Below, one piece after another: positions 1-64,000 of a stretch of 64,000 bases of DNA. The notes under the pieces are model-generated. The model did no database searches and was not told the DNA's origin. It saw nothing but the letters and a program-made list of their open reading frames with translations. Source of the DNA: Gemmatimonas sp. (GTDB taxonomy: Bacteria > Krumholzibacteriota > Krumholzibacteriia > LZORAL124-64-63); NCBI GenBank assembly GCA_013824755.1, contig PNOJ01000001.1:14474-78473 (forward strand), in the 5' to 3' direction. The translations under genes and the position numbers were made by a program. Position 1 is the first letter of the stretch. Each line of letters starts with the position of its first letter.

Positions 1-781
1 CGGCACGCGATCGGACATCCGGTTCCCGGCGCTCGGCATCCTGCTGACCGCCGCCCTGGTCCTGCTGGCGAACGGTTGCCGGGACAAGCCGGCCCAGAGC
101 GCGCTGGACGCGGCCCTGGCCCCGATCCGCGGGCTGCCCGTCGAGCAGCAGGAAGCGGCGTTGCGCCGCGCCCTGGCCGACGGCTCGGTGCCGGCCCACC
201 TCGTCTGGTACGAGCTCGGCAACCAGGCCTACCAGGCCGCCGCCGCCCCCGACGCCCCGCCCCCCGGTCCGGACTCGCCGACGGGCCGCAGCGCCACCCT
301 GGACTCCGCCCTGGCCTACTTCCAGCGGGCCTCGGCGCTCGACACCCTGTTCGTCGAGCCGCTGGTGAACGCCGGCCTGATCTGGGACGACGTGGCCGAG
401 GGGCGCGACGTCATCGCCCGCAACGCGCTCGCCTCGGCGCGCGAGTGCTACCAGCACGCCATCCGGCTGCGGCCGGACGACGAGAAGGCCCGCTGCAACC
501 TCGGCTCGCTGAACTTCCGCCGCCACCAGTACACCGAGGCGATCGAGCAGTTCAACGCGGTGCTGGCCCACAACCCCCGCAGCGCCCTGGCTCACTACAA
601 CCTGGCGATCATGTTCGCCGAATCGAAGATGTACCGCGAGGCGATCCGCGAGTGGGAGGCCGCCGCCAAGCACGACCGCGACGGCGACATCGGCGAACGC
701 TCGCGCCAGAACATCAAGGTGATCCAGGACCTCATGAAGGCCGAGGTCCCCGCCGGGGTCGCGGCGCCCTCCCATTCCTGA
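1..781 (+). CDS. TPR-repeat lipoprotein, 5' end probably outside window
   Basis: Frame 2 is open from nt 2. It reads a signal-peptide-like LLTAALVLLANGC lipobox, then TPR-like helices (ALAHYNLAIMFAESKMYREAIREWEAAAKHD). Stop at 779-781. Confidence 0.5.
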   Translation, partial: GTRSDIRFPALGILLTAALVLLANGCRDKPAQSALDAALAPIRGLPVEQQEAALRRALADGSVPAHLVWYELGNQAYQAAAAPDAPPPGPDSPTGRSATLDSALAYFQRASALDTLFVEPLVNAGLIWDDVAEGRDVIARNALASARECYQHAIRLRPDDEKARCNLGSLNFRRHQYTEAIEQFNAVLAHNPRSALAHYNLAIMFAESKMYREAIREWEAAAKHDRDGDIGERSRQNIKVIQDLMKAEVPAGVAAPSHS

Positions 782-812
782 CCCGGCCCCGCGGTCGGTC
801 CGCCGGAGCGCG

Positions 813-1970
813 ATGAGCTTCCCTCTGCCCGTTCCCGACGCCCTGCGCGCCGCACTGCCGCGCGGTTGCGGCGTGCTGCTGGGCCTCAGCGGCGGCGTGG
901 ACAGCAGCGTGGCGCTCGCCCTGCTCGCGCACCTCGGCTGCGAGGTGCACGCGGTCACCCTGAAGAACTTCTGCACGAGCGACGGGAGCTTCGGCGGCGA
1001 GGGCAACCGCTCGTGCTGCTCGCTCGACGCCATCGACGCCGCGCGCCGCACCGCCGCCGCGCTGGGCGTGCGCCACTGGGTGAGCGGCGTGGAGCCGGCC
1101 TTCCGTTCGCGGGTGATCGAGCCCTTCGTGGACGAGTACCTCGCCGGCCGCACGCCGAACCCCTGCGTGGGCTGCAACGCCGCCGTCCGTTTCCCGCAGT
1201 TGACGCACCTGGCCGACGAACTGGGCCTCGCCTTCGTCGCGACCGGCCACTACGCCCGCGCCCTGGCCGGCCCCGACGGCCCCGAGCTCCACCGCGCCCT
1301 CGCTCCCGACAAGGACCAGTCCTACTTCCTGCACCGCCTGGAACGCGACGTGCTGGCGCGATGCGTGTTCCCGCTGGGCTGGTCGGCCAAGCCCGACGTG
1401 CGCGCGGCCGCGGCCGCGCTGGGCCTCGAGGCGGCGGCGCGCCCGGACAGTCAGGAGATCTGCTTCGTGCCGGACGACGACCGTTCGTTCCTGTTCGCCG
1501 GCCGCGACACGGAAGCCGGCGGCGAGATCGTCCACCGGGACGGGCGGGTCCTGGGGCGGCACCGCGGCCTCGCCCACTACACGGTCGGGCAGCGGCGCGG
1601 CCTGGGCGTCGCCGACGCCGAACCCCTGTTCGTCGTCGCGCTCGAGAGGGAAGGCAACCGCGTGGTGGTCGGACCGCGGGACGCGCTGCGGGTCGGCCGC
1701 GTGCGCTGCGACGGGTTCGTCGACCTGGCCGGCGTGCCGCGGCGCGGCCCGGTCGGACCCGGCCCGTGGACGGTGCAACTGCGCCACCGCCACGCCGGCG
1801 CGCCGGTGCGGGACTGGTCGCGGGACGGCGAGAGGTTCGAGGTCGAGCTGGACGGTGCGGCCGAAGGCGTGGCGCCGGGCCAGTTCCTGGTGCTCTACCG
1901 GGGGGACCGCGTCTGCGGCGGCGGGCGCATCGTCGGCGCCGGTCCCGCGCAGGGAGGGGAGGCGTCGTGA
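813..1970 (+). CDS. mnmA: tRNA-specific 2-thiouridylase MnmA
   Basis: PP-loop SGGVDSS, CxxC motifs and full-length MnmA-like sequence. ATG at 813. Confidence 0.9.
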   Translation: MSFPLPVPDALRAALPRGCGVLLGLSGGVDSSVALALLAHLGCEVHAVTLKNFCTSDGSFGGEGNRSCCSLDAIDAARRTAAALGVRHWVSGVEPAFRSRVIEPFVDEYLAGRTPNPCVGCNAAVRFPQLTHLADELGLAFVATGHYARALAGPDGPELHRALAPDKDQSYFLHRLERDVLARCVFPLGWSAKPDVRAAAAALGLEAAARPDSQEICFVPDDDRSFLFAGRDTEAGGEIVHRDGRVLGRHRGLAHYTVGQRRGLGVADAEPLFVVALEREGNRVVVGPRDALRVGRVRCDGFVDLAGVPRRGPVGPGPWTVQLRHRHAGAPVRDWSRDGERFEVELDGAAEGVAPGQFLVLYRGDRVCGGGRIVGAGPAQGGEAS

Positions 1971-3439
1971 AGCTGCCGCGCCGATGGTTGACGAGCCTGC
2001 TGGTCCTCTCGCTGCTGCTGGCGGCGTTGACGCTGGCCGTGCGCTTCCTGCTGCCGGTCGACCGCTTCGTCCGGACGGCGCTCGCCGAGCTGAACGCGGG
2101 AGCGGGTGTCGAGGTCTTCGTCGGCGACGCGTGGGTCGATCTCTGGCCGACGCCGCGGGTCGTGCTGTCGAATGTGTCGGCGACACCCGGCCCCGAGGCG
2201 CGCGCCGCAGCGACGGGCGGCGTGTCCTGGTTCCTCCTCGCGAAGTCGGCGACGGTGCGTCCCGACTGGCGCGAGCTGGCGGGCGGCCGCGCCGCCCTGC
2301 GCGACGTGAGGCTGGCACAGCTGCGCCTCGATCTCGTCCTGGGCGACGGCGTCAAGGCCGGGGCCGTGCAGGCCGCCGCGGTCACGCTCATCCCCGTGCC
2401 GGGAGACCTGCGGGTGAGCGTGGACGAGGCGGACTGGCACGGGACCGCGATCTCGGCCGACGCGACCTGGGAGGGCTGGCCGGGTCCCGGCCGGTTGCGG
2501 GGGGAGTGGCGGCTGGAGCGATGCGATGCGGCGTCGCTGTTCGCTGCCTTGCCTCGTCGTCCCGCCTGGGTCCGACGCCCGTCGCCGGACTGGCCGGCGG
2601 GAAGGTGGAGGCTGCGGGCAGCTTCGACTGGGCGTGGCCGGCGCCGGCGCCGGTCCGTTTCCGCGATCTCGCGCCCGGCCTGGCCGGGAACGCGAAGGTG
2701 TCGGACCTGGCCGTGAGCTTCGTCGGGAGCGAGGCGCCCTGGAACGTGAGCGCGCGGGCCGGGCTGCAGGATGGCCGCCTCGCGGTGAGCGACGTCGTGG
2801 TCGGGATCGGCGACGGCCGTGTGACGGGCCGCTTCGACCTGGCCGACCTGGACCGCGACCAGAGGCGGTGCAGCTTCGAGGCGGACTGCGAAGCGGTCGA
2901 TCTCGCGGTCCTGCTGCGGGTGCTCGCGCCCGGCGCCGCGCTACGTGTCCGGGACGTCCGGCGCCGGGATCCGGGGCGGTTTCACCGGCGGCCGCCCCGG
3001 CGCGGCCCTCGCGAGCCTCGAGGTCGACGCCGACCTCGCGGCGCGCGACGGCGTCGTGCACGCGCGGGATTGGCTGACCGACATCGCTTCCTACCTGGGA
3101 GAGAGGCAAGACCTGCAGGACATCCGCTACCGCACCCTGACCAGCCGGCTCGAATTGCGCGAGGGCCGGCTGGCGATGCAGGACCTGAAGCTGGAGGGCC
3201 CCGACACCGACTGGCGGGGGGCGGGCCGGATCGACCTCGCGGGACCGCTCGAGGTGGCGCTGGTCGTGAAGCTGCCGGCCGGATTCCGGCCCGACCTGGG
3301 TTCGATGTCGCCCCTCGCCGATCTGCTGAAGGGCGACGACGGCCGCATCGCGCTGGGCCTGAGGCTGACGGGACGCGCGTCGGGACCCGAGGTGAGTCTC
3401 GACCTCGCGAAATCGGGACGCCAGGCCGGCTGGCGGTAG
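1967..3439 (+). CDS. AsmA-family outer-membrane assembly protein, interrupted by two compensating frameshifts (about 2565 and about 2940)
   Basis: GTG at 1967 overlaps the mnmA stop (GTGA). N-terminal TM helix. AsmA-like sequence runs in frame 2 (1967-2560), switches to frame 1 (2560-2940), then returns to frame 2 (2945-3439, AsmA_2-like C-terminus). Confidence 0.5.
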
Positions 3440-3551
3440 GGATCCTTGACAAACCAGGGGGCAGGACGTAACGTCCTGGTCCGCGGCGCCTCAGGGCGCC
3501 GCCGTCGGGGCGGGCCCCGGCGCCGGACGTCTTGCGGATGATACGGCAGCC

Positions 3552-3638
3552 GGAGGGCTAGTCCTAACTGGTAAGGCAGCGGTCTTGAAAACCGCCGGGA
3601 GCGATCCCCTGGGGGTTCGAATCCCCCGCCCTCCGCCA
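3552..3638 (+). tRNA. tRNA-Ser (anticodon UGA)
   Basis: Cloverleaf with 7-bp acceptor GGAGGGC/GCCCTCC. Anticodon loop CUUGAAA is identical to E. coli tRNA-Ser(UGA). Long variable arm, TTCGAAT T-loop, CCA end. Confidence 0.8.
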
Positions 3639-3650
3639 GGATCACAGGCG

Positions 3651-3738
<88 letters not shown>

Positions 3739-3751
3739 GACCCCTGTTGGC

Positions 3752-3828
3752 GCGCCCATAGCTCAACTGGACAGAGCATCTGACTACGGATTAGAAGGTT
3801 GGGGGTTCGAATCCTCCTGGGCGTACCA
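3752..3828 (+). tRNA. tRNA-Arg (anticodon ACG), copy 1
   Basis: Acceptor GCGCCCA/TGGGCGT. Anticodon arm TCTGA-CTACGGA-TTAGA. T-arm GGGGGTTCGAATCCTCC. Ends in CCA. Confidence 0.85.
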
Positions 3829-3831
3829 CCT

Positions 3832-3867
3832 CGAAGGCCCCGTCGCACTGAAGCGGCGGGGCCTTCG
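3832..3867. terminator. Bidirectional stem-loop terminator between the tRNA cluster and convergent nikR
   Basis: Perfect 11-bp stem CGAAGGCCCCG/CGGGGCCTTCG, followed by TCTTG. Confidence 0.5.
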
Positions 3868-3891
3868 TCTTGCCGCCAGGCGGCGCCGCGC

Positions 3892-4311
3892 TCAGTCCTC
3901 GACGACGGCCGTGCGCGCCAGCTCCGCGAAGCTCACGCCCTTCAGCCCGCCGATCTCCAGCGCCATGCGCTCGATCTCGCCCGGCGTGCCGCGCAGCACG
4001 ATGGTCTCGAGGCAGTGGTCGTGGTCCAGGTGGACGTGCTGCGTGCAGAGGATGTGGACGAACTGGTTGTGCTGGACGCGGTGGAGCTTGTCGGTGAGGC
4101 CGCGGCGGTGGTGGTCGTAGACGATGGTCAGCGCGCCGTGCACCTCGGTGTCGGCGCCGGCCCAGGCCTCTTCGACCAGGCGGGCGCGGATCAGGTCGCG
4201 CACGAATTCCGATCGCGATTCGTAGCCGCGGCCGACGATGCGCCGGTCCAACGCCTCGAGCAGCGAGGCGGGCAGCGACACGGTGAAGCGGATGGTCTCT
4301 TGCCTGGCCAT
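3892..4311 (-). CDS. nikR: Nickel-responsive transcriptional regulator NikR
   Basis: N-terminal ribbon-helix-helix (ETIRFTVSLPASLLEALD). C-terminal metal-binding domain carries the NikR His/Cys ligands (HNQFVHILCTQHVHLDHDHCLETIV). Confidence 0.85.
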   Translation of the reverse strand: MARQETIRFTVSLPASLLEALDRRIVGRGYESRSEFVRDLIRARLVEEAWAGADTEVHGALTIVYDHHRRGLTDKLHRVQHNQFVHILCTQHVHLDHDHCLETIVLRGTPGEIERMALEIGGLKGVSFAELARTAVVED

Positions 4312-4315
4312 GGCC

Positions 4316-5089
4316 CTAGTCCCAGTCGTGGGTGTGGTCGTGTCGGTGCTCCCGGTCGCCGTGGCGGTGGCGGTGCCCGTGCACGAGGTTCGCGCGGCGC
4401 AGCAGGTCCAGGTTGCCGGCCAACCCGTCCGCCCCGCCGTCGTGCAGCAGCGCGTGGTCCTCGCCCAGCACGAGGCAGCGCGGGCCCAGCTCCGGCGCCA
4501 GCGACAGGTTGTGCGTGGTCACCAGCAGAGTCTGGTCGAGGTCCTGCAGGAAGTCCACCAGCCATCCCGTCGAGCGGGGATCCAGCGCGGCGGTGGGTTC
4601 GTCCAGCAGCAGCAGCCGCGGCTCGAGGACCAGCAGCGACGCCAGGCAGACCATCTGCTTCTGGCCCGCGCTGAGCGTCCACGGCGCGCGGTCCAGCAAC
4701 TCGGCGACGCCCAGGGCCGTCGCCCAGCGCACGACCCTGGCTTCCGCGTCGTCCAGCCCGTGCTGGCGCGGCCCGAAGGCGATCTCGTCGCGGACGGTCG
4801 GGTTGAAGAGCATGGCGTCGCTGCGCTGGAAGAGCAGCCCGACCTCGGCGCGGAAGCGGCGGCGGAACGACGCGTCGCGCAGCGACGCCGCGTCGACGGT
4901 GCGGCCGTCGTAGCGGTACCCGCCGGACAGCGGGTGCACGAGCCCGGCGAGGATCTTCAGGAGCGTCGATTTCCCGCAGCCGTTGCAGCCGAGCAGCACG
5001 GCCTTCTCGCCGGCTCCGAGGCGGAACGAGACGTCGCGCAGGGTCGCGGCGCCGTCGTAGGCGTGGTCCAGCCGTTCAACGTCGATCAA
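4316..5089 (-). CDS. cbiO: ECF/CbiO-type ABC ATPase of the Ni/Co uptake system, with His-rich C-terminal tail
   Basis: Walker A GCNGCGKST, signature LSAGQKQ, Walker B LLLLDEP. The tail is HGHRHRHGDREHRHDHTHDWD. TTG start overlaps the cbiQ stop. Confidence 0.85.
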   Translation of the reverse strand: MIDVERLDHAYDGAATLRDVSFRLGAGEKAVLLGCNGCGKSTLLKILAGLVHPLSGGYRYDGRTVDAASLRDASFRRRFRAEVGLLFQRSDAMLFNPTVRDEIAFGPRQHGLDDAEARVVRWATALGVAELLDRAPWTLSAGQKQMVCLASLLVLEPRLLLLDEPTAALDPRSTGWLVDFLQDLDQTLLVTTHNLSLAPELGPRCLVLGEDHALLHDGGADGLAGNLDLLRRANLVHGHRHRHGDREHRHDHTHDWD

Positions 5090-5633
5090 GGAAGAACCCC
5101 CGTGCGTCCAGGGCCTGGGCGATCTCGGCGGCGTCGTGCTCGGCCCGCCTGAGGAACCAGGCGCCGGCCGCCGCGCCGTGGCGCAGCGAAGCGGCCGTCG
5201 AGACCCGGCGCGGCGAGCGGCTGAGCAGGGCCAGCCGGAAGTCCGCGTGGAGCCGGCGGAACGTCAGCACCTGGCTGACGGTCAGCACCAGCGCGAAGCG
5301 CAGCGTCCGCGAGAAGCCCAGCGCGCGCTGCAGGTCGAGGCGGGCGGCCAGCGCGAAGGTCAGGCTGGTCATCAGCAGCACGCGCAGGTTCAGCCGCAGC
5401 AGCGCGGCGCCGGCCGGGCGCTGCTCCCACCAGGACGCCGCCAGCCAGCCCAGCGAGACCGCCGCGGCGAACGGGGCCGCGGCGCGCGACGCCCGCGCCA
5501 GCACGCGCGGCGCCCGCCTGCCGGACGCGAGCAGGACCGCCGCCAGCGCGGCGGCGAGCCGGGCGGGATCGTGCACGAACGTCGCGGCCACGATCGCGCC
5601 GAGGTAGAGCAGCAGCAGGGCGCGGTCCCTCAC
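5076..5633 (-). CDS. cbiQ: CbiQ/NikQ transmembrane component
   Basis: Hydrophobic CbiQ-like sequence. GTG start with GGAGG RBS. GTGA overlap with the cbiM stop and TTGA overlap with the cbiO start. The upstream part of the table ORF is a spurious extension. Confidence 0.75.
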   Translation of the reverse strand: MRDRALLLLYLGAIVAATFVHDPARLAAALAAVLLASGRRAPRVLARASRAAAPFAAAVSLGWLAASWWEQRPAGAALLRLNLRVLLMTSLTFALAARLDLQRALGFSRTLRFALVLTVSQVLTFRRLHADFRLALLSRSPRRVSTAASLRHGAAAGAWFLRRAEHDAAEIAQALDARGFFLDRR

Positions 5634-6298
5634 GGCGCCTCCGGTCCGGGGGGAGGCGCCGCCGTCGCCGGTCGCGGCGCCAGGCAGCGCCCGGCCAGCA
5701 GCGCGAGGACCCCGTCCGCCACGCCGACCGCCAGATGCGGGAGGACCACGGCCGGCAGCGTGGTCTTCCAGCCGAAGGGGAAGAACAGCGGCGAGCCGTC
5801 GGGCGCGCGGGAGAGCAGCGGCTGCAGGCCCAGCACGCCGGCCATCAGCGTCGCGGAGGCCACGGTGCCGGCCCAGCCCGCGGCGAACAGGGCAGCGTCG
5901 CGATTCACCGGCCGCAACAGGCGGTGCGCGCCGACCGCGGCGAGGCTGCCGACCAGCCCCATGGCCAGGGCGTTGACCGGCAGCGCCGTCACGCCGCCGT
6001 CCCCGAACATCAGCGCCTGCAGCAGGAACACGAGCGACAGCGACAGGAACGCGTTCCAGACCCCGAACAGGACCGCGAGCATGCCGATGCCCGCGACGTG
6101 GACCGTCGTGCCGCCGGGCAGCGGCACGGTGATCATCATCAGCACGAAGGCGGTCGCGGTGACCACCGCGAGGCGCGGCAGGGTCGCCGCGTCCAGGCGG
6201 GCGCGCAGGCGGCGCAGCCCGAACGTCCACGCCGCGGCGGCGACGCCGTAGGCGGGCAGGTAGGTCTGGGGTCCCAGGAAGCCGTCGGGCACGTGCAT
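5630..6298 (-). CDS. cbiM: CbiM/NikM substrate-specific transmembrane component
   Basis: Starts MHVPDGFL, the conserved CbiM N-terminus (M-H-x-x-D-G). Multi-TM. ATG at 6298, with a spurious upstream extension in the table ORF. Confidence 0.8.
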   Translation of the reverse strand: MHVPDGFLGPQTYLPAYGVAAAAWTFGLRRLRARLDAATLPRLAVVTATAFVLMMITVPLPGGTTVHVAGIGMLAVLFGVWNAFLSLSLVFLLQALMFGDGGVTALPVNALAMGLVGSLAAVGAHRLLRPVNRDAALFAAGWAGTVASATLMAGVLGLQPLLSRAPDGSPLFFPFGWKTTLPAVVLPHLAVGVADGVLALLAGRCLAPRPATAAPPPGPEAP

Positions 6299-6320
6299 GG
6301 CCGCTCCGTTGCGTCGTCGT

Positions 6321-7325
6321 TCAGAACAGGCAGGACAGGCTGGCGAGGAGCCGGCCCCGCTCCTTGCCCTCGGCGCCCTGCTGCAGGGCATCCTCGTTGA
6401 GGTCGGTCCAGACCGGCGTCTTCCAGCCCAGCCCCAGGCTCGCGGCGCCCCTGGTGAGCCGGACGCCGCCGACCCCGTAGAGGATCAGGCCGCCGGTGGC
6501 CGTCTCGCCGACGCCGTCCGTCTCGTCGCGCCCGAGGTCCAGGAGGTTGGACTCGACGTTGACGTCGAGTCGCAGCTTCGACGCCGGCCGGGTCAGCGCC
6601 CGCGCCACCAGCGCCGCGTTCAGGCGCGTCTCGCGGCCGAAGCGGACCCGCGCGCCGTCGGCGTACTCGTGTTCCGTGAAGCCCACGATCGACGCCTCGG
6701 CCACGGCCGTCCAGCGCGGGGCGAGCACCTTCGTCGCCGTCAGGCCGCAGTTCCACGCGGGGCCGCCGAAGCCCAGGGACAGGCCGGGATCGATCGCGCC
6801 GTCGCGGTCGCGCAGGTTCTCCTCGCCCGTGGGCAGGGACGTCCCGGCGCTGAGCGTGAGGTGCAGGTCTTCGAGATCGTCGAGGCTCTCGTGCGCCGGC
6901 ACGAGGCGCGGCCCGCCGTCCCAGCGCAGGCCGGCCACGGCGACGAACGAGAGGTCGGTGAAGCCGGCCGTGTTGTAGGAGTTGTCCTGCACCGTCTTGG
7001 CGCTGAACGGCAGGAAGGCGTAGACCGACAGCCAGGGCCGCACGCCGTAGCCCAGGCCGAACAGCATGAAGGTGCTGCGGTCGCCCTCGCCGTCGCGCTC
7101 CGGCGTGAAGGCCTCGAACGTCGGCTGGTCGATCTTGACGCAGGCCAGCCAGGCGGCGCGCGGCAGCGTCTGCGAACTGGAAGTCTCCAGCGGCGCGCCG
7201 GGACCGGCGAGCCCGGCGACGCCGAGCGAGGCGACGCCGTGATGGGCGGCCGCGGCGCCCGCCGACAGCAGGGAGGCGGACAGGACCACGCCAGCGGCGA
7301 CGACGCGGGCGCGCGGGCGGTTCAC
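6321..7325 (-). CDS. Outer-membrane beta-barrel protein co-transcribed with the Ni/Co transporter
   Basis: Signal peptide, amphipathic beta-strand pattern, and a C-terminal ...SLSCLF ending in Phe (OMP signature). GTG start behind an AGGAGGAA RBS. Overlaps the upstream gene's stop. Confidence 0.6.
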   Translation of the reverse strand: MNRPRARVVAAGVVLSASLLSAGAAAAHHGVASLGVAGLAGPGAPLETSSSQTLPRAAWLACVKIDQPTFEAFTPERDGEGDRSTFMLFGLGYGVRPWLSVYAFLPFSAKTVQDNSYNTAGFTDLSFVAVAGLRWDGGPRLVPAHESLDDLEDLHLTLSAGTSLPTGEENLRDRDGAIDPGLSLGFGGPAWNCGLTATKVLAPRWTAVAEASIVGFTEHEYADGARVRFGRETRLNAALVARALTRPASKLRLDVNVESNLLDLGRDETDGVGETATGGLILYGVGGVRLTRGAASLGLGWKTPVWTDLNEDALQQGAEGKERGRLLASLSCLF

Positions 7326-7756
7326 GGCTTCCTCCTGGACATCAGCAACGTGACGACGCCGAAGATGCCGAACAGCACCGACACGCCGGTGACGAGCTTG
7401 ACGGGACGGGTGGGGCCGGCCGCGCGCTCCCCCGACGGCAGCAGGTCGGCGCCGACCGGCACCGTCAGGTCGGCGCCGTGGCCGTCCTGGGCCACGACGC
7501 GCACCCGCCAGTCGCCGGGACGGTCCGCCAGGAACACGACACGCCCGCGGCGGTCGGTGCGGCCGACCTGCGTGGGCGCGTCCCCGGCGGGCGGCGTGAC
7601 CTCGCAGGATTCGAAGGAGAAGGGGGCGCCGTCGGCGTAGGTCAGCGTCACGACGACCGCGCGGTCGCCGGCGACGGTGTGGTCCAGGCCGTGTGCCGTC
7701 GCCGCGACGGGCGCGGCCAGCAGTGCGAGGATGGCCGGCAGCAGTGCGGCGCGCAT
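7322..7756 (-). CDS. Small secreted/membrane-anchored accessory protein of the Ni/Co transporter (NikL-like)
   Basis: N-terminal signal peptide, beta-rich middle, C-terminal TM helix (VLFGIFGVVTLLM). Position inside the operon. Confidence 0.45.
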   Translation of the reverse strand: MRAALLPAILALLAAPVAATAHGLDHTVAGDRAVVVTLTYADGAPFSFESCEVTPPAGDAPTQVGRTDRRGRVVFLADRPGDWRVRVVAQDGHGADLTVPVGADLLPSGERAAGPTRPVKLVTGVSVLFGIFGVVTLLMSRRKP

Positions 7757-8490
7757 CAGCGGGCCGCCAGGTCGAAGGTGAGCACGGCCGTGCGGACGTC
7801 TTCGTGCCGGGGATCGTCAGCGTCGGGTCGACGCCAGGAGGCGCGCACGACCTGCAGCCCCGCGTGGCGGAGGCGCAGGTTGATCCGGCCGTCGGGCCCG
7901 GTGGCGCCGCGGGTGTCGTCGCCGTAGGCCACCGCCGCGCCCGCCACGGGCTGCCCGTCGGCGGTCGCCAGCACGGCGAGCTTGTCGCCGGGGGAGAGGG
8001 CCCGCGGGTCGGTCAGCGGCGTCAGTTCGAAGCCCCGGCCCAGCGGTGTGGCCAGACCCGGCGACCAGCCGCGCAGGTGCTTGACCGTCTCCTGCGAGCG
8101 CCAAGCCTGCAAGGGGCGGGCGACCTGCGACGGGTGGCGGTTGACGGTGCCGTCGGCGGTCTTGGTCCACCAGCCCCAGTCCACGAGCGCGACGTCGGCG
8201 AGGCCGTCGGCTGGCACGGTCACCGGCGCGGCGGCGGGCGCCGGCGCGACGCGCAGGGCGCCGTCGGCGCCGACCGTCGCCAGCCAGGCGACCCGCGAGG
8301 CCTCGAGCCACTGGTTGCCGGCGTCGCCGTGCCGGTGCCCGGCGAGGTGGCCCTCCAGGAGCGTGTCGGCGACGGCGCCGGCGGACCAGAACACGTCGTG
8401 GGCGCCGGCGGGCGCGTGCGCCAGCCACAGCGTCACGGCCAGGAGCGCGGTCGCCGGACAGGTCCGGCGCGACGGTGGGCCAAGGATCAT
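7756..8490 (-). CDS. Periplasmic DUF4198/NikK-like nickel-uptake accessory protein
   Basis: Signal peptide, then a mature N-terminus AHDVFW with His-rich HLAGHRHGD. First gene of the operon. GGAGGTG RBS. Confidence 0.55.
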   Translation of the reverse strand: MILGPPSRRTCPATALLAVTLWLAHAPAGAHDVFWSAGAVADTLLEGHLAGHRHGDAGNQWLEASRVAWLATVGADGALRVAPAPAAAPVTVPADGLADVALVDWGWWTKTADGTVNRHPSQVARPLQAWRSQETVKHLRGWSPGLATPLGRGFELTPLTDPRALSPGDKLAVLATADGQPVAGAAVAYGDDTRGATGPDGRINLRLRHAGLQVVRASWRRPDADDPRHEDVRTAVLTFDLAAR

Positions 8491-8504
8491 GGTTCACCTC
8501 CGGC

Positions 8505-8580
8505 CATGGTGTTACGATTGACAAATACGTAATACCAATGTGGGACGGGCTTCCACCCTGTCAAGAAATGATCAGGCTGG
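8505..8580. promoter_or_regulatory. AT-rich promoter/operator region of the Ni/Co uptake operon (candidate NikR box)
   Basis: The only AT-rich stretch in the window. It holds an imperfect inverted repeat GTTACG-N11-CGTAAT (8510-8532) and a TGATCA palindrome. It sits directly upstream of the first operon gene, on the minus strand. Confidence 0.35.
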
Positions 8581-8600
8581 CGGCGCCCACCGTCGTCGTC

Positions 8601-8629
8601 TTGCCTGGCCGCGGGGGGAATGGTATATT
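8601..8629 (+). promoter_or_regulatory. Sigma70-type promoter of tRNA-Arg copy 2
   Basis: TTGCCT-N17-TATATT. The tRNA starts about 10 nt downstream. Confidence 0.55.
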
Positions 8630-8638
8630 GCCGCGGTC

Positions 8639-8715
8639 GCGCCCATAGCTCAATTGGATAGAGCATCTGACTACGGATTAGAAGGTTGGGGGTTCGAATC
8701 CTCCTGGGCGCGCCA
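8639..8715 (+). tRNA. tRNA-Arg (anticodon ACG), copy 2
   Basis: Same cloverleaf as copy 1. It differs at 2 D-loop positions and in acceptor pair 1-72, and has a G discriminator. A perfect hairpin (8719-8747) follows. Confidence 0.85.
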
Positions 8716-8718
8716 CTT

Positions 8719-8747
8719 CGAGCGACCCGCCGCCGGCGGGTCGCTCC
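8719..8747 (+). terminator. Stem-loop after tRNA-Arg copy 2
   Basis: GAGCGACCCGCC-GCC-GGCGGGTCGCTC, a perfect 12-bp stem. Confidence 0.45.
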
Positions 8748-8783
8748 ATTCCCGGAACGCACGCTCCGACGAGGATCGCGGCC

Positions 8784-9275
8784 ATGGACCTGGATTCCGG
8801 TTTCTTCGTCAGCCACGAGCGCTGGATGCGCCTCGCCTTGGCGGAGGCGCGCGCCGCCGGCGAGGTCGGGGACGTGCCCGTCGGCGCAATTGTCGTGCAC
8901 CGGGACCGGGTCATCGGCCGCGGCCGCAACCAGGTCGAGGCGCTCAAGGACCCGACCGCCCATGCGGAGATCCTCGCGCTCGGGGCGGCGGCCGCCTCGC
9001 TGGGCGACTGGCGCCTGGACGAGTGCACGCTCTACTCGACGCTCGAGCCCTGCACGATGTGCGCCGGCGCCGTGCTGCTCGGTCGCCCGCGGCTGATCGT
9101 CTACGGGGCGGCCGATCCGCGCGCCGGGGCCCTGGTGTCGACCGCGCGCTTGCTGGAGACCAATCCCTACCGTCTCGCCTTCGAAGTGCTGGGCGGCGTC
9201 CTGGAGGCCGAGTGCGCGGATCTGCTGCGGGATTTCTTCCGGCGGCTGCGCGCCCGGGGGGGCGCGGAGGGCTGA
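8784..9275 (+). CDS. tadA: tRNA-specific adenosine deaminase TadA
   Basis: CDA fold motifs HAEILAL and PCTMC. Size 163 aa. Confidence 0.85.
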   Translation: MDLDSGFFVSHERWMRLALAEARAAGEVGDVPVGAIVVHRDRVIGRGRNQVEALKDPTAHAEILALGAAAASLGDWRLDECTLYSTLEPCTMCAGAVLLGRPRLIVYGAADPRAGALVSTARLLETNPYRLAFEVLGGVLEAECADLLRDFFRRLRARGGAEG

Positions 9276-9305
9276 AAAACCGGGAATCCCGTGCCGCGGC
9301 GCGAG

Positions 9306-9334
9306 TTGATTTCGGTGCTGGTCCGTGCTATATT
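9306..9334 (+). promoter_or_regulatory. Sigma70-type promoter of the tRNA-Ser/Ser/Ala cluster
   Basis: TTGATT-N17-TATATT. Confidence 0.5.
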
Positions 9335-9355
9335 GCCGGCCGCATCGAATCGAGC

Positions 9356-9443
9356 GGAGAGTTGCGAGAGCGGTCGAATCGGCACGACTGGAAATCGTGT
9401 GTACCGCAAGGTACCCAGGGTTCGAATCCCTGACTCTCCGCCA
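9356..9443 (+). tRNA. tRNA-Ser (anticodon GGA)
   Basis: GGAGAGT acceptor, anticodon loop CTGGAAA, long variable arm, CCA. Confidence 0.85.
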
Positions 9444-9458
9444 TGATCGCGAACGGGC

Positions 9459-9548
9459 GGAGAGGTGCCGGAGCGGTTGAACGGGGCGGTCTCGAAAACC
9501 GTTGAACACGCAAGTGTTCCCAGGGTTCGAATCCCTGCCTCTCCGCCA
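9459..9548 (+). tRNA. tRNA-Ser (anticodon CGA)
   Basis: GGAGAGG acceptor, anticodon loop CTCGAAA, long variable arm, CCA. Confidence 0.85.
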
Positions 9549-9581
9549 TGATCGCCGCGACGATGAAAGACAGGACCGGGT

Positions 9582-9657
9582 GGGGATGTAGCTCAGCTGG
9601 GAGAGCACTACGTTCGCAACGTAGGGGTCGTCGGTTCGAACCCGATCATCTCCACCA
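9582..9657 (+). tRNA. tRNA-Ala (anticodon CGC)
   Basis: GGGGATG acceptor with the G3-U70 Ala identity pair. Anticodon loop TTCGCAA. GGTTCGAAC T-loop. CCA. Confidence 0.8.
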
Positions 9658-9705
9658 CCTCATCTCGACGTGATTTCTCGCTGGGGAAGGAACCCCGACC
9701 GACTC

Positions 9706-9812
9706 GATGGGCCAGGCCCGGTGCGACGCCGGTGAGCTAACCCCGTCAGGACTGGAAAGTAGCAGCGGTACGCGGAAGCTGTCGTGTGCGCCGCCAGCCT
9801 GGCCCACCTTCC
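9706..9812 (+). ncRNA. ffs: Signal recognition particle RNA (small 4.5S type)
   Basis: Terminal helix GGGCCAGGC/GCCTGGCCC. Domain IV motif GTCAGGACTGGAAAGTAGCAGC matches E. coli GUCAGGUCCGGAAGGAAGCAGC, with compensatory base-pair changes around the GGAA tetraloop. Conserved ffs-dnaX-ybaB-recR synteny. Confidence 0.7.
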
Positions 9813-9841
9813 CCCGACAGACCCTTCTCCCCGAAGGTGCC

Positions 9842-11617
9842 ATGTCCTACCACGCGCTGGCCCGTAAGTACCGCCCCGCGACCTTCGATGCGATGGTGGG
9901 CCAGGAGCACGTCACGCGCACGCTGCGCGCGGCGCTGCGCCGCGACAAGCTCGCCCACGCCTACCTGTTCTCCGGCCCCCGCGGCTGCGGCAAGACCACC
10001 GTGGCGCGGCTGCTGGCCAAGGCCCTGAACTGCACGGGCGGCGTCAAGGACGAGCCCTGCGGCGCGTGCGAGGCCTGCGCGGCGGTCGCCGCCGGCTCGT
10101 CGCTGGACGTCCTGGAGATCGACGCCGCCAGCCACACCGGCGTGGACAACGTGCGCGAGCTGCGCGACATGGCCCAGTACACGCCCAGCCCCGGGGCGAG
10201 CCGGGTCTTCATCATCGACGAGGTCCACATGCTCTCGAAGGGGGCCTTCAACGCGCTGTTGAAGATCCTCGAGGAACCGCCGGCCCGCGTCTTCTTCTTC
10301 TTCGCGACGACCGAGCCCGCCAAGATCCCGCGCACGATCCTCTCGCGCTGCCAGCGCTTCGACTTCCGCCTGCTGACGCGCGACGAACTGTCCGCGCGCC
10401 TGACCGCGATCGCGGCCGAGGAAGGCGTCCGATTGGAACCCGGCGCCCTGCGGCTGGTCGTGGCGCAGGCGGAAGGGTCCATGCGCGACGCGCTGAGCAT
10501 CCTGGACCAGGTCCTGGCCGCGAGCCCCGAGCGCATCGACGAGCAGGCCGTCGTGGACCTGTTCGGGCTGGTGGGCAGCGAGGTGGCGATCGAGCTGAAC
10601 GAGGCGGTCATGGCGCGCGACGCCGGCCGCGCGCTGCGCCTGGCCGACCGCGTGGCCGCGGGCGGACAGAGCCTCGACGACTTCGCCCGCGGCCTGGTCG
10701 ACAACTTCCGCAACCTGCTGCTGCTGCGCATCGACCCCGCGCTCGCGGCGGGCATCAGTCTGCCCGAGGACCAGATCGAGATCCTGCGCCGGCAGGCCGG
10801 TCACTTCGCGCCCCAGGACCTGCTGGCCCTGCTCGACCGCGCCAGCCGCGGCTTCGAACGCATCCACCGCAGCGGGCAGCCCCGCGTGCTGCTCGAGGCC
10901 CTGCTCGTCGAACTGGTCCTGCTGGAGTCGCGGGTCGTGCTGTCGGACCTCGTGCGCCGCCTGGAAGCCCTGACCGGGCAGCCGCTGTCCGGCGGCGACG
11001 GCGGCCCGGGCGCCGACCGACGCGCCGCCACGGGCCGGCCGGCATCCGCGGCCAAACCGCCCGTCGCCAAGCCGACCTCTGCACGGGCCGCCCCCCACGC
11101 GGACGCCGCGCCGGAGCCGCCCGCCGCGCGGGACCACGGCGCTTCGCGCGTCCGCGACGCGTCGACGGCGGCGGCGGCCACCACCGTCGATGGCTGGACG
11201 GCCTTCGTCGAGACGCTGCTGGGCCGCCAGCCCGGGCTCGGCGCCTGCATCATGGAGGGCATCCCGGCCGAGGAGGACGGGCGCATCGCGCTGTCCTTCC
11301 CCGTCGAGAAGCAGTTCCAGCTGCAGCTGATCCAGAAGGATCTGCCGCGGCTGCAGGAACTCGCACGCGAGCTGCTGGGCCGCGACATCGTCCTGAACCT
11401 GGTTTCCGGCGCCGAGGCGGCGCGGCGCGAGCACCGCGAGGAGCTGCGCCGCCACGTGGCGCCCACCGAGCACGAGACGCTGCAGCGCGCCTGCGGCGGC
11501 GACGCGACCCTGGACCACCTGGTGCGGCGGCTCGACGCCGAAGTCGTGCCCGCTGCGGATCGCGATGCCTGGCACACCGCGCCCGACCGGGACGGGACCG
11601 CGCCGCGCGAGGGTTGA
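9842..11617 (+). CDS. dnaX: DNA polymerase III subunit gamma/tau
   Basis: MSYHALARKYRP..., Walker A GPRGCGKTT, clamp-loader domains. ATG at 9842 preceded by GAAGGTG. The upstream part of the table ORF covers ffs and is rejected. Confidence 0.9.
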   Translation: MSYHALARKYRPATFDAMVGQEHVTRTLRAALRRDKLAHAYLFSGPRGCGKTTVARLLAKALNCTGGVKDEPCGACEACAAVAAGSSLDVLEIDAASHTGVDNVRELRDMAQYTPSPGASRVFIIDEVHMLSKGAFNALLKILEEPPARVFFFFATTEPAKIPRTILSRCQRFDFRLLTRDELSARLTAIAAEEGVRLEPGALRLVVAQAEGSMRDALSILDQVLAASPERIDEQAVVDLFGLVGSEVAIELNEAVMARDAGRALRLADRVAAGGQSLDDFARGLVDNFRNLLLLRIDPALAAGISLPEDQIEILRRQAGHFAPQDLLALLDRASRGFERIHRSGQPRVLLEALLVELVLLESRVVLSDLVRRLEALTGQPLSGGDGGPGADRRAATGRPASAAKPPVAKPTSARAAPHADAAPEPPAARDHGASRVRDASTAAAATTVDGWTAFVETLLGRQPGLGACIMEGIPAEEDGRIALSFPVEKQFQLQLIQKDLPRLQELARELLGRDIVLNLVSGAEAARREHREELRRHVAPTEHETLQRACGGDATLDHLVRRLDAEVVPAADRDAWHTAPDRDGTAPREG

Positions 11618-11660
11618 CAACGGCGCCCGGCCCCGCCGGCGCGAGGAGAACACCGTGGAC

Positions 11661-11958
11661 ATGCGCGCCCTGATGAAGCAGGCCCAGCAGATGCAGAAGC
11701 AGATGCAGGAGACCCAGGAGCAGCTGGCAGCGCGAGGTCGCGGCCGAGGTCGCCGGCGGCCAGGTCGTCGCCGTGATGAACGGCCGCCACCAGCTCGTCT
11801 CGCTGACCATCCGGCCCGAGATCGTCGACCCGCAGGATGTGGAGTTCCTCCAGGACCTGGTCGTCAGCGCGGTCAACGAGGCGGTGCGCCGCGTCGACGA
11901 GATGGTCGAGAAGGAGATGGGCGCCCTGACCGGCGGCCTGAAGCTGCCGGGGATGTAG
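11661..11958 (+). CDS. ybaB: Nucleoid-associated protein YbaB/EbfC (apparent +1 frameshift near 11730)
   Basis: N-terminus MRALMKQAQQMQKQMQETQEQLAA in frame 0. C-terminus REVAAEVAGGQVVAVMNG...LKLPGM in frame 1. Together they reconstitute a full-length YbaB. Confidence 0.7.
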
Positions 11959-11961
11959 GTC

Positions 11962-12612
11962 ATGGACCACTCCGCTCCCGCCACCCGCCACGCCGCCCGG
12001 GCCCGCGAGGGCGGCGAGTTCCAGTCCCCCTCGCTGGAGCGGCTGGTCCGCGCCCTGAGCCGGCTGCCGGGCCTCGGGCGCAAGTCGGCCACCCGTATCG
12101 CCCTGGATCTGCTGCGCGAGGACGCCGCGTCGCCTCACGAACTGGCCGCGGCGCTCGCCGAGGCCCGCGCCAACGTGCGCCACTGCGGCCGCTGCGGCGC
12201 CATCACCGAAGCCGACCCCTGCGCCATCTGCACGTCCCCGTCGCGGGAGCCGCACCAGCTCTGCGTGGTGGCTTCGCCCGTGGACGTCCTGCCTTTCGAG
12301 AAGGCCGGCTTCTACCGCGGCCGCTACTTCGTGCTCGGCCGTCTGCTGTCCCCTCTGGACGGCGTGCGGGCCGAGGACCTGCCGTTCGCGCGTCTGGCCA
12401 CGCGCGTGGAGCAGGACGGGATCGGCGAGATGATCCTGGCCCTCGACGCGAGCGTCGAAGGCGAGGCGACCTCCCTCTACATCCAGCGGATGTTCCACGG
12501 TCGCGACCTGCGGCTCAGCCGCCTGGCCACGGGCATCCCGGTGGGCGGCGCGCTGGCCTACACCGACGAGGCGACCCTGCATCGGGCCTTCCAGTTCCGC
12601 CGGGATTTTTGA
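11962..12612 (+). CDS. recR: Recombination protein RecR
   Basis: HhH LPGLGRKSA, C4 zinc finger CGRCGAITEADPCAIC, Toprim domain. Confidence 0.9.
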   Translation: MDHSAPATRHAARAREGGEFQSPSLERLVRALSRLPGLGRKSATRIALDLLREDAASPHELAAALAEARANVRHCGRCGAITEADPCAICTSPSREPHQLCVVASPVDVLPFEKAGFYRGRYFVLGRLLSPLDGVRAEDLPFARLATRVEQDGIGEMILALDASVEGEATSLYIQRMFHGRDLRLSRLATGIPVGGALAYTDEATLHRAFQFRRDF

Positions 12613-12707
12613 GCTCAATCCCTTATCTCCACAGCCGATACCTCGGGCAATGATGCCGCGGCCGGTCGTCGACGACCCGCCGCCGTGCCCGTCCCCGGAG
12701 GTAGGAC

Positions 12708-13139
12708 GTGACGACCCCGACCCGCACTCGCGACGACGCCTTCACCCTGCTGTACTCGGCCGCGGTCGCGCTGCTCGGGCGCACCGGCGTGCGGGGCGTG
12801 GCGCTCGTGGACGGGCAGGGGCGTCTCGTGCTGCACGTGGGGGAGGCCCCGCAGGGCCTGCCCGAAGCCGCGGTGGCCCGCCTGCGGGCCGCGCTGGCCG
12901 CGGCCGGCGTGCTGGGCGCCGACGCCGCGCCCGACGCTTCGGCCTTCCTGCTCGACGGGGAGCATCGCGTCCACGCCGCCCACGTGGCGCGGGGACTGGT
13001 GCTCATGGTCTTCGGGAACGAAGATCTCTGGCCGGGGCTGGCGCACCGGACGGTGGGCAGCCTGCTGGCGAGCATGCGCGAGGCCGTCGGGCTGCTGTTC
13101 GAAGACGCCGATCCGGAAACGCCGTCGAGGCGGGCGTGA
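12708..13139 (+). CDS. Roadblock/LC7 (MglB-like) domain protein
   Basis: GVRGVALVDGQGRLVLHVGEAP is typical of Roadblock/LC7. GTG start behind GGAGGT. Its stop overlaps the GTG of the downstream GTPase (GTGA). Confidence 0.6.
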   Translation: MTTPTRTRDDAFTLLYSAAVALLGRTGVRGVALVDGQGRLVLHVGEAPQGLPEAAVARLRAALAAAGVLGADAAPDASAFLLDGEHRVHAAHVARGLVLMVFGNEDLWPGLAHRTVGSLLASMREAVGLLFEDADPETPSRRA

Positions 13140-13726
13140 ATCCCGCCGCCGAACGGGACCGTGCCGGGAACCTGCCCGAGGTGCGCCGGGCCGTCCTGTA
13201 CGGCCCCGGACGTGGCGGCAAGTCGGCGACGCTGGCGGCCTGGGCCGGCATGTTCGGCGCGCCGGCTGCGCTCGCCGCTTCACGGACTGTCGAATTGCAG
13301 GCGGCGGCGTTGCCGTCCGCCGTGGCGTCCGGCGATGGGTTCGAGTACCTCACCGTGCCGGCCGACGCACAACGCTCCGCGCTGCACCTGTTGACCACCC
13401 CGGGCCGCCTGTCCTGCAGCGAGGAGCGCCGACTGCTGCTGCGCGGCGCCGACGCCGTCGTCTTCACGGCCGACAGCCGCGGCTGGCGCCAGGACGCCAA
13501 CCTCATCCTGCTCGACGAACTCGGCGCCGAGCTCGCCGCCGCCGGTCCCGGCGATCGCGCCGCGCTGCTGCTGCAGTACAACCACCGCGACGATCCCGAG
13601 GCCCTGCCCCTCGCCGAACTCGAGGCCCTGCTCAATCCGGTCGGCTGGCCGTCCGTGCCCACGGTCGCCACCACCGGCGAGGGCTTGCCCGACCTGCTGG
13701 CCCTGCTGCTCGCCCGCCTGCGCTGA
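13136..13726 (+). CDS. MglA-like Ras-family small GTPase
   Basis: P-loop LYGPGRGGKSA, switch II TTPGR, RLLLRGADAVVFTADS (MglA has RKLILKGVDGVVFVADS), QYNHRD (the NKxD-type motif), ATTGEG. Confidence 0.65.
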   Translation: MNPAAERDRAGNLPEVRRAVLYGPGRGGKSATLAAWAGMFGAPAALAASRTVELQAAALPSAVASGDGFEYLTVPADAQRSALHLLTTPGRLSCSEERRLLLRGADAVVFTADSRGWRQDANLILLDELGAELAAAGPGDRAALLLQYNHRDDPEALPLAELEALLNPVGWPSVPTVATTGEGLPDLLALLLARLR

Positions 13727-13785
13727 GCGGCGCGGCCGGAACCCGCACCTGCCGTCCCCGCCTCGTTGACTGACCGCCGCGTTGA

Positions 13786-13815
13786 CCACCCGCCGCGCCT
13801 GGCTTATCCTGCACG
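13786..13815 (+). promoter_or_regulatory. Putative promoter of pgpA-cinA-thpR
   Basis: TTGACC-N17-TATCCT. Confidence 0.35.
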
Positions 13816-13861
13816 CGCTCGCCGTGCGCGCCGGCCGGGACTTCGCCGAAAGGACACCGCC

Positions 13862-14314
13862 GTGGGGCGTCTGCTGATCAACGCCTTCGCCACCTTCTTC
13901 GGGACGGGGTTGGCGCCCTTCGCGCCGGCCACGGTCGCCAGCCTGGGCGTGGCCGTGCTGTGGGGGCTGGCGTCGCCGGTGCCTGTGGCCGCCCAGGTCG
14001 GCCTGCTCGCGCTGGTCGTGGCGCTGGGCGTGCCGGCGGCCGGCTGGATGGAGCGGCGCCACGGCAAGGACCCGCACCGCGTGGTCTGCGACGAGGTGGC
14101 CGGCATGCTGGTCACCTACTTCGGCCTCACCACGGGCTGGGCCGGTTGGCTGGCCGGCTTCGCCTGGTTCCGCGTCTTCGACATCGCCAAGCCTTTCCCG
14201 ATCCGCAGGCTGGAAGCCCTGCCCGGCGGCTGGGGCATCATGGCCGACGACCTGCTGGCGGGTGTCTACGCCCACCTGCTGCTGCGCGCCACCCTGGCCG
14301 TGACGGGCTGGTGA
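13862..14314 (+). CDS. pgpA: Phosphatidylglycerophosphatase A
   Basis: PgpA family sequence (INAFATFFGTGLAPFAPATVASL...FDIAKPFPIRRLE). GTG at 13862 behind AAAGGA. The upstream part of the table ORF is an extension. Confidence 0.75.
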   Translation: MGRLLINAFATFFGTGLAPFAPATVASLGVAVLWGLASPVPVAAQVGLLALVVALGVPAAGWMERRHGKDPHRVVCDEVAGMLVTYFGLTTGWAGWLAGFAWFRVFDIAKPFPIRRLEALPGGWGIMADDLLAGVYAHLLLRATLAVTGW

Positions 14315-14316
14315 CC

Positions 14317-15590
14317 ATGGAGCGCCTGGGCGAGGCCCGCCTGATCGCGGTCGGGGACGAACTGCTCAACGGGCGCACGCTCGACGCCAATTCCCACGAG
14401 ATCCAGCAGCGCCTCCTGCGCCGCGGCGTGACCGTGGGCGGGGTGGCCGTGTGCCGGACCACGCCGCCGCCATCGCCGCGGCCCTGGACGCCGCGCCCGA
14501 CGCCTGCCTGGTCGTGCTGACCGGGGGCCTCGGCCCGACCCCGGACGACCTGACGGCCGAAGCGGTCGCGGCCTGGGCGGAGGTCCCGCTGCAGCAGGAC
14601 GCGGCCGTCGCCGCCCTGCTGCGCGCGCGCTGCGAGGCGCGCGGCCGTCCCTACGGCCCCAACATGGTGAAGCAGGGGATGCTGCCCTCGGGGCTCGACG
14701 CGCTGCCGAACCCCGAGGGCACCGCGCCGGCGATGGTCGGGGACCTGCGCGGCCGCACGCTGGTCCTGTTGCCCGGCGTGCCTTCGGAGATGCGGGTCCT
14801 GTGGCCGCTGGTCGAAGCCTGGCTGGACGCGGGCGGCCGGCTCGGCCCGGCCCGGCCCGTCCTGCTGCGCCGCACGACCCGGCTGAGCGAGCCCGTCCTG
14901 GACCGGCTCACCGCGCCGCTCTTGGCGGAGTTCCCGGGCTGCGCCTGGTCCTGGTGGCTCACGCGCTGGGGAGTCGACGTCCAGGCCCTGGCGCCGGCCG
15001 GCGCGGACGCGATGCCCGCGGGCCTCGCCGCGCGGCTGGACGAGGTGCTGGGCGACCGCATCTGGGCGCGCGAGTTCGTCGACCTGCCGGCGGTGGTCCT
15101 GTCGGCGCTGCGCGACGCCGGCCTGACGGTGGCCGCCGCGGAGTCCTGCACCGGCGGCCTGCTCGGCGCCGCGTTGACCGACGTGCCGGGCGCGTCGGAC
15201 GCCTACCGCGGCGGGATCGTCGCCTACGCGGACGACATCAAGCGGGACCTGCTGGACGTGCCCGCCGCGCTGCTGCGCGAGCACGGGGCCGTGAGCGGGC
15301 CGTGCGCCCGCGCGATGGCCGACGGCTGCCGCGCGCGCTGCGGCGCCGACCTCGCGTTGTCGGTGACCGGCGTCGCCGGGCCGGGCGGCGGGTCGCAGGA
15401 CAAACCGGTGGGCACCGTCTGGATCGGCCTGGCCTCGGCGGCGGGGACGTTCGCCGGACGCACGCGCTTCCTCGCGCACCGCGCCCGCAACCGCGAGCTG
15501 GCCGTGGCCGTGGCGCTGGACGCCCTGCGGCGCCACCTCGCCGCCGGCGACGATCCCTTCGCGCACGCGGAAGCCGACGGCTGGTCGTGA
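14317..15590 (+). CDS. cinA: CinA competence/damage-inducible protein (NMN deamidase), apparent -1 frameshift near 14455
   Basis: N-terminal MoCF domain MERLGEARLIAVGDELLNGRTLDANS in frame 1. Continuation LVVLTGGLGPTPDDLT... and the C-terminal CinA domain in frame 0. Confidence 0.75.
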
Positions 15591-16156
15591 GGCTGTTCGT
15601 GGCCGTCGATCCCGGGGAGCGTTTCCGCGCGGAGGTGTCGCCCTGCCTGGACGCCTGGCGGGCGCGCTGGGACCTGGGCTGGGCGCGGACGGAGCAGCTG
15701 CACGTCACGTTGCGCTTCCTCGGCGATTGGCCGCCCGAGCGGCTCGATGACCTGCGGGCGGCCCTGGCGGCGGCGGCGGGAGAGACCCCGCCGTTGAGCA
15801 TGCAGGCCGGCGGCCTCGAGGCCTTCCCGGGCTGGCGCCGACCGCGGGTTCTCTTCTTGCAGATGGAGAGCGGCGGCGCGCTCGAGGCGCTGGCGGCGCG
15901 CATCGCGGACGCGATGGCCCGGCGGTGTCCGGGGCTCGGCGCGGCGGCGGGCGGGTTCCGGGCCCACCTGACCCTCGCGCGGTTCCGCGCCGGACTGCCG
16001 CCGCGCGAACTCGCAGCCCTGCGGCGCGAAACGGCGCCGCGCCTTTCCGGGATCGACGTCACCGGGATCCGTCTGGTGCAGAGCACGCTCGCGCCCGGGG
16101 GCGCCCGCCACGAGACGCGCGCTGTTTTCCCGCTGGCGGGGGCCGCGGCGCCGTAG
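15587..16156 (+). CDS. thpR: RNA 2',3'-cyclic phosphodiesterase ThpR/LigT (2H family)
   Basis: Two H-x-T-x motifs ([15 protein letters not shown]). GTG overlaps the cinA stop. Confidence 0.75.
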
Positions 16157-16248
16157 TAAGGTCGCGAATACCGACCGCCCCGGCGCGGCCTGGCTCGCCG
16201 CCCGCACGATCTCCCGGACGCAGTCCCACACCCAAGGAGTGATTCGCA

Positions 16249-17367
16249 ATGGCTATGGACAGGCAGCAGGAGAAGGCCAAGGCCCTGGAACTGACGCGGG
16301 CCCAGATCGAGAAGCAGTTCGGCAAGGGATCGATCATGCTGCTCGGGGAGAACCAGGTGGTCGAGGGCGTCGAGCCGATCTCCACCGGCAGCCTCGCGCT
16401 GGACATCGCGCTCGGCGTGGGCGGCCTGCCCAAGGGGCGCGTGGTCGAGATCTTCGGCCCCGAGGGCAGCGGCAAGACCACCCTCGCCTTGACCACGATC
16501 GCCAACGCCCAGCGCAAGGGCGGCGTGGCGGCCTTCGTGGACGCCGAGCACGCCCTGGACCCGGTCTACGCCCGCCTGATCGGCGTGGACATCGACAACC
16601 TGCTGGTCTCGCAGCCGGACACCGGCGAGCAGGCCCTGGAGATCACCGAGATGCTCGTGCGCTCGGGCGCCGTCGACGTCGTGGTGATCGATTCGGTGGC
16701 CGCCCTGGTGCCGCGCGCCGAGATCGAGGGCGAGATGGGCGACCAGCACGTCGGCCTGCAGGCCCGCCTGATGAGCCAGGCCCTGCGCAAGCTCACCGGC
16801 GCGATCAGCAAGACCCACACCCTGGTCATCTTCACCAACCAGATCCGCATGAAGATCGGCGTGATGTTCGGCAACCCCGAGACCACGTCCGGCGGCAACG
16901 CGCTGAAGTTCTACAGCTCGGTGCGCCTGGACATCCGCCGTATCGGCGCCATCAGCCAGGGCGAGGACGTGGTCGGCAACCACGTGCGCGTGAAGGTGGT
17001 CAAGAACAAGGTGGCGCCGCCCTTCAAGAAGGCGGAATTCGACATCCTCTACGGGGAGGGCATCTCCAAGGAGGGCGACCTGATCGAGCTGGGCACCGCC
17101 GCCGAGATCATCCAGAAATCCGGCGCCTGGTACAGCTACGGCGACGAGCGGCTCGGCCAGGGCAAGGAGAACGTGCGCGACCTGCTGCGCGCCAATCCCG
17201 ACCTCTACTCCCGCATCGAGCACAAGGTGCTCGTCCACTACGGCGTGAGGACCCAACCGGCCGAGGCGGCCGACGCGGCCGCGCCGGCGGCGAAGGCCGC
17301 GGCCGAGGGCGGCAGCGACGAGGCGCCCAAGTCCGGGCGCGGGCGACGCGCCGCCGCGACGGACTGA
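16249..17367 (+). CDS. recA: Recombinase RecA
   Basis: Full-length RecA ([10 protein letters not shown]1/L2 loops). CAAGGAG RBS. Confidence 0.95.
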
Positions 17368-17370
17368 GCC

Positions 17371-18042
17371 GTGGACGGGACGGAGACCGGGATCCGCCTG
17401 CTGTCCCTGGACCGCGGCGACGGCGAGGCGCGGCTCGCCCTGAGCGACGGCACGGTGCTGGAGCTGGCGACGTCGTCGCTGCCGCCGGGACTGCCCGCCT
17501 GCGGGGAGATCCTGCCGTCGGCGCTGCTCGCCGCGCTCCACGAGGCCGCGGTCCGCAAGCAGATCGCCCGCCGGCTCTTCCGCGAACTCGATCGCCGGCT
17601 GCGCACGCGGGCGGACCTGAGGTCCCGCCTGCTCGCAGCCGGCTTCCCGCCGGGTCCCGTCGACGAGGTGCTGGAGCGGTTCGCGGAGACGGGCGTCCAT
17701 TCGGACCGGCGCTTCGCCGAAGCCTGGTGCCGCGACACGCTCAGAGCCAAGCCCGTCGGGCGGCGCTTGCTCGCCGACCGCCTGGCCAGGACGGGGGTGC
17801 CGCCGGCGCTCGCCGCCGCCGTCGCCGCCGAGCAGCTGCCGCCCGGTGACGAGGCGGAACTGGCGCGAACGGCCGCAAGGTCCTGGTGGCGGCGGCAGCG
17901 CGGCGACGCCGACGCGCGCGCCCTGGCCAAGGGACAGCGTTTCCTGATCGGTCGCGGCTTCCCGCCCGGGACGGCCGCCGACGCCGTGCGGGCCACGGTC
18001 CCGGCCCGGCGAGTCGACGAGGACGGGGAGGATCCTGCATGA
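17371..18042 (+). CDS. recX: RecA regulator RecX
   Basis: RecX-like helical repeats. GTG 3 nt after the recA stop. Confidence 0.8.
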
Positions 18043-18914
18043 AGATCCTGGTGACCGGCGCCGCGGGGATGCTCGGCCGCGCCATCCTCGACGAGTACGA
18101 GGACTCGGGCCACTGCGTCGGCGTCGACCTGCCGGACGGGGACCTCACCCTGCGGGACACGGCCCTGGAATTGATGATGCAGCATTCCCCGCATCACGTC
18201 GTCCACGCCGCGGCCTACACGGACGTCGACCGGGCCGAGAGCGACCCGGAGCGGGCCCATGCCGTGAACGCCGAGGCCACCCGCCTGCTGGCCCGCTGCT
18301 GCACGTCCCTCAACATCCCGTTCACCTACATCAGCACGGACTACGTTTTCGACGGCGAGGACCCCGCCGGGTACTTCGAGGACGCCGAACGCCGGCCCCT
18401 GGGCGTCTACGGGCGCACCAAGGCCCTGGGCGAGGAGGAGGTCCAGTCGGCCGGCGGCGACTGGCGGATCATCCGCACCAGCTGGCTCTTCGGCCCCGGG
18501 CCGAAGAACTTCGTGCTGACGATCCGCAGGCTGCTGTCGGAACGGGAGACGCTGACGGTCGTCGACGACCAGACCGGCTGCCCCACCTACGCGCCGGACC
18601 TGGCGCGCATCATGCGCCTGGTCCTGCTGGGCAAGGGCCGCGGCATCTTCCACGCCACCAACGCGGGTGCGACGACCTGGCACGCGTTCGCGCGCGAGGT
18701 CGCGCGACTCAGCGGCGCCGACCCCGAGCGGATCCTGCCCTGCGCCACCGCGGCGTACCCGACGCCGGCGCGACGGCCCGCCTGCTCGATCCTGCGCAGC
18801 CGGAACCTGGAATCCATCGGGCTCGGTCCCCGTCCGTCTTGGCAGGACGCCGTGGAGCGTTATATTGCGGGGCTCGCGCGGCACGAGTCACCCGAACCCG
18901 GAGTCCGGCCATGA
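18039..18914 (+). CDS. rmlD: dTDP-4-dehydrorhamnose reductase
   Basis: [13 protein letters not shown] Rossmann fold, YxxxK, RmlD family. ATGA overlap with recX. Confidence 0.85.
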   Translation: MKILVTGAAGMLGRAILDEYEDSGHCVGVDLPDGDLTLRDTALELMMQHSPHHVVHAAAYTDVDRAESDPERAHAVNAEATRLLARCCTSLNIPFTYISTDYVFDGEDPAGYFEDAERRPLGVYGRTKALGEEEVQSAGGDWRIIRTSWLFGPGPKNFVLTIRRLLSERETLTVVDDQTGCPTYAPDLARIMRLVLLGKGRGIFHATNAGATTWHAFAREVARLSGADPERILPCATAAYPTPARRPACSILRSRNLESIGLGPRPSWQDAVERYIAGLARHESPEPGVRP

Positions 18915-19537
18915 CCGAATCCGCAGAGCGGCGCGACGACACCAGGGCGCGGATCTTCGCCGACACCCTGCGGGACCACCGCGACGCCGTCGCGCGTCTC
19001 GGACCCGAGCACTTCGAGGCGATCGTCGCCCTGGCCGACGACGTCGCGCGGGCCTGGAGCGGGGGAGGCCGCCTGCTGGTCTGCGGGAACGGCGGCAGCG
19101 CCGCCGACGCCCAGCACATCGTGGCCGAACTCGTCGGGCGCTTCGAGCGGGAGCGGCGGGCCTGCGCGGCCCTGGCGCTGACGGTCAACGCCTCCACCCT
19201 GACCGCCGTGGCCAACGACTACGGGTTCGACGAGGTCTTCGCCCGCCAGGTCGACGGCCTGGGACGGCCCGGCGACGTGCTGCTGGTGGTGTCGACCTCC
19301 GGGAATTCCCCCAACTGCGTCCGGGCCGCGGAGCGCGCGCGGGCCGGCGGGTTGCTGGTCCACGGCTTCCTCGGCGGCGACGGCGGCAGGCTGCGCGGGC
19401 TGGTCGACGGCGCCCTGGTGGCGCCGGCGGCGGACACGCCGCGCATCCAGGAGATCCACATCATGATGGGCCACCTGCTCTGCGCCCTGCTGGAGCAGGG
19501 GCTCGCGGACGTCGGGCCGGCGGGATCCCGCCCGTGA
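18911..19537 (+). CDS. gmhA: Phosphoheptose isomerase (SIS domain)
   Basis: SIS motifs GNGGSAADAQH and STSGNS. ATGA overlap with rmlD. Confidence 0.8.
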   Translation: MTESAERRDDTRARIFADTLRDHRDAVARLGPEHFEAIVALADDVARAWSGGGRLLVCGNGGSAADAQHIVAELVGRFERERRACAALALTVNASTLTAVANDYGFDEVFARQVDGLGRPGDVLLVVSTSGNSPNCVRAAERARAGGLLVHGFLGGDGGRLRGLVDGALVAPAADTPRIQEIHIMMGHLLCALLEQGLADVGPAGSRP

Positions 19538-20436
19538 ACGCCGGGACCGCGAAGGCGCTGCTCGTCAGCCTGCGGCCGCGCCAGTGGACCAAGAACCTGC
19601 TGCTGTTCGCGGGCCTGGTCTTCTCGCAGAGCGCCGCGGAGCTGCCGTCGATCGTGCGCGCCACCCTGGGCTGTCTGGTGTTCTGCCTGCTTTCGGGCGC
19701 CGTCTACCTGTTCAACGACTGCGTCGACGCGCCCCATGACCGCCGGCATCCCCTGAAACGGCACCGCCCGATCGCCGCCGGCCGCCTGCCGGTCGCCGTC
19801 GCGAAGCGTTGGGCCCTCGGCCTGGCGCTGGCCGCCCTGGCCGCGAGTTGGCTGTTGGGCGTCGGCTTCGGCGCCACGGCTTCGGCGTTCGTGGTGCTGA
19901 ACCTCGGGTATTCCCTGGGCTTGAAGCGGTTCGTCATCCTGGACGTGGTGGGCATCGCGGTGAGCTTCGTCCTGCGGGCGGTGGCCAGCGTCGAGGTGCT
20001 GCGACCGGTGCAGGGCGCCGTGCCGCTGTCGCCGTGGCTGATCCTGTGCACCTTCCTGCTGGCGCTGTTCCTGGGCTTCGCCAAGCGCCGGGCCGAATTC
20101 GTGCAAGAGGAGTCGGCCAACCACGCGGCCCGCCCCTCGCTGCGCCACTACGGCCGGCGGCTGCTGGACGTGCTGGTCCTGTCGTCCTTCGCGTCGACCC
20201 TGATGGCCTACGTCCTCTACACGTTGGCCGACGGGACCGTCGCGCAGTTCGGCACCACCCGGCTCGTGTTCACCGCGCCCTTCGTGGCGGCCGGGCTGGG
20301 CCGCTACCTGGTGCTGGTGTTCAAGGACGACCGCGGCAGTCGCCCCCACGAGATCCTGCTGACCGACCCCGCCATCCAGGTTGCGGTGCTGGGATGGATC
20401 ACCTGCGTCTGCCTGATCATCGGCCTGCACCGGTGA
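19534..20436 (+). CDS. UbiA-family prenyltransferase (decaprenyl-phosphate phosphoribosyltransferase-like)
   Basis: Multi-TM with NDCVDAPHD (NDxxDxxxD) and a second Asp-rich motif. GTGA overlap with gmhA. Confidence 0.7.
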   Translation: MNAGTAKALLVSLRPRQWTKNLLLFAGLVFSQSAAELPSIVRATLGCLVFCLLSGAVYLFNDCVDAPHDRRHPLKRHRPIAAGRLPVAVAKRWALGLALAALAASWLLGVGFGATASAFVVLNLGYSLGLKRFVILDVVGIAVSFVLRAVASVEVLRPVQGAVPLSPWLILCTFLLALFLGFAKRRAEFVQEESANHAARPSLRHYGRRLLDVLVLSSFASTLMAYVLYTLADGTVAQFGTTRLVFTAPFVAAGLGRYLVLVFKDDRGSRPHEILLTDPAIQVAVLGWITCVCLIIGLHR

Positions 20437-20453
20437 CGGTGCGAGGAGTAGCC

Positions 20454-21212
20454 TTGGCTTCGATCGTCGCCCTGGTCCGGACCCGGCCGGAAACCTTGCC
20501 GCACGACGCCGCGCGGGCGCTGGCGCTCGCCGGTAGAAGCACCGGAGCCGGCCCGCGGGACGTGTCGGCCGCGCGCGCGGTGGGTCCCCACCCGACCGGC
20601 GGCATGCCCAACTGGACGCTCGCCGCCCTGACGGCGGCCTGCCCGCCGGGGGACGGACCGCCGCTGCTGGCGGTCGCCGGCGCTCTGCATCCGCGGCTGG
20701 GCGCCTGCGCCTGCATCGCGGCGCTGGCCGGAGCCGGCGCGGACGAGCTCGCGGCCGCGGTGCGGTCGCCGCAAGCGCTGCTGGACCGGGCCCTCCGCGC
20801 CGCCGTCGCAGGACCATGGCTGCTGGTGGACCTCACCGTGGCCGCGGCGCCCGACGGGCGCGCCGTGATGCGCAACCGGCTGCTGGCGGGGTGCGACCCG
20901 CTCGCCCTCGACGCGTGGACGGCGCGTTGCCTGGGCTGGGATCCCGAGACGATGCCGTGGCTGCGCGCCGCGCGCGCCGCTGGTTGGCGGTGGGATGCGG
21001 ACGGTGGGACCCTGGTCGGGGACCTCGACGAGCAGACCCGCTCCGGCGCGGCGCCGCGCCCGTGGCGGCCCGAACGCCGCTGGGGATGGGTCCGCCGGAT
21101 CGCTGCGTCGGGCAACCGTCGCGCCGCCGCGGCAAGGACGCCTTGGCACGCCCTGGGCGACGACGTCGCGGCGGGTCGCGACCCGGCATGGGAGGTCACC
21201 GCCGATGCATGA
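20454..21212 (+). CDS. Hypothetical protein (possibly DUF362-like)
   Basis: High GC3 coding frame. TTG start behind AGGAG. Alternative GTG at 20433 overlapping the upstream stop. Its end overlaps the ispE start (ATGCATGA). Confidence 0.4.
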   Translation: MASIVALVRTRPETLPHDAARALALAGRSTGAGPRDVSAARAVGPHPTGGMPNWTLAALTAACPPGDGPPLLAVAGALHPRLGACACIAALAGAGADELAAAVRSPQALLDRALRAAVAGPWLLVDLTVAAAPDGRAVMRNRLLAGCDPLALDAWTARCLGWDPETMPWLRAARAAGWRWDADGGTLVGDLDEQTRSGAAPRPWRPERRWGWVRRIAASGNRRAAAARTPWHALGDDVAAGRDPAWEVTADA

Positions 21213-22152
21213 GCGTCGATCGCATCCCGAAGACACGTCCGCCTGTCGCGCCGTGGTGGTCGCGGCACCGGCCAAGGTCAACCTCCACCTCGAGGTCCTG
21301 CGCGCCCGTGCGGACGGGTACCACGAGATCGAGACGATCCTGCAGACCGTCTCGCTCTGCGACGAGGTCCGCGTCGAACTGCGCGATCGCGGCGCCGGCG
21401 GACCTCCCCGGATCTCCCTGTCGGTCGAGCCCTTCGGCGCTGCGCCCGAATCCCCCCTGAACCTGGTCTGGCGGGCGGCCGAACTGTTCTGCCGGACCTG
21501 TGGGCTCGGCGGCGATCTCGGGCTGAAGCTGACCAAGCGCATCCCCACCGAAGCGGGGCTCGGCGGGGGCAGCAGCGACGCCGCGGCGGTCCTGGTCGCC
21601 TGCAACCGTCTCTACGGAACCGGCCTGTCGCTCGAGCGGCTCGAGGAGTTGGGCGCCGAACTGGGTTCCGACGTGCCGTTCTTCATCAGGGGGGGGACCC
21701 AGGTGGCGCGCGGCCGCGGCACCGACCTGCAGGCGCTGCCGGCCATCACCAAGGGCAAATTCCTGATCGTGAAGCCGGACATCGCGTTGCGGACTTCGGA
21801 CGTCTATGCAGGGTTGAATATGGGATTGACATTGCGCAGCCCCAAGGTTAACATCCGTACCGTTGAGGCCCTAATCGCCCGTTTTCCAACGGGTTCCTGG
21901 TTCGGGGCGAATCGTCTGGAAGATGTCGTCCTGCCCACGCAACCCGCCCTGCAACGACTCGTGCAGTCGTTGCGTGAGAACGCAACCGTGGCCCTGATGT
22001 GCGGCAGCGGTTCGGCGGTCTTCGCCGTCTACGGCGACGAACGCCGGCGGGAGTTGGCCCGGCAGGAGGCCGTGCAGCCCGGGTGGTACGCCTGGGATGT
22101 CGACCCCTGGCCCGGCGGTGCGCGTGTCAGGGATGACACCGACCGCGAATGA
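21205..22152 (+). CDS. ispE: 4-diphosphocytidyl-2-C-methyl-D-erythritol kinase
   Basis: APAKVNLHLEV and the GHMP kinase motif GLGGGSSDAAA. Confidence 0.85.
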   Translation: MHERRSHPEDTSACRAVVVAAPAKVNLHLEVLRARADGYHEIETILQTVSLCDEVRVELRDRGAGGPPRISLSVEPFGAAPESPLNLVWRAAELFCRTCGLGGDLGLKLTKRIPTEAGLGGGSSDAAAVLVACNRLYGTGLSLERLEELGAELGSDVPFFIRGGTQVARGRGTDLQALPAITKGKFLIVKPDIALRTSDVYAGLNMGLTLRSPKVNIRTVEALIARFPTGSWFGANRLEDVVLPTQPALQRLVQSLRENATVALMCGSGSAVFAVYGDERRRELARQEAVQPGWYAWDVDPWPGGARVRDDTDRE

Positions 22153-22189
22153 GCCCGCGCCGGACGTGCCACCACGGAGAGGTGCTGTC

Positions 22190-22513
22190 TTGGAAATCAC
22201 GGAGATCAGGATCACCCTGAGGGACGACGAGAAGCTGCGCGGTTTCGCGAGCATCACCCTGGACAACAGTTTCGTCGTGCGCGGCCTGAAGATCATCGAG
22301 GGTGCCACCGGCATGTTCGTCGCGATGCCGAACCGGCGCCGCAAGGACGGGACCTTCCAGGACATCGCGCACCCCATCAACATGTCCACCCGCGAGTGGA
22401 TGGAGAACCTGATCATCGCCGCGTACAAGCAGGAGCTCCAGCGCGCCGAACGGGGCGAAGTGCCCATCCTCTCCGGCCGCCACGAGGACTCCGCCCTCGA
22501 GGAGAGCTTCTAG
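22190..22513 (+). CDS. spoVG: Septation protein SpoVG
   Basis: LEITEIRITL...FASITLDNSFVVRGLKIIEG...FVAMPNRRRKDGTFQDIAHPI. TTG start behind GGAGAGG. Confidence 0.85.
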   Translation: MEITEIRITLRDDEKLRGFASITLDNSFVVRGLKIIEGATGMFVAMPNRRRKDGTFQDIAHPINMSTREWMENLIIAAYKQELQRAERGEVPILSGRHEDSALEESF

Positions 22514-22525
22514 AGGTTCGTCTCG

Positions 22526-22600
22526 CTGGGGCGTCGTCAAGTGGTAAGACACAAGGTTTTGGTCCTTGCATTCGCAGGTTCGAATCCTGCCGCCCCAGCC
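22526..22600 (+). tRNA. tRNA-Gln (anticodon UUG)
   Basis: U1-A72 acceptor pair, anticodon loop TTTTGGT, GGTTCGAATCC, CCA. Confidence 0.85.
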
Positions 22601-22722
22601 ATCCCCCCCCGCGCCCCCGATTCCCTGTTTACCGCGTCCGCCCCTTGTCCTATCTTTGCGCCGCGTTCACGGCGTCCCGGCCGTCCGTCCCGCGCCTCCG
22701 CCCCTCGAAAGGACCCCCGGCC

Positions 22723-23655
22723 ATGAACGAACTCGTGCTGATCAGCGGCAACGCCCACCGCGGGATGGGGGAGAAGATCGCCGCCCACCTCGAGAAGTCC
22801 CTGCTCAGCGTCGAGGTCGCGCGCTTCTCCGACGGGGAGATCAACATCAAGATCAAGGAGAACATCCGCGGCACCGACGTGTTCATCATCCAGCCCACGC
22901 AGCCGCCGGCCGAGAACATGATGGAGCTGCTGCTGCTCATCGATGCGGTGCGGCGGGCCTCCTGCCGGCGGGTGACCGCGGTGCTGCCGTACTTCGGGTA
23001 CGCGCGCCAGGACCGCAAGGACCAGCCGCGCGTGCCGATCGGGGCCCGCCTGATGGCCAACCTGATCACCACCGCGGGGGCGGACCGCGTGCTGACGATC
23101 GACCTGCACGCCCCCCAGATCCAGGGTTTCTTCGACATCCCGCTGGACCACCTCTACTCGGCGCCGGTCCTGCTCGACCACTTCAAGGACCGCTCGCGGG
23201 AGAACCTGGCCGTGGTGGCGCCCGACGTCGGCAGCATCAAGATGGCCCGCTCCTTCGCCAAGCGCCTCGAGGCGCCGCTGTCGGTGATCGACAAGCGGCG
23301 GCCGCGCCCCAACGAGGCGGTGGTGATGAACTTCATCGGCGACGTGCGCGGGATGGACGTCATCATCTTCGACGACATGATCGACACCGCGGGCACCATC
23401 ACCCAGGCGGCCGACGTCTGCGTGCAGAACGGCGCCGCCTCGGTCACGGCCTGCGCCACGCACCCGATCTTCTCCGGCCAGGCCCTCGAGCGCCTGGCGG
23501 CCTCGAGCGTGTCCGAGGTCGTGGTGAGCAACACGCTGCCCTTCTCCCGGGGGGCCGAGTGCCCCAAGGTGAAGGTCCTGGACCTCTCCGGCCTGCTGGC
23601 CGACGCCATCGAGCGGATCCACCTGGAAAAGACCGTCAGCAAGCTCTTCGTCTGA
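22723..23655 (+). CDS. prs: Ribose-phosphate pyrophosphokinase
   Basis: Full-length Prs (PRPP-binding DDMIDTAGT). Confidence 0.9.
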   Translation: MNELVLISGNAHRGMGEKIAAHLEKSLLSVEVARFSDGEINIKIKENIRGTDVFIIQPTQPPAENMMELLLLIDAVRRASCRRVTAVLPYFGYARQDRKDQPRVPIGARLMANLITTAGADRVLTIDLHAPQIQGFFDIPLDHLYSAPVLLDHFKDRSRENLAVVAPDVGSIKMARSFAKRLEAPLSVIDKRRPRPNEAVVMNFIGDVRGMDVIIFDDMIDTAGTITQAADVCVQNGAASVTACATHPIFSGQALERLAASSVSEVVVSNTLPFSRGAECPKVKVLDLSGLLADAIERIHLEKTVSKLFV

Positions 23656-23861
23656 CGCCCGGTCCCGGTCCTTGACAATCCGCCGGGAAAATGCTTTATT
23701 TGGCGGTCTTTGAGGCGGAATGACCGCCGACCCCGTGCCGGGCCGCGGCGCGACGGCGAAAGCCGCGCGACCGGGCGTTCCGGCGTGTCCCCCGGGGATG
23801 GGCCGCGGCACCCGGTGCCCGCGGCCGACGCTGCACACGACATCTGGTGGAGGCTGCTGCC

Positions 23862-24506
23862 ATGGCTCTGATCGACATGACCGTCTATTCCCGGACGACC
23901 GCCGGCAAGAACGCGAACCGCCGGACGCGCGCGTCCGGTCGCACGCCCGCCGTGGTCTACGGCAACAACCGCGAGCAGGCGAGCAACCTGGAGTTCGATA
24001 CCGTCCAGTTCGAGCGCATCCTCGACACGCACGGCGGCCAGAACCTCATGTTCTCGCTGAAGGTCGAGGGTACCGGCGAGACCTTCGTGGCCGTGATGCG
24101 CGACCTGCAGCAGCACCCGGTGTCCGACATGGTCTACCACTGCGACCTGCTGGAGATCCCGCTGGACGTGCCCCTGACCCTCGAGGTGGGCCTGAACATC
24201 CACGGCGAGGCGAACAAGCTGGTGCGCGCGGGCGACGCCATCGTGGACGTGGTGCGGCGCACCGTCGAGATCGAATGCCTGCCGCGCGACGTGCCCGCGC
24301 ACCTGGACGTCGACTACACCGAGCTGAAGATCGGCGACAAGCTGACCGTGCGGAACCTCGTCCTGGAGAAGGGCCGGATCCTCACCGACGCCGACGAGAT
24401 CATCCTCAAGCTGAACACCCACACCTTCATCGAAGCCGTCGCGGCGCCCGCCGAGGGAGCCGCCGCCGCCGCCGTCGCCACCGAGAAGAAGGACGACGCG
24501 AAGTAG
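23862..24506 (+). CDS. rplY: 50S ribosomal protein L25 / general stress protein Ctc
   Basis: Full-length Ctc form with acidic/Ala-rich C-terminus. ATG at 23862 behind GGTGGAGG. Confidence 0.85.
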   Translation: MALIDMTVYSRTTAGKNANRRTRASGRTPAVVYGNNREQASNLEFDTVQFERILDTHGGQNLMFSLKVEGTGETFVAVMRDLQQHPVSDMVYHCDLLEIPLDVPLTLEVGLNIHGEANKLVRAGDAIVDVVRRTVEIECLPRDVPAHLDVDYTELKIGDKLTVRNLVLEKGRILTDADEIILKLNTHTFIEAVAAPAEGAAAAAVATEKKDDAK

Positions 24507-24607
24507 GCGCTTCCGGCCGACGCGCCGGTGCGGGATCACGGCGGGGCGGCTGCGGCCGCCTCGCCGTTCGCGTTGCGGCCCCGTCGCGCGCCCGAAGGAG
24601 GTCGGAT

Positions 24608-25294
24608 TTGCAACTGGTCGTGGGCCTGGGCAATCCCGGCGAACGCTACGCCTGGACGCGGCACAACCTCGGCTTCCGCGTGCTGGACGCCTTGGCCGCC
24701 CGCGCGCGTCTGCGCTTCGGGCCCGTGCGCGACGGTTGCGCGACGGCGGCGGGCAGGCTCGGGGCGGGCGAGGTCGTCCTGGTCAAGCCGGTGCTCTACA
24801 TGAACCGCAGCGGCGAGGCGCTGGCGGCTAGGGCCCGCGCCGAAGGCTGGCCGCTGCAGGCCGGAGCCCCGCCGCCGGAGTCGGCAGGGGACCCGGGGGC
24901 CGGGGAGACGGCGCCCGGACCGCCCCCGTCCGCAGGCCCGCCGCCCTCGCCCATGTTCCCGCCGCCTTTGGCGGTCTGCGACGACATCGCGCTGCCTTGG
25001 GGGTCGTTGCGCCTGCGCGCGGGCGGCAGCGACGGCGGCCACCGTGGTCTGGAGTCGCTGGGGCGGGCCCTCGGCGGCACGCGGTTCCCCCGGCTGCGGT
25101 TGGGCGTGGACGGCAGCGAAACGGGCATCCCGCCGCCGGAATGGGCGGATTACGTCCTCGCGGAGTTCGACGCCGCGGAACGGGCCGCTGCCGAGGATCT
25201 GGTCCAGGACGCCTGCGAGGTCCTGCTGACCTGGCTGGAGCACGGGCTCGAGACCGCCGCCGGCCGTCACAACCGCCGGGGCGGTCGTGCCTGA
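24608..25294 (+). CDS. pth: Peptidyl-tRNA hydrolase carrying a roughly 35-aa Pro-rich insertion
   Basis: LVVGLGNPG, catalytic His, NRSGEA, GGHRGLES. TTG start behind AGGAGG. The insertion sequence is EGWPLQAGAPPPESAGDPGAGETAPGPPPSAGPPPSPMFPPP. Confidence 0.85.
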   Translation: MQLVVGLGNPGERYAWTRHNLGFRVLDALAARARLRFGPVRDGCATAAGRLGAGEVVLVKPVLYMNRSGEALAARARAEGWPLQAGAPPPESAGDPGAGETAPGPPPSAGPPPSPMFPPPLAVCDDIALPWGSLRLRAGGSDGGHRGLESLGRALGGTRFPRLRLGVDGSETGIPPPEWADYVLAEFDAAERAAAEDLVQDACEVLLTWLEHGLETAAGRHNRRGGRA

Positions 25295-25330
25295 TCCCGC
25301 AGCGCTGGTTCACGGGCTTGCGTCGGGAGG

Positions 25331-25365
25331 GGGGAACGGTTATCATTGGCGGCCGGTCGTTTCGG
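25331..25365 (+). promoter_or_regulatory. Putative rpsF operon promoter followed by a roughly 160-nt structured leader
   Basis: TTGCGT-N17-TATCAT. The leader contains hairpin CCGGTCG-TTTCGG-CGACCG. Confidence 0.3.
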
Positions 25366-25524
25366 CGACCGACGGCGTCCTGCCCGCAGGCCGGGATCCG
25401 GACGTCACAGCACAGGGCGCGGCCAGCCCGCGCGATCCAACCCTGCCCGGAACACCGCCTTGGACCGGTTCCCGGTCCCCGGCGGAGCGATTTCGGGCCG
25501 TCAGTCCGAGGGGAGGTCCAAGCG

Positions 25525-25929
25525 TTGAAGAAGTATGAGATCATCTTCGTGTTGCAGGCCGACGAGCCCGAGGTCGAGCTCGAGGCGCGCGTGGCCAAGG
25601 TCCAGGCGTTCGTCGAGCAGCACGGGGGCGTCATCACCGAGCGCAACCACTGGGGCGTGCGCCAGCTGGCCTACCAGATCCAGCACGAGACCCGCGGGAA
25701 CTACATGCACCTGCGGTTCCGGTGCGGCGGCGACGCCATCGCGCCGATGGACACGGAGTTCCGGCTCGATCACAAGATCCTGCGTCACCTGATCGTCGTG
25801 GACGAGGAGTGGAAGGAGCGCAACGAGGTCAGCATGGCCGAGAAGCGCCGGATCGCCTCCGCGGCGAACTCCCGTTCCCCCCGCTTCGCCGCCGTCGAGA
25901 GCCAGGAGACCGAGACGGCGGATGACTGA
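25525..25929 (+). CDS. rpsF: 30S ribosomal protein S6
   Basis: KKYEIIFVL... with acidic tail. TTG start behind GGGAGG. Confidence 0.85.
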   Translation: MKKYEIIFVLQADEPEVELEARVAKVQAFVEQHGGVITERNHWGVRQLAYQIQHETRGNYMHLRFRCGGDAIAPMDTEFRLDHKILRHLIVVDEEWKERNEVSMAEKRRIASAANSRSPRFAAVESQETETADD

Positions 25930-25983
25930 GACGATCGCCACCGCGGCCGGCCAGGGGCCGGCCCCGAGCAAGGAGAGTGACGC

Positions 25984-26238
25984 ATGGCCAAGCGACCGGT
26001 GAAGGAAAAGAAGAAGCGTCCGCCGAAGAAGAAGAAGTGCTTCTTCTGCACGGAGGGCTACGTCGCCATCGACTACAAGGACGTGGACCTCATGCGCAAG
26101 ATGACCACGGAGCGCGGCAAGATCTCGCCGCGCCGCAACACCGGGACCTGCCCCAAGCACCAGCGCATGCTGGCGGCGGCGGTGAAGCGGTCGCGTCAGA
26201 TCGCCCTGGTCCCGTTCGTGAAGGAATACTTCCGCTAG
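25984..26238 (+). CDS. rpsR: 30S ribosomal protein S18
   Basis: Full-length S18. Confidence 0.9.
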
Positions 26239-26311
26239 GCCGCCCCGGCAGCGGGAGCGAGCCAGCGGGAACGAGTCAGCGGGAACGAGTCAGCGAGAGA
26301 GAGACACTGCC

Positions 26312-26761
26312 ATGGACGTGATCCTGATCAAGAAAGCCGACAACCTCGGCGACGCCGGCGAGACCGTGAACGTGGCGCGCGGCTACGCGCGCAACTACCT
26401 GGTCCCGCGCGGCATCGCCGTCGTCGCCGACGACAGCAACCGTCGCCGCCTCGCCGAGGACGCGCGCTGGGACGACCAGCGCTCCGCCAAGGCCCGGCGC
26501 GCGGCCCAGGAGCTGGCGGCCGGCTTCGCCGACGTGTCCTGCACGATCGCCGTGCAGGCCTCCGAGGAGGAGCGCCTCTACGGCTCGGTCGGCGAGCGCG
26601 AGATCGCGCAGGCCCTGGCCGCCCAGGGCCGCGAGGTCGACCACAAGCAGATCCAGCTCGAGGAACCGATCAAGCAGCTCGGGGTTTACACGGTCCCGCT
26701 GCGGCTCCACGCCGAGGTCGAGGTCCCGATCAAGGTCTGGGTGGTGAAGGCGGAATCCTGA
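26312..26761 (+). CDS. rplI: 50S ribosomal protein L9
   Basis: MDVILIKKADNLGDAGETVNVARGYARNYLVPRG. Confidence 0.9.
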   Translation: MDVILIKKADNLGDAGETVNVARGYARNYLVPRGIAVVADDSNRRRLAEDARWDDQRSAKARRAAQELAAGFADVSCTIAVQASEEERLYGSVGEREIAQALAAQGREVDHKQIQLEEPIKQLGVYTVPLRLHAEVEVPIKVWVVKAES

Positions 26762-26970
26762 CGGCCGCACGGCCCAGCCAGGTGAGGACGAGCATGCGGG
26801 AACCGTCCCTGCCCGATCGCACCGACGGAGCCTGAATCATCGAGGCGGGGGGCCGGGGCATGCGCTGCCGGCCCCCTTGTCCGTCGCGGTCGGCCCGGCC
26901 GCTCCAGAGCGACGGGCGCCGGCGCCTCGCCCCGCACGATGGCAACGCAACAGAACAGGAGCACGCGACC

Positions 26971-28218
26971 ATGACCACCCCTTCGATCCTGCGCCGCGCC
27001 GTCGGTGTGGCCCTGCTGGCGGCGACCGCGCTGACGCTGGCGTCCTGCAGCGGCAACTCGTCCCCGGGCATCTCCGCGAAAGGCGACCTGTTCGGCAACG
27101 GGCAGAAGGACTCCTCGCCGGTCGTCGCCCGCGTGGGAGGCGTCGAGATCACGCAGAAAGATCTCGACCTCAGGCTGAAGGAGATGCCCGACGACCTCAA
27201 GGCGCAGTACGCCGACCCGGCCGAGCGGCGGCAGCTGTTGCGGCTGGTGGTCGGGGAACTGCTGCTGGCGCAGGGCGCGCTCGCCTCCGACGCGACGAAG
27301 CATCCGGACGTCGTGCAGCAGATGATCTCCCAGCGGCGCACGACCCTGATCAACGCCTTCAAGGAGAAGGTGCTCTGGAAGGACCTGGAGCCGACGCCGG
27401 AACAGATCCAGCAGGAGTACGAACTCAACAAGGCGATCTACTACCAGGTGGCGGCCACGGTGCTGGCCCGCCACATCCAGTGCAACACGAAAGCGGAAGC
27501 CGACGTCGCCTGGGCCCGCCTGCAGGCCGAGGGCAAGGCGCGGGCCTTCCCCTACGTCGTGGCCGAGATGTCGCGCAACCCGCTGTCGATCAAGGAAGAG
27601 GGCCTGCTGGGCTGGTTCAACCGCGGCGGGTACATCGGCGCGCTGTCGTACGGCAAGGAGTTCAGCGAGATCGTCTTCGACTGGGACTTCGGCCTGCACC
27701 CGCCCACGAAGATCGGCAGCCACTGGCACATCGTCGAGATCCTGGAGCGGCAGCCGGCGCGGACCCTCTCGCTCGCCGAGGTGAGGACCCGCATCGTCGA
27801 CCAGCTCATGCCCGGGCTCCAGCAGGCGGCCAGGGACGAGTACCTGGCGAACAGCCTGAAGCAGGCGCCCGTCGAGTATTTCGGCGAGTACCGCCCCGGC
27901 AGCGGCCGCTCCGCCGGGGAGCTGCTGAAGCTCGCCATGCTTGCCGCGAAATTCGAGCGCAAGCTGGATCTCTACGACACGCTGCTCGAGGACTATCCGG
28001 ACAGCAAGGAAGCGCCGATGGCGCTGTTCATGAAGGCCAACCTGTACCTCGACGCCACCGGCGACATGTACCGGTGCCGGCGCTACCTGCAGCAGACGAT
28101 CGACCTATACCCGCAGAGCGAGGTGCGGGAGCAGGCCCAGTTCATGCTGGACAACCTGGGCAAGGTCGACTTCAAGGCGCCGCGCTCCATCCAGGAACTG
28201 AGCACGCAACCCCGCTGA
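26971..28218 (+). CDS. SurA/PpiD-like parvulin-type peptidyl-prolyl isomerase lipoprotein
   Basis: Signal peptide plus lipobox LASC. Parvulin domain (VLARHIQ...GGYIGALSYGKEFSEIVF). AGGAG RBS. Confidence 0.75.
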   Translation: MTTPSILRRAVGVALLAATALTLASCSGNSSPGISAKGDLFGNGQKDSSPVVARVGGVEITQKDLDLRLKEMPDDLKAQYADPAERRQLLRLVVGELLLAQGALASDATKHPDVVQQMISQRRTTLINAFKEKVLWKDLEPTPEQIQQEYELNKAIYYQVAATVLARHIQCNTKAEADVAWARLQAEGKARAFPYVVAEMSRNPLSIKEEGLLGWFNRGGYIGALSYGKEFSEIVFDWDFGLHPPTKIGSHWHIVEILERQPARTLSLAEVRTRIVDQLMPGLQQAARDEYLANSLKQAPVEYFGEYRPGSGRSAGELLKLAMLAAKFERKLDLYDTLLEDYPDSKEAPMALFMKANLYLDATGDMYRCRRYLQQTIDLYPQSEVREQAQFMLDNLGKVDFKAPRSIQELSTQPR

Positions 28219-28349
28219 GCGGCGGGCGGCGGACGGTGGACGGCGGGGGAGCGTTGCCAGCGCTCCCCCGCTGTGTTATGACTGCGCCGCAGCGGCAACG
28301 GCGCCGCGCGCGCGGCGCGGCCGCGGTCCTCGCCGGGAGGCATGTCGTG

Positions 28350-30134
28350 ATGGAGTGCAGTCGTCGCTGGGGTCGGGTCCTGGTCTGGTGCCTGGTGATC
28401 GCGGCGGGCGCCTGCGCCGGCGGTGGCGGCGCCGACCGCACCGGGCGCTCCCTCACGAGCGCCGAGCGCGATCTCGCCGGGCGCCTGTTCGCGCGCCAGC
28501 AGGAGGAGCACGGCCTCGGCAACGACCGCGCCGCGCTTTCGCTGGGGCACGAACTGATCGACCGCTACCAGGGTTTTTCGCGTCTGGACGAAGCGACGCG
28601 GCTGGCCGCCCTGTCCGCGCGCCGCCTGCACGATCCCGGCGCAGCCCTCAAGCTGACGGGCGAATTCCTGGCGTCACACCCCGACGCGCCGGGAGCGGAC
28701 GCGCTCCTGGACCTGCGGGCCGAACTCCTGCTGGAGGCGGGTGACGCCCCCCGCGCCGCCGAAGCCCTCGTCCTGCTCTACGATCGCGCCGACACGGCGT
28801 CCGCCCGCGAGGACGCTGGGTCGCGGCTGACCACCACGGCCGCCGCCCTGCCCGCCGACACCCTCGACGCCCTGCGCGCCGCCCACCCCGGTTCCGGGAC
28901 CCGCCCGCTGCTGGGCTACCTCTGGACCGGCAAGTTGCTGGCCGAACGCCGCGACGGCGAGGCGCGCGACGCCGTGGCCGTCCTGCGCGGCGAAGCCCCC
29001 GCCGACGCCTGGACGGCGAAGGCCGAGGCCCTGCTGGGCGACCCCGAGGCGGCGGTGCTCGCCGAGCGCCCGCTGCGGCCCGGCCCCGCCGGCATCGACC
29101 CGCAGCACGTGGCCGTGCTCTGTCCGTTGACCGGCCGGCACACCGTCCTGGGCAACGCCTACTACGACGGGGTGCGTCTCGCGCGCGACGAGGCGGGACG
29201 GCGCGGCTGGCGCCAGTACACCTTGACCGCACACGACTCGGGGAACGACCCGGTCGCGGCCGCGCTCGCCGCGCGACGGCTGCTGACGGAGAAACCCCCG
29301 ATCGCCCTGATCGGCGCCCTGCTGAGCTCCCCGACGGTGGCCGTGGCGCTGGTCGCCGGGGAAGCCGGATTGCCCCTGATCTCGCCCACGCCCACCGCGT
29401 CCGCGCTCGAGGACCTGGGGCCGTGGGTGTTCGCCACCGGTGACGACGGGGGCGCCGCAGCGCGGCTGGCGGCCCGCTTCGCGGTCGAGTCGCTGCACCT
29501 GCCGCGCGTGGCGGTGCTGTATCCGGACGACCCGGCCGGGCTGCGGCTCTACGAGCTGTTCGCGACCGAGGCGATCGAGCGCGGCGGGACCCTGGTCGCC
29601 GCCGAGGCCATCCCGGCCGCCGCCGCCGACGCCGCGGAACTCGTGCGCGGCCTCGCCGCGACCGGTCCGGAAGCCGTCTACGTGCCCGTGGACCCGTCGC
29701 GGCTGCCGCCCCTCGACGCGCTGGCGGACCTGGCCGCGACCGGTGTCCTGATCCTGGGCCCGCGCAGCTGGAACGCGCCCGCGTCGGCCGACGCACTCGG
29801 GGCCGCGCTGCCGCGACTCGCCTTCCCGGGCGAGGCGAACGACGGCGGAGACGGCTGGCCGGCGCGCTTCGACGCGCTCTGGGATGCGCAGGGGCGGCCG
29901 CAGGAAGCCACGGACGTGGCGCGCCAGGCCTTCCTGGGCGCGATGCTGCTGTTCGACACCCTCGGCGAAAGCGGGGCGACCACCCCGACCGATCTCGCCG
30001 CCGCGCTCCGCGCCCGCCTCACCAGACTGCGCGCCGCCGACTGGACGACCGAAGGACTGCCCGCCGCGATGCGCACCATTCAACACGGCGTGATCGTGCC
30101 CTACCCGACGCCCGACGCTCTCCTGAAGAACTGA
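28350..30134 (+). CDS. LpoA-like two-domain periplasmic protein (TPR-like helical N-domain plus type-1 periplasmic-binding fold)
   Basis: Signal peptide, helical repeats, then a LivK/ANF-receptor-like domain. The giant table ORF 26877..30134 is only real from about 28350. Confidence 0.55.
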   Translation: MECSRRWGRVLVWCLVIAAGACAGGGGADRTGRSLTSAERDLAGRLFARQQEEHGLGNDRAALSLGHELIDRYQGFSRLDEATRLAALSARRLHDPGAALKLTGEFLASHPDAPGADALLDLRAELLLEAGDAPRAAEALVLLYDRADTASAREDAGSRLTTTAAALPADTLDALRAAHPGSGTRPLLGYLWTGKLLAERRDGEARDAVAVLRGEAPADAWTAKAEALLGDPEAAVLAERPLRPGPAGIDPQHVAVLCPLTGRHTVLGNAYYDGVRLARDEAGRRGWRQYTLTAHDSGNDPVAAALAARRLLTEKPPIALIGALLSSPTVAVALVAGEAGLPLISPTPTASALEDLGPWVFATGDDGGAAARLAARFAVESLHLPRVAVLYPDDPAGLRLYELFATEAIERGGTLVAAEAIPAAAADAAELVRGLAATGPEAVYVPVDPSRLPPLDALADLAATGVLILGPRSWNAPASADALGAALPRLAFPGEANDGGDGWPARFDALWDAQGRPQEATDVARQAFLGAMLLFDTLGESGATTPTDLAAALRARLTRLRAADWTTEGLPAAMRTIQHGVIVPYPTPDALLKN

Positions 30135-30159
30135 ACGTCGGCTCTGGCCTGAGCATGTC

Positions 30160-30350
30160 CCTCCCCAGCGCCTTGATGCTGTTCGACTCGGATCCACACA
30201 TGCGGTCGTGAATGGGGTGTCTGCTGGTCTCCTGCGCCAGGAGGGCGCAGGAGACCGGAAGCCAAGCGCGCCGGGCACACGAGGTGCCCGGCGCGCGTCC
30301 CCATTCACGACCGCATGTGTGGATCCGAGTCGCATCACATCAAGCGTTGG
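30160..30350. repeat. Nested palindromic element (MITE/REP-like or structured RNA) between convergent genes
   Basis: Perfect 34-bp inverted repeat (30185-30218 and 30300-33033 region partner at 30300-30333). Flanking imperfect IR extensions. Two internal perfect 13-bp hairpins (30227-30257 and 30267-30297). Confidence 0.6.
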
Positions 30351-30383
30351 GGGAGGGACAAGCTTCGAGCCAGAAGCTACGGC

Positions 30384-31079
30384 TCAGGGAGCAGCGGTTC
30401 GGGGGTTGTGGAAGGTCACGGTCAGGACGTTCCAGAACCCCGCGGGATCCGCGCAGGCGGCGAAGTCCGGGTCGTAGAGCCAGCGGTCGACGGCCCTCAG
30501 CACGACGGCGGCGAACTCCGGACCGGCGTCGGACTCCAGGACGTAGGAGCCCTGCACGGTGCCGTCGGGACCGACGAAAAAGGCCGCCTTGACCGTCAGC
30601 ACCGGCGCCGACCGATCCAGGGGCGAGGCGTCGGCGGGGTAGCGCGGGTAGATCTGCCGCAGCAGGTGGAAGCAGGGGTTGGTCGGCGTGGGCAGGTTCA
30701 GCTCGACGGTGTCGCGCAGGTCGACGATCTCGGCCTCCACGTCGGCGTCGGGAGCGGGCGGGGCCGGCGCGACGGTGACCGGCCGCGTGCCCCGCTCGTC
30801 TGGCTCCACGACGTAGTCCGGGACCGGCGGCGTGGCGAGCCTGGCCAGGCGCGCGGCTTCCTGGTGCGCGGGATCGCTGCCGTCGTCGATCGAGATCTGC
30901 GGCATGATCTTCAGCGGTCCCGGCGCGCCAGCGAAGTCCCAGCGCTCGTGCACCCGTTCCCGGTCCGGCCCGATCAGGACCATCACCAGCAGCACGAGCA
31001 CGGCCGCGACGGCCGCGGCGCCGTAGCGCCGCCGCAGGTCGTGGTCGCGCTCGCGGCGGCGCCGGTCCAGATCGGTCAT
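30384..31079 (-). CDS. TonB-family energy transducer
   Basis: N-terminal TM helix, Pro-rich linker, C-terminal TonB domain (VLTVKAAFFVGPDGTVQGSYVLESDAGPEFAAVVLRAVDRWLYDP). ATGA overlap with the upstream amidase. Confidence 0.7.
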   Translation of the reverse strand: MTDLDRRRRERDHDLRRRYGAAAVAAVLVLLVMVLIGPDRERVHERWDFAGAPGPLKIMPQISIDDGSDPAHQEAARLARLATPPVPDYVVEPDERGTRPVTVAPAPPAPDADVEAEIVDLRDTVELNLPTPTNPCFHLLRQIYPRYPADASPLDRSAPVLTVKAAFFVGPDGTVQGSYVLESDAGPEFAAVVLRAVDRWLYDPDFAACADPAGFWNVLTVTFHNPRTAAP

Positions 31080-33403
31080 CGCGACGACCCGGACCAGAGC
31101 GACCGCACGCTCGGCACGCCGGCCGTGTCGGCGCCCGCGACCAGGAACTCCCAGCCGCCGCCGCCGTGCACCTCGAAGGTGTGGTCGGGACCCGGCAGCG
31201 GCAGGCGCGCGGGCGGGTCGCCCGCCGCGGGCGGCAACCAGAGCCAGTTGCCGTCGATGCGCATCCAGGCCGCACCATCCGCGAGGCGCGCCGCCGACGG
31301 GTGGCCGCGCAGCAGATCGCGCGGGTCCTTCACGTCGGCGAGCAGTTCGTCGCCGGCGAACCAGGCGGCGACGGCGTCGAACACCGACGCGGCGGCGGAC
31401 GCCTGGCGGGCGGGCGCGCGCCAGCGCTCCTCGTCGGCGATCGTCGCCGGCAGGGGCAGCGACACCTCCACGGCGGGGCAGGCGGTCTGCCGCAGCAGGT
31501 AGCCGTAGGACTCGGCGATCGTCGCGGGAAGGGCGACGTCCGGCGCGGTCAGCGTCGCCTGCAACAGGCGCGCGGCGCGGACGCCGCCGATGCTGCCGGG
31601 ATGGTGGGTGAGGCTCCAGCCGCCGTCGGGGGAGCGGCGCAGGGTCAGGAACAGCTCGGCGTCCAGCGCGTTCGCCTGCAGGATCTTCGCCTCCGGCGGC
31701 ACCCACCCCTCGCCGCGGCGGGTCAGGTGCGCCTCGGCGCCGGCGCCGCGCAGCAGGTCGGCCAATCGTTCCGCCACGGCCAGGTTCAGTTCCCGGCCCG
31801 TCGTGCCCAGGGGGCCCTGGCCGTCGGGCTCCGCCGCGTCGCCGTGCGGATCGATCAGGACCCGGCGGCCCGCGAGCGCGGGGAGCAAGGGCCGCCAGCG
31901 CAGCGTGTCCGGCGGGGGCGCGTGCGGCGGTTGCCAGGGCGTGCAGTGCCCCGCGTCCAGCAGCAGGGGCAGGCAGCCGGGCCTCTCCAGCCAGGCCGGT
32001 TCGCCGGCGGCGACGGGGAAGGCGGGGGCGCGGCGGTCCACGACGAAGGTGTCGTCGCGGCGTTCGTCCAGCGCGATGCCGGGCAGCAGGCGGGCGGTCC
32101 AGCCGCCGTCGCCGGTCCAGATCCAGCGCGCGCCCGGCGGCAGCGCGCGCGGCGCCGCGGCGCCGCCGATCGGCAGGGCGGCGGCGGGGCGCAGCAGCCA
32201 ACCTTCCGACGCGCCGAGGGGGGACAGGGGAGGGGCGCCGGCGGCGCTGTCCGCGGCGTCGATCCAGGCCGGCGCGCGCAGCGGCGCGGGCGCGCCGCGG
32301 TCCAGGGCGCGCCAGTGGAGCAGGGCGCGGGGGGCGTCGACCGACTGCTCCGTGGTGGCGTCATGCTCGATCCGACGCTGCGTGGTGCGGCGGCGCAGCA
32401 CGAAGGTCAGGTCGGCGCAGCGGCCGGCGAGGTTGCGGGCGCGCAGGTCGCAGCGGAAGTCGCCGTCGGCCAGGGGGCGGTCGGGGCGCCAGACCAGGAC
32501 GTCGCCGGCCGGAGCCAGGGACGTCGCGGCCGCGACCCCGTCGACCAGCAGCGTGACCGACGCCGGGTCGAGCGGCGGCGCGTCGTCGGGGGCGACGCGG
32601 TCGGCCGTGAAGCGCCAGGCGACGTGTTCGCAGGTCCGCAGGGTGGTGTCGCTGACCACCGTCCAGAACGGCACGCCGCCGGCGAAGTAGTCGCACAGCC
32701 CTTCGTAGTAGGCCTCGGCCTCCAGCTGGCGGAAGCGGGGCTGGGCCAGCTTCGCCTCGACGCCGGGGTGCGACAGCATCGAGGGTTCGCCCAGGACCGC
32801 GGGCGCGGTCGCCGCGCGCAGGACGTGGAAGTTGCCGGCCATGATCCGCGCGGAGCCGATCCCCAACCGGAGCACCAGGCGCTTGTGGACGGCGCGGGCC
32901 AGGTCCAGATCGGTGCCCGTGCGCCCGGCCGGGTGGTAGGTCTGCGTCTCGTTGAGGGTGCGGTCGAGCTGCGCGTTGCTGTTGTGGTGCAGCGAGACGA
33001 AGACGTCGGGGCGCAGCGCCGCGCAGAGCGCCGCGCGCGCGGCGAGGTCGGCGTTGACCGTGGAGTCCGCGGGGGTGAGCAGGTCGACGTCGGCGGTGCG
33101 GGTCATGGCGACGTCGGCCCCTGCGGCCGACAGCAGGTCCCGCAGGCGCAGGGCGACGTCCAGGTTGACCGTCGCCTCCTCGAGGCCGTCGCGGCCGACC
33201 ACGCCGCGGAACGCGCCGCCGTGGCCGGGGTCGAGCAGGACGAGTCGCCCCCGCAGCGGCGCGTCGTCCGCGACGGTGACGGGCCGGGCGGGCTCCGGGT
33301 AGCCCGTGTTCGCGGGCGGAGCCGTCCGGCGGGGTGCGCAGGAACCCAGCAAGGCGGCGGCGATCAGGGCGACCCACGGGGCCGGCCGGCGCGGAACGGT
33401 CAT
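31076..33403 (-). CDS. N-acetylmuramoyl-L-alanine amidase lipoprotein with two Amidase_3 domains (second degenerate)
   Basis: Lipobox LLGSC. First domain LLDPGHGG...SLHHNS. Second domain VLIDPHGD...FLTLRR. GAGGAGGG RBS. Confidence 0.8.
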   Translation of the reverse strand: MTVPRRPAPWVALIAAALLGSCAPRRTAPPANTGYPEPARPVTVADDAPLRGRLVLLDPGHGGAFRGVVGRDGLEEATVNLDVALRLRDLLSAAGADVAMTRTADVDLLTPADSTVNADLAARAALCAALRPDVFVSLHHNSNAQLDRTLNETQTYHPAGRTGTDLDLARAVHKRLVLRLGIGSARIMAGNFHVLRAATAPAVLGEPSMLSHPGVEAKLAQPRFRQLEAEAYYEGLCDYFAGGVPFWTVVSDTTLRTCEHVAWRFTADRVAPDDAPPLDPASVTLLVDGVAAATSLAPAGDVLVWRPDRPLADGDFRCDLRARNLAGRCADLTFVLRRRTTQRRIEHDATTEQSVDAPRALLHWRALDRGAPAPLRAPAWIDAADSAAGAPPLSPLGASEGWLLRPAAALPIGGAAAPRALPPGARWIWTGDGGWTARLLPGIALDERRDDTFVVDRRAPAFPVAAGEPAWLERPGCLPLLLDAGHCTPWQPPHAPPPDTLRWRPLLPALAGRRVLIDPHGDAAEPDGQGPLGTTGRELNLAVAERLADLLRGAGAEAHLTRRGEGWVPPEAKILQANALDAELFLTLRRSPDGGWSLTHHPGSIGGVRAARLLQATLTAPDVALPATIAESYGYLLRQTACPAVEVSLPLPATIADEERWRAPARQASAAASVFDAVAAWFAGDELLADVKDPRDLLRGHPSAARLADGAAWMRIDGNWLWLPPAAGDPPARLPLPGPDHTFEVHGGGGWEFLVAGADTAGVPSVRSLWSGSSR

Positions 33404-33449
33404 CGGAACCCTCCTCGGTGCATCGGTGAGGGTAAGGGCGGCGCGTCCG

Positions 33450-33491
33450 GGTGTCCAGCCGCGGTCGGGTCGACGGCCGCGGCTGGACACC
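33450..33491. promoter_or_regulatory. Perfect 15-bp inverted repeat in the divergent amidase/selA promoter region
   Basis: GGTGTCCAGCCGCGG-N10-CCGCGGCTGGACACC. A TGGTATTTTGGA AT-rich patch lies downstream. Confidence 0.3.
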
Positions 33492-33584
33492 GGGTGGGGC
33501 GTCTGGTATTTTGGACGGCCAGCGAACGCCGGCCGTCCCATCGGGCCGGCGTGATCGTCGTGTGCGGCACTGAACGGCAGGTCC

Positions 33585-35012
33585 ATGAGCGAGAACGCGC
33601 TGCGCCAACTCCCCTCGGTCGGTCTGCTCCTGGAGCAGCCCGAGATCGCGGCTCTCGCGCAGGGGGATGCGCGGTCCTGGGTGACCCGGCTCGTGCAGCG
33701 CGTCGTCGAGGCGGAGCGGGCGCGCCTGCGCGCCGCCGACGACGCCACCGACGCCGGTCGCGAGGACCTGACGCGTCGCGCCGTCGCCGCCGTCCGGCTC
33801 GAACACGAACGCATCCTGCGGCCCTCGATGCGCCGCGTGATCAACGCCACGGGCATCCTCGTGCACACGAACCTGGGCCGGTCCCTGCATCCCGAACGCG
33901 CGATCGCCTGGGCCGCCGAGGCGGCGCGGCACAACCTCGACCTCGAGACGGACCTCGACGCCAACCGGCGCGGCCACCGCGGCCGCGGCGTCGAGACGAA
34001 GCTGTCGCTGCTGACCGGCGCCGCCGAGGCGCTGGTCGTCAACAACAACGCGGCCGCCCTGTGGCTGGCGATCCGCGCCTGCGCCGCCGCCAACCGGGTG
34101 GTGCTTTCCCGGGGCGAGATCGTGGCGATCGGCGGCTCGTTCCGGCTGGACGAGATCCTGCGCGAGACCGGCTGCGAACTCGTCGAGGTCGGCACCACCA
34201 ACCGGACCCGCCCGCAGGACTACCGCGAGGCGCTGCGACCCGGCGCGGTGGTGCTGAAGGTCCACCGCAGCAACTTCGTCCAGCAGGGGTTCGTCGAGGA
34301 GGTCCCGCTGCGCGACCTCGCCGACCTGTGCCGCGACGCGGGCCACGTCCTGGTCTACGACGCCGGCAGCGGCCAGCTCGCCGACGTCGCCGGGGCGGGA
34401 CTGGCCGGCCACCGCACGCTGGAGCAGGACCTCGCCGACGGTCCCGATCTGGTGACCTGCAGCGGCGACAAGCTGCTCGGCGGCGTCCAGGCCGGTCTGG
34501 TGCTGGGACGGGCCGACCTCGTCGGCCGCCTGCGCGACCACCCGCTGCGGCGGGCCCTGCGCGTCGACAAGACGACGCTCGCGGCCCTCGACGGCACGCT
34601 GACCCTCTACCTCGAAGGCGCGCACTTGCGGTCGGTGCCCACGCTGGCCTTCCTGTCGCGCACGGAGTCCGAACTGGAACGGATGGCGCACGACCTGCTC
34701 GCCCGGCTCGACGGCGCCGCGCCGGCCGGCTGGCGCGCGGAGGTCGTCGCGGGTCTCGCCCAGGTGGGGGGCGGCTGCTCGGCCGACGCCGCGCTGCCGA
34801 CGCGCCTGGTGCAGTGGCGCGCTCCTCGCGCGGAGATCGAAGCCTGCCACCGGCGTCTGCGCACCGGGGATCCCGCGGTGCTGGCCCGCATCGGGCAGGA
34901 GGGCCTGGCCGTCGACCTGCGGTCGTTGCGCGACGACGACCTGCCGCTGGTCGCCGCGGCCGTGCGCACGGCCTGGGAACACCTGAGCGGGAACCGACGG
35001 GAGGCCACGTGA
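33585..35012 (+). CDS. selA: L-seryl-tRNA(Sec) selenium transferase
   Basis: SelA family sequence with PLP-lysine region SGDKLLGG. Full length. Confidence 0.85.
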   Translation: MSENALRQLPSVGLLLEQPEIAALAQGDARSWVTRLVQRVVEAERARLRAADDATDAGREDLTRRAVAAVRLEHERILRPSMRRVINATGILVHTNLGRSLHPERAIAWAAEAARHNLDLETDLDANRRGHRGRGVETKLSLLTGAAEALVVNNNAAALWLAIRACAAANRVVLSRGEIVAIGGSFRLDEILRETGCELVEVGTTNRTRPQDYREALRPGAVVLKVHRSNFVQQGFVEEVPLRDLADLCRDAGHVLVYDAGSGQLADVAGAGLAGHRTLEQDLADGPDLVTCSGDKLLGGVQAGLVLGRADLVGRLRDHPLRRALRVDKTTLAALDGTLTLYLEGAHLRSVPTLAFLSRTESELERMAHDLLARLDGAAPAGWRAEVVAGLAQVGGGCSADAALPTRLVQWRAPRAEIEACHRRLRTGDPAVLARIGQEGLAVDLRSLRDDDLPLVAAAVRTAWEHLSGNRREAT

Positions 35013-36271
35013 GCGATTCGGCCGTCCGCCACGGGCCCCTGGGGCTGCCGCTGTACCCGACCGGCTTCGCGGTCGAGGAGTTGCGGCTGGAGAGCGGCCC
35101 CATGTTCTGGGAGGAGGCGCAGCGGATCAGTGCGGGCGAAGCGCTCGCCGGCTTCGTCGTCGACCATCTCGAGGCGCCCGGCGCGCCCCGGGTCTGCGTG
35201 ATCCTGGGCCCGCCCGACGCGACGGCGCCCCGCGCCGCCGCGGCGCTGATGACCGCCCGCGCCCTGAGCCGCCGCGGCCGCCGCGTCGCGGTGGTCGACG
35301 GCGACGACCTGTCGCCCGACCTCACCCGCTGGGCCGGTCGCGCCGACGTCGAGGGTTGGATCGACGTGGTGCGCTACGGGGTCTCTCCCGCCGCCGCGGC
35401 CGTCGCCCTGCCCTGGGGCGCGCCGGGCGGCCTGCTGCTGGGCGTGGGCTCGTACCAGCCCAGCCGCGCCTCGGGCGACGAGGTGAGCGCCCTGGTGGCG
35501 ATCCTGCTCGCAGAATTCGACCACGTCCTGGTGAGCGCCTCGACGGGGGACCGCGGCGCGGTGTGGGCCACCGTGCCTTCGCTGCGCGTGCTGTGCTGGG
35601 ACCAGGCCGCCCTCGACTCGTCCCTGTGCGAGGTCATGATCCGCGACGTCGGCCAGCTGGGCGACCCGCCGGCCGCCGCGCTGGTGTTCGTCCCCGCCCG
35701 GGCGGCGGTCGTCCCCCGGCACGAGCCCCCCGCGCGCGCGCCGCGCCGCGCCGGCAGGTGGCTGGCGGCGCTGGCCGTGCTGGCGGTGATCGCGGGCGTA
35801 TGGTGGGTCGGCACGCAGCGGCGCCCCCGGGCCACGCCCGCGGCGCCGACCGCGAACCCCGACCTGCAGCAAGACATCAAACAGGAACCACAATCGATTG
35901 TGATCGATACAGATAGCGCATCTGTCGCGCTGCCGGACACGGTCGCGGCCGTCGAGAGCCCGCCCGCCGCTTCGCCGACGTCGTCGTCGTCGTCGGGCGA
36001 TCCCTTCGCCGGACCGGTGGGCGCGGCCGGCTGGTGCCTCCACGTCTATTCCTTCGACGACAGCCTGCTGGCCCTGGAAGAGGTCGCGGTCATGGCCGGC
36101 CGGGGCGTCGTCGGGCTGATCCATGCCGAGGACTCCGGTCGCCGGCACCTGTTCCGGATCTACGCGGGGAACTTCCCCGACCGCGCCGCGGCTCACGCGG
36201 CGCAGGACGAACTCTTCGCGCGCCTGCGGACGGACTGGGCCCAGCCCGTCGCCGCGGAACGCCTGCGCTGA
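35009..36271 (+). CDS. SPOR-domain membrane protein with degenerate ParA/MinD-like N-domain
   Basis: GTGA overlap with selA. N-terminal P-loop-NTPase-like fold without an intact Walker A. TM helix. C-terminal SPOR repeat (HVYSFDDSLLALEE...FRIYAGNFPDRAAAHAAQDEL). Confidence 0.6.
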   Translation: MSDSAVRHGPLGLPLYPTGFAVEELRLESGPMFWEEAQRISAGEALAGFVVDHLEAPGAPRVCVILGPPDATAPRAAAALMTARALSRRGRRVAVVDGDDLSPDLTRWAGRADVEGWIDVVRYGVSPAAAAVALPWGAPGGLLLGVGSYQPSRASGDEVSALVAILLAEFDHVLVSASTGDRGAVWATVPSLRVLCWDQAALDSSLCEVMIRDVGQLGDPPAAALVFVPARAAVVPRHEPPARAPRRAGRWLAALAVLAVIAGVWWVGTQRRPRATPAAPTANPDLQQDIKQEPQSIVIDTDSASVALPDTVAAVESPPAASPTSSSSSGDPFAGPVGAAGWCLHVYSFDDSLLALEEVAVMAGRGVVGLIHAEDSGRRHLFRIYAGNFPDRAAAHAAQDELFARLRTDWAQPVAAERLR

Positions 36272-36308
36272 CGCGGCCCGGCCGCGGCGAACCCAGAAGG
36301 ACACGCAC

Positions 36309-39300
36309 GTGAAACTGAAGCGGGTGGAACTGCAGGGATTCAAGTCGTTCGTCGACCGCACGGTGCTGGAATTCGACCAGGGCATCACCGCCATCCTGGG
36401 TCCCAACGGCTGCGGCAAGAGCAACATCGTCGACGCGATCCGCTGGGTGCTCGGCGAGCAGTCGGCGAAGCAGCTGCGCGGCACGGTGATGGAGGACATC
36501 ATCTTCAAGGGCACGGCCCGGCGCAAGCCGGTCGGCCTGTGCGAGGTGGCGCTGACCTTCACCAACGACAACCGCGCCATGCGCATCGAGTACGACGAGG
36601 TGACGATCAAGCGCCGGGTCACGCGCGACGGCTTCTCCCAGTACTACCTGAACGACGCGCCGGTCCGGCTGAAGGACCTGCGCGACCTGTTCTTCGACAC
36701 CGGCGTCAACAACACCGCCTACAGCGTCATCGAGCAGGAGAAGATCGGGCGCATCCTGAACGAGAACAGCCAGGAGGTCCGCCAGCTGGTCGAGGAGGGC
36801 GCCGGCATCGTGCGCTACAAGGCCCGCCGCAAGGAGGCCCAGCGCAAGCTCGACCAGACCGAGCAGGACCTGCTGCGGCTGCGCGACATCAGCGAGGAGA
36901 TCGGCCGCGAGGTGCGCTCGCTGCAGCGGCAGGTCGGCAAGGCCCGCCGCTACCAGCGGCTCTACGCCCAGTCCCGCGCCCTGGACCTGCTGCTGGCCGG
37001 CCGCGCCGTGCGCCGCATGGACCAGCGCGAGCAGGAGCTCCGCGAGCGGCGCCAGGAGCTGGCCGTGCTCGCCGAGGCCGACAGCGGCGAGCTGGCCGAG
37101 CTGCGGGCGCGCATCGAGGCCACCCGGCCCGCCGTCGACGAGCGCGAGGCCGAGCGCCACGGCCTCGAGGAGTCGCTGCAGGCCTTCGAGGAGCAGCTGC
37201 GCGTGGTGGAGCAGAAGTCGCTGCTGCTCGAGCACCGCATCGGCGACCACCAGCGCCGGCTCCAGGAGAGCACCGAGTCGGTGGCCGACATCTGCCGCCG
37301 CCGCGAGACCGCGCACGCGGAGCTGCACGACCTCGGGGACCGCAAGCAGGGTCTGACGGCGCGCTCCGCGGACCTGGCCGCCGATCTCGCGCGACTGCAG
37401 GAGGACCTGCAGCTCATCGAGACGCGCTACGACGCCGACCGCGGCGCGCTGGAGAAGGCGTCCCAGCTGAACCTGGAGTTCATCGAGACGGACAACCGGC
37501 GCAAGTCCGAGCTGCGGGAGCTGGAGATCCGGCGCGAGAACCGCCACGAACGCCTGCGGGTCCTCGAGCAGGAGACCGCGCAGCAGCAGGAGGCGCGGCG
37601 ACGCGAGGAGGTCCGGCTGCAGGAGACCGCCGCCCGCCAGACCGAGCTGGCCGAGACCCGCCGCGGGCTGCTCGGCGAGCTGTCGGATGCCGAGCGCCGG
37701 CTCCAGGAATCCCAGGCCGAGCGCGCCCGACTGCGCGACGAGGTCTCGCTGCGCGAGGCGCGCAGCGAGTCGCTCCGCTCGCGCCACGAGCTGCTCAAGC
37801 GCATCACCGAGAGCCTGCACGGCTACGGCGGCGCCGCCCGCGAGGTGCTGCAGACGCGGCGCGGGGATCCCGGGATCCTCGGCAGCCTCGCCGAGCAGCT
37901 GACCGTCGACGAGGGTTGGACCGCGGCCTTCGAGACGCTGCTCGGCGACGTCCTGGATTCGGTCGTGGTGAGCGACGACGGCAAGGCGCTCGACCTGGTG
38001 CGCCTGGTGCGCGAGGCGGAGAAGGGCCGCGCCAGCTTCCTGGTGGCCGACGCCCGCCCGGGCGTCGCCGGCCCGCCGCCCCCGCCGTCGGGGCGCCCCG
38101 CCACCGACCTGGTGCGCGGCGACGGCGCGGCCACGCCCCACCTGCGGCGGCTGCTGTCGCGGGTCTGGGCCTTCGAGACGGACGAGGCCGCGCTCGACGC
38201 GGCGGCCCGCCACGGCGCCGGCGATCCCGTCGCCTGCCTGTCCCGCACCGGCCTGCTGATCACCAGCGACGGCCTGGTGCGCGGCGGTCGCGGCAAGAGC
38301 GAGGAGGTGAGCCTGCTGGGCCGCGGCGAGAAGCTGGAGCGGCTGCAGGAGGACCTCGCCCGGCTCGCGCAGGAGATCGCGGAGCACACCGCGCGCGTCG
38401 CGGACGCCGTGCAGGCCGAGCAGGCGGCGCGGGAACTGATCCAGGCGGGCCGCGGGCGGATGGAGGACCTCGACCGCCGCCTCGGCCGCGTCCACGTCGA
38501 CGAGGCGGAGGCGCGTTCGCGCATCGACGGCGCGCAGCAGCGACTGGCCGCCATCGCGCGCGACGCCGAGCTCGCCCGGGACGGCCTGCGCGAGCTGGCG
38601 CACCAGGAGGCCGGCCTGCGCGGCAACCTGGACGAGAGCGGGCGACTGCGCAGCGACAGCGGCGTGCGCGTCGACGAGCTGCGGTCGGCCGTGAAGCAGA
38701 GCGAGCAGGCGCGCGAGGCGGCGCGGGCCGAGGCCGGCGAGAAGAAGCTGCTGCAGTCGCGCCACCAGGGCGAGCTGCGCGAGCTGGAGGCGGCGCTGGC
38801 CCACCGCCGCGAGTCGGTGGCCGAGATGACGTCGGCCGAGGAGCGCCTGCGCCAGGAGATCGTCTCGCTGCGCGAGGAGCTGGCCGGGATGGAGGAGGAG
38901 ATCGTCAGCCGGCGCGCCCAGCTGGAGGCCGGGTTCGACGAGCGCGAGCGTCGCCGCCTGCTGGTCCAGGCCAGCGCCGAGGCGATCTCGGGCCTGCACC
39001 AGGAGACCGCCGCCTGGCACGACCGCGTGCGGGGGATCGAGTCCCAGCGCACCGCCTGCCGCGACGAGTCCCACGGGCTGGAGACCGAGCAGGCCACGAT
39101 GGAGGTCCGCCGCGCCAACCTCGTCGAGCGGATCGAGGAGCAGTACAAGGGCCGCTTCCGCGAGCTGGTGCGCGCGGTCGACCCCGAGGCCCTGCCGCCG
39201 GAGCTGGAGCGCGACGGCGACGTCTTCCAGGAGGAGCAGGCGCGGGCCCTGCTGGAGGACTCGCGCGCGAAGCTCGAGGAGCTCGGCGCGGTCAACCACC

Positions 39301-40118
39301 TGGCCGTCGAGGAGTTCGAGCAGAAGCGCGAGCGGCTGACCTTCCTCGAGGAGCAGGTCGCCGACGTGGAGGCCGCCCGCAAGGACCTCGCGCAGACCAT
39401 CGACAAGATCAACCGCACGGCGCGCAAGCTCTTCCAGGAGACGTTCGAGGAGATCCGCCGCAACTACGTGGCCGTGTTCCAGACCCTGTTCGAGGGCGGC
39501 CGCGCCGACCTCGAGCTTGAACAGACGGACGACCCCCTGGAATCGAACATCAACATCGTGGCCCAGCCGCGCGGCAAGCGCGTCGACCACATCCGGCTGC
39601 TGTCGGGCGGCGAGCGCTGCCTGACCGCGCTGTCGCTGCTGTTCGCGGTCTACCTGGTGAAGCCGTCGCCCTTCTGCCTGCTGGACGAGGCCGACGCGCC
39701 GCTGGACGACGCGAACGTGCAGCGCTTCGTGCGCCTGCTGCGCGAGTTCGCCGCCAAGACCCAGTTCCTGGTCGTCACCCACAACAAGCTGACCATGGAG
39801 ACCGCCAACCACCTCTACGGCGTGACGATGATGGAGGAGGGGGTCAGCAGCCTCGTCTCGGTCAGCTTCCGCGATGTCGCCGAGGCCGGCAGCGACGCCG
39901 ACCTGGGCCAGGCGATCGCGGCGCGGCGCCGGCAGATCGACGAGTCCGCCGAGGAGCGCGCGGTGCTGGCGACGCCGTCCGGCACCGACGTCACCGCGAG
40001 CCGGTTCGTGCTCGACGCCGGTGACGACGCCGACGAGTTCGACGAGGACCTCGACGCCGACGACGGCACCGCAACCACGGCCGGCGCGACTTCTCCGCTC
40101 GCCATGGAGGCGGAGTAG
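36309..40118 (+). CDS. smc: Chromosome segregation protein SMC
   Basis: Walker A GPNGCGKSN, long coiled coils, hinge, signature LSGGE, Walker B LLDE. GTG start. Confidence 0.9.
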   Translation: MKLKRVELQGFKSFVDRTVLEFDQGITAILGPNGCGKSNIVDAIRWVLGEQSAKQLRGTVMEDIIFKGTARRKPVGLCEVALTFTNDNRAMRIEYDEVTIKRRVTRDGFSQYYLNDAPVRLKDLRDLFFDTGVNNTAYSVIEQEKIGRILNENSQEVRQLVEEGAGIVRYKARRKEAQRKLDQTEQDLLRLRDISEEIGREVRSLQRQVGKARRYQRLYAQSRALDLLLAGRAVRRMDQREQELRERRQELAVLAEADSGELAELRARIEATRPAVDEREAERHGLEESLQAFEEQLRVVEQKSLLLEHRIGDHQRRLQESTESVADICRRRETAHAELHDLGDRKQGLTARSADLAADLARLQEDLQLIETRYDADRGALEKASQLNLEFIETDNRRKSELRELEIRRENRHERLRVLEQETAQQQEARRREEVRLQETAARQTELAETRRGLLGELSDAERRLQESQAERARLRDEVSLREARSESLRSRHELLKRITESLHGYGGAAREVLQTRRGDPGILGSLAEQLTVDEGWTAAFETLLGDVLDSVVVSDDGKALDLVRLVREAEKGRASFLVADARPGVAGPPPPPSGRPATDLVRGDGAATPHLRRLLSRVWAFETDEAALDAAARHGAGDPVACLSRTGLLITSDGLVRGGRGKSEEVSLLGRGEKLERLQEDLARLAQEIAEHTARVADAVQAEQAARELIQAGRGRMEDLDRRLGRVHVDEAEARSRIDGAQQRLAAIARDAELARDGLRELAHQEAGLRGNLDESGRLRSDSGVRVDELRSAVKQSEQAREAARAEAGEKKLLQSRHQGELRELEAALAHRRESVAEMTSAEERLRQEIVSLREELAGMEEEIVSRRAQLEAGFDERERRRLLVQASAEAISGLHQETAAWHDRVRGIESQRTACRDESHGLETEQATMEVRRANLVERIEEQYKGRFRELVRAVDPEALPPELERDGDVFQEEQARALLEDSRAKLEELGAVNHLAVEEFEQKRERLTFLEEQVADVEAARKDLAQTIDKINRTARKLFQETFEEIRRNYVAVFQTLFEGGRADLELEQTDDPLESNINIVAQPRGKRVDHIRLLSGGERCLTALSLLFAVYLVKPSPFCLLDEADAPLDDANVQRFVRLLREFAAKTQFLVVTHNKLTMETANHLYGVTMMEEGVSSLVSVSFRDVAEAGSDADLGQAIAARRRQIDESAEERAVLATPSGTDVTASRFVLDAGDDADEFDEDLDADDGTATTAGATSPLAMEAE

Positions 40119-41168
40119 ATGTTCGGCGCCATCGACCGCCTGCGGCAGGGGCTGCGCAAGACGCGCGACAGCATCGTCGGCCGGCTCGGGGAGCTGTTCG
40201 TCGGCAAGGTCCGCCTCGACGCCGCGACCCTCGACGAGATCGAGGCGTTGCTGATCTCGGCGGACCTCGGGGTCAAGGCCAGCACGCGCATCGTCCAATC
40301 CATCGAGAAGCGCCTGAAGGAGACCGGCGGCGAAGCCACGCTCGAAGGCGTCACCCAGGTGATCCGCGCGGACATCGCCGCGATCCTGCGCGAGGCGCAG
40401 ACCAGCGTGAAGGTGCGCAGCTGGGACGAGGCCGGCGAGGCGCCGGCGCGCGGGCGCAAGGCCCGGGCGGCCCGGACCGCGCCGGCGCCGCCGGACGGCG
40501 GGGCGGTCCCGAGCGGCCCGCGGGTCATCTTCGTGGTCGGCGTCAACGGCACGGGCAAGACCACCAGCATCGCCAAGCTGGCCCACCTGCACAAGCAGGC
40601 GGGCCGGCGCGTGCTGCTGGCGGCGGGCGACACCTTCCGCGCCGCCGCCGTGGAGCAGCTGCGCATCTGGGCCGACCGCGTCGGCGTGGACTTCGTGACC
40701 CAGGGCCAGGGGGCCGACGCCGCGGCCGTGGTCCACGACGCGCTCTCGGCGGCCGAGGCCCGGGGCCACGACCTGGTCATCGTCGACACCGCGGGGCGCC
40801 TGCACACGAAGTCCAACCTGATGGACGAGCTGGGCAAGGTCGCCCGGGTCATCCGCCGCAAGTGCGGCCGGGACCCCGAGACCCTGCTGGTGGTCGACGC
40901 CAACACCGGGCAGAACGGCCTGCAGCAGGCGAAGATCTTCGCCGAGACGGTGCCCGTCGACGGGCTGATCCTCACCAAGCTCGACGGCACGGCCAAGGGC
41001 GGCATCGTCGTCGCCATCGCCGAGACGCTCGGCCTGCCGGTCCGCTACGTGGGGCTGGGGGAGAAGGTCGGCGACTTGGAGGTCTTCGACCCCGAGGCCT
41101 TCGCCGAGGCCCTGTTCACCTTGTCCGGTCCGGAAGACGCGGCCGAGGGCGGGGGCGACCGGCCTTGA
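40119..41168 (+). CDS. ftsY: Signal recognition particle receptor FtsY
   Basis: NG domain GVNGTGKTT, DTAGR, TKLDG. Confidence 0.9.
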   Translation: MFGAIDRLRQGLRKTRDSIVGRLGELFVGKVRLDAATLDEIEALLISADLGVKASTRIVQSIEKRLKETGGEATLEGVTQVIRADIAAILREAQTSVKVRSWDEAGEAPARGRKARAARTAPAPPDGGAVPSGPRVIFVVGVNGTGKTTSIAKLAHLHKQAGRRVLLAAGDTFRAAAVEQLRIWADRVGVDFVTQGQGADAAAVVHDALSAAEARGHDLVIVDTAGRLHTKSNLMDELGKVARVIRRKCGRDPETLLVVDANTGQNGLQQAKIFAETVPVDGLILTKLDGTAKGGIVVAIAETLGLPVRYVGLGEKVGDLEVFDPEAFAEALFTLSGPEDAAEGGGDRP

Positions 41169-41231
41169 CAGGCGTCCGGGCGCCGCATTAGCTTGTGCGG
41201 GCGGCCCTTGGGCCGCGACATTCACCGCGAA

Positions 41232-41395
41232 TCTCAACTTCGGGGCGGGGTGGAATTCCCCACCGGCGGTCACAGCCCGCGACCCGGCGGCGCACCACGC
41301 GCAACCGGCTGATCCGGTGGAACTCCGGGGCCGACAGTCACAGTCTGGATGGGAGAAGTTGGGTCCGGCGCGCCCGTCGACACGGGCGGCCGCTT
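41232..41395 (+). ncRNA. FMN riboswitch (RFN element)
   Basis: CTTCGGGGCGGGGTGGAATTCCCCACCGGCGGT...AGCCCGCGA...GATCCGGTGGAACTCCGGGGCCGACAGT...AGTCTGGATGGGAGAAG matches the RFN consensus. A CGCCCG-TCGACA-CGGGCG hairpin and a pyrimidine-rich tract lie before the ribD start. Confidence 0.85.
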
Positions 41396-41436
41396 CCTGC
41401 CTGCCTCCCGCATCCCGAACAACCGTGTTCAGGATC

Positions 41437-42579
41437 ATGGCGCACAACCGCGGCGACACCGAGTTCATGGCCGAGGCGCACCGCGTCGCGCAGCGCCTGC
41501 CCCGCCGTCCCTGGCCCAACCCGCCGGTGGGCGCGGTGGTGGTGCGCGACGGCGTGATCGTCGGCCGCGGTTCCCATCACGGCCCCGGCGCCGACCACGC
41601 CGAGATCGTCGCGCTGCGCGAGGCCGGCGAGGCGGCGCGGGGCGCGACGCTGTACGTGACCCTCGAACCCTGCAACCACCAGGGGCGCACGCCGCCCTGC
41701 GCGCCGCGGGTGATCGGGAGCGGCGTGGCGCGGGTCGTCGTCGGCGCGCGCGACCCGAACCCGCTGGTGGCGGGCGGCGGGATCGACCTGCTGCGCGGGG
41801 CGGGGCTCGACGTCGCGCTCGGCGTGCTCGGCCGCGGCTGCCTGGAACTGATCTGGCCCTACGTGGTGACGGACGCCTTCCGCCGCCCCTTCGTCACGCT
41901 CAAGACCGCGACCACGCTGGACGGGCGCTTCGCGCCGCCGGGGGCGCCCGAAGGATCGCCGATCTACTTCACCGGCGGGGAATCGCTGCAGGAGACGGCG
42001 CGGCTGCGCCGCTGGCACGACCTGGTGCTGGTGGGCGCGAACACCGTGCGCTGCGATCGGCCGCGTCTGGACGGCCGCCGCGCCGGTGCGGCCGTGCTGT
42101 GCCCCGAAGCCGAGCCCCTGCCGGCCTGCGCCGACGGCGACCTCGCCGAAGCGGTGGGCTGGCGCACCGGCCCGCACCTGGTCTTCACCACCGGAGCGGC
42201 CGACGCCGGCCGGGAGCGCGCGCTGCGCGAGGCCGGCGCCGAGGTCGTGCGCTGCCGGGACGACGGCGGCCGGATCGCGCCCGCGGACCTGCTGGCGCAG
42301 GCGGCGGCGCGCGGGCACTGGACGCTGATGCTCGAGGGCGGTCCCGCGCTCGCGGCGTCGTTCCTGGCCGCCGGCCTGGTCGACCGCTGGGTGCAGTTCG
42401 TGGCGCCGACGCTGGCCGGCGGCGGCCCCCGCTGGGCGGACCGCGGGTTCGCGGCGTCGGCGCGGGACTACAGCCTGACGCGCGCGGTGCGTTCCGGCGG
42501 CGACGCCTGCCTAACCTGGGACCGGACGGACTTCGCGCAGCGGCGCGCGGACCTCTGCGGCGGGAAGGACGGTGACTGA
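41437..42579 (+). CDS. ribD: Bifunctional diaminohydroxyphosphoribosylaminopyrimidine deaminase / 5-amino-6-(5-phosphoribosylamino)uracil reductase
   Basis: CDA motifs HAEIVAL and PCNHQGRTPPC. C-terminal reductase domain. Confidence 0.9.
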   Translation: MAHNRGDTEFMAEAHRVAQRLPRRPWPNPPVGAVVVRDGVIVGRGSHHGPGADHAEIVALREAGEAARGATLYVTLEPCNHQGRTPPCAPRVIGSGVARVVVGARDPNPLVAGGGIDLLRGAGLDVALGVLGRGCLELIWPYVVTDAFRRPFVTLKTATTLDGRFAPPGAPEGSPIYFTGGESLQETARLRRWHDLVLVGANTVRCDRPRLDGRRAGAAVLCPEAEPLPACADGDLAEAVGWRTGPHLVFTTGAADAGRERALREAGAEVVRCRDDGGRIAPADLLAQAAARGHWTLMLEGGPALAASFLAAGLVDRWVQFVAPTLAGGGPRWADRGFAASARDYSLTRAVRSGGDACLTWDRTDFAQRRADLCGGKDGD

Positions 42580-42580
42580 C

Positions 42581-43272
42581 GTGTTCACCGGCCTGGTGCG
42601 CGAGATCGGGACCCTGACGGCCGTGGTCGCGCGCGGCGGCGTGACCGTCCTTACCCTGCGCGCGCCCGTCTGTGCCCCGGACCTCGTTGCGGGCGACAGC
42701 TTGGCGGTCGACGGGATCTGCCTGACGGTGACATCCGGAAGCGCTCGCGGACGCGCGGCCGACCGCGGCCCGCTGGTCACGGTCGAGGCGGTCGCCGAGA
42801 CGCGCCGCAGCACCACGCTCGACGACTGGCGCCCCGGCCGCCGCCTCCACCTGGAACCCGCCCTGCGCGCAGGCGACCGCCTGGGCGGCCACCTCGTGCT
42901 CGGCCACGTCGACGGCGTCGGCCGCGTGCGGCGTCTGGAGCGCGCGGGGGACGCCGCGCGGTTGACCGTGCAGCCGCCGCCGGGCGTCGCGCGCTGGCTG
43001 TTGTCCAAAGGCTCGGTCGCGATCGACGGCGTGAGCCTGACCCTGGACGCGGACCCGGGCGAGACGGGTTTCATCGTGAGCTTGATCCCGCAGACCCTGG
43101 GCACGACACGCCTGGGCGAACTCGTTCCCGGCGACGGGGTCAACCTGGAGGCCGACGTGCTGGCCAAAGGAGCCGTGGCGCGGGGAACCGCGGCGGATCC
43201 CGCGGGCGCGTCGCCCCTGACCTACGAACGCATCCTGGCCCGCGGCTTCCGCGGCCGTCGAGGAGGACAGCG

Positions 43273-43276
<4 letters not shown>
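42581..43276 (+). CDS. ribE: Riboflavin synthase (alpha subunit)
   Basis: FTGLVREIG... with two lumazine-binding repeats. GTG 42581 or 42572. Confidence 0.85.
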
Positions 43277-44535
<1,259 letters not shown>

Positions 44536-44546
44536 AGGAGGAGACC

Positions 44547-45020
44547 ATGGGCAAGACGTACGCGGGGAACTTCCGCGCCGGCGAGCAGCGTCTGGTGATC
44601 GTCGCCAGCCGCTTCAACGATTTCCTGGTCCGGGAGCTGCTGGACGGCGCCCAGGACTGCCTGACCCGTCACGGGGTCGACCCCGAGCGCGTCGACGTGG
44701 CCTGGGTGCCGGGCAGCTTCGAGCTGCCGCTGGCCGCCGCGAAGCTCGCCGACAGCGGCCGCTACGCCGCGATCATCTGCCTGGGCTGCCTGATCCAGGG
44801 CGACACGCCGCACTTCTCGTACATCGCGGCCGAGGTGACCAAGGGGATCGCCCAGGTGGCGCTGGACACCGGCATCCCGGTCTCCTTCGGCGTCATCACG
44901 GCCGACACCCTCGACCAGGCCATCGAGCGGGCCGGCACCAAGGCCGGCAACAAGGGCTTCGACGCGGCGCTCTCCGCGCTCGAGATGATCGACCTCTGGC
45001 GCGCGATCGACGAAGGGTAG
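44547..45020 (+). CDS. ribH: 6,7-dimethyl-8-ribityllumazine synthase
   Basis: Full-length lumazine synthase. GAAGGAGGAG RBS. Confidence 0.9.
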
Positions 45021-45024
45021 GAAC

Positions 45025-45471
45025 GTGGGCAAGCGACGCAAGGGCAGGGAACTGCTCGTCCAGGCCCTCTACGCGGCCGCCCTCAGCGGCCAGGACCTGC
45101 AGGTCTGCGTGGACGACCAGCTGGAGAGGCGCGACGCGCCGGGGGACACGGCCGATTTCGCCCGGTCGCTCGCGGCGCTGATCGCGCAGCACCGGGCGAG
45201 CCTCGACGCGACCCTGGACGGGCTGCTGCAGAACTGGGACCCCGAGCGCGTCGGCCAGGTGGAGCGCGCGATCTGCCGGCTGGCGCTGGCCGAGCTGCGC
45301 TACTGCCCCGAGGTGCCGGTCCGCGTCGCGATCAACGAGGCCTGCGAACTGGCGCGGCTGTACTGCGGGGACGAGGCCGTGGGCTTCATCAACGGCCTGC
45401 TCGACCGTGCGGCGCGGGACCTCGCTGCCGCGCGCGGTCCCGCGGGCGACGGCGGGGGAGGCCCGCGGTGA
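45025..45471 (+). CDS. nusB: Transcription antitermination factor NusB
   Basis: NusB family. GTG start. Confidence 0.85.
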   Translation: MGKRRKGRELLVQALYAAALSGQDLQVCVDDQLERRDAPGDTADFARSLAALIAQHRASLDATLDGLLQNWDPERVGQVERAICRLALAELRYCPEVPVRVAINEACELARLYCGDEAVGFINGLLDRAARDLAAARGPAGDGGGGPR

Positions 45472-46262
45472 GGGTCTCGACCCGGCGCCACTGGCAGGAC
45501 TTCTGGGACGAGGCCGACCGCCTCAGCCTGGACGACGTCTACGGCAACGACGGCCGCATCGTGCGCGAGCTGTTCGCCCTGGGCGATCCCGCGGGCAAGC
45601 GGGTCCTCGAGGTGGGGGCCGGCAGCGGCCGCGACGCCGTGGCGCTGGCCCGCGCCGGCGCGGAGGTCTGGACGCTGGACTACGTGCCGGGGTCGCTGGC
45701 GCTGACCGCGCGGGCCGCCGCACAGGCCGGCGTCCGCGTGCAGGCGGTGAACGGCGACGCCCTGTGCAAGCCCTTCGCCGACGGGACCTTCGACCTGGTC
45801 TACCACCAGGGCCTGCTCGAGCACTTCCGCGACCCGCTGCCCCTGCTGCGCGAGGACCTGCGCGTGCTGAAGCCGGGCGGGCGGCTGCTGGTCGACGTGC
45901 CGCAGACCTGGCACTACTACACCCTGGGCAAGCAGCTGCTGATCGCCCTGGACCGCTGGTTCGCGGGCTGGGAGACGCAGTTCACGCCGGCCGGGCTCGA
46001 GGGCGCCGTCCGGCGCGCCGGCGGCGAGGTGGTGCGCACCTACGGCGACTGGATGGTGCCCGGGCTCTGGTACCGCGCGCTGCGCAAGACGCTGCTGTCC
46101 CGGCTCGGCCTGCGGCTGCCGATGTACCCGGATCCGGTGCCGCCGCTCGGGCGGCTGCTGGCGCGCTGGCGCGAGCGGCACCGCGGGCGTCGCTGGGCCC
46201 TGCACACCGCGATGACCATCGGGGTGATCGTGCGCCGCGACGACGCGGGAGGCGGCGCGTGA
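45468..46262 (+). CDS. Class I SAM-dependent methyltransferase
   Basis: Motif I VLEVGAGSGRD. GTGA overlap with nusB. Confidence 0.7.
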   Translation: MRVSTRRHWQDFWDEADRLSLDDVYGNDGRIVRELFALGDPAGKRVLEVGAGSGRDAVALARAGAEVWTLDYVPGSLALTARAAAQAGVRVQAVNGDALCKPFADGTFDLVYHQGLLEHFRDPLPLLREDLRVLKPGGRLLVDVPQTWHYYTLGKQLLIALDRWFAGWETQFTPAGLEGAVRRAGGEVVRTYGDWMVPGLWYRALRKTLLSRLGLRLPMYPDPVPPLGRLLARWRERHRGRRWALHTAMTIGVIVRRDDAGGGA

Positions 46263-47383
46263 GGATCCTGGCCCTGAATTGGCGCGACGTCGGCGACCCC
46301 CTGGGGGGCGGCGCCGAGCTGCACCTGCACGAGATCCTCAAGGGGGCCGTGGCCGCGGGCCACGAGGTGGACCTGGTGACGTCCGGCTACCGCGGCGCGC
46401 CGCCGCAGGCGACGCTGGACGGCGTGTGCGTGCACCGCCGCGGCCACTGGGCCGTGGCCAACTTCGTGCTGCCGGGCGTCTGCCGCCGCCTGCTGCGCAC
46501 GGGCCGTTACGACCTGCTGGTCGAGGACATCAACAAGGTCCCGTTCTACTCCCCGCTGTTCGCCGGCCGCGTGCCCGTGCTCGCGGTCGTGCCGCACCTG
46601 TTCGGGGCCACGGTCTTCCGCGAGGCCAACCCCCTGGTGGCGTCCTACGTCTGGGCGGCGGAACGCCTGCTGCCGCTGGCCTACCGCGGCCGGGACTTCG
46701 AGGTCATCAGCCCCTCGACCCGCGACGACCTCGCGCGCCGCGGCCTGGACGCCGCGCGGATCCGCACCGTGTACTGCGGCAACGACGCGCGGCGCCTGGA
46801 GCTGCCCGCCCCGCCGCCGCGCGACGATCCCCCGCTGCTCGTCTCGTGGAGCCGCCTGCGCCGCTACAAGAGCGTGGACGTGGCGCTGCGCGCCTTCGCG
46901 CACGTGCGCCGCGCGGTGCCGGGTTCGCGGCTCGTCGTGATGGGCCGCGGACCGGACGAGGCCCGGCTGCGTCGCATGGCGGCTGGCCTGGGCCTCGGCG
47001 GGGATGTCGTGTTCGCCGGCTACCTGCCGGACGCGGAGCTGGCGGCGACCCTGCACCGGGCCCGCCTGTTCCTGAACCCCAGCCCCAAGGAGGGGTGGGG
47101 GCTGACCGTCATCGAAGCCGCCGCCTGCGGCCTGCCGACGATCGCGAGCGACCGTCCCGGGCTGCGCGACTCGGTGCGCGACGGCGAGACGGGCCTGCTG
47201 GTGCCCTACGGCGACGACCGGGCCATGGCCGCCGCCGCCGTCGCCCTGCTGCGCGACGAGGCGCGCTGGCGGACGATGAGCGCGGCCGCCCGCGCCTGGG
47301 CCGGCACCTTCAGCTGGGAGCGCTGCGTGCGCGAGTCCCTGGACGTCTTCGCGGACGTCGCGGCGCGGCGGGGTCGGCCGTGA
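46259..47383 (+). CDS. GT4-family glycosyltransferase
   Basis: EX7E motif EGWGLTVIEAAACGLP...DGETGLLVP. GTGA overlap. Confidence 0.8.
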   Translation: MRILALNWRDVGDPLGGGAELHLHEILKGAVAAGHEVDLVTSGYRGAPPQATLDGVCVHRRGHWAVANFVLPGVCRRLLRTGRYDLLVEDINKVPFYSPLFAGRVPVLAVVPHLFGATVFREANPLVASYVWAAERLLPLAYRGRDFEVISPSTRDDLARRGLDAARIRTVYCGNDARRLELPAPPPRDDPPLLVSWSRLRRYKSVDVALRAFAHVRRAVPGSRLVVMGRGPDEARLRRMAAGLGLGGDVVFAGYLPDAELAATLHRARLFLNPSPKEGWGLTVIEAAACGLPTIASDRPGLRDSVRDGETGLLVPYGDDRAMAAAAVALLRDEARWRTMSAAARAWAGTFSWERCVRESLDVFADVAARRGRP

Positions 47384-48357
47384 GGCGCCCCCGGCAGACG
47401 ACGATCCTGAAGGCGGGGATCAGCCTCGCGCTGGTGGTGTTCCTGTTCGCCTACCGCCCCCTGTCCTGGTCGGCCCTGCGCACGGCCGTGGCGGCTCCGC
47501 ACTGGCCCTGGTTCGCCCTGTCGGGTTGCGTGTTCGCGCTGTCGGCGGTGTGCGGCGCGCTGCAGTGGGCCTGGATCCTGCGCTGTTCGGGGCTGAGGGT
47601 GACCGTCGGCGAGGCGGTCCGGCTGAGCTTCGTCGGGCTCTTCTTCAACAACTTCCTGCTGGGCAACGTGGGCGGCGACGCCTACAAGGTCGTCGACCTC
47701 GGCCGTCGCGAGGGGCGCACCGCCGCGGTGCTGGGGGCGACGCTGCTGGACCGGCTGCTGGGCCTGCTGGCGTTGACCGTGCTGGCCCTGCTGGCGGTCC
47801 CGACCGCGGCGGCGGCGGGCGTGCGCGTGCCGCCGACGCTGCCGCTGTGGCTGGCGCTCGCGGCCTGGTCGCTGGCGATCGCCGTCCTGTTCTCGCGCCG
47901 CGTCTCGGCGCTGGCGGTCCGCGCGCTGACGGCCGCGCGCTGGGGCCGGGCTGCCGACGGCCTCGGCACGATGTTGGCGGAGTTCAAGACCTACCGGGAG
48001 CGGCCCGTCTGGCTGGCCCGCTTGCTCGCCTGGTCCCTGTTCGTGCAGGCCATGCGCGTGTCGACCCACCTGCTGGTGGCGCTCGGCCTGGGCCTCGCCC
48101 TGGACGCGGGCCGTGTCCTGCAGCTGTTCGTGCTGGTCCCCCTGCTGGGCATCCTGGTTTCGCTGCCGGTGAGCATCAACGGGCTGGGCGTGCGCGAGCT
48201 GGCCGCCGCGGAGCTGTTCGTGGCCGCCGGCGTGGTGCCGACCGAGGCCGACGCGGTGGCCATGGAGTTCCTGGCCTACGCGCTGATGGTCGCGGTCAGT
48301 CTGGCGGGCGGCGCGCTCTTCCTGGCCGGTCCGCGACGCCGCCGCGGCGCCGCCTGA
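47380..48357 (+). CDS. UPF0104/lysyl-PG-synthase-TM-like flippase-type membrane protein
   Basis: Eight or more TM helices. Conserved GNVGGDAYKV-like motif. GTGA overlap. Confidence 0.6.
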   Translation: MRRPRQTTILKAGISLALVVFLFAYRPLSWSALRTAVAAPHWPWFALSGCVFALSAVCGALQWAWILRCSGLRVTVGEAVRLSFVGLFFNNFLLGNVGGDAYKVVDLGRREGRTAAVLGATLLDRLLGLLALTVLALLAVPTAAAAGVRVPPTLPLWLALAAWSLAIAVLFSRRVSALAVRALTAARWGRAADGLGTMLAEFKTYRERPVWLARLLAWSLFVQAMRVSTHLLVALGLGLALDAGRVLQLFVLVPLLGILVSLPVSINGLGVRELAAAELFVAAGVVPTEADAVAMEFLAYALMVAVSLAGGALFLAGPRRRRGAA

Positions 48358-48391
48358 ACGCCGCCGCGGCGGGCGGGGAACCCCGGTCGCC

Positions 48392-48425
48392 GCGGGGTTG
48401 TTGCCCCCCGGACCGTGTGCTAGAT
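48392..48425 (+). promoter_or_regulatory. Putative promoter (TTGTTG-N17-TAGATT) after hairpin terminator 48378-48400
   Basis: Hairpin AACCCCGG-tcgccg-CGGGGTT, then a -35/-10 pair upstream of the DUF2723 gene. Confidence 0.35.
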
Positions 48426-48466
48426 TGGCGAGTCGTCCGCGCCGGAACCCGAATCCGAGGAATCCC

Positions 48467-51016
48467 ATGCTGGCACCCGACTGGTACCGCCGCCCGACGT
48501 TCCTGATCGCGGCGGGCGTCTTCGTCCTCGCGACGATCGTCTACTGCCTGACGCTGTCGCCGACGCTGAGCTTCTGGGACTGCGGCGAGTACATCACCAC
48601 CGCGCACACCATGGGCGTCCCGCACCAGCCGGGCACGCCGCTCTACGTGCTGGTCGGCCGCTTCTTCGACATCCTGCTCGCGCCGCTGGCCGGCACCGCG
48701 GCGGCGGTCAACTTCATGTCGGCGTTCTTCAGCGCCCTGGCCCTGGTCTTCGTCTACCTCACGATCCAGGAGATCGCCCGGCGCGCCGATCCCGACAGCG
48801 GGTGGCTCCCCCACGCCGGGGGCGTGGTGGGCGCGCTGTTCCTGCTGTTCAGCGAGACCTACTGGAGCAACGCGATCGAGGCCGAGGTGTACGGGCTGGC
48901 GGCCTTCGTCGTCGCCTTCCTGACCTGGCTGGGGCTGAAGTGGTACGACCTGCGGGCCGAACCGCACAGCGACCGCCTGCTCTACCTCGTCATCTACCTG
49001 CTGGGCCTGGGGGTCGGCTTCCACCTGGGCACGCTGCTGGTCTTCCCGGGCATCTTCCTGCTGATCCTGCTGGCGGGCGGGCGCAAGCTCGCCCTGGCGG
49101 ACCTGCTGGGCGTCAGCGTCGGTCTCGGCCTGTTCCTGCTCTCGACCATGGTCAAGGACGACTTCGTGATCGTCGGCGGCCTGGTCCTGCTGCTGATCTA
49201 CGCGCTGTCGCGCGCCTTCGGCGGCAAGCCCTTCATCCTGATCGGCTGCGGCGTGTTCCTGCTCGGCCTGAGCGTCCACCTGATCCTGCTGATCCGCGCC
49301 GGACTCGACCCGGCGCTCAACAACACGCAGCCCGACAACTTCCAGACCCTGATGTCGGTGCTGCGGCGCGAGCAGTACCCGCCCATCGACCCGCTGGTGC
49401 GCAAGGCCGACCTCTGGTGGCAGATCCGCTACTACTACGGCTTCCTGCTGGACCAGTTCAGCTTCCTGGACCTCGGCTCGCTCCGCCCGACGCGCCTGCT
49501 GACGATCCTGGTGCCGGTGTTCCTGGGCCTGCTCGGGGCGATCCACGGCTTCTTCCGCGCCCGCCCCTGGTACTGGATGCTGCTGGTGAACTACGTGATC
49601 AACGCCGACATCCTGAACCTCTACCTCAACTTCTCGGACAACGAGGTCCGCGAGCGCGACTACTTCTTCTCCACCGCCTTCATGTTCTTCGCCCTGTTCA
49701 TCGGCCTGGGCGCCGCGGCGCTGCTGCGCTACCTCTCGGGGCCGCTCGCGGCGCGCGGCGCCCGCCTCGCCAAGCCGGCCAGGATCGGCCGGGCGGCGGC
49801 GGGGACGGCGGCGGCGCTGATCCTGGTCGCGGCCCTGCCTGCGCTCGCCCCCGGCAGCGCGAAGTGGTACCGCCACGACCGCACGCAGAACCGCACGGCG
49901 CACGAGTACGCCTGGAACCTCCTGTCGGGCCTGGATCCCGGCGCCATCGTCTTCACCAACGGGGACAACGACACCTACCCGCTGTGGTACCTGCAGGAGG
50001 TGGAGGGCTTCCGGCGCGACGTGACCGTGGTCAACCTGGCGCTGATCAACCTGCCCTGGTACGTCAAGCAGATGAAGCGGCGCTCCCCGCCGATGCCCGT
50101 CTCCTACGACGACACGCAGCTGGAGCAGCTGCGCCCCGTGCTGTACCAGGACCCCGACACCGGGAAGCAGGAGGTCGTGTACGTGCGCGACTACATCGTG
50201 CACGACATCATCCAGAACCGCGGCCAGCGCCCGGTCTTCTTCGCGGTGACGATCCCCCAGGAGAACATGGCCCGCTACTTCACCATGCTCCAGATGGAGG
50301 GGCTGGCCTACCGCTTCACCGGCGTCAAGGGGCCGGACGGCATGCCCACGGTCGACAGCGACCGCCTGCTGGCGAACTGCTACGGGGTCTACGACTTCAG
50401 CGCCACCCTGGACGGCGATTCCGAGCGCCGCCGGTCCGAGTTCCGCACCCTGAACAACCTGCCGCAGAACCCGAGCCCCGAGGGCGAGGTCCGCGAGCTC
50501 CTGGGCGAGCGGGACTGGCGGTTCGAGGGGTTGTGGCGGTACAACGGTCGCCACCGCGAGGATGTCCACTTCGACCGCAACGCCGAGAACCTGCTGGGCA
50601 ACTACCCGGCGGGCCTGATCCGCGCCGGCTACGACTTCATCATGCGGGCGCAGGCGCCCGACGCCACCGACGCCGTCTACGACGAGATGATCGCCAAGGC
50701 GGAGACCGCGTTCGAGCTGGCCAGCAGCTTCGACCCCACGTTCCCGATGGTGACCGACATCTACCCCATGGTGCTGGTCGAGCGCGGGCGGGCCCGGGAC
50801 GCGGCGGCCCACGTGCAGCGCCTCCACGGGGCGATCCCGCCCCGGGACGAGCAGGCCCTGATCCCGCAGCTGGTCCAGGCCATGGTGCAGCGGGGAGAGG
50901 ACGCCGTGGCGGTCGCCTGGATGCAGGAGCGCCTGCGCGACGATCCCCAAGACGCCGTGGCGCGCCAGCAGCTCGACGCCCTGCTCGCCGCGGGCGCCGC
51001 GGGGAGCGCCCCATGA
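48467..51016 (+). CDS. DUF2723 / PMT-TMEM260-like GT-C fold membrane glycosyltransferase with soluble C-terminal domain
   Basis: N-terminal motif FWDCGEYITTAHTMGVPHQPGTPLY. About 11 TM helices. Long C-terminal helical domain. GAGGAA RBS. Confidence 0.7.
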   Translation: MLAPDWYRRPTFLIAAGVFVLATIVYCLTLSPTLSFWDCGEYITTAHTMGVPHQPGTPLYVLVGRFFDILLAPLAGTAAAVNFMSAFFSALALVFVYLTIQEIARRADPDSGWLPHAGGVVGALFLLFSETYWSNAIEAEVYGLAAFVVAFLTWLGLKWYDLRAEPHSDRLLYLVIYLLGLGVGFHLGTLLVFPGIFLLILLAGGRKLALADLLGVSVGLGLFLLSTMVKDDFVIVGGLVLLLIYALSRAFGGKPFILIGCGVFLLGLSVHLILLIRAGLDPALNNTQPDNFQTLMSVLRREQYPPIDPLVRKADLWWQIRYYYGFLLDQFSFLDLGSLRPTRLLTILVPVFLGLLGAIHGFFRARPWYWMLLVNYVINADILNLYLNFSDNEVRERDYFFSTAFMFFALFIGLGAAALLRYLSGPLAARGARLAKPARIGRAAAGTAAALILVAALPALAPGSAKWYRHDRTQNRTAHEYAWNLLSGLDPGAIVFTNGDNDTYPLWYLQEVEGFRRDVTVVNLALINLPWYVKQMKRRSPPMPVSYDDTQLEQLRPVLYQDPDTGKQEVVYVRDYIVHDIIQNRGQRPVFFAVTIPQENMARYFTMLQMEGLAYRFTGVKGPDGMPTVDSDRLLANCYGVYDFSATLDGDSERRRSEFRTLNNLPQNPSPEGEVRELLGERDWRFEGLWRYNGRHREDVHFDRNAENLLGNYPAGLIRAGYDFIMRAQAPDATDAVYDEMIAKAETAFELASSFDPTFPMVTDIYPMVLVERGRARDAAAHVQRLHGAIPPRDEQALIPQLVQAMVQRGEDAVAVAWMQERLRDDPQDAVARQQLDALLAAGAAGSAP

Positions 51017-52010
51017 CCGCCCTGGCGGCCGGGGCGCGCGTCGTGGTCACCGGCTGCGCCGGGTTCATCGGCAGCCACCTCGCCGAGGCCCTGCTGGACC
51101 GGGGCTGCGAGGTCGTCGGCATCGACGCGCTGACCGACTACTACGACCCGGCGCTCAAGCGCGAGAACCTGGCGCCGCTGCTGGGCCGGCCCGGCTTCGT
51201 CTTCCACCACGCCGATCTGAACGACGTCGACGCGGTTGCGCTGCTCGCCGGCAGCCGCGCCGTGTTCCACCTCGCCGCCCAGGCCGGCGTGCGCGCCAGC
51301 TGGGGGCACCTGTTCGGCGACTACCTGGCGTGCAACCTGGCCGCCACCCAGCGCCTGCTGGAAGCCTGCCGCGACCCGCGGGTGGCGCCGGGGCTCGTCC
51401 GGTTCGTCTACTCCAGCTCCAGCTCGGTGTACGGCGACCGCCTCGACCTGCCGGTGACCGAGCGCGCGCTGCCGCAGCCCTTCTCGCCGTACGGCGTGAC
51501 CAAGCTGGCGGCCGAGCACCTCTGCGTGCTCTACGGCGCCAACCACGGCGTGCCCACCACGTCCCTGCGCTACTTCACGGTCTACGGGCCGCGCCAGCGG
51601 CCCGACATGGCCTTCCGCAAGTTCCTCGAGGCGGCCTTCGACGGGAAGCCCTGGATCGTCTTCGGCGACGGTTCGCAGACGCGGGATTTCACCTACGTGT
51701 CCGACGCGGTGGACGCGAACCTGCGCGCGGTCGAGGCGCCCGGAACGTGGGCGGTGTACAACGTCGGCGGCGGCGCGCGCGTCCCGCTGGCCGCGGCCCT
51801 GGCGGCCATGCGCGACCTGCTGCGCGAGGCGGCGCCCGAGGTCCGCGTCGGGTCGAGCACGTGCCGGTCGAGAAGGGCGACGTGCGCGACACCTGGGCCG
51901 ATCCCGGCCTCATCCGTGACGAGATCGGCTACGTCGCGCGGGTCCCGTTCGGCGAGGGACTGCGCCGCGAGGTGCTCTGGGTCGCCGCGCGCAGGAGGGG
52001 ACATGCCTGA
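51013..52010 (+). CDS. NAD-dependent sugar epimerase/dehydratase (SDR family), apparent -1 frameshift near 51850
   Basis: VVTGCAGFIGSHL, YxxxK (YGVTKLAAE). The C-terminus VEHVPVEKGDVRDTWADPGLIRDEIGY continues in another frame. The shift sits in a G-run gtcggg. Confidence 0.75.
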
Positions 52011-52938
52011 CGTCCGGCCCGACCTCTCGGTGGTGGTGCCAGCGCTGAACGAGGCGGCCTCGCTGCCCGAGCTGACGGCGCGCATCGCGGCCGCGGCGGC
52101 CGCGGCGGGACTGTCGCACGAGGTGTGGATCATCGACGACGGCAGCACCGACGACACGCCCGCCGTGCTCGAGCGGCTCCACGCCGCCGACGCCCGCGTC
52201 CGCGGTCTGGAGTTCACGCGCAACCACGGCAAGGCCGCCGCCCTGGCCGCCGGTTTCGCGGCCGCCGCGGGGCGCTACGTGATCACCATGGACGCCGACC
52301 TGCAGGACGACCCCGACGAGATCCCGCACCTCGTGGCGAAGCTGGAGGAGGGCTTCGACCTCGTCTCCGGCTGGAAGCAGGACCGCAAGGACGGCTTCGT
52401 CAAGAACACCACGTCGCGGTTCTTCAACGAGGTCACCAGCCGCGCCGTGGGGTTGCGGCTGCACGACTACAACTGCGGGCTGAAGGCCTACCGCCGCGAG
52501 GTCGTCGAGGCGGTGCGCCTCTACGGCGAGATGCACCGCTACATCCCGGCGCAGGCCTACCGCGAGGGGTTCCGGGTGACCGAGATCCCCGTGCGCCACC
52601 ACCGCCGCCGCCACGGCGTCACCAAGTACGGTCCGGCCCGCTTCCTCAACGGCTTCCTGGACCTGCTGACCCTGATGTTCCTCAGCTCGCGCTCCGCCTC
52701 GCCCCTGCACCTGTTCGGGCGCATCGGCGCGGCCAGCTTCGCGGTCGGCGGCGCGATCCTGGCCTGGTTCGTCGTGCAGTGGGCGCTGGGTCACGGCTTG
52801 CGGGTGCGGCCGCTGATGCTGCTGGGCGCCGGTCTGGTCATCGTCGCCGTCCAGTTCGTCAGCCTCGGCCTGATCGCCGAGCTGGTGGTGGCGGGCAACC
52901 ATCCCGAGACGGGGTACCGTGTCCGCCGCCGCCACTGA
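52003..52938 (+). CDS. GtrB/CsbB/ArnC-like GT2 polyprenyl-phosphate sugar synthase with C-terminal TM helices
   Basis: VVVPALNE, DDGSTDDT, DADLQDDP, then two C-terminal TM helices. AGGAGGGG RBS. Confidence 0.8.
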   Translation: MPDVRPDLSVVVPALNEAASLPELTARIAAAAAAAGLSHEVWIIDDGSTDDTPAVLERLHAADARVRGLEFTRNHGKAAALAAGFAAAAGRYVITMDADLQDDPDEIPHLVAKLEEGFDLVSGWKQDRKDGFVKNTTSRFFNEVTSRAVGLRLHDYNCGLKAYRREVVEAVRLYGEMHRYIPAQAYREGFRVTEIPVRHHRRRHGVTKYGPARFLNGFLDLLTLMFLSSRSASPLHLFGRIGAASFAVGGAILAWFVVQWALGHGLRVRPLMLLGAGLVIVAVQFVSLGLIAELVVAGNHPETGYRVRRRH

Positions 52939-53893
52939 CGCCCCTGGGTCAGACGGGAGGTCCGGGACGACCGGGACGCCGCCGCCGTCCCTGGCCGTGG
53001 TCGTCGTCAACTGGAACGGGCGCGACCACCTGCCCGAGTGCATCGGCTCCCTGCTCGCCGACGGCTACGACCCCCTGCGCATCGTCGTCGTCGACAACGC
53101 GTCGGACGACGACTCGGTCCGGTTCTGCCGCGACGCCTTCCCCTCGGTCGAACTCGTCATCGCGGACCGCAACCGCTACTGGGCGGGCGGCAACAACCTC
53201 GGGCTGCGGCACCTGCGCGCGACCGGGGGCGCGGATCACACGCTGCTGCTGAACAACGACACCATCGTGCCGCAAGGGAGCCTCGCCCGTCTGGTGGAGG
53301 CGATCGCCCGCGAGCCGGGCGCCTGGGCGGCGACGCCGCGCATCTGCTTCGCGGACGAGCCCTGGCGCATCTGGTACGACGGCGGGCGGGTCGGGCGCTT
53401 TTCGGGCTGGGTGGGGCACCAGGGCATCCGGCAGGCCGCCGGGCGCCGTGCGCTCGACGAGCGGTTCGTGGAGTACGGCACGGGGTGCGCGCTGCTGCTG
53501 TCGCGCCGGGCCCTCGAAACGGTGCCGGAACTGGACGAGGCCTACACCTTCTACGGCGAGGACACCGACTACTGCCTGCGCCTGCGGGCGGCGGGCGGCC
53601 GCATCCTGCACGTCCCGCGCTCGTTGATCCTGCACAAGGTGAGCGCATCGGTCGGCGCGTGGTCGCCGCGCAAGGCCTACCTGCGCAGCCGCAGCCACGT
53701 CCGCCTGCTGGGGCGCCACTGGCGGGGGGCGGCGCGCGCGGCGCTCTGGCCGTGCCAGGTGGCGTACTTCGCCGGGCACGCGGCCTGGCACCTGTGGCAG
53801 GGGAGGCCCGCCGTCGCGCGCGCCGTCCTGGCGGGCGCCCTGGACGAACTGGCGGGGCGGCCCGCGGAACCCCCTGTCGCTCCTCGGGTTTGA
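52919..53893 (+). CDS. GT2-family glycosyltransferase (rhamnosyltransferase-like)
   Basis: VVVVNWNGRDHL, VVDNASDDDS, and a DxD-like motif (YGEDTDY). Confidence 0.7.
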   Translation: MSAAATDAPGSDGRSGTTGTPPPSLAVVVVNWNGRDHLPECIGSLLADGYDPLRIVVVDNASDDDSVRFCRDAFPSVELVIADRNRYWAGGNNLGLRHLRATGGADHTLLLNNDTIVPQGSLARLVEAIAREPGAWAATPRICFADEPWRIWYDGGRVGRFSGWVGHQGIRQAAGRRALDERFVEYGTGCALLLSRRALETVPELDEAYTFYGEDTDYCLRLRAAGGRILHVPRSLILHKVSASVGAWSPRKAYLRSRSHVRLLGRHWRGAARAALWPCQVAYFAGHAAWHLWQGRPAVARAVLAGALDELAGRPAEPPVAPRV

Positions 53894-53983
53894 CCGTCTC
53901 TCGGGAGTGGACGCCCGCGGCCGCCGGATGATATCCTCGGCCGGCTGGAAGCCGCGGCCACGCCGCATCCGAAAGGGAATCAC

Positions 53984-56500
53984 GTGCGCGTCAACCACGA
54001 CCGTCCCGGCGCCGGGACCGGCCCGCGTCGTCGCCTGCTGCATGCCGGCGGGATCGCCCTGGCCCTGCTGGTCCTGCTGGGGCTCGTCTACCCCGAAGCG
54101 CTGCTGCAGGGCCGGGTGTTCGGCAGCAGCGACGCCGAGAACGCCGCGCTGTTCACCATCGTCGGCGACGCTTCGCTCGCCCGCGGCGTCTACCCGCAGT
54201 GGAACCCCTACCTGTTCGCCGGGATGCCGACCTTCGGCTCGGTGTCCTACACCCGCTTCGTCTACCCGCCCGGGGAAGTGCTGACCTTCCTGCAGGACCG
54301 CCTCGGTTTTCCGCCGCTGACCTGGATGCTGGCGCACCTGCTGTTGGGCGGCGCCGGGATGGTCTGGCTGCTGGATCGCTGGCGATTGCCGCTGCCGACG
54401 CGGCTGCTGGGGGCGGCCGTGTGGCTCTTGCAGCCCAACGTCGTGGCCTGGGGCGTGCACGGCCACGGCAGCAAGCTGGTGACGGCCATGTACCTGCCCT
54501 GGGTCGTGGGCGCCTGCCTGGACCTGCTGGAGGGGAAGGGCCGCCGACGCGCCGCGCTGCTCGCGCTGGCCGTCGGGTTGCAGGTGCTGCGCGGGCACCC
54601 CCAGATCCTCTACTACACGTTGCTGTGCGTGGGCGTCCTGCTGCTGGGCAAATGGATCGCCGTGCTGGCGGCCCGCCGCCGCCGCGCCGCCGGCGCGCAG
54701 CTCTGGCCCTGGCGGCCGACCGCCGCGATCGGCGCCGCCCTCGCGACGGCGTTCCTGATCGGCGCCGTCCAGCTGCTGCCGGTGCGCGATTACGCCGGCT
54801 GGTCGGTGCGCGGGTCCGCCGAGGGCGGGGGCGCCAGCTACGAGTACGCCACCGGCTGGAGCCTGCACCCGCGGGAGTTCCCGACCCTGGTCCAACCCGC
54901 GGCTGCCGGTTTCGGGCTGGGCACCTACCAGGGCTTCATGCCGTTCACGGACTACCCCAACTACTTCGGCTGGCTGCTGCTGACGCTGGCGGCGCTCGGC
55001 GCCTGGACCGTCCCGCGCTGGCCCCAACGCGCGCTGGCGGCGATCGTGGTGCTGTCGCTGCTGGTCGCCTGCGGGCGCTTCTTCCCGGTGCTGTACGGCC
55101 CGCTCTACCACCTGCTGCCGTACTTCAACAAGTTCCGCATCCCGGTGATGATCCTGGCGGTGACGGGGTTCGCGCTGGCGGTCCTGGCGGCGCACGGCCT
55201 GGCCGCCCTGCACGGCGCCGCCGCCGGCGCTCGCGCGCCGCGCCGTCTGGCCTGGGTCTGGCTGGGGCTCGGCGCCGCCTCGCTCCTGGGCGCGCTGGGG
55301 CCGGGCAAGGGCCTGCACGCCTCGCAGCTCGCGAGCCTGGCCGCCGCGGTGGGCCGCAGCGCACCCGCGCCGGAGGTGCTGGCCGCGGCTTGGAGCCTGC
55401 AGCAGGTCGACCTGCTGCGCATCGGCCTGCTGCTCGTCGCCGCCGGCGCCGCCACCGTGTTCGCGACGCGTCGGACGCCCGCCCGGCGCGCCTGGCTGCC
55501 CTGGCTCCTGCTGGCGCTCGTGGCGGTGGACCTGCTCGGCGTGGCGGGGCGGATCACCCATCCCGAGCGCGGGATGCATCAACTCGCCCGCGGGGCCGAC
55601 GGCGGCGCGTCCCTGGTACCGGCCGGCGATCTCGTCCGACAGGCCGCGCCGCGCGCGACGTTCCGCGCGGACCCCTTCCTGGTCGAGGTGGCGCAGTTCG
55701 TCGGCCACGAGCGGGTCTGGCCGCTCGGCTCCCTGGCGCAGCACAACGGCGGGATGCCGGCGGGCCTGCGTTCCCTGGGCGGGTACCACCCGGCGAAGCT
55801 GGCCGCCGCCGAGGCCGTGCGGGAGCGGATCCTGAATCCGTCGCGCCCCGCCGGCCGCATCGCCGCCTGGCTCGGCGGGGGCTACCTGATGCTCGACGGG
55901 CTCCTGCCGCCGCAGGCCGTGCCGGCGCTGGCGGAACTGGGCGCCGAACTCGAGGCGAGCCCCGTGATGTCCGGCGAGTCCACGCTCTACCGCAACCTCA
56001 GCGCGCTGCCGCGCGCCCGCCTGGTGGGCGAGTGGGCGCCGGTCTCCGGCGACCTGGCCGGGTTCCTGGACCGCCTGCAGGCCGGCCGCGAACCCGTCGC
56101 GCGCCGCGTGCTGCTGGATCGCGCGCCGTCGCCCGCGCCGGCGGCCGCCGCGCAGCCGCTGCCGGCGGTCGCGTACGTGCGCGACGACCTGAACGAGGTG
56201 GTGCTGCGGGCCGCGCCGCCCGCGCCGGCGGTGCTCGTGCTGGCCGACCTGTGGATGCCCGGCTGGTCGGTGACCGTCGACGGGACGCCGGCGCCGCTGC
56301 TCGTCGCCGACCACATGCTGCGGGCGGTCGCCCTGCCGGCCGGCGAGCACGAGATCCGTTTCGTCTACCGGGATCCGTTCTTGCGTCGCGGCCTCGCGTT
56401 GACGGTCTGCGGCGTGGTCCTGCTCCTGGTCCTGGCGTTCGCCGGTGCGGTGCCCGCGCTGCGGCGCCGTTTCGCGGGCGGGACCGCAGGCGAGGTTTGA
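53984..56500 (+). CDS. YfhO-family GT-C membrane glycosyltransferase
   Basis: Thirteen or more TM helices. Conserved YfhO C-terminal beta-domain (LWMPGWSVTVDGTPAPLL). AAAGGGAA RBS. Confidence 0.75.
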   Translation: MRVNHDRPGAGTGPRRRLLHAGGIALALLVLLGLVYPEALLQGRVFGSSDAENAALFTIVGDASLARGVYPQWNPYLFAGMPTFGSVSYTRFVYPPGEVLTFLQDRLGFPPLTWMLAHLLLGGAGMVWLLDRWRLPLPTRLLGAAVWLLQPNVVAWGVHGHGSKLVTAMYLPWVVGACLDLLEGKGRRRAALLALAVGLQVLRGHPQILYYTLLCVGVLLLGKWIAVLAARRRRAAGAQLWPWRPTAAIGAALATAFLIGAVQLLPVRDYAGWSVRGSAEGGGASYEYATGWSLHPREFPTLVQPAAAGFGLGTYQGFMPFTDYPNYFGWLLLTLAALGAWTVPRWPQRALAAIVVLSLLVACGRFFPVLYGPLYHLLPYFNKFRIPVMILAVTGFALAVLAAHGLAALHGAAAGARAPRRLAWVWLGLGAASLLGALGPGKGLHASQLASLAAAVGRSAPAPEVLAAAWSLQQVDLLRIGLLLVAAGAATVFATRRTPARRAWLPWLLLALVAVDLLGVAGRITHPERGMHQLARGADGGASLVPAGDLVRQAAPRATFRADPFLVEVAQFVGHERVWPLGSLAQHNGGMPAGLRSLGGYHPAKLAAAEAVRERILNPSRPAGRIAAWLGGGYLMLDGLLPPQAVPALAELGAELEASPVMSGESTLYRNLSALPRARLVGEWAPVSGDLAGFLDRLQAGREPVARRVLLDRAPSPAPAAAAQPLPAVAYVRDDLNEVVLRAAPPAPAVLVLADLWMPGWSVTVDGTPAPLLVADHMLRAVALPAGEHEIRFVYRDPFLRRGLALTVCGVVLLLVLAFAGAVPALRRRFAGGTAGEV

Positions 56501-56519
56501 TGAGCAGCGAGGTGGCGTC

Positions 56520-57248
56520 GTGAAGTGCGTGGTCGTGATCCCGACCTACAACGAGGCCGATAACATCGGCCGCATCGTGCCGGCGGTCCTGGCCAGGGAT
56601 CCCGGCCTCTCGGTCCTGGTCGTCGACGACAACTCGCCGGACGGGACCGCGGCCGTGGTCAAGGCCCTGCCCGACTACGGCGGGCGCGTCCGCATGCTCG
56701 AGCGGCCGGGCAAGGCGGGGCTGGGCGCGGCCTACATCGCCGGCTTCCAGTGGGTCCTGGCCAACACCGACGCCGAGGCCGTCTTCGAGATGGATGCCGA
56801 CTTCAGCCACGACCCCGCGGCCATCGACACCTTCCTGCAGGAGATCCGGGACCACGACGTCGTGCTCGGCAGCCGCTACCTCTACGGCATCACGGTCGTC
56901 AACTGGCCGCTGCGCCGGGTGATCCTGAGCGTCGGCGCGAACATCTACGCCCGCCGGGTCACGGGCATGCCCATCAAGGACTCCACGGGCGGCTTCAAGT
57001 GCTTCCGGCGGGAGGTGCTCGCGGCCCTGCCGCTGGCGAGCATCAAGAGCGACGGCTACTCCTTCCAGATCGAGATGAACTACCACTGCTGGCGGCGGCG
57101 CTTCCGCATCAAGGAGATCCCGATCATGTTCGTCGACCGCCAGGTCGGCGTCTCGAAGATGTCCAAACGGATCGTCTGGGAAGCGATGTGGATGGTCTGG
57201 GCCCTGCGGCTGCGGCGCGAACCGCGCGGCCCCGGAGGAGCGGCTTGA
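56520..57248 (+). CDS. Polyprenol-phosphate mannose synthase (Ppm1/DPM1-like GT2)
   Basis: VVIPTYNEADNI, VVDDNSPDGT, and a DAD-like motif (EMDADFSHDP). Soluble, about 240 aa. GTG start behind GAGGTGG. Confidence 0.8.
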   Translation: MKCVVVIPTYNEADNIGRIVPAVLARDPGLSVLVVDDNSPDGTAAVVKALPDYGGRVRMLERPGKAGLGAAYIAGFQWVLANTDAEAVFEMDADFSHDPAAIDTFLQEIRDHDVVLGSRYLYGITVVNWPLRRVILSVGANIYARRVTGMPIKDSTGGFKCFRREVLAALPLASIKSDGYSFQIEMNYHCWRRRFRIKEIPIMFVDRQVGVSKMSKRIVWEAMWMVWALRLRREPRGPGGAA

Positions 57249-59301
57249 AGCTCTCGGTCGTCATCGTCCATTTCAACACCAGCGACGACCTCGGCCGCTG
57301 CCTGGACGCGCTGGCGCGCTGCCCGCCGACCTGCGACCACGCGGTGACGGTCGTGGACAACGCCTCGACCGACCCGGGCCTCGCCGCGGTCCGCGAGGCG
57401 CACCCGGGCGTGCGCTGGCTCGTGAACGCGCGCAACGAGGGCTACGCCCGCGGCTGCAACCGCGGCCTGCGGGCCGCCGACGCCGACTTCACCCTGCTGC
57501 TCAATCCGGACGTGGTGGTGCAGCCGGGCGCGATCGACGCGCTGCTGCGCGCCGCCGAGGCGCACCCCCGGGCCGGCCTGCTCGGCCCTCAGCTGCTGAA
57601 CGAGGACGGCACGATCCAGGAATCGTGCCGGCGCTTCTACACGCTCGGCACCCTGCTGATGCGGCGCACGGTCCTGGGACGCCTGGCGCCGAACTCCCGT
57701 GCCGTGGCCCGCCACCTCATGCGCGACTTCGACCACCTGGCGACGCGGCCCGTGGACTGGGTCATCGGCGGCTGCGTGCTCGTGCGCCGCGAGGCCGTGG
57801 CCCGCGTCGGCGCCATGGACGAACGCTTCTTCCTCTATTTCGAGGACGTCGACTGGTGCTACCGCATGGGCCAGGCCGGCTACGACGTGCTCTACGTCGC
57901 GGAGTCCCGCTTCGTCCACCGCCACCGCCGCGACAGCGCGCGCGGCCCGATGCGCCGCAGCTTCTGGCTGCACCTGACGAGCCTGATCTCCTTCTACGAG
58001 AAGTGGGGCCTGCTGGTCTACCTGCTCAAGCGCTGGCGCGACCCCCTCGGCACCTTCGCGTTCTGGTTGACCGATCTGGCGGCGCTGAACGCGTCGCTGC
58101 TGGCCGCCTACGCCCTGCGCGGCGCGCTGAACCCCTTCTTCGACGACCCGCTGCTGCCGCTCGCCTGGTACCAGCCCCTGTTCGTGTTCGCCAACCTGCT
58201 GACGAGCCTCGGCTTCCTGCTGCTGGGCCGCTACCGGCGCGGCGCCCGCGGCCGTTCCCCGCGGGCCGGGGACCGGATGCAGCAGGTCGCCGCCGTCACC
58301 TTGCTGCTGTGGGCGAGCACCTACATGAGCCATCAGCACGTCTACAGCCGCGTGGTGCTGCTGCTGTTCTGGCCGCTGCTGCTCGGGACGCTCCTGCTGA
58401 GCGAAACCGCGTTCCTGGCCTTGCGACGCCGCATGGAACGCGGTTACCTGTCGCTGGAGCGCACGCTGCTGGTGGGGGCCGACGCCGGGGTCAGGGACTG
58501 GCTGGAGCGCGGGCCGGACCCTCGCGGCTGCGGGCTGGACGTGGTGGGCTACCTGGCCGCCGACGTGGCCGAAGAGGGGACCGCGCGCAGCGGTCCTGAC
58601 GTGCCCCGCCTCGGCGCGCCCGCGGACCTCGTCGACATCGTCGACCGCTACCGCATCGCCCAGGTCGTGTTCTGGCAATGGCCGACGGGCGCGGCTCCCG
58701 AATGCGGGCGCTGGCGTTGCTGCGCCGGCGCCGGGTCCGGTTGCGTTGGCGGGTGGACTCCGCGGCGCTGCTGCAGGCCGGCGCCCGCGCCGAGGAATTC
58801 GGCGGCGCCGCGAGCGCCGTGCTCGATCCCGGGCCGGCGCGGCCCGGCCGGGACCTCGCCGGCCGCCTCGCCGCCGCGTCCCTGGGCCTGCTGCTGCTGC
58901 CGGTGTGCCTGCCGGCGGCTTCGCTGGCGAGGTTGCGGCGCGGCTGGGAGAACCGGGACTTCCTGGCGGCGCCCGCCGGCGAGGAGTCGCTGGCCCGCAC
59001 CTGGCGCCTGCTCTGCGGTCGCGATGGCCGACCCTGCGGCCTGCTGCGGCAACCCACCCTGGCCCGGGCCCTGATCACCGGCCGCCTGGCCCTGGCGGGG
59101 GCGCCGCTCGTTCCCTGCGGGCCCCACGGCGCGCCGCCGCCGCCCGGCGCCCTCGCGGATCCGTGGCGGCTCGAACCCCCCGCCGCCGGTCTCGGCGGCG
59201 TCTGGGCCGGACGCGGGGCGGCCCGCTTCCGACGCGCCCTGCACGACCCGGCCGGGATTTCCCGGCTCGAACGTGGGAACACCGAACAGGAGAACCCGTG
59301 A
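57245..59301 (+). CDS. GT2 domain fused to a multi-TM / CoA-binding-like domain, probable frameshift near 58680
   Basis: TTGA overlap. GT2 motifs (SVVIVHFNT, TVVDNAS, FEDVDW). TM block plus Rossmann-like LLVGADAGVRDWL. The high-GC3 frame switches at about 58680 and ends at the GTGA overlap with the next gene. Confidence 0.5.
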
Positions 59302-61709
59302 AGCGCATCCACCGGACCGCGAGCGCGCTCGCGCCCTTGATCTTCGTCTTGGCGCTGCTCGCCGCCGGCGCCGTCGCGCCCCGGGCGGTCGCCCAGGCGG
59401 TCCGCCTCGAAACCGTCCTGAGCGCCCAGGACTGCGTGGCCCTGCTGGCGGCCGACGGCCGGCTGTTCGGCGGCCTCGCCGAGGGGGGCGTGCTGGTGAT
59501 GGACGCCGACGGCGGCATCGTCGGGCGCTGGGGGGCGGTCGACGGGCTCGCCGGCGACCGCGTCGTCGACCTGGCCTGGAGCGGCACCCACCTGTGGGTG
59601 GCCTGCCAGGGCGCGGGCCTGACCCGCGTCGATCCCGAGCCGCTCGGCCCCGTGTTCCGGCAGGTGACCAACCTCGGCTCGGACCTCGAGATCACGGCCG
59701 TGGCCGCCGGCACCGAGCGCGTCTACTACGGTCTGCTGGACGGCGGCGTGGGCGTGATCAGCGGCGGCCTGCCCGGCGGCGTGATGACCACCGCGAACAC
59801 GCCCGGCCTGGTGAGCGACATCATCCTGGACCTGCTGCTGGACGGCGGGGACCTGTGGATCGCGACCGCCGCCGGCGTGTCGCTGCAGCGCAACAACGCG
59901 GTGAGCGACGCGAGCACCGGCATCGGTCCGCAGGCCGTGTTCGCGCTGCGGCTCGTCCCGGGGCTGGGGCTCCTGGCGGGCGCGGGCGACGGCGTCTGGT
60001 CGTGGGACGGGAGCGCGGGCGCGTGGTCCCGCCTGGGCGACCTCGCGCTGCCGGTGAGCGACCTCGCGAACGTCGGCGCCGAGCCCTGGGCCCTGGTCGT
60101 GGCGGACGGCGTCGCCGACCGCCTGCGTCGCTGGGACGGCGCGGCCTGGCAACCCGTCGACGCGCCTGCAACCGACGTGCACGCGCTCGAAGGCACCGAC
60201 CGGCTCTGGTGCGCCGGCCTGCGGCGTCCCGAGCCGGCGAACCTGAAGGCGGCCCGCGCCTTCGTCGCCGCCCGCGACGGCGACGGCTGGACCCTGAACC
60301 AGACGGACGAGCTGCTGTTCACCTCCGTGGACGGCGTCGCCTTCGACGCCGCGGGCGTGCCCTGGTTCGGCTCGCGGCAGGGGGGCGGCATCGCGCGGCG
60401 CGACGGCGGCGTCTGGACGCAGGTCGCGAACCTCGCCGCGACGGCCGCGGATTCGGTCGGGCTCTACAATTTCGACGGCGGCATGCTCGCGCTCACGGCC
60501 CGCGCCGACGGCGAGATCTGGTTCACGCAGTTCCAGACCGGCGTGATCCGCTACCGCCCCGGAATCCCCGACATGGACCACCTGACGCCCGACACGTCGC
60601 CGCTGTCGACGCGCCGCATCGTGCGGATCGTGCACCACCCCGACGGCCCCGTGCTGCTGCTGAGCGACCGCGACGGCGTCGACGTGCTGGTCGATCCCGA
60701 TCACTGGCGGGACCCGGCGTCCTGGATCCGCCTGCCGACCGACAACACCGGCCTGGGCGGCGGCGTCGTCTTCGACGCCGTGGTCGACGGCCGCGACCGC
60801 GTCTGGTTCGCGGTGACCGGCGTGGGCCTGGTGCTCTGGGACCTCAACGGCATCGGCGGCGCCGACGACGCGCTGACCTGGCACGACGCGGGCGACGACG
60901 TCTGGACGCCCCCGGCGACGTTGACGGCGGGCGTCTTCGACCTCACCAGCGCGCGCGCGGTGGACGTCGGCGCGGACGGGACGATCTGGGTCGGCGGCGG
61001 CAGCGGCCTGGCGCAGCTCTCCTACCGGTCGTACGACGACAACACGCTGGACATGACCCTGGTGCGCTCGCTGCGGGCGAAGGTCGACAGCGCGACGCCC
61101 GGCCTGCTCCAGGGCACGCTCCTGGACGTGGAGGTCGACGGCAACGGCGACGTGTGGGTCGGCCACGACGCCGGGTTCGAGCGTGTGCGGATCCGCGACG
61201 ACGAGGTGCTGGTCGATCCCTTCACCAACGCCGCCGAGTATGCGAGCTACGGGCTGTCCGCCTACTACACGGCGGACATCGTGGCCGGCACCCCGCAGGG
61301 CCCGGTGCGCGAGCTGACGACCGACGCCACGGGACTGCGGTTGCTGGCCGGCGCCGCGGGCGGCGCCGTGCTGGTGACCATCGCCCGCGACCGCGTCGAG
61401 GGGGAGGGGCCGCTCGCACCGCTCTTCCTCTACCCCAACCCGCTGCTGGTGGGCGAGCACGACGGCCTGCGCCTCGGCGGCATCGACGCCGAGACCGTCG
61501 CGACCTCCCTCGAGATCACCGGCGGCGCCCTGGTGGAGATCTTCACCGTCGACGGCCAGCTGGTGTACCGCGATCGCCACGTCGCGAACGACGCGGTGTT
61601 CTGGAACGGGATCAACCTCACGGGCGAGGTCGTGGCTTCCGGGACGTACCTCGCGCGCGTGGAGCTGTCGGGACAGGTGCGCGTGCTGCCGCTGGCCCTG
61701 GTCCGCTGA
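59298..61709 (+). CDS. Secreted beta-propeller repeat protein with T9SS/FlgD-Ig-type C-terminal sorting domain
   Basis: Signal peptide. Many Reg_prop-like repeats (DLWIATAAGVSL, GTIWVGGGSGLAQL, GDVWVGHDAGFERV). C-terminus LYPNPLL...FTVDGQLVYRD...WNGINLTGEVVASGTYLARVEL matches the Por-secretion CTD pattern. Confidence 0.65.
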   Translation: MKRIHRTASALAPLIFVLALLAAGAVAPRAVAQAVRLETVLSAQDCVALLAADGRLFGGLAEGGVLVMDADGGIVGRWGAVDGLAGDRVVDLAWSGTHLWVACQGAGLTRVDPEPLGPVFRQVTNLGSDLEITAVAAGTERVYYGLLDGGVGVISGGLPGGVMTTANTPGLVSDIILDLLLDGGDLWIATAAGVSLQRNNAVSDASTGIGPQAVFALRLVPGLGLLAGAGDGVWSWDGSAGAWSRLGDLALPVSDLANVGAEPWALVVADGVADRLRRWDGAAWQPVDAPATDVHALEGTDRLWCAGLRRPEPANLKAARAFVAARDGDGWTLNQTDELLFTSVDGVAFDAAGVPWFGSRQGGGIARRDGGVWTQVANLAATAADSVGLYNFDGGMLALTARADGEIWFTQFQTGVIRYRPGIPDMDHLTPDTSPLSTRRIVRIVHHPDGPVLLLSDRDGVDVLVDPDHWRDPASWIRLPTDNTGLGGGVVFDAVVDGRDRVWFAVTGVGLVLWDLNGIGGADDALTWHDAGDDVWTPPATLTAGVFDLTSARAVDVGADGTIWVGGGSGLAQLSYRSYDDNTLDMTLVRSLRAKVDSATPGLLQGTLLDVEVDGNGDVWVGHDAGFERVRIRDDEVLVDPFTNAAEYASYGLSAYYTADIVAGTPQGPVRELTTDATGLRLLAGAAGGAVLVTIARDRVEGEGPLAPLFLYPNPLLVGEHDGLRLGGIDAETVATSLEITGGALVEIFTVDGQLVYRDRHVANDAVFWNGINLTGEVVASGTYLARVELSGQVRVLPLALVR

Positions 61710-61717
61710 GGGGCGGC

Positions 61718-62743
61718 ATGACGCATCGCGCTGCCAACCTCGAACTCGTCCGCGGCGCGCGTCCGGGACCGCACTGGCGACGCCTGCACGCGCGCTGCGG
61801 CGGCGGTTTCGCCGGCGCCGACGTCTGGACCGCGACGCTCTGCGCCAACCTGCCGCGCCGCTCGGGCGCCTGGGCGACCGCGACGTCGGCGGGGGAGACC
61901 GTCGGCGGGCTCGCCTGGCTCGAGACCGTGCGCGGCCCCTTCCGCACGCTGGAAGCGCACCACGCCGGCCTGCCCTGCGACCTGCTGCTGGATCCGGCTC
62001 TCGAACCCGCGCACCGTCGCGCCGCCGCCGCCGCCCTGCTGGGCGCCTGGACCGCGGCCGCGCGCTCGCCCCTGACCCTGGTCGCGACGCTCCACGCCGA
62101 GGGCCCCACCGACGACGAGGTGGCGGCGCCGCTGTCCGCGAGCGGGTTCCGCCGCACGGCGGTGCCCGTGGCCTACTTCCCGCTGGCGCAGGGCCTCGAC
62201 CACGTGGAGGCGCACCTGCTGAAGAAGAACCGGCGCAACGAACGCAACCGCTCGCTGCGGCGCGGCTGCACGACGCAGGTCACGTCCGACCCCGCGGTGA
62301 TCGACGAGTTCCTGCCGATCTACGCCGCGGCGATCCGGCGTTGGGGCTCGCCGCCCATCCCGTCCGGCTTGCTGCGGGGACTGCTCGCCGACGGCGACGG
62401 CGGCGCCTACTGCACCACGGTCCGTCGCGACGGCGCCCTGCTGGGCGCCCATCTCTGCCTGCAGGCCGGCGGCACGGTGACCGCCTGGGTCGGGGCCACG
62501 GTCGACAGTACCCGCGACGGCACCGACGACGTCTTCCCGGCGACCATGCTGGTCTGGGCGGATCTCGTGGAGGCCTGCCGGCGCGGCGCGTCGCGCCTGG
62601 ACCTCGGCGGCCACGGCGGCCAGCGGGGGGTGGCGCAGTTCAAGGAACTGCTCGGCGCCCTCACGCTGGAACGCGCGATGTGGCGGCGGACGTCGCGCCT
62701 CGGTGCGGCGGCGCTGGCGGCGCGACGGGGAGGGGGCCGTTGA
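61718..62743 (+). CDS. FemAB/GNAT-fold (CelD/BioF2-like) acyl/aminoacyl-transferase family protein
   Basis: About 340 aa. High-GC3 frame. ATG at 61718. Confidence 0.45.
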   Translation: MTHRAANLELVRGARPGPHWRRLHARCGGGFAGADVWTATLCANLPRRSGAWATATSAGETVGGLAWLETVRGPFRTLEAHHAGLPCDLLLDPALEPAHRRAAAAALLGAWTAAARSPLTLVATLHAEGPTDDEVAAPLSASGFRRTAVPVAYFPLAQGLDHVEAHLLKKNRRNERNRSLRRGCTTQVTSDPAVIDEFLPIYAAAIRRWGSPPIPSGLLRGLLADGDGGAYCTTVRRDGALLGAHLCLQAGGTVTAWVGATVDSTRDGTDDVFPATMLVWADLVEACRRGASRLDLGGHGGQRGVAQFKELLGALTLERAMWRRTSRLGAAALAARRGGGR

Positions 62744-64000
62744 AGCTCCTGCGCGAGGGTGCGGCGGTGCTGGGTCTGCGGCTCGGCCAGGCCGCGGCCG
62801 GGGCGGGCGCCGGGTTGGTGGTCGCACGCGCGCTCGGCCCCGACGGGCAGGGCCGTTACGCGCTGGGGATCACGCTGCTGTTGTTCGCGGCCGCGGCCGT
62901 CAACGGCGGCGTGGGCCTGGCCGCCGTCCCGGCGATCCGGGGCCGGCCGGCCTCGGCGCGGTCCCTGATGCGGACCCAGGCGCTCTGGACGGGCGCCGCG
63001 TCGTTGGCGGCCGCCGCGCTGGGGGCGCTGGCCTGGCGGACGGAGGCGGGCGCGTCGCTCGCCGCCCGCCTCGGCTGGAGCGGCGCGACCGCCGCGGCGA
63101 TGGTCGGCGCGCTCGCCGCCCTGGTGCTGTGCGACATCCTCGCCTACGACCTGCTGGCCTTGGGCCGCCTGCGGACGGGCACCGCCGTGAACCTCGGCAG
63201 GGGGCTGCTGCAACTGGCCCTGCTGGGGGCGGCGCTCGCCTCCGGCGCCTTCGGCCTCACGGCAGCCCTGGTCATCTTCTGCGTCAGCCAGGTGGCCGGC
63301 GTCGTGGTGTTCGCGGTCCTGGCCGTGCGCCACGCACGCCACGCGGGCTGCGCGACCGAGGCGGCGCCGGTCCGTCACGCCGTCGGTTGGGCGGGGCTCG
63401 TGCGGGCCGGTTGGCAGGGCCAGTTGTCCGCGGTCGTGTCGCTGCTCCACATGCGCCTGGCCCTGGCCCTGGTCGCGGCCTGGCACGGCGCGACGGCGGT
63501 GGGGATCTACTCGGTGGCGGTGATGATCGGCGAGGTGCTCTGGCTGCTGCCGAGCGCGCTGCAACCCCTGCTGGTCTGGTCCGCCGCGGCGCCGGACCGG
63601 GCGACGGGCGACGACACCTCGGCGCGCGCCGTGCGGGTCGCGCTCGCGGCCACGACGATCGCCGCCTGCCTGACGGCGGTCGCCGCGCCGCTGCTGCTCG
63701 CCCCGCTCTTCGGGGCGCAGTACCGCGCGGCGGTGCCGGTCCTGTGGGCGCTGCTGCCCGGCATCGTGGCCTGCGCGCCGGGCGCCGTGCTGGCGGGCGA
63801 CTTCATCGGCCGCGGCCGTTCCGCCTGGAACACCCAGGCCAGTCTCGTCACCCTGGCGGTCAACGCCGGAGCGGGCCTGGCGCTGATCCCGGATCACGGT
63901 CTGCAGGGCGCCGCGCTGGCCACCTCCCTGGCCTACACCGTGGGCAGCGCGGTCATGCTGGCCCGCTTCCGCCGGGTCGCCTCGCTGCCCTGGCGACGGC
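62740..64000 (+). CDS. Wzx-type MOP-superfamily polysaccharide flippase (3' end beyond window)
   Basis: Twelve or more TM helices, polysaccharide biosynthesis protein pattern. TTGA overlap. No stop before the window end. Confidence 0.6.
   Translation, partial: MKLLREGAAVLGLRLGQAAAGAGAGLVVARALGPDGQGRYALGITLLLFAAAAVNGGVGLAAVPAIRGRPASARSLMRTQALWTGAASLAAAALGALAWRTEAGASLAARLGWSGATAAAMVGALAALVLCDILAYDLLALGRLRTGTAVNLGRGLLQLALLGAALASGAFGLTAALVIFCVSQVAGVVVFAVLAVRHARHAGCATEAAPVRHAVGWAGLVRAGWQGQLSAVVSLLHMRLALALVAAWHGATAVGIYSVAVMIGEVLWLLPSALQPLLVWSAAAPDRATGDDTSARAVRVALAATTIAACLTAVAAPLLLAPLFGAQYRAAVPVLWALLPGIVACAPGAVLAGDFIGRGRSAWNTQASLVTLAVNAGAGLALIPDHGLQGAALATSLAYTVGSAVMLARFRRVASLPWRR

Follow-up and report, generated by a model that had tools for sequence, protein, structure and literature searches.

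In this work we consider a 64-kb stretch of DNA (the window, by which we mean the whole stretch analysed) and ask why the gap between two of its convergent genes should be occupied by a large, nested palindrome. A sequence-only reading of the locus had described two perfect 34-bp inverted-repeat arms with imperfect outward extensions, enclosing two perfect 13-bp hairpins. Both the arms and the hairpins are present and perfect, with all of their positions corrected by one base (arms at 30184-30217 and 30299-30332, hairpins at 30226-30256 and 30266-30296), and the outward extension is likewise real, giving arms of 66 nt with 85% complementarity (30152-30217 / 30299-30364). The features of the locus are as follows, with the orientation of the core (+) defined by the order hairpin 1 to hairpin 2.

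30140..30378 (239 bp), no strand: whole palindromic element, one copy of the repeat family, delimited by its folds and by full-length homology to other copies
30140..30183, no strand: left outer arm, pairing imperfectly with 30333-30378
30184..30217, no strand: left arm of the perfect 34-bp stem, sequence CGACTCGGATCCACACATGCGGTCGTGAATGGGG
30218..30298, + strand: conserved core of 81 nt (89 nt with the closing GGGG/CCCC)
30226..30256, + strand: hairpin 1, 13-bp stem (30226-30238 / 30244-30256), loop AGGAG, covarying across copies (helix 2)
30266..30296, + strand: hairpin 2, 13-bp stem (30266-30278 / 30284-30296), loop ACGAG, covarying across copies (helix 3)
30299..30332, no strand: right arm of the perfect 34-bp stem
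30333..30378, no strand: right outer arm, with terminal GCCAGAAGC followed by TA
28350..30134, + strand: upstream flanking gene, periplasmic solute-binding protein (Peripla_BP_6)
30384..31079, - strand: downstream convergent gene, TonB_C-like protein of 231 aa

The two genes end in TGA stop codons at 30132-30134 (+) and 30384-30386 (-), leaving a gap of 249 bp that is occupied by a near-complete palindrome whose edges lie 5 nt from each stop codon. The end of the left outer arm, GGCTCTGGCC, matches the family terminus GGTTCTGGCC, the termini of the element read GGCTCTGG preceded by CGTC and GCTTCTGG preceded by GTA, and the core is bordered by GGGGTGTC and GGGGACGC. In the minimum-energy fold pairing spans 30140-30378, with RNA folding energies of -199 kcal/mol for the + strand (z = -16.6) and -193 kcal/mol for the - strand (z = -17.3), and a DNA folding energy of -118.9 kcal/mol for the + strand (z = -17.8). 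None of 200 shuffled sequences folded as well, placing the structure far beyond chance, and the two strands fold about equally well; the fold of each strand, which had been proposed as a check, is thus very stable on both (RNA z about -17). No comparable structure was found elsewhere in the 64-kb window, where the next-best local inverted repeat has arms of 38 nt at 71% complementarity. A separate hairpin at 33447-33494 (21-nt arms, 90% complementary, 6-nt loop), unrelated in sequence to the repeat family, sits in a divergent gap upstream of an amidase gene and adjoins a SelA gene.

The element is without coding capacity: no gene is called at the site and its only ORFs are mirror-image artefacts of the palindrome. 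The peptides PHSRPHVWIRV and PFTTACVDPSR, earlier pointed out as shared by phantom ORFs, do occur on both strands, as a trivial consequence of a perfect inverted repeat.

Comparison with related genomes reveals that the element was acquired. Orthologs of the flanking binding protein share 100, 88, 80, 80, 79 and 77% identity, and in relatives at 77-80% protein identity (loci L005-L011 and a JGI contig) only 13-27 bp separate the same convergent genes. L002/L003, the relative at 88%, has a homologous element between the two genes. It shares the three-helix architecture, and its stem, which differs in sequence from that of the window at one third of positions, is still perfectly complementary. 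A closer relative, L140, is 93.8% identical to the window over 4.3 kb and carries a very similar element at the same site, which departs from that of the window at 2 of 89 positions in the core and by the replacement of both bases of one stem pair, G-C becoming T-A. Since the site is empty in the 77-80% relatives and filled in the closest ones, the gain of the element falls within the ancestry of the window lineage, and it has been evolving at this site since then.

The copy in L002 is itself composite. Positions 5211-5472 (= L003 5162-5423) are nested: a remnant of 35 nt from an older copy, belonging to a left outer arm like that of the window, precedes a complete and younger copy of an abundant subfamily. 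The binding-protein gene of L002 reads into the remnant, so that its product has another C-terminus and is longer (609 vs 594 aa), the TonB_C-like gene has its last codons and stop within the end of the element, and a 53-aa 'gene' has been called inside it.

The sequence-only reading had likened the element to a MITE or REP-like mobile repeat and proposed a search for further copies. Within the 64-kb window, both a 21-mer search (allowing 3 mismatches) and a covariance model of the family returned the single copy, and the 21-mer of its inner arm, CACATGCGGTCGTGAATGGGG, had no exact match in species-representative genomes or JGI metagenomes, the inner-arm variant of the window being private to its lineage. 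The family came to light only after comparison with the L002 ortholog, which supplied the conserved patterns. An arm pattern, CGACTNGGATCCNCACAT, shared by the four arms of the copies in the window and L002, was scanned against species-representative genomes and gave paired opposite-strand matches at 21 loci in 5 related MAGs (DYDD01, which is GCA_020718045.1, JADJIV01, JADJYS01, JAUSBL01 and JANOEP01), the two matches lying 131 nt apart in 19 of 21 cases. The pattern also gave scattered single matches in unrelated taxa, and numerous single matches at the contig ends of a short-read MAG, where some copies are truncated. Repeats that break assemblies typically leave single matches at contig ends. 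The JADHED01 contigs are further carriers of the family. Closely related MAGs with family copies go under the names 'Fibrobacter sp.', 'Candidatus Latescibacterota bacterium', 'Gemmatimonas sp.' or simply 'bacterium', labels that are mutually inconsistent for genomes whose flanking genes are 90-98% identical.

In BLAST searches and alignments, 23 full-length copies align end to end, giving a consensus of about 215-230 bp with the termini GGTTCTGGCC...GGCCAGAACC. A second pattern, taken solely from the invariant hairpin tops of the core, recovered 71 further loci in metagenomes, with up to 5 per contig (5 on a 246-kb contig, and 3 on a 578-kb contig that carries the ortholog of the window), and the covariance model confirmed about 80 elements among these core-pattern loci. 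Pattern scans and covariance model together bring the total to about 100 copies across the five MAGs and metagenome contigs. The core pattern had 0 matches in a viral contig collection, giving no link to phages. The family thus exists as a set of dispersed copies, all from one uncultured, very GC-rich bacterial lineage, and at the locus under study the site is empty in distant relatives and filled in the closest; the suggestion of a mobile repeat is in this respect borne out.

Key to understanding the family is the distribution of conservation along its members. The best conserved part is the core, which is asymmetric, contains the two small hairpins and measures 89 nt from GGGG to CCCC in 29 of the 30 copies first examined. 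With its GGGG/CCCC, the 89-nt core of the window is 93% identical to a copy at another locus (L119 284-372), and the top of hairpin 2, GGGCAC-ACGAG-GTGCCC, is nearly invariant across the family. Two core variants were distinguished: the window type ('type A'), in which hairpin 1 is fully paired, and that of the abundant and most uniform subfamily (e.g. L026 6805-6893), in which hairpin 1 contains a 3x3 internal loop, 5'-GNA / 5'-GNA (G.A, N.N, A.G), at positions where the window variant has Watson-Crick pairs. The N.N position mostly holds the same purine twice (GG 16, AA 8, CG 6, other combinations 7). This loop forms a conserved imperfection within an otherwise perfect palindrome.

The stem, by comparison, is constant in length and perfection and variable in sequence. 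A length of 34 bp is common to most copies. Of 95 distinct copies, 48 have a perfect stem of exactly this length and 14 more have 33/34 pairs; among copies found with the core pattern only, the stem is perfect in 28 of 66 and has 33/34 pairs in 12. This latter set comprises 42 distinct arms whose median pairwise identity over 34 nt is only 0.38. In the first 30 copies, changes on both sides were found in 27 of 33 stem pairs, and about 91-95.9% of cells were paired vs 79% in column shuffles and 31-43% when partner columns were slid. Beyond the 34 bp the arms pair imperfectly and form the fastest-changing part of the element. We considered whether the 89-nt core alone might be the mobile unit, inserting into pre-existing hairpins, and rejected this, since residual homology persists between the arms of divergent copies (GTGACAGGGG and outer TGTCCC/GGCC blocks); the one 'solo core' (L188) arose from a full copy by deletion. 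A by-eye resemblance of the three-way junction to a type I hammerhead ribozyme was likewise discarded, as the core is without CUGANGA and its GAA is not adjacent to helix III, and the hammerhead models of Rfam do not match the core.

For many copies, orthologs exist among the five MAGs and metagenome contigs, with the result that recent movement could be shown in a few cases only. Over 18 orthologous pairs the mean identity was 0.93 in both stem and core, 0.92 in the flanks and 0.84 in the outer arms, values biased upward because copies were found via conserved core or arm bases. A general tendency of stems to mutate faster than their flanks was considered and found no support (0.93 vs 0.92 in these 18 pairs). 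Individual pairs do stand out: L145/L146 differ by at least nine compensated stem pair changes at 95.5% flank identity, and in L156/L164 and window/L002 likewise the element has diverged much further than its flanks. The sequences of these outliers suggest that a copy may be replaced or converted from other copies.

Gain and loss are seen at several sites. In the filled/empty pair L187/L189 the insertion falls right after a TAG stop codon, the copy being 5'-truncated and without a clear target duplication, and L060/L082 carry a copy that is absent from L132. About 12 of 30 ends have TA before the terminus, a pattern suggestive of TA as a possible target site, to be read beside the single filled/empty pair, whose 5'-truncated copy shows no TA duplication. 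Younger copies lie beside older ones at about 4 of 16 sites, some copies are nested, and deletion derivatives among them indicate decay by deletion. At L016 6586-6700 an orthologous copy has lost part of its core, so that the arm motifs are 97 nt apart, not 131.

No transposase partner was found among 893 clustered ORFs from 93 copy-bearing loci. The families that recur near copies, namely sigma-54 activators, FlgD_ig-tailed proteins, MacB/FtsX permeases and MCPs, are ordinary paralogous families. Genes bracketed by two copies included no transposase among those examined, being a 215-aa protein, a methyltransferase, an AdoHcy hydrolase and a protein without a match above the Pfam cutoff. The 215-aa gene (L085 1622-2269 (-), L136 1288-1935 (-), with orthologs in L026, L062 and L175) is bracketed in several genomes by two copies of different subfamilies; its product appears secreted by eye, and one ortholog has a weak, sub-threshold similarity to DUF3108 while the other has none.

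The strength of the covariation raises the alternative that the family is a multi-copy structured ncRNA gene or cis-regulatory RNA, with a functional core and a 34-bp closing stem kept by RNA-level covariation. All 3 of the helices covary very strongly, a conserved core is combined with a stem of variable sequence, the fold z-score is about -17, and the GNA/GNA purine loop in hairpin 1 of the younger subfamily is of a style common in RNA. Set against this, the stems are almost exclusively Watson-Crick. An RNA helix selected on one strand normally shows many G-U and few A.C pairs; here 38 of 2414 stem pairs are non-Watson-Crick (G.T 13, A.C 6, other 19; in the core-pattern-only set G.T 10, A.C 6, other 16), wobble pairs being as rare as other mismatches. 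Copies nearly always abut the 3' end of a gene and show no orientation bias relative to their neighbours (by heuristic ORF calls, tandem contexts divide 16 vs 21 by orientation, with 27 convergent and 11 divergent), and both strands fold equally well. The almost exclusively Watson-Crick stems and the mixed orientation point to a palindrome maintained at the level of DNA, or on both strands, and not to an oriented RNA gene. Rfam 15 returned nothing for the element at gathering score and only chance-level hairpin matches (E >= 0.36) at permissive thresholds, no sigma-70-like promoter was found in it, and no hairpin with a U-tract was found on either strand of 29900-30650, so that promoter-like and terminator-like signals are both lacking at the element; furthermore, contig-end truncations, nesting and deletion decay resemble mobile DNA. 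We regard the structured RNA, which the sequence-only reading had offered beside the mobile repeat, as distinctly unlikely. The same Rfam search identified, elsewhere in the window, a full-length FMN riboswitch aptamer (41232-41364 (+), 107.5 bits), two tRNA clusters (3552-3825, 8639-8712, 9356-9654, 22527-22598) and a bacterial small SRP RNA (9710-9807); one tRNA and its 3' flank are duplicated at 91% identity (3751-3846 vs 8638-8733).

Position alone might suggest no more than a bidirectional terminator, evolved at this very site to serve the convergent pair, as the element is GC-rich, extremely stable and placed exactly between the two stops, 5 nt from each. About 100 homologous copies at unrelated loci, including tandem and divergent contexts, refute this as a sole explanation; moreover, relatives manage with a 13-27-bp gap at the site and neither strand has a U-tract. 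We give this reading a next to negligible probability, in keeping with the earlier remark that a simple terminator does not need so much structure, the structure being that of the repeat family. A third alternative, which we hold to be very unlikely, is a family of immobile, host-domesticated DNA sites whose core, folded or cruciform, would be a binding site for a host protein involved in supercoiling, nucleoid organisation or recombination. It would fit with the many insertions orthologous across several species, with conserved imperfections confined to the core, and with the identity of stem and core in orthologous pairs (mean 0.93 vs 0.84 for outer arms), although this last estimate is inflated by search patterns that required conserved core or arm bases. 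Against this reading, turnover continues, as filled/empty and nested cases show, many copies are decaying by deletion, and there is no known candidate for the binding protein.

We conclude that the element is very probably one copy of a MITE/REPIN-like family of non-autonomous palindromic repeats, about 215-240 bp long and intergenic, which is apparently undescribed so far. The oddly large structure between the convergent genes is thereby explained as a repeat copy, not as a bespoke regulatory device. As a non-autonomous repeat, the family would spread by transposition via an enzyme encoded elsewhere, which may recognise the conserved core or the ends, while the stem would be kept perfect at the DNA level through arm-on-arm templating, copy-to-copy conversion or selection on two strands. 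With the element 5 nt from each stop, both convergent transcripts would run into it and each would gain a very stable 3' hairpin able to stop or stabilise it. It is reasonable to infer such a role, which would be a by-product use of the kind proposed for REP elements.

The family is an ordinary kind of selfish DNA, notable solely for the perfection of its long hairpin. A perfect 34-bp stem that turns over in sequence around an asymmetric core nevertheless leaves room for a more interesting mechanism, and a stem of fixed length that is perfect and fast-changing offers a natural case for studying how long DNA palindromes stay perfect, with arm-to-arm correction, copy-to-copy conversion and selection as the candidates. 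The family also adds a repeat from a poorly known, uncultured lineage, and represents a source of false gene calls, as in the 53-aa 'gene' of L002 and the gene C-termini that extend into the element. Should a dedicated enzyme exist, the conserved core marks where to look.

Among known systems, the family is first to be set beside the bacterial MITEs and related repeats. It has several features of a MITE, being small (239 bp, below about 600), with terminal inverted repeats that comprise the whole element, dispersed copies and presence/absence differences. In Correia, ERIC, RUP, YPAL and similar elements the terminal repeats are conserved and match a known IS, and the target duplication is defined, being TA in the case of Correia elements. 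The family resembles these bacterial repeats in its size range (100-300 bp), in its long inverted arms and absence of coding sequence, in its intergenic location, mostly at gene 3' ends, in its presence or absence between relatives, and in its likely co-transcription into stable RNA hairpins. It differs in that conservation is lowest at its ends and that it has no known parent IS.

A second comparison is with the GTAG- and CGTC-tagged REPs and the TIR families flanking Y1 'TIRYT' genes (Di Nocera et al. 2013, PMC3733652). These lie mainly between unidirectional and convergent genes, downstream of coding regions, and some of the TIR families are self-complementary, with a GGGG-led motif, GGGGWSAS, in common (PMC3733652). 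Copies of the present family are similarly found downstream of genes in unidirectional and convergent contexts, the window termini follow CGTC and GTA, and GGGG-led sequences occur at the core (GGGGTGTC, GGGGACGC). The tags are, however, inconsistent, other copies reading CTA, TTA, GTA or other bases, the GGGG motif of the family misses one position of the GGGGWSAS consensus, and the unit is far larger than a 20-40-bp REP.

The closest parallels in behaviour are these tagged REP and TIR families and the REPINs, doublets of REP sequences that form hairpins and owe their mobility to RAYT tyrosine transposases (Bertels and Rainey 2011, PMC3116915). REPINs are some 70-110 bp long; their two REP ends are highly conserved, the spacer between them less so, and the two sides of the hairpin often carry compensatory changes (PMC3116915). 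Like REPINs, with which it shares copy numbers of tens or more per genome, the family consists of non-coding extragenic palindromes that would form a long hairpin in single-stranded DNA or RNA; some of its copies are clustered, its stem is kept by compensatory changes, and it has persisted vertically over long periods within its lineage. In contrast to REPINs, the halves of the element are not self-palindromic REP units and no RAYT gene lies next to any copy examined. The pattern of conservation is also the reverse of that typical of MITEs and REPINs, as here the centre is conserved and the arms, including the 34-bp stem, are variable, where REPINs have conserved ends. Because this departs from a defining feature of REPINs, we file the family as MITE/REPIN-like and as a member of neither. 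A bolder reading, which we consider rather unlikely, is that the repeats are the visible half of an undescribed mobile system based on hairpin DNA, in which the core would be read as folded single-stranded DNA by an enzyme of HUH/tyrosine or similar type and the stem, of exactly 34 bp, would be regenerated or corrected arm against arm, its complementarity remaining perfect as the sequence drifts. If so, the family would represent a vertically inherited replicator comparable to REPINs, with a pattern of conservation opposite to that of the known ones.

Follow-up and report, generated by a model that had tools for sequence, protein, structure and literature searches.

The 13 genes at positions 45468-64000 of the window (the whole stretch of DNA analysed, 64,000 nucleotides) are a phylum-wide core envelope operon of Candidatus Krumholzibacteriota, since they lie between nusB and mraZ with the same order and strand in about 80 species genomes. 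With a probability of about 0.5, the work of this operon is split between two compartments and yields a conserved glycoconjugate of the cell envelope, with a PorZ-like exported protein handling the product. Two of the encoded proteins are GT-C transferases, two are polyprenyl-phosphate-sugar synthases and one is an MprF-type flippase-like protein; the accessory proteins are a methyltransferase, a GT4, an epimerase, two more GT2s, a FemAB-type transferase and a weakly matched MOP flippase. As the window has a GC content of 74% and spurious open reading frames are plentiful, genes were delimited by third-position GC; their identities were taken from Pfam, NCBIfam or PDB sequence searches. The genes are as follows, the names GT2a, GT2b and GT2c being used throughout.

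45468..46262, + strand, SAM-dependent methyltransferase (Pfam Methyltransf_11, 74 bits)
46259..47383, + strand, cytoplasmic GT4 glycosyltransferase, BshA/MshA/glycolipid-synthase-like (Pfam Glycos_transf_1, 129 bits)
47380..48357, + strand, UPF0104/MprF-flippase-like membrane protein (Pfam LPG_synthase_TM, 101.6 bits; about 7 TM segments)
48467..51016, + strand, GT117 (TMEM260-like/DUF2723) GT-C glycosyltransferase (Pfam PF11028, 171 bits)
51013..52010, + strand, NAD-dependent sugar epimerase/dehydratase, SDR (repaired protein: Pfam Epimerase, 190 bits)
52003..52938, + strand, GT2a, ArnC/GtrB-type polyprenyl-phosphate glycosyltransferase (PDB ArnC, 187 bits; C-terminal TM hairpin)
52919..53893, + strand, GT2b, soluble cytoplasmic GT2, rhamnosyl-/galactofuranosyl-transferase-like (Pfam GT2, 59.5 bits)
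53984..56500, + strand, divergent YfhO-family GT-C glycosyltransferase (GT-C fold in model; Pfam YfhO, 29.0 bits against a cutoff of 28.5)
56520..57248, + strand, GT2c, DPM1/Ppm1-like polyprenyl-phosphate hexose synthase (PDB P. furiosus DPM synthase; no TM segment)
57245..59301, + strand, fusion of GT2, WbaP-like TM and CoA_binding_3 with a degenerate phosphoglycosyl-transferase-like tail (Pfam GT2, CoA_binding_3)
59298..61709, + strand, PorZ-like exported protein (signal peptide, two beta-propellers, nine-strand C-terminal Ig-like domain of T9SS-CTD type)
61718..62743, + strand, FemAB-type (Acetyltransf_6) acyl/aminoacyl transferase (Pfam PF13480, 53.5 bits)
62740..64000, + strand, MOP-superfamily (Wzx/MurJ-like) flippase candidate (at least 9 TM segments; sub-threshold matches), running past the window end

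All genes lie on the + strand and most overlap, 9 of the 13 junctions by 4 to 20 nt, with the largest gap at most 109 nt. The flanks are housekeeping genes, namely the rib operon and nusB upstream, whose stop is overlapped by the methyltransferase start by 4 nt, and the dcw cluster downstream. This position is fixed in relatives, where the methyltransferase directly follows nusB, and mraZ, a STAS gene and rsmH come after the flippase candidate. Gene order and strand, whose co-conservation the earlier note had proposed to check, were kept in every assessable locus of 80 species-level genomes, down to about 30% identity, and together with the start/stop overlaps they persist where individual proteins have only 23-35% identity. 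Regarding single genes in assessable loci, DUF2723 was present in 46/46, GT2a in 52/52, GT2c in 64/65, the PorZ-like gene in 46/46, the UPF0104 protein in 42/44 and GT2b in 51/55. The DUF2723 gene is duplicated in deep clades, and in many clades a PseB/PglF-type UDP-GlcNAc 4,6-dehydratase is inserted between the PorZ-like and FemAB genes. The block is not a variable surface-decoration island but a core operon across the phylum.

The product of 48467-51016, predicted earlier to be a DUF2723 GT-C protein related to TMEM260, is assigned to that family by Pfam and consists of an N-terminal multi-TM core followed by a soluble domain of about 390 residues. It matches the solved human TMEM260 (9rql) with E=1.8e-18, in the GT-C core as well as in the luminal Rossmann-like domain, and the essential human residues are kept (D38=D52, H53=H67 and D500=D441, human numbering second). 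Two homologues were named TPR proteins by JGI; Pfam detected no TPR domain in the 48467-51016 product. No function of any bacterial GT117 was found in the literature searched.

The second GT-C protein, 53984-56500, has a TM core to about residue 521, a soluble beta-rich domain and a C-terminal TM anchor. Its GT-C fold was confirmed by a confident AlphaFold2 model (pLDDT 86, pTM 0.87), for which Foldseek returned AftD, ArnT, Emb and STT3 with probability 1.00, matches explained by the common GT-C core alone (TM 0.3-0.5). Membership in the YfhO family, also proposed earlier, is marginal, as the match covers the last 49 residues only, although 36 of 37 relatives match YfhO. An Asp in the first external loop, D50, is invariant.

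Regarding the two synthases, residues 8-295 of GT2a align with ArnC end to end (187 bits in PDB, against 105 bits for GtrB); the NCBIfam ArnC score was 189 bits, under the equivalog cutoff of 529. The TM segments, within residues 241-296, form the C-terminal hairpin expected of the CsbB/GtrB-like enzyme described in the earlier note, but the protein is closer to ArnC. The description of GT2c as a soluble Ppm1/DPM1-like GT2 holds, as it is TM-less and its best solved relative is the P. furiosus DPM synthase, of dolichol-P-mannose type (91 bits, E=6.6e-25); matches to NCBIfam AglJ and PpgS were about 60 bits, under cutoff. No other gene of the block is as well conserved as GT2c, whose identity across the phylum is 59-98%. 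The pairing of the synthases with the GT-C proteins had been given as GT2a with an adjoining YfhO-like gene and GT2c with DUF2723, but GT2b lies between the former two, and gene adjacency and translational coupling favour grouping DUF2723 with the epimerase and GT2a, and the YfhO-like gene with GT2c.

The accompanying UPF0104 flippase-like protein, epimerase, GT4, GT2s, methyltransferase and FemAB-like protein were all recovered by profile search. The best NCBIfam matches of the GT4, which has no TM segment, were BshA and MshA, under cutoff; those of GT2b were weak (MftF, rhamnosyltransferase, GlfT1), and the UPF0104 protein scored 42.7 bits against TIGR00374 ('flippase-like domain', cutoff 43.2). 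The GT2 fusion matched NCBIfam EPS_sugtrans with 66 bits over model positions 2-278 only; the Asp-Glu dyad of its phosphoglycosyl-transferase-like tail is lost, and the tail is missing in L036 and L038. The supposed Wzx is indeed a multi-TM protein with MOP-family matches, but these (MurJ and Polysacc_synt) were all sub-threshold, also when full-length homologues were included. The searches brought up neither an intact initiating phosphoglycosyl transferase nor a polymerase or ligase.

Two genes of the window are frameshifted. A 1-nt deletion after 51850 breaks the epimerase frame and is absent in the four relatives compared, and a 1-nt deletion after 58702, not found in close relatives, breaks that of the GT2 fusion; the unbroken proteins of relatives have 329-349 and 675-710 residues, respectively. 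If the deletions are real, the pathway may therefore be impaired in the source organism.

The gene at 59298-61709 is translationally coupled to the upstream GT2 fusion, as noted earlier, and its best PDB match is PorZ. The propellers and the nine-strand Ig-like domain agree with the former description as a beta-propeller protein with a T9SS-type C-terminal domain; the CTD profile score was 17.6, under the cutoff of 23. A T9SS-bearing lineage had been presumed in the earlier note. Members of the CTD family are also present in Elusimicrobia and Margulisiibacteriota MAGs, phyla without known T9SS, and the DNA searched yielded neither T9SS machinery nor a second CTD protein. In P. gingivalis, PorZ binds A-LPS mannan and hands it to the PorU sortase (PMC8545088). 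The sole NCBIfam match of the next gene (61718-62743) is TIGR03019 (pepcterm_femAB, 29 bits), the family signature reported for P. gingivalis VimA (PMC7468200). The propeller protein had been viewed as the likely glycosylated secreted substrate; nothing marks it as a target, and by analogy a glycan handler is more likely, because PorZ is the best match and the following gene bears the VimA signature.

A periplasmic glycosylation system with lipid-linked monosaccharide donors, as first suggested, is thus a sound reading, given two synthase-like GT2s, two GT-Cs and strong co-conservation. Judging from the protein families, the cytoplasmic face would be the place where a lipid-linked glycan or glycolipid is built and tailored, by the GT4, the methyltransferase, two soluble GT2 domains, the FemAB-type transferase and the SDR epimerase, and the intermediates would cross the inner membrane via the MOP-type and/or MprF-type flippase-like proteins. 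ArnC-like GT2a and DPM1-like GT2c would each load one sugar on polyprenyl phosphate, and the GT117 and YfhO-like enzymes would take these donors to extend or decorate an acceptor on the periplasmic side; here the domain identities are shown and the chemistry is inferred. The TM topology suits these roles, with GT2a ending in a hairpin, GT2c free of TM segments and both GT-Cs carrying large soluble domains. Like PorZ with A-LPS, the PorZ-like protein would bind the completed glycan or pass it on, and would therefore be a product handler and not a dedicated substrate. Candidates for the final acceptor are a lipoglycan or LPS-like anchor, or proteins.

By the TMEM260 analogy, GT117 could act on proteins instead of a glycan, which counts against the two-compartment assembly, as do the negative searches for an intact phosphoglycosyl transferase, polymerase, ligase and T9SS machinery, the wider spread of the CTD family and the two frameshifts. 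In the corresponding alternative of protein O-glycosylation, which is modelled on TMEM260 and actinobacterial Ppm1/Pmt and is considered rather unlikely, GT2c would make polyprenyl-P-mannose or another hexose donor, GT117 would place the sugar on Ser/Thr residues of unfolded exported proteins, possibly including the propeller/CTD protein, and the other genes would supply or elaborate sugars. The donor-site Asp/His and D441, the acceptor-Thr-activating residue in human TMEM260, the GT-C core with its luminal-type domain and helical C-terminal region (with the TPR names of the two homologues), the conservation of GT2c and the signal peptide and coupling of the propeller protein are all consistent with this. 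However, the Pfam search for TPR was negative, the propeller protein is closest to a T9SS component that binds glycan, coupling ties GT117 to the epimerase and ArnC-like GT2a and not to GT2c, and simple O-mannosylation needs no MOP flippase, FemAB-type transferase or many cytoplasmic glycosyltransferases.

Modification of lipid A-core of the Arn/Rgt/Flm type, in which the SDR would make a modified UDP-sugar, GT2a would load it on undecaprenyl phosphate, a GT-C would add it to lipid A/core and the second pair would add another residue, appears improbable. ArnC structures are the full-length best relatives of GT2a, the GT-C gene overlaps the SDR gene and this in turn that of GT2a, the YfhO-like protein has ArnT as one of its best fold matches, and epimerase, ArnC-like GT2 and GT-C are combined as in Rhizobium LpsL/RgtE/RgtA-D and Francisella FlmF2/FlmK. 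Yet GT2a is far under the ArnC equivalog cutoff, equivalents of ArnA, ArnB, ArnD and ArnE/F are absent, by sequence both GT-Cs fall outside the ArnT family (GT83), and such systems are mostly accessory and regulated, not locked in a 13-gene core operon. That unrelated glycosyltransferases merely collected in a housekeeping region, as the flanks and the frameshifts might suggest, is scarcely credible: it is contradicted by the conserved order, strand and overlaps, and donor synthases, flippase-like proteins and GT-C enzymes are complementary in function.

Compared with known systems, the translationally coupled SDR, ArnC-like GT2a and GT-C genes resemble ArnC/ArnT and RgtE/RgtA-D, but the block lacks an aminotransferase, formyltransferase, deformylase and ArnE/F, and the coupled GT-C is GT117. 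Actinobacterial pathways with Ppm1 and GT-C enzymes (lipomannan/LAM via PimE, MptA/B and Emb/Aft; protein O-mannosylation via Pmt) combine a cytoplasmic GT4 making a glycolipid primer, a DPM1-like synthase making polyprenyl-phosphate-mannose and periplasmic GT-Cs that elongate. The block shares the GT4, the DPM1-like synthase and GT-Cs, with AftD and Emb heading the fold matches for the YfhO-like protein, and a UbiA gene (decaprenyl-phosphate phosphoribosyltransferase-like) lies 25 kb upstream, whereas its GT-Cs are by sequence not GT39, GT87, GT53 or other mycobacterial GT-C families, and source phylum and envelope differ. Human TMEM260 (CAZy GT117) is a protein O-mannosyltransferase of IPT domains (PMC10214176; bioRxiv 10.64898/2026.03.17.711096); the bacterial protein matches its core and luminal domain, keeps D52, H67 and D441, and has a DPM-synthase-like gene in its operon, but is longer (849 versus 707-729 aa) and has no TPR module detected by Pfam.

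In the three-component teichoic-acid glycosylation by CsbB/GtcA/YfhO (B. subtilis, Listeria), a membrane-anchored GT2 makes C55-P-sugar, a flippase moves it and the GT-C YfhO transfers the sugar to an extracytoplasmic acceptor (PMC5836110, PMC7389260, PMC8035078). The GT-C fold of 53984-56500 and its weak but consistent YfhO similarity agree with this scheme. Unlike the hosts of that system, the source organism belongs to the FCB group (Fibrobacteres-Chlorobi-Bacteroidetes superphylum) and is a presumed diderm without known teichoic acid; the block has a UPF0104 protein instead of a GtrA/GtcA-type flippase, a GT2a nearer to ArnC than to GtrB/CsbB, a marginal YfhO match and a far larger size with a second GT-C. 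The A-LPS/PorZ/Wbp-Vim pathway of P. gingivalis anchors T9SS cargo (PMC8545088, PMC7468200, PMC5121618). Wbp genes, VimE, PorU, PorV and PorQ were not found, the phosphoglycosyl transferase module of the block is degenerate, all matches are under equivalog cutoffs, and the PorZ-like gene sits within a glycan operon with GT-C enzymes and polyprenyl-P-sugar synthases; the block shares with that pathway a double-propeller PorZ-like protein whose CTD is long, a FemAB-type transferase with the TIGR03019 signature of VimA, and the gene kinds of A-LPS synthesis (GT4, WbaP-like module and Wzx-like flippase).

The window has a G+C content of about 74% and long open reading frames occur in all frames; frames and starts were therefore chosen by third-position GC. 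From 36 kb to the window end all genes lie on the + strand, with SMC, FtsY, RibD, RibE, RibBA, RibH and NusB upstream of the genes listed below.

Genes of the predicted glycan operon (window coordinates, strand, product)
45468-46262, + strand, methyltransferase
46259-47383, + strand, glycosyltransferase GT4
47380-48357, + strand, UPF0104 protein
48467-51016, + strand, DUF2723 (GT117) protein
51013-52010, + strand, epimerase
52003-52938, + strand, glycosyltransferase GT2a
52919-53893, + strand, glycosyltransferase GT2b
53984-56500, + strand, large membrane protein (YfhO-like)
56520-57248, + strand, glycosyltransferase GT2c
57245-59301, + strand, GT2 fusion protein
59298-61709, + strand, propeller protein
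61718-62743, + strand, FemAB-like protein
62740 to beyond the window end, + strand, multi-TM protein

Overlaps of 4-20 nt were found at nine of the 13 junctions (nusB-methyltransferase counted) and the widest gap is 109 nt, so that the 13 genes are predicted to form a single operon running on from nusB. Searches against Pfam, NCBIfam and PDB sequences agree with most of the domain assignments made in the earlier note on this DNA.

MAGs named Candidatus Krumholzibacteriota or Krumholzibacteriia, some of them under legacy labels, supplied the homologues of GT117 and of the YfhO-like protein; the closest (86-92% identity) include activated-sludge MAGs (Lyne, Ejby). One genome per species was scanned, which gave 80 loci, and these were compared with all window proteins using tblastn. 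The conservation of gene order, put forward as a check in the earlier note, was borne out, order and strand being the same wherever the available flank allows. Regarding the assessable loci, the DUF2723 gene was present in 46/46, the epimerase in 50/50, GT2a in 52/52, GT2b in 51/55, GT2c in 64/65, the GT2 fusion in 58/60, the propeller gene in 46/46 and UPF0104 in 42/44, with GT2c as the most conserved gene of the block (59-98%). The block is a phylum-wide core operon and no variable surface island. Downstream of the flippase-like last gene the division/cell-wall cluster begins, with mraZ, a STAS gene and rsmH. Because the operon is invariant across an uncultured phylum and stands beside this cluster, its product probably belongs to the components that define the envelope of these bacteria.

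Several local variations were also seen. The STAS gene between mraZ and rsmH (L006:20253-22145 and close relatives) interrupts the head of the dcw cluster, which is unusual. In the deep-branching loci L056, L059, L062, L066, L068, L080 and L084 (at about 600-5800 of each), a tandem DUF2723/GT117 pair and an extra GT4 gene between GT2a and GT2b are present, and a Wzx-like match was undetected in these loci. In many clades, a Polysacc_synt_2 gene (PseB/PglF/CapD-type UDP-GlcNAc 4,6-dehydratase; e.g., L053:17720-19210 and L036:17408-18880) is inserted between the PorZ-like propeller gene and the FemAB-like gene; the clade of the window is without it.

The GT117 protein (48467-51016) matched Pfam PF11028 with 171.1 bits (cutoff 24.2) over residues 38-202, and its homologues also carry PF28495 (TMEM260_2). 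The solved structure of human TMEM260 (9rql) was reached directly by phmmer (E=1.8e-18) in the GT-C core and the luminal Rossmann-like domain, which upholds the proposed relationship between DUF2723 and TMEM260. In this alignment, which spans residues 16-221 and 471-542 of the window protein and leaves the donor contacts R264, Y267 and R355 outside, D38, H53 and D500 align with human D52, H67 and D441. D52 and H67 belong to the donor site of TMEM260 and D441 is the catalytic base in its Rossmann-like domain, all shown to be essential (bioRxiv TMEM260 structure paper). The acceptor may be a protein, as suggested by the conserved catalytic base, or a glycan. Some homologues already carry the NCBI name 'glycosyltransferase family 117' and two are labelled 'TPR repeat protein' by JGI. 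In TMEM260-type enzymes a C-terminal TPR domain recruits the peptide acceptor; in the window protein a Pfam TPR match at E<0.01 was not found, and the approximately 150 C-terminal residues appear helical on inspection by eye.

The assignment of 53984-56500 as a YfhO-type GT-C enzyme holds for the fold and is marginal for the family. The PF09586 gathering score was barely passed (29.0 bits vs 28.5), with the last 49 residues only (759-807); a PF09586 match at E<0.01 was present in 36 of 37 family members (best 8e-10), and a few of the homologues are named 'YfhO family protein' by NCBI. Since a sequence-profile search found no solved relative of this family, fold comparison was needed. The confident AlphaFold2 model (pLDDT 86, pTM 0.87) matched AftD, ArnT, EmbC/EmbA-EmbB and STT3 in Foldseek, each with a probability of 1.00. 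The putative catalytic residue, Asp50, lies in the first external loop and did not vary among 37 sequences. Model and sequence together make the protein a GT-C enzyme that is a divergent relative of YfhO.

Regarding the two candidate polyprenyl-phosphate sugar synthases, GT2a matched solved ArnC end to end with 187 bits in the PDB sequence search, clearly above GtrB (105 bits), and has a C-terminal TM hairpin; the CsbB/GtrB-like assignment of the earlier note was thus right about the C-terminal TM part, with ArnC as the closer relative. The score against the NCBIfam equivalog NF007986 for ArnC, the undecaprenyl-phosphate Ara4FN transferase, was 189 bits and far below the cutoff of 529. As GT2a shares fold and architecture with ArnC (full-length alignment, TM hairpin), it is predicted to be an ArnC/GtrB-type polyprenyl-phosphate sugar synthase, but it is not an ArnC orthologue. 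GT2c, described earlier as a soluble DPM1-like GT2, is indeed without a TM segment and has an archaeal dolichol-phosphate-mannose synthase as its best solved relative (5mlz, E=6.6e-25, residues 1-229); the NCBIfam models for AglJ, PpgS and hexose transferases yielded about 40-61 bits each, all below their cutoffs.

How these synthases pair with the GT-C enzymes can be read in two ways. The analogy with eukaryotic DPM1 and TMEM260 favours GT2c as the partner of GT117, as in the earlier note, whereas translational coupling favours the pairing of GT117, epimerase and GT2a on the one hand and of the YfhO-like protein and GT2c on the other. A third route is also conceivable. At 18039-23655, the window contains RmlD (285 bits, above cutoff), a GmhA-like isomerase and a UbiA-family gene (19534-20436) near Prs (22645-23655). 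The best NCBIfam match of the UbiA-family protein was decaprenyl-phosphate phosphoribosyltransferase (223 bits vs a cutoff of 234), and this region could provide a further polyprenyl-phosphate sugar donor, of the ribose/arabinose type as in mycobacteria, to be used by the GT-C enzymes encoded 25 kb further on. SelA (selenocysteine synthase) is encoded at 33585-35012, so that the organism probably uses selenoproteins.

Two genes of the operon are disrupted in the window. The conserved C-terminus of the epimerase is encoded in a different frame from the rest of the gene; the GT2 fusion likewise shifts frame. DNA alignment with close relatives placed one missing base after 51850 and one after 58702; both genes are unbroken in the relatives (epimerase 329-349 aa, GT2 fusion 675-710 aa). 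The deletions at 51850/51851 and 58702/58703 may be sequencing errors or strain-specific mutations that made pseudogenes; pth, used as the control for general sequencing error, has an intact frame. In the product of pth (peptidyl-tRNA hydrolase, 24482-25294), the domain is interrupted midway by a Pro/Gly-rich insertion of about 40 residues, so that Pfam matches it in two pieces.

The GT2 fusion includes a WbaP-like TM and CoA_binding_3 region. As an initiating phosphoglycosyl transferase its C-terminus is probably inactive: the Asp-Glu dyad of the tail is gone throughout the phylum, and the tail is missing entirely in L036:12927-14849 and L038:13122-14963 (559-561 aa vs about 690), which makes the phosphoglycosyl-transferase-like module dispensable. 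Regarding the last gene (62740 onward), previously called a Wzx, the sole match of the window fragment was a sub-threshold MurJ hit (18.6 bits), and full-length homologues reached 17.5-22.8 bits for Polysacc_synt (cutoff 28.2) and 25.1 for MurJ (cutoff 27.4). With at least nine TM segments in the 420 aa that the window covers, against the 12-14 expected of a complete flippase of this type, the protein is weakly MOP/Wzx-like, every Polysacc_synt and MurJ match lying below the gathering score.

The propeller protein (59298-61709) has the architecture of PorZ, which comprises a signal peptide, two beta-propellers and an uncleaved long CTD in about 750-800 aa; in its AlphaFold2 model (pLDDT 87.5) the signal peptide and two propellers are followed by a nine-strand C-terminal sandwich. 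In Foldseek against the PDB, P. gingivalis PorZ (5m11) ranked first over the full length (E=3.3e-25, TM 0.61/0.65), followed by domains of Bacteroides hybrid two-component sensors (TM about 0.32). A 27-member family profile reached PorZ (E=5.2e-16) in one segment comprising the last blades and the CTD, and the best NCBIfam match was the PorZ model NF052228 (31 bits vs a cutoff of 260, CTD region only). The ligand of PorZ is the phosphorylated branched mannan of A-LPS, which PorZ presents to the sortase PorU (PMC8545088); the long CTD of PorZ stays uncleaved and has an extra hairpin (PMC11285876). The FemAB-like protein matched PF13480 (Acetyltransf_6) with 53.5 bits (cutoff 22), its sole NCBIfam match being TIGR03019 (29 bits vs a cutoff of 260). 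VimA, the enzyme that attaches Ser/Gly to the linking sugar of the T9SS, is reported to belong to TIGR03019 (PMC7468200); by this reported signature the FemAB-like protein resembles VimA, at a score below the cutoff. Given the PorZ and VimA parallels, which are resemblances since all equivalog cutoffs were missed, the propeller protein is more likely a glycan handler than the glycosylated substrate proposed in the earlier note.

The T9SS-type CTD proposed for the propeller protein scored below the cutoff of TIGR04183, the T9SS type A sorting domain (17.6 bits vs 23). T9SS parts (core components, PorU, PorV, PorQ) were not found in the window or in the 84 loci, the remaining 45 kb of the window containing housekeeping genes, and a CTD HMM applied to the window and the 84 loci matched the PorZ-like gene only, which leaves no evidence of cargo. 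A CTD-only profile against 1.84 billion representatives yielded 11,104 proteins, and in many of these the domain stands at the very C-terminal end; of seven sampled members, six pass the TIGR04183 cutoff (23.6-38.6 bits). This is a very broad FlgD-Ig/T9SS-CTD family, many matches being tandem FlgD-Ig repeats. As it extends to Elusimicrobia and Margulisiibacteriota MAG proteins, the CTD alone is no proof of a T9SS. Other FCB phyla appear in the literature only as possible T9SS holders, and literature searches on this locus and the Krumholzibacteriota envelope found nothing. A T9SS-type attachment in Krumholzibacteriota, in which the PorZ-like gene would stand in the operon that makes its anchor glycan (possibly mannan-like), built in part periplasmically by GT117 and the YfhO-like GT-C enzyme from polyprenyl-phosphate sugars, is a speculative reading, to which we give a probability of roughly one in five. 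If true, bacterial TMEM260 relatives would have a functional context for the first time, and a new route to a T9SS anchor would exist outside Bacteroidota. Should the PorZ-like and VimA-like genes serve secretion-attachment, the operon would tie periplasmic glycan synthesis by GT-C enzymes to protein anchoring outside Bacteroidota, and would reveal which glycan genes co-evolve with PorZ.

In the proposed mechanism, cytoplasmic enzymes would assemble a lipid-linked glycan or glycolipid whose intermediates are exported by flippase-like proteins, the two GT2 synthases would make polyprenyl-P-sugars that both GT-C enzymes use outside the cytoplasm, and the PorZ-like protein would bind the product. 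What the analysis shows is which genes are present, their folds, key residues and topology, how the operon is built and that its genes are co-conserved. On the whole, the earlier observation stands with corrections, and its interpretation is partly supported. Bacterial TMEM260 (GT117) relatives are numerous and have no known role, and literature searches on bacterial DUF2723 function found nothing; one of them now stands in a defined and fixed genetic setting, its testable partners being the candidate donor synthases, the second GT-C enzyme and a flippase-like protein, and a link to PorZ that can be tested is raised, in organisms that are uncultured.

In CsbB/YfhO systems the partners are a GtrA/GtcA flippase and a CsbB-type GT2, whereas this locus is without that set. 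A GtrA/GtcA-type gene was not found among the scanned locus proteins, and gaps of at most 109 nt leave no space for an unannotated GtrA-like gene; the YfhO-like gene is adjoined by GT2c, and the ArnC-like GT2a lies one gene away. The operon is best regarded as a new version of systems already known, in which several components carry out glycosylation across the membrane, with functions predicted throughout.
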